Of a DNA stretch of 64,000 nt, positions 1 to 64,000 are shown in pieces. The position numbers and the translations under genes are program-made. The notes under the pieces are model-generated. The model had not been told where the DNA came from, ran no database searches, and worked only from the letters and a program-made list of their open reading frames with translations. The number at the start of each line of letters is the position of its first letter. Within the stretch, counting starts at the first letter, position 1. The DNA lies in NCBI GenBank assembly GCA_903813345.2, contig CAIIXF020000001.1, forward strand, positions 15,376,001-15,440,000, written 5' to 3'. This DNA is from Owenia fusiformis (taxonomy: Eukaryota).

Positions 1-188
1 AATATCGTCAAAATCAAGGGTTTTTGGGGTAAAAAGCGAAAACTGATGATTCAGCAAAAACATTAAATTTGTTCATGAAAATTCCCCTTTTTGCCTCCGT
101 CCAAAATATGTTTCACACTAATAAACTTCAATTCTGGTTGATTCTGAGTAGTTTTAAAAAATTTTGGTCACTTTCACATGTGACTAAT

Positions 189-655
189 AGGCAAAACTGC
201 CCTAATTCACGTCACCATACTAGTCAATGGGCAAAAGGGCAAACGCCTGACTTTTTATCTCGAGTTATGGATTTATGTGGCCTCACTGGCCTATCTGAGG
301 TTCTAAAGCTATGTCTAAGCTACATCTTGACACTAAACTCGATAGGGGCCAATCATCTACTTTTTGAAATAATTGGTCAATTGTGACACTACCCCCTCTC
401 TCTGCAGACACAAATTGAAATTCACAAAAATGAAGGCAAAATTAATACGCCACTTGACTCGAAATTTTCCTTCAGATAACCCAAATAAACGCATTTTCAG
501 AAGAAATGGCATGTTGCCATTGCAAAAAGATTACAACTGTGCCTACATACTAGCTTACTGACTCGTCATGATCACATTTGTGTTGGGCCTACATTTATTT
601 TTGAATACTACTTTTTTCTATTCAGCGGAAGTGACGTATTAGGGCATTTTGGCCT
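189..655. mobile_element. Module A (first copy): 467-bp element with 18-bp TIRs; candidate long terminal direct repeat of a KolobokP-like composite DNA transposon
   Basis: Left end AGGCAAAACTGCCCTAAT versus reverse complement of right end AGGCCAAAATGCCCTAAT (16/18), followed on both sides by ACGTCAC/GTGACGT. Flanked by AAT on both sides. Family assignment is inferred from architecture, size and AG..CT termini only. Confidence 0.75.
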
Positions 656-658
656 AAT

Positions 659-1513
659 AGCCACATGGTTGGATGATTTCTGGCTTTAAATTGCGTTTTT
701 CCAATTTACTAGAGTTTTTCAAGTAGTTTTGTGCAGTTTAAGAATATTCTGACAGCAATTATGAAAAATATGGCTACTTCATTACCCCTGGGGTCATTTT
801 TCCAAGAACCCAATGGTTTTCCTTTAAATTTGACTAGTTTTTCATTTACATCATGAAATCCACTGCCTGATGGTGACATTTTTCAGTATCGTGTCAAGAA
901 TTTGAGTATTTTATTGCATATTGCAATTTTTAGCCAAATCACTGAACCGTGAACCAGAAAATTGGACAAATTTGACCCACTTTTTGGCAAAATCTTACTA
1001 AAATCATCACTTTTTCATACTTTATTCCATTCAACAACCTCCTGATTTGAAAAATGATGACAAATTTGATCAGTTTTGACTCTGGCCTAGAGAATTGGGA
1101 CTTTTGAGATATTTTTAGCTCGAATGTAGTCATTCAGAGTGAACAAATACATCAAAAATTGACACTTAACTCACCAATTTCTGACTGCACCCCCGATATG
1201 TACCTTCTTTCTATACTGGAAACCATAAGATGGGAAATTCAATCTTTATGATGAATAGCAACTCGTTGGCTTCCCCATTTACGACAACAAATGACATTTA
1301 GGGGTCACTAAGGACAAAATTGTAGCCAAATATCGTCAAAATCAAGGGTTTTTGGGGTAAAAAGCGAAAACTGATGATTCAGCAAAAACATTAAATTTGT
1401 TCATGAAAATTCCCCTTTTTGCCTCCGTCCAAAATATGTTTCACACTAATAAACTTCAATTCTGGTTGATTCTGAGTAGTTTTAAAAAATTTTGGTCACT
1501 TTCACATGTGACT
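659..1513. mobile_element. Module B (first full copy): 855-bp non-coding internal region with short inverted ends
   Basis: Begins AGCCACATG and ends CATGTGACT (reverse complement AGTCACATG, 8/9 match). No ORF over about 65 aa lies wholly within it and no transposase motif was recognised. Confidence 0.65.
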
Positions 1514-4500
1514 AATAGGCAAAACTGCCCTAATTCACGTCACCATACTAGTCAATGGGCAAAAGGGCAAACGCCTGACTTTTTATCTCGAGTTATGGAT
1601 TTATGTGGCCTCACTGGCCTATCTGAGGTTCTAAAGCTATGTCTAAGCTACATCTTGACACTAAACTCGATAGGGGCCAATCATCTACTTTTTGAAATAA
1701 TTGGTCAATTGTGACACTACCCCCTCTCTCTGCAGACACAAATTGAAATTCACAAAAATGAAGGCAAAATTAATACGCCACTTGACTCGAAATTTTCCTT
1801 CAGATAACCCAAATAAACGCATTTTCAGAAGAAATGGCATGTTGCCATTGCAAAAAGATTACAACTGTGCCTACATACTAGCTTACTGACTCGTCATGAT
1901 CACATTTGTGTTGGGCCTACATTTATTTTTGAATACTACTTTTTTCTATTCAGCGGAAGTGACGTATTAGGGCATTTTGGCCTAATAGCCACATGGTTGG
2001 ATGATTTCTGGCTTTAAATTGCGTTTTTCCAATTTACTAGAGTTTTTCAAGTAGTTTTGTGCAGTTTAAGAATATTCTGACAGCAATTATGAAAAATATG
2101 GCTACTTCATTACCCCTGGGGTCATTTTTCCAAGAACCCAATGGTTTTCCTTTAAATTTGACTAGTTTTTCATTTACATCATGAAATCCACTGCCTGATG
2201 GTGACATTTTTCAGTATCGTGTCAAGAATTTGAGTATTTTATTGCATATTGCAATTTTTAGCCAAATCACTGAACCGTGAACCAGAAAATTGGACAAATT
2301 TGACCCACTTTTTGGCAAAATCTTACTAAAATCATCACTTTTTCATACTTTATTCCATTCAACAACCTCCTGATTTGAAAAATGATGACAAATTTGATCA
2401 GTTTTGACTCTGGCCTAGAGAATTGGGACTTTTGAGATATTTTTAGCTCGAATGTAGTCATTCAGAGTGAACAAATACATCAAAAATTGACACTTAACTC
2501 ACCAATTTCTGACTGCACCCCCGATATGTACCTTCTTTCTATACTGGAAACCATAAGATGGGAAATTCAATCTTTATGATGAATAGCAACTCGTTGGCTT
2601 CCCCATTTACGACAACAAATGACATTTAGGGGTCACTAAGGACAAAATTGTAGCCAAATATCGTCAAAATCAAGGGTTTTTGGGGTAAAAAGCGAAAACT
2701 GATGATTCAGCAAAAACATTAAATTTGTTCATGAAAATTCCCCTTTTTGCCTCCGTCCAAAATATGTTTCACACTAATAAACTTCAATTCTGGTTGATTC
2801 TGAGTAGTTTTAAAAAATTTTGGTCACTTTCACATGTGACTAATAGGCAAAACTGCCCTAATTCACGTCACCATACTAGTCAATGGGCAAAAGGGCAAAC
2901 GCCTGACTTTTTATCTCGAGTTATGGATTTATGTGGCCTCACTGGCCTATCTGAGGTTCTAAAGCTATGTCTAAGCTACATCTTGACACTAAACTCGATA
3001 GGGGCCAATCATCTACTTTTTGAAATAATTGGTCAATTGTGACACTACCCCCTCTCTCTGCAGACACAAATTGAAATTCACAAAAATGAAGGCAAAATTA
3101 ATACGCCACTTGACTCGAAATTTTCCTTCAGATAACCCAAATAAACGCATTTTCAGAAGAAATGGCATGTTGCCATTGCAAAAAGATTACAACTGTGCCT
3201 ACATACTAGCTTACTGACTCGTCATGATCACATTTGTGTTGGGCCTACATTTATTTTTGAATACTACTTTTTTCTATTCAGCGGAAGTGACGTATTAGGG
3301 CATTTTGGCCTAATAGCCACATGGTTGGATGATTTCTGGCTTTAAATTGCGTTTTTTCCAATTTACTAGAGTTTTTCAAGTAGTTTTGTGCAGTTTAAGA
3401 ATATTCTGACAGCAATTATGAAAAATATGGCTACTTCATTACCCCTGGGGTCATTTTTCCAAGAACCCAATGGTTTTCCTTTAAATTTGACTAGTTTTTC
3501 ATTTACATCATGAAATCCACTGCCTGATGGTGACATTTTTCAGTATCGTGTCAAGAATTTGAGTATTTTATTGCATATTGCAATTTTTAGCCAAATCACT
3601 GAACCGTGAACCAGAAAATTGGACAAATTTGACCCACTTTTTGGCAAAATCTTACTAAAATCATCACTTTTTCATACTTTATTCCATTCAACAACCTCCT
3701 GATTTGAAAAATGATGACAAATTTGATCAGTTTTGACTCTGGCCTAGAGAATTGGGACTTTTGAGATATTTTTAGCTCGAATGTAGTCATTCAGAGTGAA
3801 CAAATACATCAAAAATTGACACTTAACTCACCAATTTCTGACTGCACCCCCGATATGTACCTTCTTTCTATACTGGAAACCATAAGATGGGAAATTCAAT
3901 CTTTATGATGAATAGCAACTCGTTGGCTTCCCCATTTACGACAACAAATGACATTTAGGGGTCACTAAGGACAAAATTGTAGCCAAATATCGTCAAAATC
4001 AAGGGTTTTTGGGGTAAAAAGCGAAAACTGATGATTCAGCAAAAACATTAAATTTGTTCATGAAAATTCCCCTTTTTGCCTCCGTCCAAAATATGTTTCA
4101 CACTAATAAACTTCAATTCTGGTTGATTCTGAGTAGTTTTAAAAAATTTTGGTCACTTTCACATGTGACTAATAGGCAAAACTGCCCTAATTCACGTCAC
4201 CATACTAGTCAATGGGCAAAAGGGCAAACGCCTGACTTTTTATCTCGAGTTATGGATTTATGTGGCCTCACTGGCCTATCTGAGGTTCTAAAGCTATGTC
4301 TAAGCTACATCTTGACACTAAACTCGATAGGGGCCAATCATCTACTTTTTGAAATAATTGGTCAATTGTGACACTACCCCCTCTCTCTGCAGACACAAAT
4401 TGAAATTCACAAAAATGAAGGCAAAATTAATACGCCACTTGACTCGAAATTTTCCTTCAGATAACCCAAATAAACGCATTTTCAGAAGAAATGGCATGTT

Positions 4501-7500
4501 GCCATTGCAAAAAGATTACAACTGTGCCTACATACTAGCTTACTGACTCGTCATGATCACATTTGTGTTGGGCCTACATTTATTTTTGAATACTACTTTT
4601 TTCTATTCAGCGGAAGTGACGTATTAGGGCATTTTGGCCTAATAGCCACATGGTTGGATGATTTCTGGCTTTAAATTGCGTTTTTTCCAATTTACTAGAG
4701 TTTTTCAAGTAGTTTTGTGCAGTTTAAGAATATTCTGACAGCAATTATGAAAAATATGGCTACTTCATTACCCCTGGGGTCATTTTTCCAAGAACCCAAT
4801 GGTTTTCCTTTAAATTTGACTAGTTTTTCATTTACATCATGAAATCCACTGCCTGATGGTGACATTTTTCAGTATCGTGTCAAGAATTTGAGTATTTTAT
4901 TGCATATTGCAATTTTTAGCCAAATCACTGAACCGTGAACCAGAAAATTGGACAAATTTGACCCACTTTTTGGCAAAATCTTACTAAAATCATCACTTTT
5001 TCATACTTTATTCCATTCAACAACCTCCTGATTTGAAAAATGATGACAAATTTGATCAGTTTTGACTCTGGCCTAGAGAATTGGGACTTTTGAGATATTT
5101 TTAGCTCGAATGTAGTCATTCAGAGTGAACAAATACATCAAAAATTGACACTTAACTCACCAATTTCTGACTGCACCCCCGATATGTACCTTCTTTCTAT
5201 ACTGGAAACCATAAGATGGGAAATTCAATCTTTATGATGAATAGCAACTCGTTGGCTTCCCCATTTACGACAACAAATGACATTTAGGGGTCACTAAGGA
5301 CAAAATTGTAGCCAAATATCGTCAAAATCAAGGGTTTTTGGGGTAAAAAGCGAAAACTGATGATTCAGCAAAAACATTAAATTTGTTCATGAAAATTCCC
5401 CTTTTTGCCTCCGTCCAAAATATGTTTCACACTAATAAACTTCAATTCTGGTTGATTCTGAGTAGTTTTAAAAAATTTTGGTCACTTTCACATGTGACTA
5501 ATAGGCAAAACTGCCCTAATTCACGTCACCATACTAGTCAATGGGCAAAAGGGCAAACGCCTGACTTTTTATCTCGAGTTATGGATTTATGTGGCCTCAC
5601 TGGCCTATCTGAGGTTCTAAAGCTATGTCTAAGCTACATCTTGACACTAAACTCGATAGGGGCCAATCATCTACTTTTTGAAATAATTGGTCAATTGTGA
5701 CACTACCCCCTCTCTCTGCAGACACAAATTGAAATTCACAAAAATGAAGGCAAAATTAATACGCCACTTGACTCGAAATTTTCCTTCAGATAACCCAAAT
5801 AAACGCATTTTCAGAAGAAATGGCATGTTGCCATTGCAAAAAGATTACAACTGTGCCTACATACTAGCTTACTGACTCGTCATGATCACATTTGTGTTGG
5901 GCCTACATTTATTTTTGAATACTACTTTTTTCTATTCAGCGGAAGTGACGTATTAGGGCATTTTGGCCTAATAGCCACATGGTTGGATGATTTCTGGCTT
6001 TAAATTGCGTTTTTCCAATTTACTAGAGTTTTTCAAGTAGTTTTGTGCAGTTTAAGAATATTCTGACAGCAATTATGAAAAATATGGCTACTTCATTACC
6101 CCTGGGGTCATTTTTCCAAGAACCCAATGGTTTTCCTTTAAATTTGACTAGTTTTTCATTTACATCATGAAATCCACTGCCTGATGGTGACATTTTTCAG
6201 TATCGTGTCAAGAATTTGAGTATTTTATTGCATATTGCAATTTTTAGCCAAATCACTGAACCGTGAACCAGAAAATTGGACAAATTTGACCCACTTTTTG
6301 GCAAAATCTTACTAAAATCATCACTTTTTCATACTTTATTCCATTCAACAACCTCCTGATTTGAAAAATGATGACAAATTTGATCAGTTTTGACTCTGGC
6401 CTAGAGAATTGGGACTTTTGAGATATTTTTAGCTCGAATGTAGTCATTCAGAGTGAACAAATACATCAAAAATTGACACTTAACTCACCAATTTCTGACT
6501 GCACCCCCGATATGTACCTTCTTTCTATACTGGAAACCATAAGATGGGAAATTCAATCTTTATGATGAATAGCAACTCGTTGGCTTCCCCATTTACGACA
6601 ACAAATGACATTTAGGGGTCACTAAGGACAAAATTGTAGCCAAATATCGTCAAAATCAAGGGTTTTTGGGGTAAAAAGCGAAAACTGATGATTCAGCAAA
6701 AACATTAAATTTGTTCATGAAAATTCCCCTTTTTGCCTCCGTCCAAAATATGTTTCACACTAATAAACTTCAATTCTGGTTGATTCTGAGTAGTTTTAAA
6801 AAATTTTGGTCACTTTCACATGTGACTAATAGGCAAAACTGCCCTAATTCACGTCACCATACTAGTCAATGGGCAAAAGGGCAAACGCCTGACTTTTTAT
6901 CTCGAGTTATGGATTTATGTGGCCTCACTGGCCTATCTGAGGTTCTAAAGCTATGTCTAAGCTACATCTTGACACTAAACTCGATAGGGGCCAATCATCT
7001 ACTTTTTGAAATAATTGGTCAATTGTGACACTACCCCCTCTCTCTGCAGACACAAATTGAAATTCACAAAAATGAAGGCAAAATTAATACGCCACTTGAC
7101 TCGAAATTTTCCTTCAGATAACCCAAATAAACGCATTTTCAGAAGAAATGGCATGTTGCCATTGCAAAAAGATTACAACTGTGCCTACATACTAGCTTAC
7201 TGACTCGTCATGATCACATTTGTGTTGGGCCTACATTTATTTTTGAATACTACTTTTTTCTATTCAGCGGAAGTGACGTATTAGGGCATTTTGGCCTAAT
7301 AGCCACATGGTTGGATGATTTCTGGCTTTAAATTGCGTTTTTCCAATTTACTAGAGTTTTTCAAGTAGTTTTGTGCAGTTTAAGAATATTCTGACAGCAA
7401 TTATGAAAAATATGGCTACTTCATTACCCCTGGGGTCATTTTTCCAAGAACCCAATGGTTTTCCTTTAAATTTGACTAGTTTTTCATTTACATCATGAAA

Positions 7501-10500
7501 TCCACTGCCTGATGGTGACATTTTTCAGTATCGTGTCAAGAATTTGAGTATTTTATTGCATATTGCAATTTTTAGCCAAATCACTGAACCGTGAACCAGA
7601 AAATTGGACAAATTTGACCCACTTTTTGGCAAAATCTTACTAAAATCATCACTTTTTCATACTTTATTCCATTCAACAACCTCCTGATTTGAAAAATGAT
7701 GACAAATTTGATCAGTTTTGACTCTGGCCTAGAGAATTGGGACTTTTGAGATATTTTTAGCTCGAATGTAGTCATTCAGAGTGAACAAATACATCAAAAA
7801 TTGACACTTAACTCACCAATTTCTGACTGCACCCCCGATATGTACCTTCTTTCTATACTGGAAACCATAAGATGGGAAATTCAATCTTTATGATGAATAG
7901 CAACTCGTTGGCTTCCCCATTTACGACAACAAATGACATTTAGGGGTCACTAAGGACAAAATTGTAGCCAAATATCGTCAAAATCAAGGGTTTTTGGGGT
8001 AAAAAGCGAAAACTGATGATTCAGCAAAAACATTAAATTTGTTCATGAAAATTCCCCTTTTTGCCTCCGTCCAAAATATGTTTCACACTAATAAACTTCA
8101 ATTCTGGTTGATTCTGAGTAGTTTTAAAAAATTTTGGTCACTTTCACATGTGACTAATAGGCAAAACTGCCCTAATTCACGTCACCATACTAGTCAATGG
8201 GCAAAAGGGCAAACGCCTGACTTTTTATCTCGAGTTATGGATTTATGTGGCCTCACTGGCCTATCTGAGGTTCTAAAGCTATGTCTAAGCTACATCTTGA
8301 CACTAAACTCGATAGGGGCCAATCATCTACTTTTTGAAATAATTGGTCAATTGTGACACTACCCCCTCTCTCTGCAGACACAAATTGAAATTCACAAAAA
8401 TGAAGGCAAAATTAATACGCCACTTGACTCGAAATTTTCCTTCAGATAACCCAAATAAACGCATTTTCAGAAGAAATGGCATGTTGCCATTGCAAAAAGA
8501 TTACAACTGTGCCTACATACTAGCTTACTGACTCGTCATGATCACATTTGTGTTGGGCCTACATTTATTTTTGAATACTACTTTTTTCTATTCAGCGGAA
8601 GTGACGTATTAGGGCATTTTGGCCTAATAGCCACATGGTTGGATGATTTCTGGCTTTAAATTGCGTTTTTCCAATTTACTAGAGTTTTTCAAGTAGTTTT
8701 GTGCAGTTTAAGAATATTCTGACAGCAATTATGAAAAATATGGCTACTTCATTACCCCTGGGGTCATTTTTCCAAGAACCCAATGGTTTTCCTTTAAATT
8801 TGACTAGTTTTTCATTTACATCATGAAATCCACTGCCTGATGGTGACATTTTTCAGTATCGTGTCAAGAATTTGAGTATTTTATTGCATATTGCAATTTT
8901 TAGCCAAATCACTGAACCGTGAACCAGAAAATTGGACAAATTTGACCCACTTTTTGGCAAAATCTTACTAAAATCATCACTTTTTCATACTTTATTCCAT
9001 TCAACAACCTCCTGATTTGAAAAATGATGACAAATTTGATCAGTTTTGACTCTGGCCTAGAGAATTGGGACTTTTGAGATATTTTTAGCTCGAATGTAGT
9101 CATTCAGAGTGAACAAATACATCAAAAATTGACACTTAACTCACCAATTTCTGACTGCACCCCCGATATGTACCTTCTTTCTATACTGGAAACCATAAGA
9201 TGGGAAATTCAATCTTTATGATGAATAGCAACTCGTTGGCTTCCCCATTTACGACAACAAATGACATTTAGGGGTCACTAAGGACAAAATTGTAGCCAAA
9301 TATCGTCAAAATCAAGGGTTTTTGGGGTAAAAAGCGAAAACTGATGATTCAGCAAAAACATTAAATTTGTTCATGAAAATTCCCCTTTTTGCCTCCGTCC
9401 AAAATATGTTTCACACTAATAAACTTCAATTCTGGTTGATTCTGAGTAGTTTTAAAAAATTTTGGTCACTTTCACATGTGACTAATAGGCAAAACTGCCC
9501 TAATTCACGTCACCATACTAGTCAATGGGCAAAAGGGCAAACGCCTGACTTTTTATCTCGAGTTATGGATTTATGTGGCCTCACTGGCCTATCTGAGGTT
9601 CTAAAGCTATGTCTAAGCTACATCTTGACACTAAACTCGATAGGGGCCAATCATCTACTTTTTGAAATAATTGGTCAATTGTGACACTACCCCCTCTCTC
9701 TGCAGACACAAATTGAAATTCACAAAAATGAAGGCAAAATTAATACGCCACTTGACTCGAAATTTTCCTTCAGATAACCCAAATAAACGCATTTTCAGAA
9801 GAAATGGCATGTTGCCATTGCAAAAAGATTACAACTGTGCCTACATACTAGCTTACTGACTCGTCATGATCACATTTGTGTTGGGCCTACATTTATTTTT
9901 GAATACTACTTTTTTCTATTCAGCGGAAGTGACGTATTAGGGCATTTTGGCCTAATAGCCACATGGTTGGATGATTTCTGGCTTTAAATTGCGTTTTTTC
10001 CAATTTACTAGAGTTTTTCAAGTAGTTTTGTGCAGTTTAAGAATATTCTGACAGCAATTATGAAAAATATGGCTACTTCATTACCCCTGGGGTCATTTTT
10101 CCAAGAACCCAATGGTTTTCCTTTAAATTTGACTAGTTTTTCATTTACATCATGAAATCCACTGCCTGATGGTGACATTTTTCAGTATCGTGTCAAGAAT
10201 TTGAGTATTTTATTGCATATTGCAATTTTTAGCCAAATCACTGAACCGTGAACCAGAAAATTGGACAAATTTGACCCACTTTTTGGCAAAATCTTACTAA
10301 AATCATCACTTTTTCATACTTTATTCCATTCAACAACCTCCTGATTTGAAAAATGATGACAAATTTGATCAGTTTTGACTCTGGCCTAGAGAATTGGGAC
10401 TTTTGAGATATTTTTAGCTCGAATGTAGTCATTCAGAGTGAACAAATACATCAAAAATTGACACTTAACTCACCAATTTCTGACTGCACCCCCGATATGT

Positions 10501-13500
10501 ACCTTCTTTCTATACTGGAAACCATAAGATGGGAAATTCAATCTTTATGATGAATAGCAACTCGTTGGCTTCCCCATTTACGACAACAAATGACATTTAG
10601 GGGTCACTAAGGACAAAATTGTAGCCAAATATCGTCAAAATCAAGGGTTTTTGGGGTAAAAAGCGAAAACTGATGATTCAGCAAAAACATTAAATTTGTT
10701 CATGAAAATTCCCCTTTTTGCCTCCGTCCAAAATATGTTTCACACTAATAAACTTCAATTCTGGTTGATTCTGAGTAGTTTTAAAAAATTTTGGTCACTT
10801 TCACATGTGACTAATAGGCAAAACTGCCCTAATTCACGTCACCATACTAGTCAATGGGCAAAAGGGCAAACGCCTGACTTTTTATCTCGAGTTATGGATT
10901 TATGTGGCCTCACTGGCCTATCTGAGGTTCTAAAGCTATGTCTAAGCTACATCTTGACACTAAACTCGATAGGGGCCAATCATCTACTTTTTGAAATAAT
11001 TGGTCAATTGTGACACTACCCCCTCTCTCTGCAGACACAAATTGAAATTCACAAAAATGAAGGCAAAATTAATACGCCACTTGACTCGAAATTTTCCTTC
11101 AGATAACCCAAATAAACGCATTTTCAGAAGAAATGGCATGTTGCCATTGCAAAAAGATTACAACTGTGCCTACATACTAGCTTACTGACTCGTCATGATC
11201 ACATTTGTGTTGGGCCTACATTTATTTTTGAATACTACTTTTTTCTATTCAGCGGAAGTGACGTATTAGGGCATTTTGGCCTAATAGCCACATGGTTGGA
11301 TGATTTCTGGCTTTAAATTGCGTTTTTCCAATTTACTAGAGTTTTTCAAGTAGTTTTGTGCAGTTTAAGAATATTCTGACAGCAATTATGAAAAATATGG
11401 CTACTTCATTACCCCTGGGGTCATTTTTCCAAGAACCCAATGGTTTTCCTTTAAATTTGACTAGTTTTTCATTTACATCATGAAATCCACTGCCTGATGG
11501 TGACATTTTTCAGTATCGTGTCAAGAATTTGAGTATTTTATTGCATATTGCAATTTTTAGCCAAATCACTGAACCGTGAACCAGAAAATTGGACAAATTT
11601 GACCCACTTTTTGGCAAAATCTTACTAAAATCATCACTTTTTCATACTTTATTCCATTCAACAACCTCCTGATTTGAAAAATGATGACAAATTTGATCAG
11701 TTTTGACTCTGGCCTAGAGAATTGGGACTTTTGAGATATTTTTAGCTCGAATGTAGTCATTCAGAGTGAACAAATACATCAAAAATTGACACTTAACTCA
11801 CCAATTTCTGACTGCACCCCCGATATGTACCTTCTTTCTATACTGGAAACCATAAGATGGGAAATTCAATCTTTATGATGAATAGCAACTCGTTGGCTTC
11901 CCCATTTACGACAACAAATGACATTTAGGGGTCACTAAGGACAAAATTGTAGCCAAATATCGTCAAAATCAAGGGTTTTTGGGGTAAAAAGCGAAAACTG
12001 ATGATTCAGCAAAAACATTAAATTTGTTCATGAAAATTCCCCTTTTTGCCTCCGTCCAAAATATGTTTCACACTAATAAACTTCAATTCTGGTTGATTCT
12101 GAGTAGTTTTAAAAAATTTTGGTCACTTTCACATGTGACTAATAGGCAAAACTGCCCTAATTCACGTCACCATACTAGTCAATGGGCAAAAGGGCAAACG
12201 CCTGACTTTTTATCTCGAGTTATGGATTTATGTGGCCTCACTGGCCTATCTGAGGTTCTAAAGCTATGTCTAAGCTACATCTTGACACTAAACTCGATAG
12301 GGGCCAATCATCTACTTTTTGAAATAATTGGTCAATTGTGACACTACCCCCTCTCTCTGCAGACACAAATTGAAATTCACAAAAATGAAGGCAAAATTAA
12401 TACGCCACTTGACTCGAAATTTTCCTTCAGATAACCCAAATAAACGCATTTTCAGAAGAAATGGCATGTTGCCATTGCAAAAAGATTACAACTGTGCCTA
12501 CATACTAGCTTACTGACTCGTCATGATCACATTTGTGTTGGGCCTACATTTATTTTTGAATACTACTTTTTTCTATTCAGCGGAAGTGACGTATTAGGGC
12601 ATTTTGGCCTAATAGCCACATGGTTGGATGATTTCTGGCTTTAAATTGCGTTTTTCCAATTTACTAGAGTTTTTCAAGTAGTTTTGTGCAGTTTAAGAAT
12701 ATTCTGACAGCAATTATGAAAAATATGGCTACTTCATTACCCCTGGGGTCATTTTTCCAAGAACCCAATGGTTTTCCTTTAAATTTGACTAGTTTTTCAT
12801 TTACATCATGAAATCCACTGCCTGATGGTGACATTTTTCAGTATCGTGTCAAGAATTTGAGTATTTTATTGCATATTGCAATTTTTAGCCAAATCACTGA
12901 ACCGTGAACCAGAAAATTGGACAAATTTGACCCACTTTTTGGCAAAATCTTACTAAAATCATCACTTTTTCATACTTTATTCCATTCAACAACCTCCTGA
13001 TTTGAAAAATGATGACAAATTTGATCAGTTTTGACTCTGGCCTAGAGAATTGGGACTTTTGAGATATTTTTAGCTCGAATGTAGTCATTCAGAGTGAACA
13101 AATACATCAAAAATTGACACTTAACTCACCAATTTCTGACTGCACCCCCGATATGTACCTTCTTTCTATACTGGAAACCATAAGATGGGAAATTCAATCT
13201 TTATGATGAATAGCAACTCGTTGGCTTCCCCATTTACGACAACAAATGACATTTAGGGGTCACTAAGGACAAAATTGTAGCCAAATATCGTCAAAATCAA
13301 GGGTTTTTGGGGTAAAAAGCGAAAACTGATGATTCAGCAAAAACATTAAATTTGTTCATGAAAATTCCCCTTTTTGCCTCCGTCCAAAATATGTTTCACA
13401 CTAATAAACTTCAATTCTGGTTGATTCTGAGTAGTTTTAAAAAATTTTGGTCACTTTCACATGTGACTAATAGGCAAAACTGCCCTAATTCACGTCACCA

Positions 13501-16500
13501 TACTAGTCAATGGGCAAAAGGGCAAACGCCTGACTTTTTATCTCGAGTTATGGATTTATGTGGCCTCACTGGCCTATCTGAGGTTCTAAAGCTATGTCTA
13601 AGCTACATCTTGACACTAAACTCGATAGGGGCCAATCATCTACTTTTTGAAATAATTGGTCAATTGTGACACTACCCCCTCTCTCTGCAGACACAAATTG
13701 AAATTCACAAAAATGAAGGCAAAATTAATACGCCACTTGACTCGAAATTTTCCTTCAGATAACCCAAATAAACGCATTTTCAGAAGAAATGGCATGTTGC
13801 CATTGCAAAAAGATTACAACTGTGCCTACATACTAGCTTACTGACTCGTCATGATCACATTTGTGTTGGGCCTACATTTATTTTTGAATACTACTTTTTT
13901 CTATTCAGCGGAAGTGACGTATTAGGGCATTTTGGCCTAATAGCCACATGGTTGGATGATTTCTGGCTTTAAATTGCGTTTTTCCAATTTACTAGAGTTT
14001 TTCAAGTAGTTTTGTGCAGTTTAAGAATATTCTGACAGCAATTATGAAAAATATGGCTACTTCATTACCCCTGGGGTCATTTTTCCAAGAACCCAATGGT
14101 TTTCCTTTAAATTTGACTAGTTTTTCATTTACATCATGAAATCCACTGCCTGATGGTGACATTTTTCAGTATCGTGTCAAGAATTTGAGTATTTTATTGC
14201 ATATTGCAATTTTTAGCCAAATCACTGAACCGTGAACCAGAAAATTGGACAAATTTGACCCACTTTTTGGCAAAATCTTACTAAAATCATCACTTTTTCA
14301 TACTTTATTCCATTCAACAACCTCCTGATTTGAAAAATGATGACAAATTTGATCAGTTTTGACTCTGGCCTAGAGAATTGGGACTTTTGAGATATTTTTA
14401 GCTCGAATGTAGTCATTCAGAGTGAACAAATACATCAAAAATTGACACTTAACTCACCAATTTCTGACTGCACCCCCGATATGTACCTTCTTTCTATACT
14501 GGAAACCATAAGATGGGAAATTCAATCTTTATGATGAATAGCAACTCGTTGGCTTCCCCATTTACGACAACAAATGACATTTAGGGGTCACTAAGGACAA
14601 AATTGTAGCCAAATATCGTCAAAATCAAGGGTTTTTGGGGTAAAAAGCGAAAACTGATGATTCAGCAAAAACATTAAATTTGTTCATGAAAATTCCCCTT
14701 TTTGCCTCCGTCCAAAATATGTTTCACACTAATAAACTTCAATTCTGGTTGATTCTGAGTAGTTTTAAAAAATTTTGGTCACTTTCACATGTGACTAATA
14801 GGCAAAACTGCCCTAATTCACGTCACCATACTAGTCAATGGGCAAAAGGGCAAACGCCTGACTTTTTATCTCGAGTTATGGATTTATGTGGCCTCACTGG
14901 CCTATCTGAGGTTCTAAAGCTATGTCTAAGCTACATCTTGACACTAAACTCGATAGGGGCCAATCATCTACTTTTTGAAATAATTGGTCAATTGTGACAC
15001 TACCCCCTCTCTCTGCAGACACAAATTGAAATTCACAAAAATGAAGGCAAAATTAATACGCCACTTGACTCGAAATTTTCCTTCAGATAACCCAAATAAA
15101 CGCATTTTCAGAAGAAATGGCATGTTGCCATTGCAAAAAGATTACAACTGTGCCTACATACTAGCTTACTGACTCGTCATGATCACATTTGTGTTGGGCC
15201 TACATTTATTTTTGAATACTACTTTTTTCTATTCAGCGGAAGTGACGTATTAGGGCATTTTGGCCTAATAGCCACATGGTTGGATGATTTCTGGCTTTAA
15301 ATTGCGTTTTTTCCAATTTACTAGAGTTTTTCAAGTAGTTTTGTGCAGTTTAAGAATATTCTGACAGCAATTATGAAAAATATGGCTACTTCATTACCCC
15401 TGGGGTCATTTTTCCAAGAACCCAATGGTTTTCCTTTAAATTTGACTAGTTTTTCATTTACATCATGAAATCCACTGCCTGATGGTGACATTTTTCAGTA
15501 TCGTGTCAAGAATTTGAGTATTTTATTGCATATTGCAATTTTTAGCCAAATCACTGAACCGTGAACCAGAAAATTGGACAAATTTGACCCACTTTTTGGC
15601 AAAATCTTACTAAAATCATCACTTTTTCATACTTTATTCCATTCAACAACCTCCTGATTTGAAAAATGATGACAAATTTGATCAGTTTTGACTCTGGCCT
15701 AGAGAATTGGGACTTTTGAGATATTTTTAGCTCGAATGTAGTCATTCAGAGTGAACAAATACATCAAAAATTGACACTTAACTCACCAATTTCTGACTGC
15801 ACCCCCGATATGTACCTTCTTTCTATACTGGAAACCATAAGATGGGAAATTCAATCTTTATGATGAATAGCAACTCGTTGGCTTCCCCATTTACGACAAC
15901 AAATGACATTTAGGGGTCACTAAGGACAAAATTGTAGCCAAATATCGTCAAAATCAAGGGTTTTTGGGGTAAAAAGCGAAAACTGATGATTCAGCAAAAA
16001 CATTAAATTTGTTCATGAAAATTCCCCTTTTTGCCTCCGTCCAAAATATGTTTCACACTAATAAACTTCAATTCTGGTTGATTCTGAGTAGTTTTAAAAA
16101 ATTTTGGTCACTTTCACATGTGACTAATAGCCACATGGTTGGATGATTTCTGGCTTTAAATTGCGTTTTTCCAATTTACTAGAGTTTTTCAAGTAGTTTT
16201 GTGCAGTTTAAGAATATTCTGACAGCAATTATGAAAAATATGGCTACTTCATTACCCCTGGGGTCATTTTTCCAAGAACCCAATGGTTTTCCTTTAAATT
16301 TGACTAGTTTTTCATTTACATCATGAAATCCACTGCCTGATGGTGACATTTTTCAGTATCGTGTCAAGAATTTGAGTATTTTATTGCATATTGCAATTTT
16401 TAGCCAAATCACTGAACCGTGAACCAGAAAATTGGACAAATTTGACCCACTTTTTGGCAAAATCTTACTAAAATCATCACTTTTTCATACTTTATTCCAT

Positions 16501-19500
16501 TCAACAACCTCCTGATTTGAAAAATGATGACAAATTTGATCAGTTTTGACTCTGGCCTAGAGAATTGGGACTTTTGAGATATTTTTAGCTCGAATGTAGT
16601 CATTCAGAGTGAACAAATACATCAAAAATTGACACTTAACTCACCAATTTCTGACTGCACCCCCGATATGTACCTTCTTTCTATACTGGAAACCATAAGA
16701 TGGGAAATTCAATCTTTATGATGAATAGCAACTCGTTGGCTTCCCCATTTACGACAACAAATGACATTTAGGGGTCACTAAGGACAAAATTGTAGCCAAA
16801 TATCGTCAAAATCAAGGGTTTTTGGGGTAAAAAGCGAAAACTGATGATTCAGCAAAAACATTAAATTTGTTCATGAAAATTCCCCTTTTTGCCTCCGTCC
16901 AAAATATGTTTCACACTAATAAACTTCAATTCTGGTTGATTCTGAGTAGTTTTAAAAAATTTTGGTCACTTTCACATGTGACTAATAGGCAAAACTGCCC
17001 TAATTCACGTCACCATACTAGTCAATGGGCAAAAGGGCAAACGCCTGACTTTTTATCTCGAGTTATGGATTTATGTGGCCTCACTGGCCTATCTGAGGTT
17101 CTAAAGCTATGTCTAAGCTACATCTTGACACTAAACTCGATAGGGGCCAATCATCTACTTTTTGAAATAATTGGTCAATTGTGACACTACCCCCTCTCTC
17201 TGCAGACACAAATTGAAATTCACAAAAATGAAGGCAAAATTAATACGCCACTTGACTCGAAATTTTCCTTCAGATAACCCAAATAAACGCATTTTCAGAA
17301 GAAATGGCATGTTGCCATTGCAAAAAGATTACAACTGTGCCTACATACTAGCTTACTGACTCGTCATGATCACATTTGTGTTGGGCCTACATTTATTTTT
17401 GAATACTACTTTTTTCTATTCAGCGGAAGTGACGTATTAGGGCATTTTGGCCTAATAGCCACATGGTTGGATGATTTCTGGCTTTAAATTGCGTTTTTCC
17501 AATTTACTAGAGTTTTTCAAGTAGTTTTGTGCAGTTTAAGAATATTCTGACAGCAATTATGAAAAATATGGCTACTTCATTACCCCTGGGGTCATTTTTC
17601 CAAGAACCCAATGGTTTTCCTTTAAATTTGACTAGTTTTTCATTTACATCATGAAATCCACTGCCTGATGGTGACATTTTTCAGTATCGTGTCAAGAATT
17701 TGAGTATTTTATTGCATATTGCAATTTTTAGCCAAATCACTGAACCGTGAACCAGAAAATTGGACAAATTTGACCCACTTTTTGGCAAAATCTTACTAAA
17801 ATCATCACTTTTTCATACTTTATTCCATTCAACAACCTCCTGATTTGAAAAATGATGACAAATTTGATCAGTTTTGACTCTGGCCTAGAGAATTGGGACT
17901 TTTGAGATATTTTTAGCTCGAATGTAGTCATTCAGAGTGAACAAATACATCAAAAATTGACACTTAACTCACCAATTTCTGACTGCACCCCCGATATGTA
18001 CCTTCTTTCTATACTGGAAACCATAAGATGGGAAATTCAATCTTTATGATGAATAGCAACTCGTTGGCTTCCCCATTTACGACAACAAATGACATTTAGG
18101 GGTCACTAAGGACAAAATTGTAGCCAAATATCGTCAAAATCAAGGGTTTTTGGGGTAAAAAGCGAAAACTGATGATTCAGCAAAAACATTAAATTTGTTC
18201 ATGAAAATTCCCCTTTTTGCCTCCGTCCAAAATATGTTTCACACTAATAAACTTCAATTCTGGTTGATTCTGAGTAGTTTTAAAAAATTTTGGTCACTTT
18301 CACATGTGACTAATAGGCAAAACTGCCCTAATTCACGTCACCATACTAGTCAATGGGCAAAAGGGCAAACGCCTGACTTTTTATCTCGAGTTATGGATTT
18401 ATGTGGCCTCACTGGCCTATCTGAGGTTCTAAAGCTATGTCTAAGCTACATCTTGACACTAAACTCGATAGGGGCCAATCATCTACTTTTTGAAATAATT
18501 GGTCAATTGTGACACTACCCCCTCTCTCTGCAGACACAAATTGAAATTCACAAAAATGAAGGCAAAATTAATACGCCACTTGACTCGAAATTTTCCTTCA
18601 GATAACCCAAATAAACGCATTTTCAGAAGAAATGGCATGTTGCCATTGCAAAAAGATTACAACTGTGCCTACATACTAGCTTACTGACTCGTCATGATCA
18701 CATTTGTGTTGGGCCTACATTTATTTTTGAATACTACTTTTTTCTATTCAGCGGAAGTGACGTATTAGGGCATTTTGGCCTAATAGCCACATGGTTGGAT
18801 GATTTCTGGCTTTAAATTGCGTTTTTCCAATTTACTAGAGTTTTTCAAGTAGTTTTGTGCAGTTTAAGAATATTCTGACAGCAATTATGAAAAATATGGC
18901 TACTTCATTACCCCTGGGGTCATTTTTCCAAGAACCCAATGGTTTTCCTTTAAATTTGACTAGTTTTTCATTTACATCATGAAATCCACTGCCTGATGGT
19001 GACATTTTTCAGTATCGTGTCAAGAATTTGAGTATTTTATTGCATATTGCAATTTTTAGCCAAATCACTGAACCGTGAACCAGAAAATTGGACAAATTTG
19101 ACCCACTTTTTGGCAAAATCTTACTAAAATCATCACTTTTTCATACTTTATTCCATTCAACAACCTCCTGATTTGAAAAATGATGACAAATTTGATCAGT
19201 TTTGACTCTGGCCTAGAGAATTGGGACTTTTGAGATATTTTTAGCTCGAATGTAGTCATTCAGAGTGAACAAATACATCAAAAATTGACACTTAACTCAC
19301 CAATTTCTGACTGCACCCCCGATATGTACCTTCTTTCTATACTGGAAACCATAAGATGGGAAATTCAATCTTTATGATGAATAGCAACTCGTTGGCTTCC
19401 CCATTTACGACAACAAATGACATTTAGGGGTCACTAAGGACAAAATTGTAGCCAAATATCGTCAAAATCAAGGGTTTTTGGGGTAAAAAGCGAAAACTGA

Positions 19501-22500
19501 TGATTCAGCAAAAACATTAAATTTGTTCATGAAAATTCCCCTTTTTGCCTCCGTCCAAAATATGTTTCACACTAATAAACTTCAATTCTGGTTGATTCTG
19601 AGTAGTTTTAAAAAATTTTGGTCACTTTCACATGTGACTAATAGCCACATGGTTGGATGATTTCTGGCTTTAAATTGCGTTTTTCCAATTTACTAGAGTT
19701 TTTCAAGTAGTTTTGTGCAGTTTAAGAATATTCTGACAGCAATTATGAAAAATATGGCTACTTCATTACCCCTGGGGTCATTTTTCCAAGAACCCAATGG
19801 TTTTCCTTTAAATTTGACTAGTTTTTCATTTACATCATGAAATCCACTGCCTGATGGTGACATTTTTCAGTATCGTGTCAAGAATTTGAGTATTTTATTG
19901 CATATTGCAATTTTTAGCCAAATCACTGAACCGTGAACCAGAAAATTGGACAAATTTGACCCACTTTTTGGCAAAATCTTACTAAAATCATCACTTTTTC
20001 ATACTTTATTCCATTCAACAACCTCCTGATTTGAAAAATGATGACAAATTTGATCAGTTTTGACTCTGGCCTAGAGAATTGGGACTTTTGAGATATTTTT
20101 AGCTCGAATGTAGTCATTCAGAGTGAACAAATACATCAAAAATTGACACTTAACTCACCAATTTCTGACTGCACCCCCGATATGTACCTTCTTTCTATAC
20201 TGGAAACCATAAGATGGGAAATTCAATCTTTATGATGAATAGCAACTCGTTGGCTTCCCCATTTACGACAACAAATGACATTTAGGGGTCACTAAGGACA
20301 AAATTGTAGCCAAATATCGTCAAAATCAAGGGTTTTTGGGGTAAAAAGCGAAAACTGATGATTCAGCAAAAACATTAAATTTGTTCATGAAAATTCCCCT
20401 TTTTGCCTCCGTCCAAAATATGTTTCACACTAATAAACTTCAATTCTGGTTGATTCTGAGTAGTTTTAAAAAATTTTGGTCACTTTCACATGTGACTAAT
20501 AGGCAAAACTGCCCTAATTCACGTCACCATACTAGTCAATGGGCAAAAGGGCAAACGCCTGACTTTTTATCTCGAGTTATGGATTTATGTGGCCTCACTG
20601 GCCTATCTGAGGTTCTAAAGCTATGTCTAAGCTACATCTTGACACTAAACTCGATAGGGGCCAATCATCTACTTTTTGAAATAATTGGTCAATTGTGACA
20701 CTACCCCCTCTCTCTGCAGACACAAATTGAAATTCACAAAAATGAAGGCAAAATTAATACGCCACTTGACTCGAAATTTTCCTTCAGATAACCCAAATAA
20801 ACGCATTTTCAGAAGAAATGGCATGTTGCCATTGCAAAAAGATTACAACTGTGCCTACATACTAGCTTACTGACTCGTCATGATCACATTTGTGTTGGGC
20901 CTACATTTATTTTTGAATACTACTTTTTTCTATTCAGCGGAAGTGACGTATTAGGGCATTTTGGCCTAATAGCCACATGGTTGGATGATTTCTGGCTTTA
21001 AATTGCGTTTTTCCAATTTACTAGAGTTTTTCAAGTAGTTTTGTGCAGTTTAAGAATATTCTGACAGCAATTATGAAAAATATGGCTACTTCATTACCCC
21101 TGGGGTCATTTTTCCAAGAACCCAATGGTTTTCCTTTAAATTTGACTAGTTTTTCATTTACATCATGAAATCCACTGCCTGATGGTGACATTTTTCAGTA
21201 TCGTGTCAAGAATTTGAGTATTTTATTGCATATTGCAATTTTTAGCCAAATCACTGAACCGTGAACCAGAAAATTGGACAAATTTGACCCACTTTTTGGC
21301 AAAATCTTACTAAAATCATCACTTTTTCATACTTTATTCCATTCAACAACCTCCTGATTTGAAAAATGATGACAAATTTGATCAGTTTTGACTCTGGCCT
21401 AGAGAATTGGGACTTTTGAGATATTTTTAGCTCGAATGTAGTCATTCAGAGTGAACAAATACATCAAAAATTGACACTTAACTCACCAATTTCTGACTGC
21501 ACCCCCGATATGTACCTTCTTTCTATACTGGAAACCATAAGATGGGAAATTCAATCTTTATGATGAATAGCAACTCGTTGGCTTCCCCATTTACGACAAC
21601 AAATGACATTTAGGGGTCACTAAGGACAAAATTGTAGCCAAATATCGTCAAAATCAAGGGTTTTTGGGGTAAAAAGCGAAAACTGATGATTCAGCAAAAA
21701 CATTAAATTTGTTCATGAAAATTCCCCTTTTTGCCTCCGTCCAAAATATGTTTCACACTAATAAACTTCAATTCTGGTTGATTCTGAGTAGTTTTAAAAA
21801 ATTTTGGTCACTTTCACATGTGACTAATAGGCAAAACTGCCCTAATTCACGTCACCATACTAGTCAATGGGCAAAAGGGCAAACGCCTGACTTTTTATCT
21901 CGAGTTATGGATTTATGTGGCCTCACTGGCCTATCTGAGGTTCTAAAGCTATGTCTAAGCTACATCTTGACACTAAACTCGATAGGGGCCAATCATCTAC
22001 TTTTTGAAATAATTGGTCAATTGTGACACTACCCCCTCTCTCTGCAGACACAAATTGAAATTCACAAAAATGAAGGCAAAATTAATACGCCACTTGACTC
22101 GAAATTTTCCTTCAGATAACCCAAATAAACGCATTTTCAGAAGAAATGGCATGTTGCCATTGCAAAAAGATTACAACTGTGCCTACATACTAGCTTACTG
22201 ACTCGTCATGATCACATTTGTGTTGGGCCTACATTTATTTTTGAATACTACTTTTTTCTATTCAGCGGAAGTGACGTATTAGGGCATTTTGGCCTAATAG
22301 CCACATGGTTGGATGATTTCTGGCTTTAAATTGCGTTTTTCCAATTTACTAGAGTTTTTCAAGTAGTTTTGTGCAGTTTAAGAATATTCTGACAGCAATT
22401 ATGAAAAATATGGCTACTTCATTACCCCTGGGGTCATTTTTCCAAGAACCCAATGGTTTTCCTTTAAATTTGACTAGTTTTTCATTTACATCATGAAATC

Positions 22501-25500
22501 CACTGCCTGATGGTGACATTTTTCAGTATCGTGTCAAGAATTTGAGTATTTTATTGCATATTGCAATTTTTAGCCAAATCACTGAACCGTGAACCAGAAA
22601 ATTGGACAAATTTGACCCACTTTTTGGCAAAATCTTACTAAAATCATCACTTTTTCATACTTTATTCCATTCAACAACCTCCTGATTTGAAAAATGATGA
22701 CAAATTTGATCAGTTTTGACTCTGGCCTAGAGAATTGGGACTTTTGAGATATTTTTAGCTCGAATGTAGTCATTCAGAGTGAACAAATACATCAAAAATT
22801 GACACTTAACTCACCAATTTCTGACTGCACCCCCGATATGTACCTTCTTTCTATACTGGAAACCATAAGATGGGAAATTCAATCTTTATGATGAATAGCA
22901 ACTCGTTGGCTTCCCCATTTACGACAACAAATGACATTTAGGGGTCACTAAGGACAAAATTGTAGCCAAATATCGTCAAAATCAAGGGTTTTTGGGGTAA
23001 AAAGCGAAAACTGATGATTCAGCAAAAACATTAAATTTGTTCATGAAAATTCCCCTTTTTGCCTCCGTCCAAAATATGTTTCACACTAATAAACTTCAAT
23101 TCTGGTTGATTCTGAGTAGTTTTAAAAAATTTTGGTCACTTTCACATGTGACTAATAGCCACATGGTTGGATGATTTCTGGCTTTAAATTGCGTTTTTCC
23201 AATTTACTAGAGTTTTTCAAGTAGTTTTGTGCAGTTTAAGAATATTCTGACAGCAATTATGAAAAATATGGCTACTTCATTACCCCTGGGGTCATTTTTC
23301 CAAGAACCCAATGGTTTTCCTTTAAATTTGACTAGTTTTTCATTTACATCATGAAATCCACTGCCTGATGGTGACATTTTTCAGTATCGTGTCAAGAATT
23401 TGAGTATTTTATTGCATATTGCAATTTTTAGCCAAATCACTGAACCGTGAACCAGAAAATTGGACAAATTTGACCCACTTTTTGGCAAAATCTTACTAAA
23501 ATCATCACTTTTTCATACTTTATTCCATTCAACAACCTCCTGATTTGAAAAATGATGACAAATTTGATCAGTTTTGACTCTGGCCTAGAGAATTGGGACT
23601 TTTGAGATATTTTTAGCTCGAATGTAGTCATTCAGAGTGAACAAATACATCAAAAATTGACACTTAACTCACCAATTTCTGACTGCACCCCCGATATGTA
23701 CCTTCTTTCTATACTGGAAACCATAAGATGGGAAATTCAATCTTTATGATGAATAGCAACTCGTTGGCTTCCCCATTTACGACAACAAATGACATTTAGG
23801 GGTCACTAAGGACAAAATTGTAGCCAAATATCGTCAAAATCAAGGGTTTTTGGGGTAAAAAGCGAAAACTGATGATTCAGCAAAAACATTAAATTTGTTC
23901 ATGAAAATTCCCCTTTTTGCCTCCGTCCAAAATATGTTTCACACTAATAAACTTCAATTCTGGTTGATTCTGAGTAGTTTTAAAAAATTTTGGTCACTTT
24001 CACATGTGACTAATAGGCAAAACTGCCCTAATTCACGTCACCATACTAGTCAATGGGCAAAAGGGCAAACGCCTGACTTTTTATCTCGAGTTATGGATTT
24101 ATGTGGCCTCACTGGCCTATCTGAGGTTCTAAAGCTATGTCTAAGCTACATCTTGACACTAAACTCGATAGGGGCCAATCATCTACTTTTTGAAATAATT
24201 GGTCAATTGTGACACTACCCCCTCTCTCTGCAGACACAAATTGAAATTCACAAAAATGAAGGCAAAATTAATACGCCACTTGACTCGAAATTTTCCTTCA
24301 GATAACCCAAATAAACGCATTTTCAGAAGAAATGGCATGTTGCCATTGCAAAAAGATTACAACTGTGCCTACATACTAGCTTACTGACTCGTCATGATCA
24401 CATTTGTGTTGGGCCTACATTTATTTTTGAATACTACTTTTTTCTATTCAGCGGAAGTGACGTATTAGGGCATTTTGGCCTAATAGCCACATGGTTGGAT
24501 GATTTCTGGCTTTAAATTGCGTTTTTCCAATTTACTAGAGTTTTTCAAGTAGTTTTGTGCAGTTTAAGAATATTCTGACAGCAATTATGAAAAATATGGC
24601 TACTTCATTACCCCTGGGGTCATTTTTCCAAGAACCCAATGGTTTTCCTTTAAATTTGACTAGTTTTTCATTTACATCATGAAATCCACTGCCTGATGGT
24701 GACATTTTTCAGTATCGTGTCAAGAATTTGAGTATTTTATTGCATATTGCAATTTTTAGCCAAATCACTGAACCGTGAACCAGAAAATTGGACAAATTTG
24801 ACCCACTTTTTGGCAAAATCTTACTAAAATCATCACTTTTTCATACTTTATTCCATTCAACAACCTCCTGATTTGAAAAATGATGACAAATTTGATCAGT
24901 TTTGACTCTGGCCTAGAGAATTGGGACTTTTGAGATATTTTTAGCTCGAATGTAGTCATTCAGAGTGAACAAATACATCAAAAATTGACACTTAACTCAC
25001 CAATTTCTGACTGCACCCCCGATATGTACCTTCTTTCTATACTGGAAACCATAAGATGGGAAATTCAATCTTTATGATGAATAGCAACTCGTTGGCTTCC
25101 CCATTTACGACAACAAATGACATTTAGGGGTCACTAAGGACAAAATTGTAGCCAAATATCGTCAAAATCAAGGGTTTTTGGGGTAAAAAGCGAAAACTGA
25201 TGATTCAGCAAAAACATTAAATTTGTTCATGAAAATTCCCCTTTTTGCCTCCGTCCAAAATATGTTTCACACTAATAAACTTCAATTCTGGTTGATTCTG
25301 AGTAGTTTTAAAAAATTTTGGTCACTTTCACATGTGACTAATAGGCAAAACTGCCCTAATTCACGTCACCATACTAGTCAATGGGCAAAAGGGCAAACGC
25401 CTGACTTTTTATCTCGAGTTATGGATTTATGTGGCCTCACTGGCCTATCTGAGGTTCTAAAGCTATGTCTAAGCTACATCTTGACACTAAACTCGATAGG

Positions 25501-28500
25501 GGCCAATCATCTACTTTTTGAAATAATTGGTCAATTGTGACACTACCCCCTCTCTCTGCAGACACAAATTGAAATTCACAAAAATGAAGGCAAAATTAAT
25601 ACGCCACTTGACTCGAAATTTTCCTTCAGATAACCCAAATAAACGCATTTTCAGAAGAAATGGCATGTTGCCATTGCAAAAAGATTACAACTGTGCCTAC
25701 ATACTAGCTTACTGACTCGTCATGATCACATTTGTGTTGGGCCTACATTTATTTTTGAATACTACTTTTTTCTATTCAGCGGAAGTGACGTATTAGGGCA
25801 TTTTGGCCTAATAGCCACATGGTTGGATGATTTCTGGCTTTAAATTGCGTTTTTCCAATTTACTAGAGTTTTTCAAGTAGTTTTGTGCAGTTTAAGAATA
25901 TTCTGACAGCAATTATGAAAAATATGGCTACTTCATTACCCCTGGGGTCATTTTTCCAAGAACCCAATGGTTTTCCTTTAAATTTGACTAGTTTTTCATT
26001 TACATCATGAAATCCACTGCCTGATGGTGACATTTTTCAGTATCGTGTCAAGAATTTGAGTATTTTATTGCATATTGCAATTTTTAGCCAAATCACTGAA
26101 CCGTGAACCAGAAAATTGGACAAATTTGACCCACTTTTTGGCAAAATCTTACTAAAATCATCACTTTTTCATACTTTATTCCATTCAACAACCTCCTGAT
26201 TTGAAAAATGATGACAAATTTGATCAGTTTTGACTCTGGCCTAGAGAATTGGGACTTTTGAGATATTTTTAGCTCGAATGTAGTCATTCAGAGTGAACAA
26301 ATACATCAAAAATTGACACTTAACTCACCAATTTCTGACTGCACCCCCGATATGTACCTTCTTTCTATACTGGAAACCATAAGATGGGAAATTCAATCTT
26401 TATGATGAATAGCAACTCGTTGGCTTCCCCATTTACGACAACAAATGACATTTAGGGGTCACTAAGGACAAAATTGTAGCCAAATATCGTCAAAATCAAG
26501 GGTTTTTGGGGTAAAAAGCGAAAACTGATGATTCAGCAAAAACATTAAATTTGTTCATGAAAATTCCCCTTTTTGCCTCCGTCCAAAATATGTTTCACAC
26601 TAATAAACTTCAATTCTGGTTGATTCTGAGTAGTTTTAAAAAATTTTGGTCACTTTCACATGTGACTAATAGGCAAAACTGCCCTAATTCACGTCACCAT
26701 ACTAGTCAATGGGCAAAAGGGCAAACGCCTGACTTTTTATCTCGAGTTATGGATTTATGTGGCCTCACTGGCCTATCTGAGGTTCTAAAGCTATGTCTAA
26801 GCTACATCTTGACACTAAACTCGATAGGGGCCAATCATCTACTTTTTGAAATAATTGGTCAATTGTGACACTACCCCCTCTCTCTGCAGACACAAATTGA
26901 AATTCACAAAAATGAAGGCAAAATTAATACGCCACTTGACTCGAAATTTTCCTTCAGATAACCCAAATAAACGCATTTTCAGAAGAAATGGCATGTTGCC
27001 ATTGCAAAAAGATTACAACTGTGCCTACATACTAGCTTACTGACTCGTCATGATCACATTTGTGTTGGGCCTACATTTATTTTTGAATACTACTTTTTTC
27101 TATTCAGCGGAAGTGACGTATTAGGGCATTTTGGCCTAATAGCCACATGGTTGGATGATTTCTGGCTTTAAATTGCGTTTTTCCAATTTACTAGAGTTTT
27201 TCAAGTAGTTTTGTGCAGTTTAAGAATATTCTGACAGCAATTATGAAAAATATGGCTACTTCATTACCCCTGGGGTCATTTTTCCAAGAACCCAATGGTT
27301 TTCCTTTAAATTTGACTAGTTTTTCATTTACATCATGAAATCCACTGCCTGATGGTGACATTTTTCAGTATCGTGTCAAGAATTTGAGTATTTTATTGCA
27401 TATTGCAATTTTTAGCCAAATCACTGAACCGTGAACCAGAAAATTGGACAAATTTGACCCACTTTTTGGCAAAATCTTACTAAAATCATCACTTTTTCAT
27501 ACTTTATTCCATTCAACAACCTCCTGATTTGAAAAATGATGACAAATTTGATCAGTTTTGACTCTGGCCTAGAGAATTGGGACTTTTGAGATATTTTTAG
27601 CTCGAATGTAGTCATTCAGAGTGAACAAATACATCAAAAATTGACACTTAACTCACCAATTTCTGACTGCACCCCCGATATGTACCTTCTTTCTATACTG
27701 GAAACCATAAGATGGGAAATTCAATCTTTATGATGAATAGCAACTCGTTGGCTTCCCCATTTACGACAACAAATGACATTTAGGGGTCACTAAGGACAAA
27801 ATTGTAGCCAAATATCGTCAAAATCAAGGGTTTTTGGGGTAAAAAGCGAAAACTGATGATTCAGCAAAAACATTAAATTTGTTCATGAAAATTCCCCTTT
27901 TTGCCTCCGTCCAAAATATGTTTCACACTAATAAACTTCAATTCTGGTTGATTCTGAGTAGTTTTAAAAAATTTTGGTCACTTTCACATGTGACTAATAG
28001 GCAAAACTGCCCTAATTCACGTCACCATACTAGTCAATGGGCAAAAGGGCAAACGCCTGACTTTTTATCTCGAGTTATGGATTTATGTGGCCTCACTGGC
28101 CTATCTGAGGTTCTAAAGCTATGTCTAAGCTACATCTTGACACTAAACTCGATAGGGGCCAATCATCTACTTTTTGAAATAATTGGTCAATTGTGACACT
28201 ACCCCCTCTCTCTGCAGACACAAATTGAAATTCACAAAAATGAAGGCAAAATTAATACGCCACTTGACTCGAAATTTTCCTTCAGATAACCCAAATAAAC
28301 GCATTTTCAGAAGAAATGGCATGTTGCCATTGCAAAAAGATTACAACTGTGCCTACATACTAGCTTACTGACTCGTCATGATCACATTTGTGTTGGGCCT
28401 ACATTTATTTTTGAATACTACTTTTTTCTATTCAGCGGAAGTGACGTATTAGGGCATTTTGGCCTAATAGCCACATGGTTGGATGATTTCTGGCTTTAAA

Positions 28501-31500
28501 TTGCGTTTTTCCAATTTACTAGAGTTTTTCAAGTAGTTTTGTGCAGTTTAAGAATATTCTGACAGCAATTATGAAAAATATGGCTACTTCATTACCCCTG
28601 GGGTCATTTTTCCAAGAACCCAATGGTTTTCCTTTAAATTTGACTAGTTTTTCATTTACATCATGAAATCCACTGCCTGATGGTGACATTTTTCAGTATC
28701 GTGTCAAGAATTTGAGTATTTTATTGCATATTGCAATTTTTAGCCAAATCACTGAACCGTGAACCAGAAAATTGGACAAATTTGACCCACTTTTTGGCAA
28801 AATCTTACTAAAATCATCACTTTTTCATACTTTATTCCATTCAACAACCTCCTGATTTGAAAAATGATGACAAATTTGATCAGTTTTGACTCTGGCCTAG
28901 AGAATTGGGACTTTTGAGATATTTTTAGCTCGAATGTAGTCATTCAGAGTGAACAAATACATCAAAAATTGACACTTAACTCACCAATTTCTGACTGCAC
29001 CCCCGATATGTACCTTCTTTCTATACTGGAAACCATAAGATGGGAAATTCAATCTTTATGATGAATAGCAACTCGTTGGCTTCCCCATTTACGACAACAA
29101 ATGACATTTAGGGGTCACTAAGGACAAAATTGTAGCCAAATATCGTCAAAATCAAGGGTTTTTGGGGTAAAAAGCGAAAACTGATGATTCAGCAAAAACA
29201 TTAAATTTGTTCATGAAAATTCCCCTTTTTGCCTCCGTCCAAAATATGTTTCACACTAATAAACTTCAATTCTGGTTGATTCTGAGTAGTTTTAAAAAAT
29301 TTTGGTCACTTTCACATGTGACTAATAGGCAAAACTGCCCTAATTCACGTCACCATACTAGTCAATGGGCAAAAGGGCAAACGCCTGACTTTTTATCTCG
29401 AGTTATGGATTTATGTGGCCTCACTGGCCTATCTGAGGTTCTAAAGCTATGTCTAAGCTACATCTTGACACTAAACTCGATAGGGGCCAATCATCTACTT
29501 TTTGAAATAATTGGTCAATTGTGACACTACCCCCTCTCTCTGCAGACACAAATTGAAATTCACAAAAATGAAGGCAAAATTAATACGCCACTTGACTCGA
29601 AATTTTCCTTCAGATAACCCAAATAAACGCATTTTCAGAAGAAATGGCATGTTGCCATTGCAAAAAGATTACAACTGTGCCTACATACTAGCTTACTGAC
29701 TCGTCATGATCACATTTGTGTTGGGCCTACATTTATTTTTGAATACTACTTTTTTCTATTCAGCGGAAGTGACGTATTAGGGCATTTTGGCCTAATAGCC
29801 ACATGGTTGGATGATTTCTGGCTTTAAATTGCGTTTTTCCAATTTACTAGAGTTTTTCAAGTAGTTTTGTGCAGTTTAAGAATATTCTGACAGCAATTAT
29901 GAAAAATATGGCTACTTCATTACCCCTGGGGTCATTTTTCCAAGAACCCAATGGTTTTCCTTTAAATTTGACTAGTTTTTCATTTACATCATGAAATCCA
30001 CTGCCTGATGGTGACATTTTTCAGTATCGTGTCAAGAATTTGAGTATTTTATTGCATATTGCAATTTTTAGCCAAATCACTGAACCGTGAACCAGAAAAT
30101 TGGACAAATTTGACCCACTTTTTGGCAAAATCTTACTAAAATCATCACTTTTTCATACTTTATTCCATTCAACAACCTCCTGATTTGAAAAATGATGACA
30201 AATTTGATCAGTTTTGACTCTGGCCTAGAGAATTGGGACTTTTGAGATATTTTTAGCTCGAATGTAGTCATTCAGAGTGAACAAATACATCAAAAATTGA
30301 CACTTAACTCACCAATTTCTGACTGCACCCCCGATATGTACCTTCTTTCTATACTGGAAACCATAAGATGGGAAATTCAATCTTTATGATGAATAGCAAC
30401 TCGTTGGCTTCCCCATTTACGACAACAAATGACATTTAGGGGTCACTAAGGACAAAATTGTAGCCAAATATCGTCAAAATCAAGGGTTTTTGGGGTAAAA
30501 AGCGAAAACTGATGATTCAGCAAAAACATTAAATTTGTTCATGAAAATTCCCCTTTTTGCCTCCGTCCAAAATATGTTTCACACTAATAAACTTCAATTC
30601 TGGTTGATTCTGAGTAGTTTTAAAAAATTTTGGTCACTTTCACATGTGACTAATAGGCAAAACTGCCCTAATTCACGTCACCATACTAGTCAATGGGCAA
30701 AAGGGCAAACGCCTGACTTTTTATCTCGAGTTATGGATTTATGTGGCCTCACTGGCCTATCTGAGGTTCTAAAGCTATGTCTAAGCTACATCTTGACACT
30801 AAACTCGATAGGGGCCAATCATCTACTTTTTGAAATAATTGGTCAATTGTGACACTACCCCCTCTCTCTGCAGACACAAATTGAAATTCACAAAAATGAA
30901 GGCAAAATTAATACGCCACTTGACTCGAAATTTTCCTTCAGATAACCCAAATAAACGCATTTTCAGAAGAAATGGCATGTTGCCATTGCAAAAAGATTAC
31001 AACTGTGCCTACATACTAGCTTACTGACTCGTCATGATCACATTTGTGTTGGGCCTACATTTATTTTTGAATACTACTTTTTTCTATTCAGCGGAAGTGA
31101 CGTATTAGGGCATTTTGGCCTAATAGCCACATGGTTGGATGATTTCTGGCTTTAAATTGCGTTTTTCCAATTTACTAGAGTTTTTCAAGTAGTTTTGTGC
31201 AGTTTAAGAATATTCTGACAGCAATTATGAAAAATATGGCTACTTCATTACCCCTGGGGTCATTTTTCCAAGAACCCAATGGTTTTCCTTTAAATTTGAC
31301 TAGTTTTTCATTTACATCATGAAATCCACTGCCTGATGGTGACATTTTTCAGTATCGTGTCAAGAATTTGAGTATTTTATTGCATATTGCAATTTTTAGC
31401 CAAATCACTGAACCGTGAACCAGAAAATTGGACAAATTTGACCCACTTTTTGGCAAAATCTTACTAAAATCATCACTTTTTCATACTTTATTCCATTCAA

Positions 31501-34500
31501 CAACCTCCTGATTTGAAAAATGATGACAAATTTGATCAGTTTTGACTCTGGCCTAGAGAATTGGGACTTTTGAGATATTTTTAGCTCGAATGTAGTCATT
31601 CAGAGTGAACAAATACATCAAAAATTGACACTTAACTCACCAATTTCTGACTGCACCCCCGATATGTACCTTCTTTCTATACTGGAAACCATAAGATGGG
31701 AAATTCAATCTTTATGATGAATAGCAACTCGTTGGCTTCCCCATTTACGACAACAAATGACATTTAGGGGTCACTAAGGACAAAATTGTAGCCAAATATC
31801 GTCAAAATCAAGGGTTTTTGGGGTAAAAAGCGAAAACTGATGATTCAGCAAAAACATTAAATTTGTTCATGAAAATTCCCCTTTTTGCCTCCGTCCAAAA
31901 TATGTTTCACACTAATAAACTTCAATTCTGGTTGATTCTGAGTAGTTTTAAAAAATTTTGGTCACTTTCACATGTGACTAATAGGCAAAACTGCCCTAAT
32001 TCACGTCACCATACTAGTCAATGGGCAAAAGGGCAAACGCCTGACTTTTTATCTCGAGTTATGGATTTATGTGGCCTCACTGGCCTATCTGAGGTTCTAA
32101 AGCTATGTCTAAGCTACATCTTGACACTAAACTCGATAGGGGCCAATCATCTACTTTTTGAAATAATTGGTCAATTGTGACACTACCCCCTCTCTCTGCA
32201 GACACAAATTGAAATTCACAAAAATGAAGGCAAAATTAATACGCCACTTGACTCGAAATTTTCCTTCAGATAACCCAAATAAACGCATTTTCAGAAGAAA
32301 TGGCATGTTGCCATTGCAAAAAGATTACAACTGTGCCTACATACTAGCTTACTGACTCGTCATGATCACATTTGTGTTGGGCCTACATTTATTTTTGAAT
32401 ACTACTTTTTTCTATTCAGCGGAAGTGACGTATTAGGGCATTTTGGCCTAATAGCCACATGGTTGGATGATTTCTGGCTTTAAATTGCGTTTTTCCAATT
32501 TACTAGAGTTTTTCAAGTAGTTTTGTGCAGTTTAAGAATATTCTGACAGCAATTATGAAAAATATGGCTACTTCATTACCCCTGGGGTCATTTTTCCAAG
32601 AACCCAATGGTTTTCCTTTAAATTTGACTAGTTTTTCATTTACATCATGAAATCCACTGCCTGATGGTGACATTTTTCAGTATCGTGTCAAGAATTTGAG
32701 TATTTTATTGCATATTGCAATTTTTAGCCAAATCACTGAACCGTGAACCAGAAAATTGGACAAATTTGACCCACTTTTTGGCAAAATCTTACTAAAATCA
32801 TCACTTTTTCATACTTTATTCCATTCAACAACCTCCTGATTTGAAAAATGATGACAAATTTGATCAGTTTTGACTCTGGCCTAGAGAATTGGGACTTTTG
32901 AGATATTTTTAGCTCGAATGTAGTCATTCAGAGTGAACAAATACATCAAAAATTGACACTTAACTCACCAATTTCTGACTGCACCCCCGATATGTACCTT
33001 CTTTCTATACTGGAAACCATAAGATGGGAAATTCAATCTTTATGATGAATAGCAACTCGTTGGCTTCCCCATTTACGACAACAAATGACATTTAGGGGTC
33101 ACTAAGGACAAAATTGTAGCCAAATATCGTCAAAATCAAGGGTTTTTGGGGTAAAAAGCGAAAACTGATGATTCAGCAAAAACATTAAATTTGTTCATGA
33201 AAATTCCCCTTTTTGCCTCCGTCCAAAATATGTTTCACACTAATAAACTTCAATTCTGGTTGATTCTGAGTAGTTTTAAAAAATTTTGGTCACTTTCACA
33301 TGTGACTAATAGGCAAAACTGCCCTAATTCACGTCACCATACTAGTCAATGGGCAAAAGGGCAAACGCCTGACTTTTTATCTCGAGTTATGGATTTATGT
33401 GGCCTCACTGGCCTATCTGAGGTTCTAAAGCTATGTCTAAGCTACATCTTGACACTAAACTCGATAGGGGCCAATCATCTACTTTTTGAAATAATTGGTC
33501 AATTGTGACACTACCCCCTCTCTCTGCAGACACAAATTGAAATTCACAAAAATGAAGGCAAAATTAATACGCCACTTGACTCGAAATTTTCCTTCAGATA
33601 ACCCAAATAAACGCATTTTCAGAAGAAATGGCATGTTGCCATTGCAAAAAGATTACAACTGTGCCTACATACTAGCTTACTGACTCGTCATGATCACATT
33701 TGTGTTGGGCCTACATTTATTTTTGAATACTACTTTTTTCTATTCAGCGGAAGTGACGTATTAGGGCATTTTGGCCTAATAGCCACATGGTTGGATGATT
33801 TCTGGCTTTAAATTGCGTTTTTCCAATTTACTAGAGTTTTTCAAGTAGTTTTGTGCAGTTTAAGAATATTCTGACAGCAATTATGAAAAATATGGCTACT
33901 TCATTACCCCTGGGGTCATTTTTCCAAGAACCCAATGGTTTTCCTTTAAATTTGACTAGTTTTTCATTTACATCATGAAATCCACTGCCTGATGGTGACA
34001 TTTTTCAGTATCGTGTCAAGAATTTGAGTATTTTATTGCATATTGCAATTTTTAGCCAAATCACTGAACCGTGAACCAGAAAATTGGACAAATTTGACCC
34101 ACTTTTTGGCAAAATCTTACTAAAATCATCACTTTTTCATACTTTATTCCATTCAACAACCTCCTGATTTGAAAAATGATGACAAATTTGATCAGTTTTG
34201 ACTCTGGCCTAGAGAATTGGGACTTTTGAGATATTTTTAGCTCGAATGTAGTCATTCAGAGTGAACAAATACATCAAAAATTGACACTTAACTCACCAAT
34301 TTCTGACTGCACCCCCGATATGTACCTTCTTTCTATACTGGAAACCATAAGATGGGAAATTCAATCTTTATGATGAATAGCAACTCGTTGGCTTCCCCAT
34401 TTACGACAACAAATGACATTTAGGGGTCACTAAGGACAAAATTGTAGCCAAATATCGTCAAAATCAAGGGTTTTTGGGGTAAAAAGCGAAAACTGATGAT

Positions 34501-37500
34501 TCAGCAAAAACATTAAATTTGTTCATGAAAATTCCCCTTTTTGCCTCCGTCCAAAATATGTTTCACACTAATAAACTTCAATTCTGGTTGATTCTGAGTA
34601 GTTTTAAAAAATTTTGGTCACTTTCACATGTGACTAATAGGCAAAACTGCCCTAATTCACGTCACCATACTAGTCAATGGGCAAAAGGGCAAACGCCTGA
34701 CTTTTTATCTCGAGTTATGGATTTATGTGGCCTCACTGGCCTATCTGAGGTTCTAAAGCTATGTCTAAGCTACATCTTGACACTAAACTCGATAGGGGCC
34801 AATCATCTACTTTTTGAAATAATTGGTCAATTGTGACACTACCCCCTCTCTCTGCAGACACAAATTGAAATTCACAAAAATGAAGGCAAAATTAATACGC
34901 CACTTGACTCGAAATTTTCCTTCAGATAACCCAAATAAACGCATTTTCAGAAGAAATGGCATGTTGCCATTGCAAAAAGATTACAACTGTGCCTACATAC
35001 TAGCTTACTGACTCGTCATGATCACATTTGTGTTGGGCCTACATTTATTTTTGAATACTACTTTTTTCTATTCAGCGGAAGTGACGTATTAGGGCATTTT
35101 GGCCTAATAGCCACATGGTTGGATGATTTCTGGCTTTAAATTGCGTTTTTCCAATTTACTAGAGTTTTTCAAGTAGTTTTGTGCAGTTTAAGAATATTCT
35201 GACAGCAATTATGAAAAATATGGCTACTTCATTACCCCTGGGGTCATTTTTCCAAGAACCCAATGGTTTTCCTTTAAATTTGACTAGTTTTTCATTTACA
35301 TCATGAAATCCACTGCCTGATGGTGACATTTTTCAGTATCGTGTCAAGAATTTGAGTATTTTATTGCATATTGCAATTTTTAGCCAAATCACTGAACCGT
35401 GAACCAGAAAATTGGACAAATTTGACCCACTTTTTGGCAAAATCTTACTAAAATCATCACTTTTTCATACTTTATTCCATTCAACAACCTCCTGATTTGA
35501 AAAATGATGACAAATTTGATCAGTTTTGACTCTGGCCTAGAGAATTGGGACTTTTGAGATATTTTTAGCTCGAATGTAGTCATTCAGAGTGAACAAATAC
35601 ATCAAAAATTGACACTTAACTCACCAATTTCTGACTGCACCCCCGATATGTACCTTCTTTCTATACTGGAAACCATAAGATGGGAAATTCAATCTTTATG
35701 ATGAATAGCAACTCGTTGGCTTCCCCATTTACGACAACAAATGACATTTAGGGGTCACTAAGGACAAAATTGTAGCCAAATATCGTCAAAATCAAGGGTT
35801 TTTGGGGTAAAAAGCGAAAACTGATGATTCAGCAAAAACATTAAATTTGTTCATGAAAATTCCCCTTTTTGCCTCCGTCCAAAATATGTTTCACACTAAT
35901 AAACTTCAATTCTGGTTGATTCTGAGTAGTTTTAAAAAATTTTGGTCACTTTCACATGTGACTAATAGGCAAAACTGCCCTAATTCACGTCACCATACTA
36001 GTCAATGGGCAAAAGGGCAAACGCCTGACTTTTTATCTCGAGTTATGGATTTATGTGGCCTCACTGGCCTATCTGAGGTTCTAAAGCTATGTCTAAGCTA
36101 CATCTTGACACTAAACTCGATAGGGGCCAATCATCTACTTTTTGAAATAATTGGTCAATTGTGACACTACCCCCTCTCTCTGCAGACACAAATTGAAATT
36201 CACAAAAATGAAGGCAAAATTAATACGCCACTTGACTCGAAATTTTCCTTCAGATAACCCAAATAAACGCATTTTCAGAAGAAATGGCATGTTGCCATTG
36301 CAAAAAGATTACAACTGTGCCTACATACTAGCTTACTGACTCGTCATGATCACATTTGTGTTGGGCCTACATTTATTTTTGAATACTACTTTTTTCTATT
36401 CAGCGGAAGTGACGTATTAGGGCATTTTGGCCTAATAGCCACATGGTTGGATGATTTCTGGCTTTAAATTGCGTTTTTCCAATTTACTAGAGTTTTTCAA
36501 GTAGTTTTGTGCAGTTTAAGAATATTCTGACAGCAATTATGAAAAATATGGCTACTTCATTACCCCTGGGGTCATTTTTCCAAGAACCCAATGGTTTTCC
36601 TTTAAATTTGACTAGTTTTTCATTTACATCATGAAATCCACTGCCTGATGGTGACATTTTTCAGTATCGTGTCAAGAATTTGAGTATTTTATTGCATATT
36701 GCAATTTTTAGCCAAATCACTGAACCGTGAACCAGAAAATTGGACAAATTTGACCCACTTTTTGGCAAAATCTTACTAAAATCATCACTTTTTCATACTT
36801 TATTCCATTCAACAACCTCCTGATTTGAAAAATGATGACAAATTTGATCAGTTTTGACTCTGGCCTAGAGAATTGGGACTTTTGAGATATTTTTAGCTCG
36901 AATGTAGTCATTCAGAGTGAACAAATACATCAAAAATTGACACTTAACTCACCAATTTCTGACTGCACCCCCGATATGTACCTTCTTTCTATACTGGAAA
37001 CCATAAGATGGGAAATTCAATCTTTATGATGAATAGCAACTCGTTGGCTTCCCCATTTACGACAACAAATGACATTTAGGGGTCACTAAGGACAAAATTG
37101 TAGCCAAATATCGTCAAAATCAAGGGTTTTTGGGGTAAAAAGCGAAAACTGATGATTCAGCAAAAACATTAAATTTGTTCATGAAAATTCCCCTTTTTGC
37201 CTCCGTCCAAAATATGTTTCACACTAATAAACTTCAATTCTGGTTGATTCTGAGTAGTTTTAAAAAATTTTGGTCACTTTCACATGTGACTAATAGGCAA
37301 AACTGCCCTAATTCACGTCACCATACTAGTCAATGGGCAAAAGGGCAAACGCCTGACTTTTTATCTCGAGTTATGGATTTATGTGGCCTCACTGGCCTAT
37401 CTGAGGTTCTAAAGCTATGTCTAAGCTACATCTTGACACTAAACTCGATAGGGGCCAATCATCTACTTTTTGAAATAATTGGTCAATTGTGACACTACCC

Positions 37501-40500
37501 CCTCTCTCTGCAGACACAAATTGAAATTCACAAAAATGAAGGCAAAATTAATACGCCACTTGACTCGAAATTTTCCTTCAGATAACCCAAATAAACGCAT
37601 TTTCAGAAGAAATGGCATGTTGCCATTGCAAAAAGATTACAACTGTGCCTACATACTAGCTTACTGACTCGTCATGATCACATTTGTGTTGGGCCTACAT
37701 TTATTTTTGAATACTACTTTTTTCTATTCAGCGGAAGTGACGTATTAGGGCATTTTGGCCTAATAGCCACATGGTTGGATGATTTCTGGCTTTAAATTGC
37801 GTTTTTCCAATTTACTAGAGTTTTTCAAGTAGTTTTGTGCAGTTTAAGAATATTCTGACAGCAATTATGAAAAATATGGCTACTTCATTACCCCTGGGGT
37901 CATTTTTCCAAGAACCCAATGGTTTTCCTTTAAATTTGACTAGTTTTTCATTTACATCATGAAATCCACTGCCTGATGGTGACATTTTTCAGTATCGTGT
38001 CAAGAATTTGAGTATTTTATTGCATATTGCAATTTTTAGCCAAATCACTGAACCGTGAACCAGAAAATTGGACAAATTTGACCCACTTTTTGGCAAAATC
38101 TTACTAAAATCATCACTTTTTCATACTTTATTCCATTCAACAACCTCCTGATTTGAAAAATGATGACAAATTTGATCAGTTTTGACTCTGGCCTAGAGAA
38201 TTGGGACTTTTGAGATATTTTTAGCTCGAATGTAGTCATTCAGAGTGAACAAATACATCAAAAATTGACACTTAACTCACCAATTTCTGACTGCACCCCC
38301 GATATGTACCTTCTTTCTATACTGGAAACCATAAGATGGGAAATTCAATCTTTATGATGAATAGCAACTCGTTGGCTTCCCCATTTACGACAACAAATGA
38401 CATTTAGGGGTCACTAAGGACAAAATTGTAGCCAAATATCGTCAAAATCAAGGGTTTTTGGGGTAAAAAGCGAAAACTGATGATTCAGCAAAAACATTAA
38501 ATTTGTTCATGAAAATTCCCCTTTTTGCCTCCGTCCAAAATATGTTTCACACTAATAAACTTCAATTCTGGTTGATTCTGAGTAGTTTTAAAAAATTTTG
38601 GTCACTTTCACATGTGACTAATAGGCAAAACTGCCCTAATTCACGTCACCATACTAGTCAATGGGCAAAAGGGCAAACGCCTGACTTTTTATCTCGAGTT
38701 ATGGATTTATGTGGCCTCACTGGCCTATCTGAGGTTCTAAAGCTATGTCTAAGCTACATCTTGACACTAAACTCGATAGGGGCCAATCATCTACTTTTTG
38801 AAATAATTGGTCAATTGTGACACTACCCCCTCTCTCTGCAGACACAAATTGAAATTCACAAAAATGAAGGCAAAATTAATACGCCACTTGACTCGAAATT
38901 TTCCTTCAGATAACCCAAATAAACGCATTTTCAGAAGAAATGGCATGTTGCCATTGCAAAAAGATTACAACTGTGCCTACATACTAGCTTACTGACTCGT
39001 CATGATCACATTTGTGTTGGGCCTACATTTATTTTTGAATACTACTTTTTTCTATTCAGCGGAAGTGACGTATTAGGGCATTTTGGCCTAATAGCCACAT
39101 GGTTGGATGATTTCTGGCTTTAAATTGCGTTTTTCCAATTTACTAGAGTTTTTCAAGTAGTTTTGTGCAGTTTAAGAATATTCTGACAGCAATTATGAAA
39201 AATATGGCTACTTCATTACCCCTGGGGTCATTTTTCCAAGAACCCAATGGTTTTCCTTTAAATTTGACTAGTTTTTCATTTACATCATGAAATCCACTGC
39301 CTGATGGTGACATTTTTCAGTATCGTGTCAAGAATTTGAGTATTTTATTGCATATTGCAATTTTTAGCCAAATCACTGAACCGTGAACCAGAAAATTGGA
39401 CAAATTTGACCCACTTTTTGGCAAAATCTTACTAAAATCATCACTTTTTCATACTTTATTCCATTCAACAACCTCCTGATTTGAAAAATGATGACAAATT
39501 TGATCAGTTTTGACTCTGGCCTAGAGAATTGGGACTTTTGAGATATTTTTAGCTCGAATGTAGTCATTCAGAGTGAACAAATACATCAAAAATTGACACT
39601 TAACTCACCAATTTCTGACTGCACCCCCGATATGTACCTTCTTTCTATACTGGAAACCATAAGATGGGAAATTCAATCTTTATGATGAATAGCAACTCGT
39701 TGGCTTCCCCATTTACGACAACAAATGACATTTAGGGGTCACTAAGGACAAAATTGTAGCCAAATATCGTCAAAATCAAGGGTTTTTGGGGTAAAAAGCG
39801 AAAACTGATGATTCAGCAAAAACATTAAATTTGTTCATGAAAATTCCCCTTTTTGCCTCCGTCCAAAATATGTTTCACACTAATAAACTTCAATTCTGGT
39901 TGATTCTGAGTAGTTTTAAAAAATTTTGGTCACTTTCACATGTGACTAATAGGCAAAACTGCCCTAATTCACGTCACCATACTAGTCAATGGGCAAAAGG
40001 GCAAACGCCTGACTTTTTATCTCGAGTTATGGATTTATGTGGCCTCACTGGCCTATCTGAGGTTCTAAAGCTATGTCTAAGCTACATCTTGACACTAAAC
40101 TCGATAGGGGCCAATCATCTACTTTTTGAAATAATTGGTCAATTGTGACACTACCCCCTCTCTCTGCAGACACAAATTGAAATTCACAAAAATGAAGGCA
40201 AAATTAATACGCCACTTGACTCGAAATTTTCCTTCAGATAACCCAAATAAACGCATTTTCAGAAGAAATGGCATGTTGCCATTGCAAAAAGATTACAACT
40301 GTGCCTACATACTAGCTTACTGACTCGTCATGATCACATTTGTGTTGGGCCTACATTTATTTTTGAATACTACTTTTTTCTATTCAGCGGAAGTGACGTA
40401 TTAGGGCATTTTGGCCTAATAGCCACATGGTTGGATGATTTCTGGCTTTAAATTGCGTTTTTCCAATTTACTAGAGTTTTTCAAGTAGTTTTGTGCAGTT

Positions 40501-41278
40501 TAAGAATATTCTGACAGCAATTATGAAAAATATGGCTACTTCATTACCCCTGGGGTCATTTTTCCAAGAACCCAATGGTTTTCCTTTAAATTTGACTAGT
40601 TTTTCATTTACATCATGAAATCCACTGCCTGATGGTGACATTTTTCAGTATCGTGTCAAGAATTTGAGTATTTTATTGCATATTGCAATTTTTAGCCAAA
40701 TCACTGAACCGTGAACCAGAAAATTGGACAAATTTGACCCACTTTTTGGCAAAATCTTACTAAAATCATCACTTTTTCATACTTTATTCCATTCAACAAC
40801 CTCCTGATTTGAAAAATGATGACAAATTTGATCAGTTTTGACTCTGGCCTAGAGAATTGGGACTTTTGAGATATTTTTAGCTCGAATGTAGTCATTCAGA
40901 GTGAACAAATACATCAAAAATTGACACTTAACTCACCAATTTCTGACTGCACCCCCGATATGTACCTTCTTTCTATACTGGAAACCATAAGATGGGAAAT
41001 TCAATCTTTATGATGAATAGCAACTCGTTGGCTTCCCCATTTACGACAACAAATGACATTTAGGGGTCACTAAGGACAAAATTGTAGCCAAATATCGTCA
41101 AAATCAAGGGTTTTTGGGGTAAAAAGCGAAAACTGATGATTCAGCAAAAACATTAAATTTGTTCATGAAAATTCCCCTTTTTGCCTCCGTCCAAAATATG
41201 TTTCACACTAATAAACTTCAATTCTGGTTGATTCTGAGTAGTTTTAAAAAATTTTGGTCACTTTCACATGTGACTAAT

Positions 41279-41745
41279 AGGCAAAACTGCCCTAATTCAC
41301 GTCACCATACTAGTCAATGGGCAAAAGGGCAAACGCCTGACTTTTTATCTCGAGTTATGGATTTATGTGGCCTCACTGGCCTATCTGAGGTTCTAAAGCT
41401 ATGTCTAAGCTACATCTTGACACTAAACTCGATAGGGGCCAATCATCTACTTTTTGAAATAATTGGTCAATTGTGACACTACCCCCTCTCTCTGCAGACA
41501 CAAATTGAAATTCACAAAAATGAAGGCAAAATTAATACGCCACTTGACTCGAAATTTTCCTTCAGATAACCCAAATAAACGCATTTTCAGAAGAAATGGC
41601 ATGTTGCCATTGCAAAAAGATTACAACTGTGCCTACATACTAGCTTACTGACTCGTCATGATCACATTTGTGTTGGGCCTACATTTATTTTTGAATACTA
41701 CTTTTTTCTATTCAGCGGAAGTGACGTATTAGGGCATTTTGGCCT
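41279..41745. mobile_element. Terminal copy of module A, forming the right boundary of the array
   Basis: Complete copy ending ...TTTTGGCCT, followed by unique sequence TTGCAAAAGAGG instead of AATAGCC. Confidence 0.9.
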
Positions 41746-44329
41746 TTGCAAAAGAGGAGACGTCCGAATATTCACGAAATTTTACAAAGAATATAATTCC
41801 TAAATATTTTAATATATTTTAAGGTTCATATCAGTACTGTTTCAATTTGTCGAATGCAATCAAATGATGTAGATCTATTACAAGATTGCTTGGTTTAAAG
41901 CTCGATAATCAAACATTGACTCAATCTAAATCGAGCCTTCTAGAAAATAGTTCCAGTATTAATTGTATTCATACGCAAAGTGAATGTCAGAAATTAAAAC
42001 AGAACTGGAAGAACTAATATTCCCAATTTCCTCAGATGTACACGTGGTAAAGTAAGTATATCGATATAGAATACCTGATTATGCTTTATTAATGAATTGT
42101 TATATTTTTTGTTTTCACATACTCCATGTACCTGCTATAAAACTAGTAAAAATATAAAAATTCCTCTATTATCGCCCATGGATTTTCTCATCTACAAAAT
42201 TAGATTCTAATCGGACATGTAAAAAGAAAGAATATATTCTGGATTTTGAAGCCCTGTGATCGGATGATGGGATGTTGACCTTAAAGCATTCCCCAATAGT
42301 ACTGATGGAAGTAAAAACTCCAAATAGTCTCATCAAATACTCATCAAATACGGTGTGTGACCGTATAATCATAAATTAGGTATATCGTTATCGTTAGTCC
42401 AACAGCATTAGACCTAGCCTGGGCCTCGTTTCTTATCTGACATGTCTTATGGCCCCGGTTAGGTCTAACCTCCATGATCATTTTGCCCTTGATGCGTTAA
42501 TTTAATCGTTCCGCAGGTTCCGACAAGCGGAACTAATACTCCTATTCGTGATAAGAGTTCAGGTGGTAATTTACATAAATATCTCCCATGATGCATCGCT
42601 TTGGAAGGGACAAATTTTCATTGGCCCGCCGAACGAGTCGATTACTCTGAACGTTTCTCAGCTTCTGATCTTCCATCAGCCCTCAAGCATAGTTATATAA
42701 TCCAATCTATTCAGTAATCAGAAAGATAATCGGAGATTCAAAGTAACATTATTTATATTTTTCGATCTTCGATGGCGTCTGAGCAATTTCTGGGATATCA
42801 GTGACGTCACTGGAATTGGACGGTATTTTCAACTACAGATTTCTTCGGATTTGGGGATTATAGCTCAAAAAGCTTTGTCATATATCTTAATTACATACAT
42901 ACCTATCGTTTGTGCAAATGAAACTCTACATAAATGTTTAATAGAGCCGCAGTGCGGCATTGAAAATAGCACCCCTGTGTAATCCAATGGGAAAGAACCC
43001 GGATGAAGATGAAGTTGTACCATACATGAGAGCTCTTCAAACGAGAGTTAGCTAAACTGAACAATATTAAACGTTATCGCGTATTGGTATATTAAACCCT
43101 GAAACCATGGTAAGATTACACAAAGAATGTGATTCAAGCATGCATACATTCCTTATGAATACATACACACCATCCCGTATCCCCCTTAGACCCTATTGAT
43201 GCCTAATTACAAAAATATTGGAGACAGGTTTGGAATATAACAAAAATGTTGGTCAGTTTCGGTAACATCGAAATTGCAAATCGTATCAGAAATTAATTGT
43301 CATCGCGGCACAGCATTTACAAACAGTAGGTTTGCAATTAAGAACTATTTCTCCTGAATCCGTAACTCGAGTACAGCTCGTCAGAGCTGCCTATACATTG
43401 CCTCGAGTTGTCTTCTAGAAACTCGCAATCTATTTCAACTCGCGAGCTAGCTATAACTCGAGTCAACTCTTTCAAGCATGTAAAATGAATTCGGGTCCCG
43501 GAGATCGTGCAACATTACTTCATTAGGGGAATTAATATACCAATGGTCGCCATATTTAGCGCCCGACACCTAAAAAACACTCTCAAAGCTTCACAAAGTT
43601 CAACAAATATCGTGGAATGACGAATGACAATTTACACCAGAAAATCAGAAAAAGATTGACTATGGAAGGAACTCAAGCGGGTGATAATGGAGTAGTCACT
43701 AAAATTGAATAAAAATGGTCCCCTTATTCTCGCGTCGTTTACACGACTTTTACAAAAAAGATGATCTATCATTAAATTAAGATCATAAGTCTTAACTTTA
43801 GATCGATAACCAGCAGTCTTTAATATAAATAATGAAGATAATCCGGGAAAACCATTCATTAATTTGAGGGGCCCTTCTGGGTTTTCTAAAATATTGTTTG
43901 GTTAGATTCAAGCGATCTACTTACGTATTCGGCGACGTCTATACCAGATCGTTTTTGATTGAAATATGAGATAAACTGCACTGAATACCACACTTTCTTA
44001 TGGCCCCAACGTGTTAAACATCTTTTAGATGTGACTAAACCAGAGAAACTTGCCGCTAGAAGTGACAGTAATTTTGTATACCCGGGTTTACAATATGTAC
44101 CGGACGAAATGAATTAACTCGAGTTTTACTCGAGTTTTGGAAATATTTGGCAAGTTGAACTCGAGTTGGATTTTTCTGGCGAGTTACACCTCTAGTATAC
44201 ACGCGCTACATAAATCAATCAAAGATACCTGTTATTCTCAAAATTTATCTTTTTATGCCGAGTAATCGCGATAATAATTATCAATCTATTTGACAACAAT
44301 TTCGTTTCGCTAGTAGTTTAATTTTACGA

Positions 44330-44391
44330 TCCGGGACACTCGGACGAACAGACACAATGACGGACATGCGGAAATGTCATTTTAGAGATTG
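44330..44391 (+). other. Possible upstream (5' UTR) exon of the TOPORS-like gene; start coordinate approximate
   Basis: Strong donor TTG|GTAAGT at 44391/44392 in a region that looks CpG-richer. An acceptor TTTTCAG at 48421 sits just before the ATG, so an upstream exon is expected. The pairing is inferred. Confidence 0.3.
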
Positions 44392-45558
44392 GTAAGTGTA
44401 GCCTCATTTTACTAGTACATGTATAAGTGAACATTTAACACAATAAATATTGTGTTAAATCGCTTGATGTTATGTGTTCTTATATTATTGTCAAGTATCA
44501 TTTGCATGTTATCGCGGCAAAATGGTTTCGATGGATCCAGAACTTGCATCAAAGGAAAGAATAGTAAAGAGGTTAAACTCAATAATGGCCCCAAGAAAAT
44601 TCCTAATAGTAAAGAATGCTGTTATTGAGTTTAACGACCTTGAACTAGTATATCATGGCCTTCGTCCAAAGATAAATCCCTGCATGTATTTATACTGTAT
44701 ACGGGTCATGTCGTAATCATCAAATTTTAAATCAAATGTTCGCCATTTATCCACATCACAATTTGAATTGCGGGTTTTGGTCTTATTAGATATTGCCTCA
44801 CCAAAAATTCCAAAACACACATGAATTTAAAAAATAAGCACTCAAAGGACCATATTGCAGGCCTGTCAACTGTCCCGCAATTTGCGTATTTGTCACGCAT
44901 TTGCTGAAGAATTTGAAGTCACGCCAGTTAGTTTTGCGTGACAGAAAATGTCTTGCAAATACGCATTTTACCTGGTAATTGTCAAGCAAAAGTATATCTG
45001 TAGAAAAATTTATAAAAAAGTTCGTCTACACAGCAAAAATACGAACGCCGAAAAAAAACGTATGCATTTCGTTCGTACCTATCACGCGAATTACGTATAT
45101 GTCACGCATTCCGTTCGAAATTATTCGTACCAACGAGGCCTGTGGCCTCTTATATTTTGATGCTTCTCTGGCATGTTATTTTCGGAAAAACTAGCATGGC
45201 TGAAGCTCCCTAAATAACAAAACGCCACAGCTTTGCTGCACATTACACATAACTATCTGAAATATACAAAAGATAGGACTTGTACATATGTTTCTATTTT
45301 CTTATATTCTGTTGCAATATAGTCATTTGATTTAAATTCAAAGTAGTTCCAAACATTTAAAATTTTACTGTAGTTCATATCTTCTGGAACGCTAATTTAG
45401 AATTTACAGCCAGTTACTAATATCAGACAATAATGACATTTCGTCCAGTTTTCGAATATCGCCATATATTTTAATTTCTGATGAAATCATGCAATATCTC
45501 ATCAAGGAGCCCAGCCAGTTCCATTTTAATGCTTGATTTATTTAAAAATATTTAATAA

Positions 45559-46289
45559 AGGTCCATTTGCAGTATCTGTATGCCAAGTGATTTTAGACAC
45601 TCATATCTTTCACCATGAGTACTTTCTGGGCATGAATACAGTGGTTTTTATTAAGACAATATGTTTTCTTTCAAATGAAGTCCCCATGATGATAAAAATT
45701 TCAATCGAACAATTCGAAAAATTATAAATAGGGACCCCATGTCAATAATTTTTTCATGTTTAACTTATTTGCTCAAAAGAGGATGTTCTTTTTCTGATTT
45801 TTATTGCATGAAAATAATTCAACAAGGGGTCTAAAACATCTTCAAAAGTAGAATGCTAAAGTCTAGTTTTGAAGATATACATTTTTGATGACCAAATTCA
45901 TGTTGAAAACAATGGACAGCATGTATTCTCCCTATGGGAAAATAACATGGGAAATGTGTTTTTTAACTTTATCGCATTTCAATACCCATCCCCTTTTCAG
46001 AAGTAATTAATATATTGTAGAAAAAACTTTTGAGACATTTAAATTGAGAAAAAGAAGATCTTCTTTTTAGAAGATAAGCCTTGCATTTTTAAATACGATA
46101 AAAAGTGACAAGGTGGGGTCCTAATCCATAATTTTTCAGAGAGTGGGATTGATATTTTACTATCATGGGGACGTCTTTTTAAAGAAAACATACTGTTTTG
46201 ATAAAAACCACTGCATTTATACCCAGAAAATACTTATGGTAAAAGATATGACTGTCTAAAATCACTTGCCTGATACTGCACATGGAGCT
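45559..46289. mobile_element. Degenerate MITE with ~180-bp terminal inverted repeats (AG..CT ends, possibly Kolobok-type)
   Basis: AGGTCCATTTGCAGTATC...CAAGTGATTTTAGACACTCATATC... (45559-45740) aligns, with scattered mismatches, to the reverse complement of about 46110-46289 (...GATATGACTGTCTAAAATCACTTG...GATACTGCACATGGAGCT). No clean TSD remains. Confidence 0.8.
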
Positions 46290-47746
46290 TCATAACAAGA
46301 CGGCCAGCTTTTTTCAAATGGTTCACGGTGTTCCAGATGAAATTACTTCTAGCCAAGAATTGGCCAGAAACACGAGTAAGTCACTGCCTTTAGAATCTGC
46401 ATGTTGGACGAAGAGGATGATCAAGCATAGTTCATATAGTGCTAATACAAAATAATAAAGAGTGTGAAATTTCAGCTCAAACTCGTGACAAATGCATTAT
46501 GCACAAGCTGGTATGAAGCCTTAGGGACACTCATTTTGGTAAATATGATTTACGGTGTATACTTTTCTGCAGTTAGGGGGAGTTTGGGACACTAAATGTT
46601 CAAATTCAAGATAATATGCCAACTATACGACTTATCAGTTAATTTGTATCAGCACTACAGATGAGTTTATAAGACATTTTTTAGCACTTCCGCCATATAG
46701 TTGAGTTGATCAACTTGTCCTGAAAAGAAAATCCATCCCAATCCTGATCCCCTCTGTATAGTAAGTGGTGGCCCAAATTTTCAGACTCGATTATTGGGAG
46801 CAATTTAAGACAATCAGTAATGTCCATGTTATTTATAATACCATATACCATCTTACATACCTTAGATATATTTTGAGACCATGTCATGAGCACAGTTGCA
46901 CCAATATTTCGAAAAATCAACTAACAGAACAACCAACTGTCAAACAAAATAAGTCAATAACAACATACAATTTTTTTCAATTTATCTTGTAAAACCCTTG
47001 TACGTAATAAATACGACATATAAGTATGCTTCGTTTATTTGAAAATGATCAATATATACAACTGGTAATGTTGAAATGTATGTTTTTGCAATAAGAGAAA
47101 TATAAGCCTCTAAAACTTACCATTTAATGTTCACAGGAACCTGTATCAAGTGATGGCTATTGAAACAATGGGTGTCATCGAAAGATTTGTCCAGCTTGGG
47201 GAGCATGCGGTTTTTCATAAAACACTTGTAAAAACGAAAACTTCACACATTTTTTAACTCCTATGTTTCGCTATACCAAAAAATGACTACTCATGCAATG
47301 AGTATATCATTTGCAGATAAACTTCACTTCTCTTTGAAGTCTAATAACGCTAAGAGTAAAAGCTATTGAAAAAGTATCACACTCTATTTCTTTTTTTAAC
47401 TTTTTAATGGCACGATAGAGTGACATGATCATATTTAAAAATGTTTTCAGCATAACTTTAAAGGTATTAATAAGATCTAGATGTGTTTGGCCTTTTTGAT
47501 TTTTTCTATAAAAAAATGTTTAATTTCTTTGCTGATTTCTAGTTGGTCATCTTTTGCTCCCATCATCCACTATAGTAACTTGTCTGTCTATTTCTCCATC
47601 TGTTCTTCATTTCTTCTCTCCATCAACAATTTTCTGATGGATGAAAACTGCTATTCATCAGAACCAATGCTCATCCATTACATAGGGGTCCATGCAGGTG
47701 TCATTTATTTATTTTTTTTATTTATTTATCAATAGTACACATATAG

Positions 47747-47952
47747 CAGTGATCTCCCCAGCATTAAAGCAAGTGGGCGCAGCACCCACCTGAGATTTTG
47801 AAAATAGGTTTGCACCCACCTGAAAATCCATTTGCACCCACTTGAAAATGAGAAAAATCATGAAAGATTGGCATATTTTGACCAATTTTTATCTGAATTG
47901 TGAAAATGAGAATTTTGCACCCACCTGAGAAAAGATCCTGGGGAGATCACAG
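47747..47952. mobile_element. Short MITE with CAGTG-type termini (hAT-like) and internal direct repeats
   Basis: TIR CAGTGATCTCCCCAG / CTGGGGAGATCACAG (14/15). Four internal GCACCCACYTGA motifs. TATAG flanks both ends. Confidence 0.75.
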
Positions 47953-48430
47953 TATAGTGAGCTATTGCAATCACTCACTTTTCAGTCTGTATGTATGTCC
48001 ATCCACCAGTCTGTCAACAATAGTGGCATGTTTTAAATTTTCCTGTTTTAGGTTATTGTTTATCATCAATTGAGAAACCCTCCCCCATGACTCCTGGTTC
48101 AAATGCTTGCAAGCCTATTTTCAAAATGGCCACCATTCGAGATGTCATGCACTGTATAGTAAAAACCCATCTCACTTTTAACAGTCATTTTATGAGATAA
48201 TTTTGTAAAAGGGAAATGGGCAATGTTTCAATTGCTTTACAATTGATTTACTTTTGGGGCATTTTGGGTAAATTTTAATGTGGGCAGTTTGGATTTTCCA
48301 TCCTAAAATCATGTCTGTAAAGTCTTTAGTTTTGGGCCAAACAATTTCATTCATCATTCTGAAATTTTAGTGACTGCACTCTTATCTTACCACTTACTTT
48401 ATATATGTTGCATATTTTCAGGGTTGAAGA

Positions 48431-51400
48431 ATGCCTAAGAGGAGACTAAGGATCAACCTTGATGACACTGGGGGCTCAGTCAGCAGAAGAACAAGATCCT
48501 CACGTGGAGCTAATGACACTCCCAAAGACCAAGATGGTGCCACTGATAAAGACAATGATACTGGAGCTGAAGCACCAGCACATAATAACAACTCACCAAA
48601 AGCTGTTGAACCATCCACCAGTGACAGTCCTGCTAAATCTCCTGGTAGCCCTGAGAATGCTTGCTCAATATGCCTCAGTGAAGTCACAAATAAATCATTC
48701 ACAGACAGTTGTTTCCATGAATTCTGCTTTATCTGCCTAAAGGAGTGGTCAAAGGTGAAGGCTGTGTGCCCATTATGTAAACAACAATTCAAGAGTATCA
48801 TACACAATGTAAAATCCAACAATGATTATGAACAATATGAAATAAAGCGGCATGAGCAACAGACAATAAGATATGGTATTGGGGCTTCACGCACAGAATC
48901 AATTGGTGAGTCAATGATCAGAATTAGGGAAGCAAGAGCAGCTAGAGAAAGAATGATCCAAGCCAGAGCAGCAAGCAGGCTCGAATTGGCACACACTAGA
49001 GACAGGCTCATGGAAGCAACCAACAGACTCAACAACAGTAATGTAGGGCAAAGGATGGAAAACCTACGTCAACGATACCAATCAGTATTAGAGCGCAGAC
49101 ATGAACTTCGATCTAGGCGATGTAACACCACCTCAGAGTTCCGCTCTCAGGTCTACAATGAAGGCCTTAGAGTTGACCCACATAGCATCCTTGGTCGTGG
49201 GTCTAGATCCAGGACTGTCAAGTATAGAGATATAACTCCTGAGTTCTTTCGCCAGAACCCTGCCCAAACCCACAGATTGGTGCCCTTCCTAAACAGAGAG
49301 CTGAATGCTTTGTTACATAATGATTCCAACAATGTTCACCTTGTTCTAGATGTCATTATGAGATTGATAACAAGATTTCCTATTGACAGTTCAGAATTCC
49401 TTACTCGATTGACTGTGTACCTTGGTAGACGAACTAGCCATTTTGTCCATGAGTTTTACAACTTTGCAAGATCACCCTATGATTTAGAAAAATATGACAG
49501 ATGTGCTGAATACAGCTCCACAGCAACTGAACCTGAAATAGTTGATTCTAGTAGTCCTAGTAGTGAAGACAATGGGAACACAGATGGCCAATCCCCAGGT
49601 GGTGTTATTGTACTTGGCGACTCTCCTGAACCCCAACAAGCGGAAGATGAGAGCCAGGATCAACACACAGAGGCTAGATTAAGCATTAACAGACCTTCAA
49701 ATATAAATGCACCTGGCAGTTCACTTGACATTGACCTGATGCCATTGCTAGATCAAGTGAGGGGTTTTCTGGATAGCACGCAGAGGGCCACTAGGTCAGG
49801 TTGGCATTCCCCAACCCTACAAGGTTCAAGCTCACCTGAATTCTGGAGTCCCCCTTCTCCCCCTAGAAACAGCAGGCCATGGTCCTGGATGGATGATAAT
49901 GAGGAGTCAGACAACAATGATTCCATATCCAGTGCTGGTAGTGATATTGAAATTATTGACTGCAAGAAACCAATTGCTGAGAGGACACCTGAATTTCTTA
50001 GAGTCTCTGACAGTGAAGAAGAACAAAAGAAAACAAAGGGAAAGAAGCGTTCCAAGTCCAAGAAAGATGGGGATAAAAAGCCAAGGAAAACCAAGAAGAA
50101 AAAGACCACACCCACTCGAAAGAGTGCAAGGAATAACCCATCAGCTGCCCTTGGTGCCCCATCAGCTGCTTTGGGTGTTCCACCATCTACCCAAGGTACC
50201 AACCCAAATATGTCCTTTTCTTTCTCTGATAACTTTGGCAGTTTGTTCACTAGTGGGGGACAAGAACTCAGAAACTGGCCAATGTCAGTGGATACCATGC
50301 CCTCTACCCACACCGGGCCCACTACCCACAGTCTCAACAGATCTCGCTCAAGATCCAGTTCAGCTGCTACTCTAGAATATGCTGTAGAATCAGAGTATCA
50401 AATAGAAAGCAGTAGAACCTCTAAGCAAAAGTCACCAACTAGGATAACACTGACACTCAGACGCAAGTCATCAAGAAGAGAACGTCACAGTAAAGAGAGT
50501 GTTGAACTGATTGGTGAAGCTGATCATGCTAAATCAAAACACAAGAGAAAGAAACACAAGAAACATAAGAAAAGCAAGAAAAGATATAATCAAATATACA
50601 CATCTGATGAGTCTGAAAACAATGCTTCAGATGATAGGTATACCAGAAAATCTAAAAGTAAAAGCAAAGAAAAAGAAAAAGATGAAATCACTGATAAACA
50701 AAGAACAAAGAAAAGGTCTAAAAGTCTTCCAGACAAAGATGATCCAAATGATAAAAAGTCCAAGAGGAGAAAAACCAGAGATGAAGAAAAGAAAGAAGAG
50801 AGTCGATATAAGAAACACCATAGTGGACACAAAAGAATGAAATCTTCCAAAAGATCAGTGAGTGAAGCTAGTACAACCCCTAATTTATCCTTAAAACCTG
50901 TAGCTTCATCACCAACAGAAACACAAAACCCAAACCCAGTTTGTGAATCACCAATTACTCTTGACTTGAACCTGACTGATCCATCGTACCATGGAGCCCC
51001 TCAGTGTAGCTCCATATCAGTGTCACCAACTGTCTCTAGTAACATCACAAAAGAAACCAATGTCAGTACTGCTTCTTCACCAGGAGCTGACTCCAGTGAT
51101 ACAATAGTTCCATTCTACCCATTGGCTTCACCTGACCACACACTCAACATAATGAGTACAACCTCAATACCAGCCCAATCTGATGCAACAGACAGGACTC
51201 CTATGCCATCACCGTCTGATACTACCCCCACAACTTCTTTGACTGACTTAACCCCCATTCCTTCCAAGTCTCCTGACAGCATTCATGAACGCCCAAAGTC
51301 TTTCACGCCTAGGGGTATCTCCAGCCCCCATAGTGATACCACCTCCCCAATCCAGCTGGAGATTCCCTCTCCAAACCCTGATGTCGCTCTAACTGAGGAG

Positions 51401-53455
51401 ATTGTTATCAGTGATCATGATTCTGAAGAAGATATATCTGTAGTTGAGACTAAATATATCGAACTTGACCTTACACAGGATGAAGAAGTCACTCAAGAAG
51501 AAGCACTTGACCTTAGTCAAGCCGAGAAGCTAAATTCCACTCCTAGTGTTGAAGAAGAGCTTGACCTAACTCAAGACAGCAGTGATGAACATTCAGTTAA
51601 ATCAGTTGCAACTTTGAATGATTCAGATTCCGATAGCAATAACCTGTCAATAATAACTGATATTACTGATCACACAATTTTGGAATCCAGGAAAAATCCC
51701 CGGAGATATACACCAGTCAATGAATTCCTGAGTTATACAGGAGCCAGGTCACCTTGTGATTCAACTGGAAATATGTCCCCACGCTATACAGGAGCCAGGT
51801 CCCATCACTATACACCTGGAGGAGAGTCCCCTAGCTATACAGGAGCAAAGTCCCCCGGCAATATAGCAGCAAAGTCCCCCAGTTATACAGGAACCAGGTC
51901 CCCTCGCTATACACTGGGAGGAAAGTCCCCTATCTATGCAGAAGCAAAGTCCCCTAGCTATACAGGAGCCAGGTCCCTTAGCCATACAGTAGCAATGTCC
52001 CCTCACTATACCCCTGGAACAAGCTCCCCTAGCTATACAAGAGCAAAGTCCCCCAGCTATACAGGAGCCAGGTCCCTTAGCCAAACAGTAATGTCCCCTC
52101 ACTATACCCCTGGAACAAGCCCCCCTAGCTATACGGGAGCAAACTCACCTAGATATACAAGGGCAAAGTCTCCTAGAAATACAGGAGCCAGATCCACTAA
52201 TTCTACACCTGGAGAAAGGTCTCCTAGCTGTAATGCTGGAGAAAGGACCCCTAGCTTTTCACCTGGAGAAAGGTCCCCTAGCTCTACTCCTGGAGGAAGG
52301 TCCCTTAACTCTAATCCTGGAGAAAGGTCCCTTAGCTATACACCTGAGGGAAGGTCCCCTAGCTCTACTCCTGGGGAAAGGTCCCTCAGTTCTATTCCTG
52401 GAGAAATGTCTTGTAGCTATACACCAGGAGGTAGTTCCTTTAGCTCTACTCCTGGAGGAAGGTCCTCTAGCTCTACACATAAAGGAATATCCTCTAGCTA
52501 TACACCTGAAGAAAAGTCCCTCAGCTCTACTCCTGGAGGCACGTATTCTAGCTCTACTCCTGGAGGCACGTATTCTAGCTCTACTCCTGGAGGCACGTAT
52601 TCTAGCTCTACTCCTGGAGGCAGGTCCTCTAGATCTACGACTGGAGGAAGGTTCCCTAGCAATACACCTGGAGAAAAGTCCCCTAGCAATACTCTTGGGG
52701 AAAGGTCCTCTTACTGTACAAGAGAAATATCCCCTCGAAGTACAAGTTCAGCTAGCTATACATCTGAGAAAGACACTATATCCTCCAGCTATACCCACAA
52801 CAAGACATCTAGTCATTCACCAAGAAATATGTCCTCCAACTTATCAACAGATGCATCATTTAACAATTCATCTGGGGACATAAACTATGAACCTGAACAC
52901 AGCAATTCCCCTGTTTTAAGACAAGGTCGATATCCAGACCATTCAAATAATGAAACGAAGCATAGACATCACTCTGATGAATTTCAGTTAGAGGATTGGA
53001 ACAAAGAAGTACCTAGCTCAAGTTCAACTCCACAAACCAAGGGAAATAGAAGTGATTTAGACAGTGGAACTACTTTATCAGAAAGTAATGCATCAACCAT
53101 ACAACATGAGTCGAAACATAATTTGGAATATAGTGACAATAGTTCTCCGGTTAATGCCATTAACACAAGTGTTGTAAATGAAAATATTCTAAGACACATG
53201 AAAAATAGTGAGAACAGTTTGAAAGAAAGCTCACAACAGGAAAATGGACAAACATCTGATGACAGTGACATTTACACAGAATACACAGATGATGATATTG
53301 CTATGGCAGAACACAATGCAAGAGTAAACCAGTCACTTACTGCTTCAGTTAATGATTCACCAATACACAATTTACAACAAGAAAATGAGCACATGTCAAA
53401 CAATAGTGAAAGTGACAGTTATAGTAATTCTGATTCTGGAACAATAGAGGCATAG
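48431..53455 (+). CDS. TOPORS: E3 ubiquitin/SUMO ligase Topors-like, 1674 aa, single coding exon
   Basis: C3HC4 RING CSICLSEVTNKSFTDSCFHEFCFICLKEWSKVKAVCPLCKQ followed by FKSIIHNV. Topors-type conserved block FFRQNPAQTHRLVPFLNREL...FVHEFYNFARSPYDLEKYD. The DIEIIDCKKPIAERTPE motif and basic K/R/S-rich tracts follow. Splice acceptor at 48421, with an in-frame TGA just before the ATG. Confidence 0.92.
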   Translation: MPKRRLRINLDDTGGSVSRRTRSSRGANDTPKDQDGATDKDNDTGAEAPAHNNNSPKAVEPSTSDSPAKSPGSPENACSICLSEVTNKSFTDSCFHEFCFICLKEWSKVKAVCPLCKQQFKSIIHNVKSNNDYEQYEIKRHEQQTIRYGIGASRTESIGESMIRIREARAARERMIQARAASRLELAHTRDRLMEATNRLNNSNVGQRMENLRQRYQSVLERRHELRSRRCNTTSEFRSQVYNEGLRVDPHSILGRGSRSRTVKYRDITPEFFRQNPAQTHRLVPFLNRELNALLHNDSNNVHLVLDVIMRLITRFPIDSSEFLTRLTVYLGRRTSHFVHEFYNFARSPYDLEKYDRCAEYSSTATEPEIVDSSSPSSEDNGNTDGQSPGGVIVLGDSPEPQQAEDESQDQHTEARLSINRPSNINAPGSSLDIDLMPLLDQVRGFLDSTQRATRSGWHSPTLQGSSSPEFWSPPSPPRNSRPWSWMDDNEESDNNDSISSAGSDIEIIDCKKPIAERTPEFLRVSDSEEEQKKTKGKKRSKSKKDGDKKPRKTKKKKTTPTRKSARNNPSAALGAPSAALGVPPSTQGTNPNMSFSFSDNFGSLFTSGGQELRNWPMSVDTMPSTHTGPTTHSLNRSRSRSSSAATLEYAVESEYQIESSRTSKQKSPTRITLTLRRKSSRRERHSKESVELIGEADHAKSKHKRKKHKKHKKSKKRYNQIYTSDESENNASDDRYTRKSKSKSKEKEKDEITDKQRTKKRSKSLPDKDDPNDKKSKRRKTRDEEKKEESRYKKHHSGHKRMKSSKRSVSEASTTPNLSLKPVASSPTETQNPNPVCESPITLDLNLTDPSYHGAPQCSSISVSPTVSSNITKETNVSTASSPGADSSDTIVPFYPLASPDHTLNIMSTTSIPAQSDATDRTPMPSPSDTTPTTSLTDLTPIPSKSPDSIHERPKSFTPRGISSPHSDTTSPIQLEIPSPNPDVALTEEIVISDHDSEEDISVVETKYIELDLTQDEEVTQEEALDLSQAEKLNSTPSVEEELDLTQDSSDEHSVKSVATLNDSDSDSNNLSIITDITDHTILESRKNPRRYTPVNEFLSYTGARSPCDSTGNMSPRYTGARSHHYTPGGESPSYTGAKSPGNIAAKSPSYTGTRSPRYTLGGKSPIYAEAKSPSYTGARSLSHTVAMSPHYTPGTSSPSYTRAKSPSYTGARSLSQTVMSPHYTPGTSPPSYTGANSPRYTRAKSPRNTGARSTNSTPGERSPSCNAGERTPSFSPGERSPSSTPGGRSLNSNPGERSLSYTPEGRSPSSTPGERSLSSIPGEMSCSYTPGGSSFSSTPGGRSSSSTHKGISSSYTPEEKSLSSTPGGTYSSSTPGGTYSSSTPGGTYSSSTPGGRSSRSTTGGRFPSNTPGEKSPSNTLGERSSYCTREISPRSTSSASYTSEKDTISSSYTHNKTSSHSPRNMSSNLSTDASFNNSSGDINYEPEHSNSPVLRQGRYPDHSNNETKHRHHSDEFQLEDWNKEVPSSSSTPQTKGNRSDLDSGTTLSESNASTIQHESKHNLEYSDNSSPVNAINTSVVNENILRHMKNSENSLKESSQQENGQTSDDSDIYTEYTDDDIAMAEHNARVNQSLTASVNDSPIHNLQQENEHMSNNSESDSYSNSDSGTIEA
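51700..52800 (+). repeat. Coding 30-bp minisatellite within TOPORS (10-aa SPSYT/SSSTPGG repeats); edges approximate
   Basis: Recurring GTCCCCTAGCTATACA / CTAGCTCTACTCCTGGAGG units about 30 bp apart. TCTAGCTCTACTCCTGGAGGCACGTAT-type units (27 bp) are perfectly repeated around 52520-52620. Confidence 0.9.
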
Positions 53456-54751
53456 CAATATTCAATCGCAGCAAGCTCAACTCAAAATCTATAGAATACA
53501 AAGCAATTACATCAAAAACAGATCAGAGATGAAAGGGTAGTTTTATTTTTTATTATGTCACCACCAAAAATGATGACATATTGTTATGGTCTTTAACTTT
53601 TTTGTGACAGCGTCTGGTGATTGGCATCTGGTGATTGGTGTTTGGCATCTATAACAAATGGCAGGTGGTGACATTTTGCATGTTAAAGCCTCATTTTATT
53701 TGAGAACCTTTCAGATGGTGTTAAATAAGCAATTTTTATTTGCTTGGATTACCTTTTTTGGCTCACCCTGTAATTTAAGCTGGATTTGTTCATGTCATTT
53801 GAATCAACCTCTAATCAGTCAGTTATGACATCTCATGCCAAATCAACAGGACTACAAATGCATGTACAGGGAGGCCCCAAAATGAAACCTTCTAATTCTG
53901 GAATTACTCAGGTATATTAGAATCTTGAATTTTCCTGTGTAGTTAAAAAATCAGGATGGAAAAGATGATTCTCTTAATCCAAAAAGTATGTAATACAATA
54001 TACCAACGTTTCACTCATTGAAAGGGTTTAATTATTTGAAGCCACCCTATATTATATTGTGAACTGGTAATACATCATCATTCAAACATTTATTGAGCAA
54101 TTTCAGTCAGTGTTATAGCCTAGTAATTTGTTGAGAATTTATTTTTATGATAGTGATAATTTTTTATCATGCCTAAAAAAGTACGATATTGTCATAAGCT
54201 TGACGGGCGGCGGCGGCTTTCTGCGTTATCAAGCCCATACTGCTATGTTTTAGGTACGATATTGTTCACCCTGTGCCGTGTTTATAATTGTATTTGACCA
54301 GTTAGATATAACCACATGAAAAAGTTGATCAGTTGGACATTCAATGCAAATCAAACATAATATAACCTATTATATTTAAGTGTATTGACAGGTAGAAAAA
54401 TGTTTATTTTAGTTTGTGATATCCCACAGTCATAGTGGGTGCCTTATTAATGGACACAAAATATGTAAAATTAAATATTGAGAGAAGATATCCACATGAG
54501 AGGTTTATATACAGTGTACAAGGAACAAATTGTTTTCGAGAAATGTTCATATACACAGGTTTTACTGTAAAGGATACATGTAAATCTTAATATTCAAAGT
54601 TGTACAGTAGATATATCATGATCTTCTCCTTACTGACTTACATTTATACGTTTAAAATCGTGTAATGTTGAATTGTAACATTTGAAGAATTCTACTTTAC
54701 AACATTCTGGAACATTTAAAATTAATCGAATTTCGTTTGCTAGGGTTTGCT

Positions 54752-55820
54752 AATTATCCCACCGAACGAAGTTCGAGAGGGATATAGGAAAGCCGTCCAT
54801 CCGTCCGTCTGTTTGTCCGGGCCATAACTCAAATACCGTTTCACGGATTTGATTCAAATTTTATAGGCTTATGCCTTATGGGTGTAGGACCTCTGCTCGA
54901 GAAGGAATTTTCAATGTGGCCACTGAATTCAAATGGCCGCCATTTTTCGTAAAAAATGTAATCTTTAGTAACTCAAATACTAGTTTGCGGATTTGGTTCA
55001 AATTTTATATGCTGATGCCTAGGGACAAAAGAGTTTCGCACAAAAAGAGATTTTCAAGATGGCCGCTTAATTTCAAAACGGCGGCCATTTTTCATAAAAA
55101 TATGTAATCTTTGATAACTCATATACCAGTGAACGGATTTGGTTCAAATTTTATATGATGATGCTTAGGGACACAGTGGCTATGTTCGACAAAATTTTTC
55201 AAGATGGCCGCTTAATTTCAAAATGGCGGCAATTTTTCGTAAAAAACGTAATCTTTGATAACTCAAATACCAGTGAACAGATTTGGTTGAAATTTTATAT
55301 GATTATGCCTAGGGACACAGTAGCTCTGTCCAAGAAATAATTTTCAAGATGGCGGCTGAATTTCAAGATGGCCGCCAATTTTCGTAAAAAACGTAATCTT
55401 TGATAACTCATTTACCAGTGAACAGATTTGGTTCAAATTTAATATGCTGATGCCTAGGGACAAAGGAGTTTCACACAAAAAGAGATTTTCAAAATGGCCA
55501 CTTAATTTCAAAATGGCGGCCATTTTTTGTAAAAATATGTAATCTTTGATAACTCAAATACCAGTGAACGGATTTGGTTCAAATTTTATATGATGATGCT
55601 TAGGGACACAGTAGCTATGTTCGACAAAAAGTTTTCAAGATGGCCGCTTAAATTCAAATTTTATATGAAGATGCCTAGTTCACAATGGTATAAATCAACT
55701 TTGAACCAAATTTCATGCTTCTATCACAAAGTGCACAACCATTTCAACATTTACACTAGCTATAATAAGCATAATATGTTTTGTTCGGTGGGATTTGCTA
55801 CTCCGTGGAGTTGCTGTTTT
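54752..55820 (+). mobile_element. Non-autonomous Helentron-type (HINE/DINE-1-like) element with internal ~145-bp tandem repeats
   Basis: Subterminal inverted repeat ATCCCACCGAAC (54756-54767) / GTTCGGTGGGAT (55783-55794). GTCC microsatellite near the 5' end. About 5.5 internal repeats. 3' hairpin GCTACTCCGTGGAGTTGC followed by a T-rich tract. Confidence 0.8.
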
Positions 55821-57269
55821 TCTTGTTACAACATTACATAAGGATAACGCTCTATCATTTTTAACAATTTAGATATTGTTATTTCAAAAATTGCAAATAA
55901 TGAACACTGAGAATTCATCTTAACAAAATTATATTTATTCATTTTTTTAATAAATGAGTTCATTATTAATGCAAGCATAACTTCAAAATATTTAGTTCAC
56001 TTTATCCACTATAATTAGACTTAGTCATAATAGTCTACATGTAAAATATTAATACAAAGTGCAGTATATCTCTATATGTAAATAACAATCGGACATTGTA
56101 TGTTCAGGTGCACCAGATGGAAGAGCAGTTTAGTGTAGTTGTAAATTGTAAATACTGAACCTAGTACAACAGAAATACAATGCCGTGATGTACTGTCATA
56201 AGCAGGAAATATTTTGTTTTGTTGTATAGTTTTGAGTAAGGAAAGGAGTGGTATCAATATGGTGAACTTTTTGAACACTTGTTTCTCTTAGACCAGTCAT
56301 CAAAACATACTGAAAATTTTACACATCGTCAATTTAATGGTCATCTTTTGGATGGTAACATTATATTTTGAATTTTATAAATATATTCTCTTCTTTATAT
56401 CGTTTTAGAAAACATATCAGACACTTCTTTCGTTCTTGGTATCATATGTTCGGAAAGTTTGGTTGATTTTAAAAAAGTATCTTGTTAATGAAATAAAGCG
56501 TTTATCTTAATTTTTATCGATTATGGGGGGTTGGTTTTAAGTTTTTGCATACTTTTTGTTAAATCAATTAAGAGGTGGCAGAAGAGATTCAAAAGCGATG
56601 AATTGACCCTGAATGACAACTCCAAACATGGGAGGCAAAAACTCTTCAAGTCACAGTAAGAAAAGTTGCTAAGAGTGTCTGACCTGACCGGCATCAAAAG
56701 TACATCGCATGCTAAGGGCAATGTTTTGAGAAAATGAGAAATGGGACACTGCAATATATCCATTAAATCTAGGATGTGCTCATTGTAATTTAATATCTTA
56801 AAATGTATATTTGAGCATACTTCTTATCGCTACACAAAATGTAATTTGTTGATTAATTATTTCATATTTTCAACTTTTTTTATTCCTTTTGACGTGTATA
56901 ACCTGTCCCACCCTACCTCACTAATTTGGTACATTTACTGAACATTTCATGAAAACTATCCATTATTGATAAAGTTAGAACATATAGTGCATTACTTCTG
57001 GGACAACGCTCTTAGTCAGTTAGTGTATTGATTTGTGATTGAAGCATGATGTTTAAAATTAATTATGCGTCCACATTTATGGATCGTACGAAAGCTTTCA
57101 AAAATGTTAATAGGCCTAATGTAGAGTCTGATCAAATCTGTAGCCTTCTCTCCTGTCATAAAGAATGGTACATTTCTGCTTGAAGCATGGAGTTTGCAGT
57201 CAATTATGCTTCCATGTATATTTAAATTGTAAACCCCTTCATTATTATTACAAATATGAAAAATAATCT

Positions 57270-57396
57270 TTAAGACTGTCTAATCAAATCTGCAGCCTTC
57301 TCTCCAATCATAATAGATGGCGCATTGGTGTTGCCTGATACGACATGAGGCATAATGGATGCATCTGCAACTCTCAGATTCTCAATCCCTTTCACT
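57270..57396 (-). CDS. GMC oxidoreductase terminal coding exon
   Basis: TTTTGCAG acceptor; encodes [41 protein letters not shown] then TAA. Confidence 0.9.
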
Positions 57397-60300
57397 CTGC
57401 AAAATATATAACAGTACTTTGAAAGATCTCGAGCAAAGATTAATTAAGAGTAATTAACACCTCAGTCACATTTCCTACGGCGACCTTGCGGTCTATCATT
57501 TCTGCGGCCAGTAACATTTCTACGCTCGCCGTGGAATTTCTGCCCTCTCATACTTTTGCAGTTACATTTCCCACGGCAGCCGCACGGTGAATTTTAAATT
57601 TCTGTTGATAAATAATACTATTTTCATTTTATTTACATCGGAACAATTTGTAAATGTTATTCATAGTGCTAGGATGGAATATCAAATGAAAAGTGATCGT
57701 GAAACATTGACAAATAATGATTCAATCTTGTTGAACCAGTTGATTTCTACGGGGACCTCAGAAATGAACAAATATTATAACTCTGAGTTATAATTTCTAC
57801 GGCGACCCTGCGGCCTGTAAAAAACTGGATACGCCGTACGGAGGCCGCAAGGCGAGCGTAGTTTTCCTACGCTCACCGCAGAAAAACACTGATTTAATTG
57901 ATCTGCGGTCGACGCACGGCCTCCGTACGACAAATGTGACTGGGGTTTAACATTGATTACACTGTTCAAATACAGACCCCAAAAAATAATTTCTTAATAT
58001 TTACGTGTGAGCAAACAACTGTATTTTCCAAGTATGAAAACCAAACTCTATGAATGATTATAATGTAACATTAACCCTTAAATGGTTTTTGGGGTCCGTT
58101 TGGATCCCAGAGCTCATTCTTTTCAATGATTATATCAGAAATAATCAGTCTATCAACATGGAATTCCATCTAATCCTTAATAAATTCAATTCCTTGCAGA
58201 AAAAACAAACCAGATATAAATCGCATTATGACTTTTTGTGCTACCTGAGGCCAAAGAACATCACTATCACTGAAACATATTCAGTTAGTCTAATACAGTG
58301 CTAAATGTAAATGCTACGAAATGCTACAAAATGCTAAAACACCTGACCCCTTATCTTATATATGCTTATGATTAGGTTTACACATATATCCATGCATTCA
58401 TGATAGATAATGCAAACATATTCTGAAAGGTAATAGAATATAGATTAACCTATGTAAAACTGAAGTCAGAATGAAAAAAAGCTTCTCTGGTTGCAAAGTA
58501 ATTGCCAAATATATTTTGGGGTTTCTTTAGAGGGTGTAAAAAAGCAAAAAAACATTTAAGGGTTAAAATTGTTACGTAACGTTGTTGTTCGTCATCGTGC
58601 CATGGACAATCAAAAAATGGACAACCTTAAAGCTTTAGATTTAATTCTTGGATTTTATGTATCAATCAAATTGGATACATAAGGTCCACATTTTTCTTAA
58701 GACAATGTCTGTGTGGGACTTTATCAATATTGAAGTAGCAGACAGTGTTGCGAAGGTCTTCATATCTTTTAATAGATTAGGGTTATAGGCACCTTAACTG
58801 TGGGTCTACGACTGAGTTCTTATCAGTTTCTGGTCCCATTCTGCATGTTGACGTTGGATGGTATGTAGTCCACAAGTTTGCTCTTATGAAACAATCCCAG
58901 TAAGCATCGGTGCCAAATCGATGAGTCTTACATAACGGATGGTGATTTCTATTGAGTTCAAAGCCTCCCCTTTTGAATGCATCTGTTTTTGCAAGTTTTT
59001 CTGTCCATAACTTTATTCCTACATAAAACATGATACTATTCAGAAAGTAAAGCAAAGCTGGTCTTGGTTTTAGAATTATGCATCATATACATTTTGTTTT
59101 TGCAAGTTTTTCTGTCCATACCTTTATTCCTACATAAATCACGATACAATTTCAGAAAGTATAAATTTATCATATGAGTAATTATTGACCTGTCATCAAA
59201 TGTTTCACATCAACTGAATTTTTGAGGTAGTTGGGCTCAATCAATGGATGATCAAATGGGTCCGTGCTCTGAAGCCTAATTGTACCATTGGTAGCTGAAT
59301 GGAGCAATGTGACAAGGACACCGGTTCCAGTTTTTCCGTCCATTTGCTCATCTGGGTATAATGCATTCCACACCTGAAAGTGCATTGAAATAATTTATAA
59401 TATAATTAATGTAAAAAATACATAGAAATAATGTATTCCATAACTGAAAGTACATTGAAATAGTACGTACAGTATTTCATGACTGAAAGCGCATATGAAT
59501 ATTGCATTCAATGAACGAGTGTTTAACTGATATTGATGATAACTGATACAGTATTATTCTTTAAGTGAAACTAATATTGTACTGTAATACTGCATTCCAT
59601 AGCTGAAAGTAGATTGAAATCGTGTATTTCATGACTGAAAGTGCATTGAATTGCATTCCATGAACGAAAGTGTTTAACTGATATCATTCCATAACACCCA
59701 AGTCACATTTCCTACGGCGGCCTTGCGGTCTATCATTTCTGCGGCCAGTAGCTTTTCTACGCTCGCCGCAGAATTTCTGCGCTCTCATACTTTTGCAGTC
59801 ACATTTCCCACGGCAGCCGCACGGTGAATTTTAAATTTTTGTTGATAAATAATACTTTTTTCATTTTATTTACATCAGGACAATTTATAAATGTTATTCA
59901 TAGTACTAGGATGTAATATCAAATGAAAAGTGATCGTGAAACATTGACAAATATTGATTCAATCTTGTTGAGCCAGTTGATTTCTACGGGGACCTCAGAA
60001 ATGAACAAATATTATAACTCCGAGTTATAATTTCTACGGCGACCCTGCAGCCTGTAAGAAACTGGATACGCCGTACGGAGGCCGCAAGGCGAGCGTAGTT
60101 TTCCTACGCTCGCCGCAGAAATACACTGATTTAATTGATCTGCGGTCGACGCACGGGCTCCGTATGACAAATGTTACTGGGGTGTTAGAGAAAGCACTGT
60201 GCATTCCATTACTGAAAGTACATTGAAAAAATTTATTACATAACTAAGTGAAATATTGCATTCCATACCTGGAGGTGCATTAAAATATTGCATTTCATTA

Positions 60301-63300
60301 AAACATAACTGAAAGTTTATCCACATGTAAAGCACCTTGAAATAAATTGATACGAAAGCTTCGTCTCCATCCATTTGAGGCGCGAGATATGTTGCAAACT
60401 ACATTTTAAAATTCACATACCTCATCAGTATATCCCATATTGTCTTTTACATAATCCGTTCCTTTGCCACCTCCCCATAATGCTCCAAAGACATGAAACT
60501 GGATGTATGGGAATTTGTGATCATCTGGCTGGTAAGGAGATCTCATGAAGTACATCATGTCTGCTATTGGATTCTTCCATACACCTGTGAAAGACAAACA
60601 TGAAATGGTTCTTTTTTATTTCTAGTTCGAAGATCGTTCTTCCGAAAAGAATGTCCATAAATAACTGGTTAATATACACGGTTATTAGTTATTATTTGAA
60701 AACCCAACCTGTTCCAAAGAGTTTATACTTTAAGGTTTCAAGTAAAGATAACGCTTGGTTTTCTGTAATGGCATCAACTTTGGTAAAGAATGTCAGCAAG
60801 TCTGCTGTAGGATGATCCTCCATGTTTTCCCCAACTGGTAGGTCTGCCACTACGGGTACCTAAGAAAGAAATATCTCCTCATTCAACCATCATACAAAAA
60901 CAACTACATCTCCAAAATGGCAAGACGTTATCAAAGATATCTAACGATATAGAATAGACTTACTAGATGCCAGAAGATATAATCTTGATTTACGTCATTA
61001 AAATTCAAAATCCAGTCAAAGTGATGTAGTATTTGAAATCTAAAAGTAAAATTACTTCTAAAAATGTGGTTCAAAAAGTGTTTATAAACTTTGAAAATTT
61101 AATTTTCTTTGAACTCTGAATGGTGCTCAAAGCTCACTCCTAGCTCTTCAAGGTGTTTCTTAGGTCCTATTCCAGACAGTAAGAGAATGTGAGGTGATCC
61201 AATGGCACCTCCAGATATTATAACTTCTTTTCTTGCTTTCACACTTTTCTTGACCAGGTCCCTCACGTAAGTCACACCCACTGCCTTCTTGCCTTCTAGG
61301 AGAACCTGTTATCACAGTTGCAATTAAAAACAATATCAATTTTTTCCATAGATATCAATTTTTACTAACGCCCCGAGTGGATTTTCTGACCGTTTTTCAA
61401 AAATCCAAAACATTTTAGAAATAAGTTGTCCTCATGATCTTGTTGCTCTGTGAATTTTACAAGGATTGAATAAGGATAAAGCATTTTATTTTTAGGTTGA
61501 CTTTTGCGCCATATACTGCCCATTGTTTTGTTTTGGTATTTTGTCGCCATAATGTTACGCAAATTAATTACACCATGTGACTCCCGGACTCCTAGCAAAA
61601 AATCTTAAATATAGTCTGTGCCTCATATGCACTGGTTTCAACAAATAGATACTGACTTTTGTGACGTGAGCTTTTGTCCCTACATGTAGATTTTTTCTGT
61701 TCATATTTGGCTCTAAGAAGGCAGTTGCGGTGCTAGACCTCTCTCCATTGGCATCTACATTTACTTGAGTTGGGTTCCAGCCTTGGGACAAGAAAAAACA
61801 CCGCATCTGATATCACTGGTGATCCACTCGATTACACTGCGGTTACCGAAACGGTTCGTTTCGATAACAAAATGTCGAAATCTCGAAGGTACGGGTTTTC
61901 TTTCCTCATTTTACACGTTGTTGGCAAAGTTCCCACTGCATTTTTATCGCAAATGTTTATCAATCATATGTCTAACTTCATTAACAAGAAAACGTACAGT
62001 AACAACAGTGAGATATTAAATCGACGATTATGTTGTACTGTTTTTGTTCGCAAACATGTTCATTCTCTTAAATATATGATATTGACACACGTTTGTGATA
62101 AAAATGTCACTGGAGTACCTACAACGCGTGAAATAAGGAAAAAAATCGTAACCTCGAGGTTTCGACTACCTGTAGCCTTTCCCGAGTCGTTGTTCTTTTT
62201 ATCTGATCTTGAATTATTACATCGGTTATAATAAATCAAGATGAGTAAAATTAAAGAGACCGACTTGGGCAGGACTAGTTTCGACATTTTGTTACCGAAA
62301 CGAACCGTTTCCATACGTTATATAAAAAAAATAATCGAAAATGATTAAAAGTTGGTGGGGGTGACCGGAAGGGGGAGTGATGCGTCTCTTACACGTTACT
62401 TGACATGCCCCAATATTTCAGTCTTCAAATGTTACATCCAGTTTCATTTATTAAATACATGAATGAAAACAGTTCAAGATACAACTCCCCCTCCGTTAAA
62501 TTCTAGTTGATATCGATTATCTTTTATATTAACGTATGGTAATTTAATTTTAAAATACAGGAATGGCATTAATTTTGTTAACCCCCCTATCACACCAAAC
62601 TCGTTCTTACCCGTTCTTGCCAGTCCTACGAAAACGTCGTAAAACGGGCTCAATCTGGTTGTGGTCGGGAAATATGTCTGAAATAATTAGCTTCTTCGTT
62701 CTTAAACAGTCTTCAATACGTCCATCTCGTTCGCAGTTCGTTCAGGTCGCACCACGTCGGTGTGCAACGCCGTAGAACGCGTCCCTTAGTCTAGAAGGTC
62801 ATCATGACCTGATAACAGAACGGTATGGTCGCAATCGAATTTTGAATCGATTCAAAATTCTAAAATCACATTCCCGTCTGAGAACGTTCATGAAGTTCGT
62901 AAATAGACCTTAGAAAGTTGCAGGTACGTTCATTCCGTTCGCACACAGTTTAAAACCAGTTTTGAAGAACGCAGGGGCAACTTGTTTGGTGTGATAGCTA
63001 TATTTTTGCTAACTCGTTCATAAGCAGTGTTAAATACGTTCTTAATCAGTTTAAACCCGTTTGCAATGAGTTCTACCTCGTTCTCAACATGTCCTCGGAC
63101 AGTTCAACTCGTTGTTAAAACGTCCCTAGTAGGATTGAAGTACGACGGTTCCGTTCGTAGTACGTCCAGCTCGTCGTTAGTACGTTGTCACTCGTTCTAA
63201 TTGTAGAACGTGACGACCACGAGAACATTTTGAGCATTGTCTAAGTTCTAGAGGACCTACCCGTTCGAGTACGTTCGATGAAGTTTCTAAATGGATCCCA

Positions 63301-63821
63301 AACGGTTCTTAGTACGTCCAGTCCGTTCGTACACAGTTGAAGCCCGTTTTCGAGAACGTATTGAGAACTAGTTTGGTGTGATAGTAGGGTTACGTCACTA
63401 CCATAAGTATTTATTATAGGTCGTGTTGACCATTGTTGCTTGGTTTATAGCGAAAGCATTGCCTTTTGAACGTTGGTGACGCTGCGCCTTTTTAATAGAT
63501 CTCATATCTTGGAAGCGTATCGGTTCAAGAACTCTAGAAGATCGAGCAATGCGACAGAAAATCTTCAAGCTTCATTGAATTTTCGAGCAGAAGTTCGCTA
63601 CTCCCCCATCCGTTCATCTTTTCCGATCGCATAGTGTGGTTTTCATGTATCTTTAAAGCCAAGACTTAATGAAACTGAAAATGATTTACCCAATTGATCT
63701 TCGCCATTGTAATCCTCTGTAGTCTTGAGCCCTGCTTCAACCGCTGCATCATAAACATACTTTACACATTCAACTTCATCCACTGTCGATACGTACAAAG
63801 GCCCCGAGGTACCATGGTATT
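57270..63821 (-). CDS. GMC (glucose-methanol-choline) oxidoreductase, glucose/choline dehydrogenase-like; last 8 coding exons, 5' part lies beyond the window
   Basis: Exons 63821-63690, 61781-61657, 61305-61138, 60859-60709, 60584-60421, 59373-59190, 59018-58793 and 57396-57270 join in frame across GT-AG introns. Motifs: [99 protein letters not shown] (His/Asn active-site pair). Confidence 0.93.
57458..57946. mobile_element. MITE, ~490 bp, copy 1 (PIF/Harbinger-like, tentative)
   Basis: TIR CACCTCAGTCACATTT / AAATGTGACTGGGGT with TAA/TTA flanks; nearly identical to 59695-60184. Confidence 0.8.
58075..58562. mobile_element. piggyBac-like MITE
   Basis: TTAA|CCCTTAAATGGTTTTT ... AAAAAACATTTAAGGG|TTAA: TTAA duplication with CCC..GGG termini. 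Confidence 0.85.
58793..59018 (-). CDS. GMC oxidoreductase exon carrying the catalytic His motif
   Basis: [10 protein letters not shown]...[31 protein letters not shown] boundaries in phase with neighbouring exons. Confidence 0.9.
59190..59373 (-). CDS. GMC oxidoreductase exon
   Basis: VWNALYP...[32 protein letters not shown]; canonical splice sites. Confidence 0.9.
59363..60320. repeat. Degenerate intronic minisatellite (~30-40 bp unit), interrupted by a MITE
   Basis: About a dozen variants of GCATTCCATAACTGAAAGTGCATTGAAA at 59363-59695 and 60200-60320. Confidence 0.7.
59695..60184. mobile_element. MITE, ~490 bp, copy 2 (PIF/Harbinger-like, tentative)
   Basis: TAA|CACCCAAGTCACATTT ... AAATGTTACTGGGGTG|TTA; same family and orientation as 57458-57946. 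Confidence 0.8.
60421..60584 (-). CDS. GMC oxidoreductase exon
   Basis: [33 protein letters not shown]...YTDE; CAG acceptor and GTATGT donor. Confidence 0.85.
60709..60859 (-). CDS. GMC oxidoreductase exon
   Basis: [22 protein letters not shown]...KYKLFGT; canonical splice sites. Confidence 0.9.
61138..61305 (-). CDS. GMC oxidoreductase exon
   Basis: [15 protein letters not shown]...[31 protein letters not shown] (GMC signature). Confidence 0.92.
61657..61781 (-). CDS. GMC oxidoreductase exon
   Basis: [44 protein letters not shown] acceptor and GTCAGT donor. Confidence 0.9.
61848..62311. mobile_element. Inverted-repeat-bounded insertion (probable MITE, family unassigned)
   Basis: 33-bp inverted repeat GAAACGGTTCGTTTCGATAACAAAATGTCGAAA (61848-61880) versus 62279-62311, one mismatch. 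True ends and TSD are unclear. Confidence 0.65.
62579..63392. mobile_element. MITE, ~810 bp (PIF/Harbinger-like, tentative)
   Basis: TAACCCCCCTATCACACCAAACTCGTTCT versus reverse complement of the right end TAACCCTACTATCACACCAAACTAGTTCT. An extra partial TIR (GTTTGGTGTGATAG) lies internally near 62984. Confidence 0.8.
63690..63821 (-). CDS. GMC oxidoreductase exon (most 5' exon in the window)
   Basis: [46 protein letters not shown] acceptor and GTAAAT donor, in phase with the next exon. Confidence 0.88.
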
Positions 63822-64000
63822 CTAGAATGTACATCAGGTGTAATAACAAAATATACATTTTTAGATACAGAATTGTTACAAAATATACCAATCAAATGAG
63901 GTTGGTCAATTTTGGGTATTTTCTGTATAACATTTACTAAATGGAGAAAATGGCGTTTCCATTTAAAATAGAAGTTACATATTATGTGTTTACAAATAGT

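Follow-up and report, generated by a model that had tools for sequence, protein, structure and literature searches.

A large tandem array of two non-coding modules that probably represents a multimer of a KolobokP-architecture transposon

The first 41,745 nucleotides of the window (the whole stretch of 64,000 nucleotides that was analysed) form a head-to-tail array of two non-coding modules, A and B, present in near-identical copies. The array is probably an (LTDR-INT)n-LTDR multimer, in which LTDR is the long terminal direct repeat and INT the internal region, of a non-autonomous transposon of KolobokP architecture that grew in place; the placement follows the published description of these elements and not homology. 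As the available part of Kojima & Bao 2022 (PMC9587614) already describes both this kind of element and such multimers, the array is a further case of a known kind. It extends the known picture, and what stands out is its scale, the array having been multiplied enough to behave as a major satellite repeat.

Anatomy of the array

The array contains 30 full copies of A (467 bp), 32 full copies of B (855 bp) and one partial B (Table 1). All 30 copies of A are 467 bp long and 100% identical, and 28 of the 32 copies of B are identical, the other four carrying T6 in place of T5 at a single homopolymer. The inner spacers read AAT in 62 of 62 cases. Autocorrelation over positions 1-41745 gave a top lag of 1328 with an identity of 0.85, a value reduced by phase shifts only. 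The distance from one A to the next was 1328 bp in 23 of the 29 intervals, 1329 bp in three and 2186/2187 bp in three; because of the three long and the three 1329-bp intervals, the array is not strictly 1328-periodic. Positions 24015-41745 (17.7 kb) are perfectly periodic and hold zero markers. A search of the rest of the window (41746-64000) found no further copies of A or B.

The preliminary description had parsed the repeat as A (467 bp)-AAT-B (855 bp)-AAT. The modules and spacers of that parse are exact, but the strict 1328-bp repetition does not hold, since three copies of A are missing. Its statements that the array closes on a complete A, and that at least 30 copies with shared terminal repeats are present, agree with the full parse, in which position 41745 is the final base of the last A and TTG comes next. 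The three missing copies of A, the higher-order ABBAB unit and the inverted ends of B itself had been overlooked.

Table 1. Coordinates of the array, its modules and its boundary, as positions in the window
Feature	Position	Strand	Remarks
Partial module B	1..185	+	Equals B positions 671-855; 100% over 185 nt; array continues past the left edge of the window
Array	189..41745	+	30 full A and 32 full B in a single orientation; AAT after each module except the last A
Higher-order repeat A-B-B-A-B, three units	14800..25342	+	3,515 + 3,514 + 3,514 bp; from the lag-3514 autocorrelation peak, A spacing and module order
Single AAT at the first B-B (INT-INT) junction	16126..16128	+	Other two at 19640-19642 and 23154-23156
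Representative module A, candidate LTDR	39951..40417	+	467 bp; termini AG...CT
Candidate INT, AAT + B + AAT	40418..41278	+	B of 855 bp at 40421-41275; non-coding; B with its own 8/9 inverted ends
Terminal full module A	41279..41745	+	Closes the array; last base 41745, then TTG
Left inverted end of terminal A	41279..41296	+	18 nt
Right inverted end of terminal A	41728..41745	+	18 nt; inverted match to the left end at 16/18 positions
Right flank TTGC, candidate half of a target-site duplication	41746..41749	.	Directly after terminal A; X1/X2 contigs break at 41745/41746

Each ABBAB unit contains one B-AAT-B junction, from which an A plus one AAT is gone. The three junctions are probably a single event that was copied thrice within the higher-order repeat. 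From the threefold presence of the 3,514-bp unit it follows that unequal exchange or segmental duplication has acted within the array.

The inverted ends of module A span 18 nt, of which 16 match (binomial p 2e-8). None of 200,000 random 467-bp flank segments equalled this value, and the match resumes past a 2-nt indel for 7 more nt (ACGTCAC). Module B also possesses inverted ends, matching at eight of nine positions (AGCCACATG / CATGTGACT; p ~1e-4), a value matched by 52 of 200,000 flank segments. At all junctions, two inverted ends meet across the same 3-bp spacer and form an odd palindrome, CTA-A-TAG; the 7-bp word CTAATAG was found at every one of them. Given that TTG follows the last A, AAT is not simply the target duplication of A. 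Because of the inverted ends that B carries and the AAT at each of its sides, 'internal region' is not the sole reading of this module; these two features fit a second independent element and count against the reading as a KolobokP-type multimer.

B was also considered as a diverged A, which was ruled out, the matches between the two modules being short and at chance level only. A 7+3+7 palindrome within A was discarded, its frequency being approximately that expected by chance.

Abundance in independent sequencing runs

The summed word depth on A and B relative to the unique flank was ~10,000-fold in DNA run X1 and ~24,000-fold in X2, these being summed contig depths and not copy numbers. The A/B depth ratio was 1.29 in X1 and 1.08 in X2. 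At a ratio near 1, solo copies of A are not in large excess, an observation that counts against the multimer reading. The ratio was ~4 in X19, so the A/B picture differs between runs. Contigs of X1 and X2 yielded the A-spacer-B junction, and the unique-flank contigs of both runs end at 41745/41746. Both modules, the A-spacer-B junction and the array-flank boundary recur in independent-run contigs from three studies.

Run X2 additionally contained A-to-A junctions with other spacers, and A is thus also arranged without B. At seven positions of B (40663, 40687, 40737, 41108, 41136, 41228 and 41229), the letter in the window differs from nearly all of the X1/X2 depth. An exact 23-mer of A gave 0 matches in metagenome contigs. 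An index search listed no RNA data set that contains the sequence. The RNA run X22, sampled at ~6 in 100, showed a depth of ~3-56 reads covering both strands of A and B; given ~1e4 copies in the genome, carried-over traces of DNA could account for these reads, which are not taken as evidence for or against expression.

Comparison with KolobokP elements and other tandem systems

The longest stop-to-stop frame in the A/B unit is 117 aa. It had no Pfam match at E 0.01 (the only frame of the unit submitted), consistent with the earlier description of the element as non-autonomous. No Kolobok-type gene for a DDD/E transposase or a His-Me nuclease was seen among the frames of at least 70 aa in 41746-64000, six of which were submitted to Pfam. 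As the unit encodes nothing, any cutting or moving of it would need a transposase supplied in trans.

According to the available part of Kojima & Bao 2022 (PMC9587614), the LTDRs of KolobokP are ~450 or ~660 bp long, with examples of 473 and 480 bp within the 450 class. They carry their own terminal inverted repeats of 11-18 bp, perfect or imperfect, and have 5'-RR/YY-3' termini, and the complete insertion is flanked by target-site duplications of 3-4 or 4-5 bp. Module A, at 467 bp in all 30 copies, falls within the ~450-bp class, and its 18-nt inverted ends (16/18) are within the range given. The AG...CT termini of A also fit, in a weak test that would be passed ~1 in 16 times by chance. Multimers of the form (LTDR-INT)n-LTDR are common in KolobokP, and their formation is discussed in the same source; here, likewise, neighbouring units share an A and the right end of the array closes on a full A. 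The LTDR is sometimes absent between two INTs of a KolobokP multimer, with a micro-deletion of 3-4 bp at that point. The B-AAT-B junctions of the array correspondingly keep one AAT instead of AAT-A-AAT, and this 3-bp loss, overlooked earlier, strengthens the architectural reading. In both cases, the same 3-4 letters start and finish the INT. An A-INT-A monomer would measure 1,795 bp, within the 1,738-3,261 bp of the non-autonomous KolobokP families of the Pacific oyster. Most KolobokP hosts are lophotrochozoans (PMC9587614), and the present host would, by the relatives of the adjoining Topors-like ORF, also belong there.

The array differs from the published elements in scale. Tabulated multimers number 0-12 per family in three molluscs and 24-30 in a clam, and solo LTDRs equal or exceed monomers in number in most tabulated families (PMC9587614), whereas the present array exceeds 41 kb, with a depth ~1e4-fold that of the unique flank and an A/B ratio near 1. 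It differs too in the 8/9 inverted ends of its INT, as KolobokP INTs are not so described in the available part of PMC9587614. The claim of KolobokP architecture made in the preliminary description is partly supported, by the LTDR length, inverted ends, termini, multimer form and INT-INT junctions, but not by the inverted ends of B. Its further suggestion of a transposon becoming a macrosatellite is not new for the lineage, multimers being already present in PMC9587614. No reports of KolobokP-derived satellites beyond PMC9587614 were found in the literature searched by titles and abstracts, in which subscription journals were thinly covered.

The tandem junctions of bacterial IS elements resemble the array in their abutted inverted ends, their constant spacer of target-duplication length and their head-to-tail order. 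However, the host here is eukaryotic, no transposase is encoded, the array alternates between two modules and circles were not seen. Dimers of IS30 and IS21 are examples of such bacterial junctions. Analogies with IS3/IS256 tandem junctions and circles, and with IS26 translocatable units, are drawn in the available part of PMC9587614, which also cites tandem LTR-retrotransposon/TRIM arrays as sources of satellites. The TRIM arrays and the transposon-tandem satellites treated in the available part of bioRxiv 10.1101/158386 share with the present array a terminal-repeat element expanded by unequal exchange with shared repeats; they stem from retrotransposons or other DNA transposon superfamilies, whereas the repeat shared between units of the present array is an inverted-end element in its own right.

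Formation of the array and alternative explanations

In the reading as a KolobokP-type multimer, module A, itself a small element bounded by inverted ends, would serve as the long terminal direct repeat, and AAT-B-AAT as the internal region. Cutting and moving would fall to the transposase in trans and possibly also to the His-Me nuclease of the lineage. We infer that the array expanded in place from one founder unit, via unequal exchange between the 467-bp copies of A on sister chromatids or homologues; growth of this kind would produce near-identical copies with letters private to the array. The later loss of one A and one AAT, whether through LTDR excision of the transposase type or through deletion between 7-bp CTAATAG words, would have created the INT-INT junction, and more unequal exchange would then have tripled the ABBAB block. 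On this account, the array would be a clean and very young case of a cut-and-paste transposon with terminal direct repeats becoming satellite DNA, one that records module-exact junctions, a datable loss of a terminal repeat and unequal exchange in a higher-order repeat. If the abundance estimate holds, the family would make up megabases of the host genome and would exceed in amplification every KolobokP-type family covered in the available part of PMC9587614. It would then also be a good system for testing whether the homing-type nuclease of this lineage drives array growth.

Alternatively, A and B could be unrelated miniature inverted-repeat elements of another 3-bp-duplicating superfamily that landed together, the pair being subsequently amplified by unequal exchange; we regard this as unlikely. 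The target of B might, for example, have been an AAT adjacent to A, or a junction of the form A-AAT-A, and a route in which a double insertion seeds a satellite has been proposed for Drosophila transposons (bioRxiv 10.1101/158386, available part). Such an origin would suit the lack of similarity between A and B, the inverted ends of B with AAT flanks resembling a target duplication, and the X2 junctions in which A adjoins A without B. A miniature element of the PIF/Harbinger type, or another with 3-bp duplications, is expected to have an equal duplication on both sides; however, the terminal copy of A has AAT on its left and TTG, not AAT, on its right. B has AAT flanks in 32 of 32 copies, which is compatible with this expectation and indistinguishable from the array structure. 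Furthermore, no test matched any 3-bp-duplicating superfamily, the length, end signature and end length of A are all inside the narrow KolobokP range, and an INT-INT junction minus 3 bp is a described trait of KolobokP (PMC9587614, available part).

It appears slightly less probable still that the same element was multiplied by another engine, in a single burst without stepwise unequal crossover. Rolling-circle copying or repeated targeted integration of a 1,328-bp circle (A-AAT-B-AAT) would be akin to the IS3/IS256-type copy-out-paste-in circles with 3-bp spacers, or to the 'translocatable unit' proposed for KolobokP in the available part of PMC9587614, where LTDR excision footprints are likened to IS3/IS256 circles. 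These reminiscent footprints speak for a circle, as do the abutted inverted ends with their constant 3-bp spacer and CTA-A-TAG at every junction. The 30 identical copies of A and 32 nearly identical copies of B would suit one burst, but recent or continuing homogenisation would equally yield such identity. Moreover, the three ABBAB units require unequal exchange or segmental duplication regardless, and no circle was observed, contigs being unable to show circles.

A bolder interpretation, which we consider similarly improbable, is that the family is a KolobokP-type element that became a major satellite, of the order of 1e4 units, whose arrays were built and homogenised by enzymes acting at the junctions, and not by passive unequal crossover. 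Kojima & Bao (PMC9587614, available part) speculated that a semi-palindromic 'circle junction' could be the target of the His-Me nuclease. The CTA-A-TAG junction might be such a target, and B, with its own ends, might be a second module of the same machinery. If true, the array would be a eukaryotic analogue of amplification through IS junctions and translocatable units, and a nuclease-driven route to satellite DNA.

It is very improbable that the array length or the perfect identity is an artefact of repeat collapse or expansion during assembly or polishing. The stretch at 24015-41745 is perfectly periodic without a marker and the sole point variant, T5/T6, lies in a homopolymer, a typical long-read error; yet the recurrence of the modules, the A-spacer-B junction and the array-flank boundary in runs from three studies argues against an artefact, there is order, not randomness, in the BB variants and the higher-order repeat, and the copy count would be altered rather than the identity of the element. 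The assembler may mis-count this perfect 17.7-kb stretch, which counts against the multimer reading. Least credible of all is an ordinary 1,328-bp satellite without a transposon origin, which would accommodate the very high abundance, the A/B depth near 1 in X1 and X2 and the lack of a transposase link in 41746-64000, but would make a coincidence of the inverted ends of A (16/18, p 2e-8, 0/200,000 controls), of an array that stops on the exact last base of an inverted end (1 position in 1,328) and of a sole structural variant that drops exactly A and one spacer.

Rfam gave no match over 39000-64000 (the last 2.7 kb of the array and the flank), and a tRNA scan of 41746-64000 found nothing. The best named relatives of the adjoining Topors-like ORF, at 38-45% identity, are from a nemertean, bivalves, a chiton, gastropods and an annelid; judged by sequence, they would place the host in the lophotrochozoans, in no specific phylum.

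Organisation of the array and symmetry of its modules

Autocorrelation gave 1,328 bp as the top self-match lag in window positions 1-41745; the array was not detected by Tandem Repeats Finder because the longest period there was 500. Splitting the sequence wherever the first 14 letters of module A occur located 30 A starts, and the 29 intervals between them measured 1328 bp (23 intervals), 1329 bp (three) or 2186/2187 bp (three). The order of the modules was established by BLAST of A and module B back onto the window, together with an exact parse. The complete copies of A (n = 30, 467 bp each) were all identical, as were 28 of the 32 complete copies of B (855 bp), the other four having T6 for T5 at one homopolymer. 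The inner spacers were AAT in 62 of 62 cases. The final A stops at 41745, directly before TTGCAAAAG; BLAST of both modules found no copies of A or B in the last 22 kb of the window. At three sites (16126, 19640 and 23154), A and one AAT are lacking, leaving B-AAT-B. The division into A/AAT/B/AAT units in the preliminary description was borne out by both BLAST and the exact parse, but these three sites and the higher-order unit had been overlooked.

Features of the array and its right flank
Feature	Position	Strand	Description
Partial B	1-185		Leftmost piece of array in the window; array runs off the left edge
Higher-order unit A-B-B-A-B x3	14800-25342		B-AAT-B sites 3,514 bp apart
Topors-like frame	48428-53455	+	Single intron-less open frame, 1,675 codons, RING finger
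GMC oxidoreductase exon-like pieces	58783-61812	-	GMC_oxred_C 58783-59394, GMC_oxred_N 61564-61812

The inverted ends of A span 18 nt, with 16 of 18 complementary and 7 more letters pairing past a 2-nt indel (binomial chance 2 × 10−8); they were matched by none of 200,000 random 467-bp flank segments. Those of B (9 nt, 8 matches; chance 1 × 10−4; 52 of 200,000 controls) are a weaker signal than those of A and are unlikely to be accidental. Direct comparison showed no similarity between A and B. Both modules begin with AG and finish with CT, so each junction reads CT-AAT-AG, a 7-letter odd palindrome. There were no frames longer than 117 codons in the unit, and the 117-codon frame had no Pfam match.

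Comparison with KolobokP and alternative explanations

The published description of KolobokP (Kojima & Bao 2022, PMC9587614) gives a layout of LTDR-INT-LTDR, that is, long terminal direct repeats around an internal region. Each LTDR (~450 or 660 bp) has RR/YY termini and is bounded by separate inverted ends 11-18 bp long. Non-autonomous families range from 1.7 to 3.3 kb, target duplications measure 3-5 bp, and solo LTDRs and (LTDR-INT)n-LTDR multimers are common. One example has an INT with TATA at both ends and a single TATA remaining at the junction. The hosts are mostly lophotrochozoans. Similarly, A as the candidate LTDR is 467 bp long with 18-nt ends and AG/CT termini, a monomer of the form A-INT-A would measure 1,795 bp, a full A closes the multimeric array, and the candidate INT (AAT-B-AAT) has AAT at both ends, one AAT being kept per B-B junction. 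The KolobokP-type architecture suggested by the first reading was thus upheld for LTDR length, inverted ends, termini, monomer size, multimer form and INT-INT junction. The candidate element matches that description in architecture on each feature compared.

As the unit is non-coding, we infer reliance on enzymes supplied in trans, which would act on it. The array would have grown in place from one founder, because its copies are identical and carry private letters, and within it the ABBAB x3 block records the action of unequal exchange or segmental duplication. Loss of A with exactly one AAT would have given B-AAT-B. Loss of an LTDR with one junction copy is ascribed to LTDR excision in PMC9587614; the same product would result if the sequence between the 7-bp CTAATAG words of two junctions were deleted, so transposase action is a possible rather than a proven cause. 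The array may instead be a burst produced by rolling-circle copying or from a circular LTDR-INT unit, the latter idea appearing in Fig. 5b of that paper.

The main alternative, that A and B are two unrelated miniature elements that were co-amplified, would account for the AAT flanks and separate inverted ends of B; however, it is improbable, as both the TTG behind the final A and the agreement with the narrow range of KolobokP parameters count against it. An assembly artefact could alter the copy count, since 24015-41745 (17.7 kb) is without any marker, but the nature of the element would stay unchanged. A plain satellite with symmetry by chance is very unlikely given the positions of the array end and the sole structural variant.

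Abundance and diversity of the family

Part of the array end and flank was present in 20 runs from six studies, which all carry a single organism label. A B-AAT-A-flank query was compared with the contigs of three independent DNA runs (X1, X2 and X19) and the raw reads of an RNA run (X22). Summed word depth along the whole of A and B was 350,000-740,000 in X1 and 730,000-1,100,000 in X2, against 59-73 and 21-49, respectively, in the unique flank (41818-42217). The resulting excess, ~10,000-fold (X1) and ~24,000-fold (X2), is not a copy number and was therefore taken only as of order 10^4 unit-equivalents, which would represent megabases of the A-B family. The A/B depth ratio was 1.29 (X1), 1.08 (X2) and ~4 (X19); most A in X1 and X2 is thus accompanied by B, as in arrays. 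The A-spacer-B junction was found in both runs, spacer variants included. A-to-A junctions with other spacers in X2 indicate that A also occurs in other arrangements. Contigs of the unique flank ended at 41745/41746 in X1 and X2. At seven B positions, nearly all X1 and X2 depth had a letter unlike that of the window, so the array represents a minority variant, uniform at this locus, within a large, diverse family. Contigs on the whole query, repeat-rich flank included, were spread over the three identity bands of ≥99%, 95-99% and 90-95%.

Elements of this kind, their multimers and candidate mechanisms have already been published (PMC9587614). What would be new is a further non-autonomous family, although the supplementary tables and consensus sequences of that paper could already include it; an INT that has separate inverted ends; and, most of all, the scale (an array >41 kb, family abundance of order 10^4, A/B near 1), against at most 30 multimers per family in the tables of that paper. 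No description of a KolobokP-derived satellite was found at title/abstract level, where literature coverage is incomplete and absence unproven.

Right flank of the array

The array ends 6.7 kb upstream of the Topors-like frame, whose best named relatives (38-45% identity) are Topors-like proteins from a nemertean, bivalves, a chiton, gastropods and an annelid. These relatives point to a lophotrochozoan host without singling out a phylum. In the C-terminal half of the frame, tandem repeats of 24-99 bp (51734-52711) encode Ser/Pro/Thr/Gly-rich repeats.

A 50-bp flank piece (42219-42269) had very high depth (~5 × 10^5 in X1 and X2, 23,000 in X19) and ~850-990 RNA reads in the 6% of X22 that was sampled. 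Thousands of reads through it continue into other sequence on both sides, and neither Rfam nor a tRNA scan gave a match; the piece seems to derive from a transcribed repeat of very high abundance. Position 42535 was joined directly to 43091 in X1, X2 and X19 contigs and in 30 X22 RNA reads, omitting 555 bp (42536-43090) with 2 letters shared. The surroundings (42.2-43.4 kb) are highly repeated, and the omitted segment resembles a small element that lies within another repeat and is missing from other copies. A long inverted repeat (45584-46268), with 114-nt arms of 87% complementarity lying 457 nt apart and inner inverted pairs, is suggestive of a foldback or long-TIR element. Tandem Repeats Finder identified a further tandem repeat, unrelated to the big array, at 54906-55658 (145-bp period, 5.2 copies, 82% matches).

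Follow-up and report, generated by a model that had tools for sequence, protein, structure and literature searches.

In KolobokP DNA transposons a middle part (INT) is enclosed by a pair of long terminal direct repeats (LTDRs), each about 450 or 660 bp long and with terminal inverted repeats (TIRs) of its own (Kojima and Bao 2022, PMC9587614). The LTDR TIRs are 11–18 bp long with RR...YY termini, and insertions are flanked by a 3–5-bp target duplication without strong specificity (PMC9587614). Described forms include solo LTDRs, (LTDR-INT)n-LTDR multimers, INT-INT joints at which a single terminal motif is retained, and LTDR-INT and INT-LTDR copies, with LTDR-INT attributed to excision of an LTDR; LTDR loss has likewise been reported to leave a trimmed INT end beside a kept host duplication, and three solo INTs were read as products of sequential LTDR loss (PMC9587614). 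Autonomous copies code for a DDD/E transposase along with, on the opposite strand, a His-Me nuclease; circular LTDR or LTDR-INT intermediates and nuclease-induced unequal crossover have been proposed (PMC9587614). A 2026 review (PMC13565253) describes the role of the nuclease, and the KolobokP mechanism, as unconfirmed. Bacterial composite transposons and IS26 translocatable units share the arrangement of two identical TIR-bounded units flanking a middle, with either a unit or the whole being mobile, but they carry the transposase in the flanking units, whereas the autonomous KolobokP partner carries it in the middle (PMC9587614).

Here we describe a long tandem array in Owenia fusiformis that is, with high confidence, a multimer built from copies of one non-autonomous KolobokP DNA transposon, its structure real and mostly ordinary.

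Structure of the array

Positions 1–41744 of the window, the 64-kb stretch of DNA that was analysed (C1:15376001-15440000, C1 being the contig that carries it, in a 499.5-Mb genome), are a tandem array of two module types, A and B. Its features, in window coordinates, are:

1..41744, + strand, window part of the array, read as an (LTDR-INT)n-LTDR multimer (whole array C1:15304881-15417744)
190..654, + strand, LTDR (module A), 465 bp, GG...CC, outer limits set by the target duplications of dispersed copies
190..206, + strand, left terminal inverted repeat of the LTDR, 17 bp, matching the right end at 15/17 positions
638..654, - strand, right terminal inverted repeat of the LTDR, partner of 190..206
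655..1517, + strand, non-coding INT of 863 bp (module B with its two TAATA), TAATA...TAATA, homologous to the KolobokP-5N1 INT
655..667, + strand, left INT tip, pairing as an inverted match with the right tip (11/13)
1505..1517, - strand, right INT tip, inverted partner of the left tip
16125..16129, + strand, INT-INT (B-B) joint with a single TAATA, LTDR missing
19639..19643, + strand, INT-INT (B-B) joint with a single TAATA
23153..23157, + strand, INT-INT (B-B) joint with a single TAATA
41280..41744, + strand, last LTDR of the array, followed by TTT
41745..41747, + strand, right 3-bp target duplication TTT (left copy at C1:15304878-15304880)

Including adjacent stretches, the whole array comprises 74 LTDRs (A) and 91 INTs (B) over 112,864 bp, a length given by the genome assembly alone. 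Its joints are 73 A-B, 73 B-A, 18 B-B and 0 A-A, and of the 165 modules 137 show no difference from the reference copies, while the remainder differ by small indels and two substitutions. The motif CTAATAG, which an initial annotation of the window had noted at every A-B, B-A and B-B junction, is indeed present at 62/62 junctions in the window (30 B-A, 29 A-B and 3 B-B; it occurs once more outside the array) and at 164/164 in the whole array. This junction reflects only that B starts and ends with TAATA. The accompanying parse, in which AG...CT modules are joined by AAT, sets the limits one base off: the array is flanked by TTT, and the A and T belong to B.

TTT lies to the left of the first A and to the right of the last A, the left flank having been predicted beforehand. 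A duplication on both sides of the whole array indicates that it grew in place from one insertion. The empty site, composed of window 41745-41754 and the left flank, is CTTTTG-G-TTT-G-CAAAAG, so that the TTT target lies at the centre of a short inverted symmetry.

The INT has no match to a transposase or nuclease, and the array unit has none to eight KolobokP proteins by tblastn. One stop-to-stop frame in the unit, of 117 codons across the INT-LTDR joint, has no Pfam match, and the unit has no match in Rfam. RNA reads on the unit are thin, mostly 90–99% alike and uninformative for this array itself.

Other features lie to the right of the array. Window 42157-43000 contains a very abundant short repeat, marked by high depth in DNA and RNA sequencing runs and by loose ends that both kinds of run have in common near 42219 and 42269. 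A 1675-codon open frame at 48428-53455 (+), with an N-terminal RING finger and a long Ser/Pro/Thr-rich repeat region at 51.7–52.7 kb, is presumably a TOPORS-like gene. At 54906-55658, 5.2 copies of a 145-bp unit stand in tandem and contain CAAAATGGCGGCC-like motifs; this is probably another repeat family.

LTDR ends and relationship to KolobokP

Module A is an LTDR and carries the mobile transposon ends. Dispersed A copies show 3-bp target duplications only if A is parsed as GG...CC, and among the 27 loci at which both outer A ends are complete, 18 carry a 3- or 4-bp duplication (in 5000 permutations of the flanks, duplications of at least three bases occurred at a mean of 3.6 and a maximum of 10 loci). 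The nine loci without a duplication of at least three bases include three that are explained (L093 is cut by the locus edge, and L105 and L112 abut INT sequence) and six that are not. Solo A, A-B-A and A-B-A-B-A copies are all found flanked by target duplications, with A-B-A monomers at L041, L067+L068, L088, L089, L108, L109 and L111. Two solo LTDRs have later insertions within them, at L115 a reverse-transcriptase element, and their outer duplications (AGA at L115, ACA at L116) are intact.

These duplications bear on the proposal in the initial annotation that A and B are two MITE families with AG...CT ends, each inserting at the ends of the other and sharing an AAT target duplication, or that CTAATAG is a symmetric recombination site. 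The invariance of CTAATAG at 164/164 joints fits such a reading, as do the inverted tips of both modules, but AAT lies on both sides at 0/27 loci, and A...T immediately outside GG...CC is found at 7/27 even though many of these loci were picked by a pattern (82 matches) that demands A at one end, so that the sample leans toward the proposal. Genome-wide, 159 A-type ends lack an A before GG versus 82 that have it (the two patterns use different filters); among 100 listed of the 159, nine of ten facing end pairs show a 3-bp duplication by eye. With 50 B-B joints against 0 A-TAATA-A joints, and with B homologous to a published INT (see below), we consider the proposal extremely improbable.

GG...CC ends with a 3-bp duplication are typical of PIF/Harbinger (Tourist-like) MITEs, and such features would fit A taken alone. 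Unlike in that group, the duplications are highly variable here, with a length of 4 bp in some cases, and at L105 a Kolobok-type transposase and a His-Me nuclease go with an A-type LTDR.

The array family has the features of KolobokP: an LTDR of 465 bp, near the smaller published size; GG...CC termini with a 15/17 inverted match; target duplications of 3 or 4 bp (18/27 loci, with TTT for the array); and solo LTDRs, multimers and INT-INT joints that lose one tip motif. Published KolobokP LTDRs begin with GG in 18/18 cases and end with CC in 16/18, and 4 of 10 published OwFu INTs run TAATA...TAATA (Data S1 of PMC9587614). Homology is provided by module B, which aligns end to end with a genomic KolobokP-5N1 INT (L170, 861 bp, found by a motif from Data S1 of PMC9587614) with identity at 535 of 802 aligned bases (z 17.7). 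When B was compared with 900 bp from either end of six coding KolobokP INTs, the best z was 2.6. For A, comparison with six LTDRs of coding KolobokP copies gave no similarity except z 3.8 (KolobokP-2 type), and that with the KolobokP-5N1 LTDR gave z 0.4. Because A is not clearly similar to the other KolobokP LTDRs tested, either LTDRs have been exchanged around an INT that the families have in common, or LTDR sequence changes more rapidly than INT sequence.

KolobokP-5N1_OwFu is the closest counterpart: it is likewise non-autonomous, with a monomer of 1797 bp (1793–1797 bp here), an LTDR of 468 vs 465 bp, an INT of 861 vs 863 bp, TAATA...TAATA in both, and a shared 3-bp duplication and 17-bp TIR (PMC9587614, Table S1 and Data S1). 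It differs in an LTDR without detectable relation to A and in an INT tip match of 8/13 vs 11/13 in the array family. KolobokP-1_MeMe, KolobokP-4N1_CorFlu and KolobokP-3_OwFu also resemble the array in their LTDRs of about 450 bp with TIRs and RR...YY termini and in forming multimers; the multimers in the accessible parts of PMC9587614 have a few units, whereas the array has 91 INTs. Unlike coding KolobokP, the array family has no coding INT. The termini of A and B are absent from the ten OwFu LTDRs and from the record ends of Data S1 of PMC9587614; with the A termini missing there, the family appears to be unnamed in that data set. The array family is thus a new non-autonomous KolobokP member in a lineage that has itself already been described.

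Intact coding KolobokP elements are present in the genome. At L105, an INT ending in TAATA is followed directly by an LTDR with 78% identity to A (z 37.6); this INT contains a His-Me nuclease (PF05551, E 1.8e-10) and, on the strand opposite the nuclease, transposase fragments that match five KolobokP transposases (tblastn E down to 3e-20). The L105 copy is broken, and the sequence covers its right side, with the left end outside. No A-type LTDRs flank a transposase gene in 20 stretches fetched around 115 PF20700 matches; the sole A among these stretches is a partial one about 3 kb from a KolobokP-2-type transposase (L153). The lack of an intact autonomous partner among these stretches counts against the KolobokP reading, as do the dissimilarity of the LTDRs and the six unexplained loci.

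Arrays are also formed by other KolobokP types. Contigs C807, C313, C418 and C443 (L127-L148, L161, L162) carry tandem arrays of a transposase-coding KolobokP-3-type element with 711-codon open frames spaced at about 3346 or 3821 bp, many units lacking an LTDR. At C12:10564064-10618856 and C7:25566614-25577091, KolobokP-5N1 motifs are spaced at about 1331 and 857 bp, which suggests that KolobokP-5N1 forms arrays in which LTDR-INT and INT-INT units are mixed in the same way.

INT-INT joints and the loss of LTDRs

B-B joints total 50, of which 18 are in this array and 32 in stretches of six other arrays, where 60 INT-LTDR and 0 LTDR-LTDR joints were also counted; joints that have been amplified are not independent of one another. 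The A-AAT-A junctions that the initial annotation suggested searching for did not turn up (0 A-TAATA-A in this array or the six others). An excess of INT-INT joints over a complete lack of LTDR-LTDR joints supports loss directed at the LTDR. Exactly one 5-mer is kept at 47/50 INT-INT joints (all 18 here and 29/32 in the other arrays), and the altered joints in the other arrays are -2, +2 and +4. INT-INT joints in the coding KolobokP-3 arrays of this genome keep either TAATA or TATTA, so either INT tip can be lost. A separate array of more diverged B (95%; L090-L092, C11:7.355-7.385 Mb) has a recurring LTDR-INT joint with 4 extra bases in three copies, an amplified footprint.

The single 5-mer at 47/50 joints is also the product expected if the host deleted LTDRs by microhomology-mediated repair between the flanking TAATA copies, without a transposase. 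The same repair acting between the TAATA copies that flank an INT would yield A-TAATA-A, seen 0 times, and the altered joints look like excision footprints; we therefore judge this origin of the B-B joints unlikely.

A further alternative is that B is an INT whose inverted tips also act as transposon ends, allowing it to be excised or circularised alone as an 858-bp circle. It would account for the 11/13 tip match, for insertions that begin or end with B (L052, L053/L096, L057, L062, L065; those at L052 and L057 have no clear duplication) and for runs of up to five INTs (L096). However, the INT that ends L097 and L093-L095 has lost 2 bp, and the 3-bp host target duplication is kept, as LTDR loss predicts, and PMC9587614 reads its solo INTs as sequential LTDR loss. 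A-TAATA-A joints are lacking, and the 16 non-array B ends (from an exact-match pattern that is not exhaustive) include no full-length free B. B is thus without demonstrated mobility of its own, and this alternative is very unlikely.

The initial annotation had pictured B as a TIR-bounded cassette within a modular system from which A, B or A-B-A can be cut out. Of this, the inverted tips stand, A and A-B-A do move and A can be lost; free B copies with their own duplication and excision of B in the manner of A do not. That annotation had itself listed three observations as counting against its view, namely confinement of B to this context, lack of A-A junctions, and a 9-bp inverted match not conserved in related families. 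These are largely what was found, the 9-bp match not recurring letter for letter in the KolobokP-5N1 INT.

Under the favoured reading as a KolobokP multimer, Kolobok transposase from an autonomous relative would have moved the founder in trans, and LTDR-INT units would then have been added by unequal exchange or by re-entry of an LTDR-INT circle, two routes not told apart here. An LTDR would sometimes have been excised and the two INT tips rejoined via the shared TAATA, giving B-B joints that were subsequently amplified; the weakly inverted tips of B would be the flanks of two inner LTDR ends. Excision and multimer formation are read from footprints only.

Four sequencing runs compared with window 40417-43000 contain, among the joints listed, no LTDR-to-LTDR joint via TAATA. 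The contigs of these runs cannot show circles, the joint of an INT circle being equal to a genomic B-B joint, and their depths give no copy number. A-type LTDR ends lie 8 bp apart at C4:23703910 (its spacer recurs as a joint in sequencing run X2) and at C8:34804314-34804355, one pair apparently tandem and the other right end to right end. Their 8-bp spacers are unrelated to the junction motif, and the pairs may represent local re-insertion next to an existing end.

Inverted INT tips

The tips of B are inverted at 8/9 positions (nominal chance 2e-4) or, including TAATA, at 11/13 (nominal chance 3e-5), both values being post hoc. Across eight KolobokP families in this genome, comparison of the 13 bases that open the INT with the reverse complement of the 13 that close it gives a match at 63/104 positions, compared with a mean of 27.6 and a maximum of 45 in 20,000 sets of random INT windows. 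Pairing of tips within the same family (63) exceeds that between permuted families (44, P 0.0009), and positions 6–13 alone match at 29/64 vs 15.2 at random (permuted 21.5, P 0.04); the eight families are related rather than independent, so that these P values overstate the significance. Published INTs of other species have similar short inverted tips, judged by eye. The inverted tips are thus real but are not a B-specific TIR; they are a weak, lineage-wide feature. The accessible parts of PMC9587614 remark on one INT that starts and ends with TATA and say nothing more on tips, and no description of tip symmetry was found in the literature on KolobokP and composite elements within a search that left most subscription papers outside.

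Two known types of site were compared with these ends and rejected. Academ-like elements have TAG...CTA ends, and such ends for B would leave spacers of unequal length, 3, 3 and 1 bp, across the three kinds of joint. Resemblance of the inner joints to the I-PpoI site (as printed in bioRxiv 10.1101/808659) is 4/15 at both joints in the array family and 3–7/15 in six other families, holding for the KolobokP-4 type alone (11/15).

The tips may be fossil target sites. That they serve as a functional inner-end signal is a tentative idea, which we think doubtful but worth stating, drawn from the sequence pattern. With identical LTDRs, only the flanking INT tip could tell the transposase or His-Me nuclease that an end is internal, and symmetric tips (TA-x-TA-G...) on the two inner ends would govern how frequently an LTDR is excised. 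Such tips would also let INTs rejoin cleanly with one another and serve as interchangeable cassettes, which would explain how homologous INTs (B and 5N1, and 2N2 as judged by eye from its start) come to lie between LTDRs without detectable similarity.

The array adds one unnamed non-autonomous family to the described KolobokP lineage. As a multimer of great length with nearly identical units, it also exemplifies the change of a transposon into satellite-like DNA at a single site. Should the tips be functional, they would offer a testable site for how KolobokP keeps its composite structure and for what the His-Me nuclease cuts.
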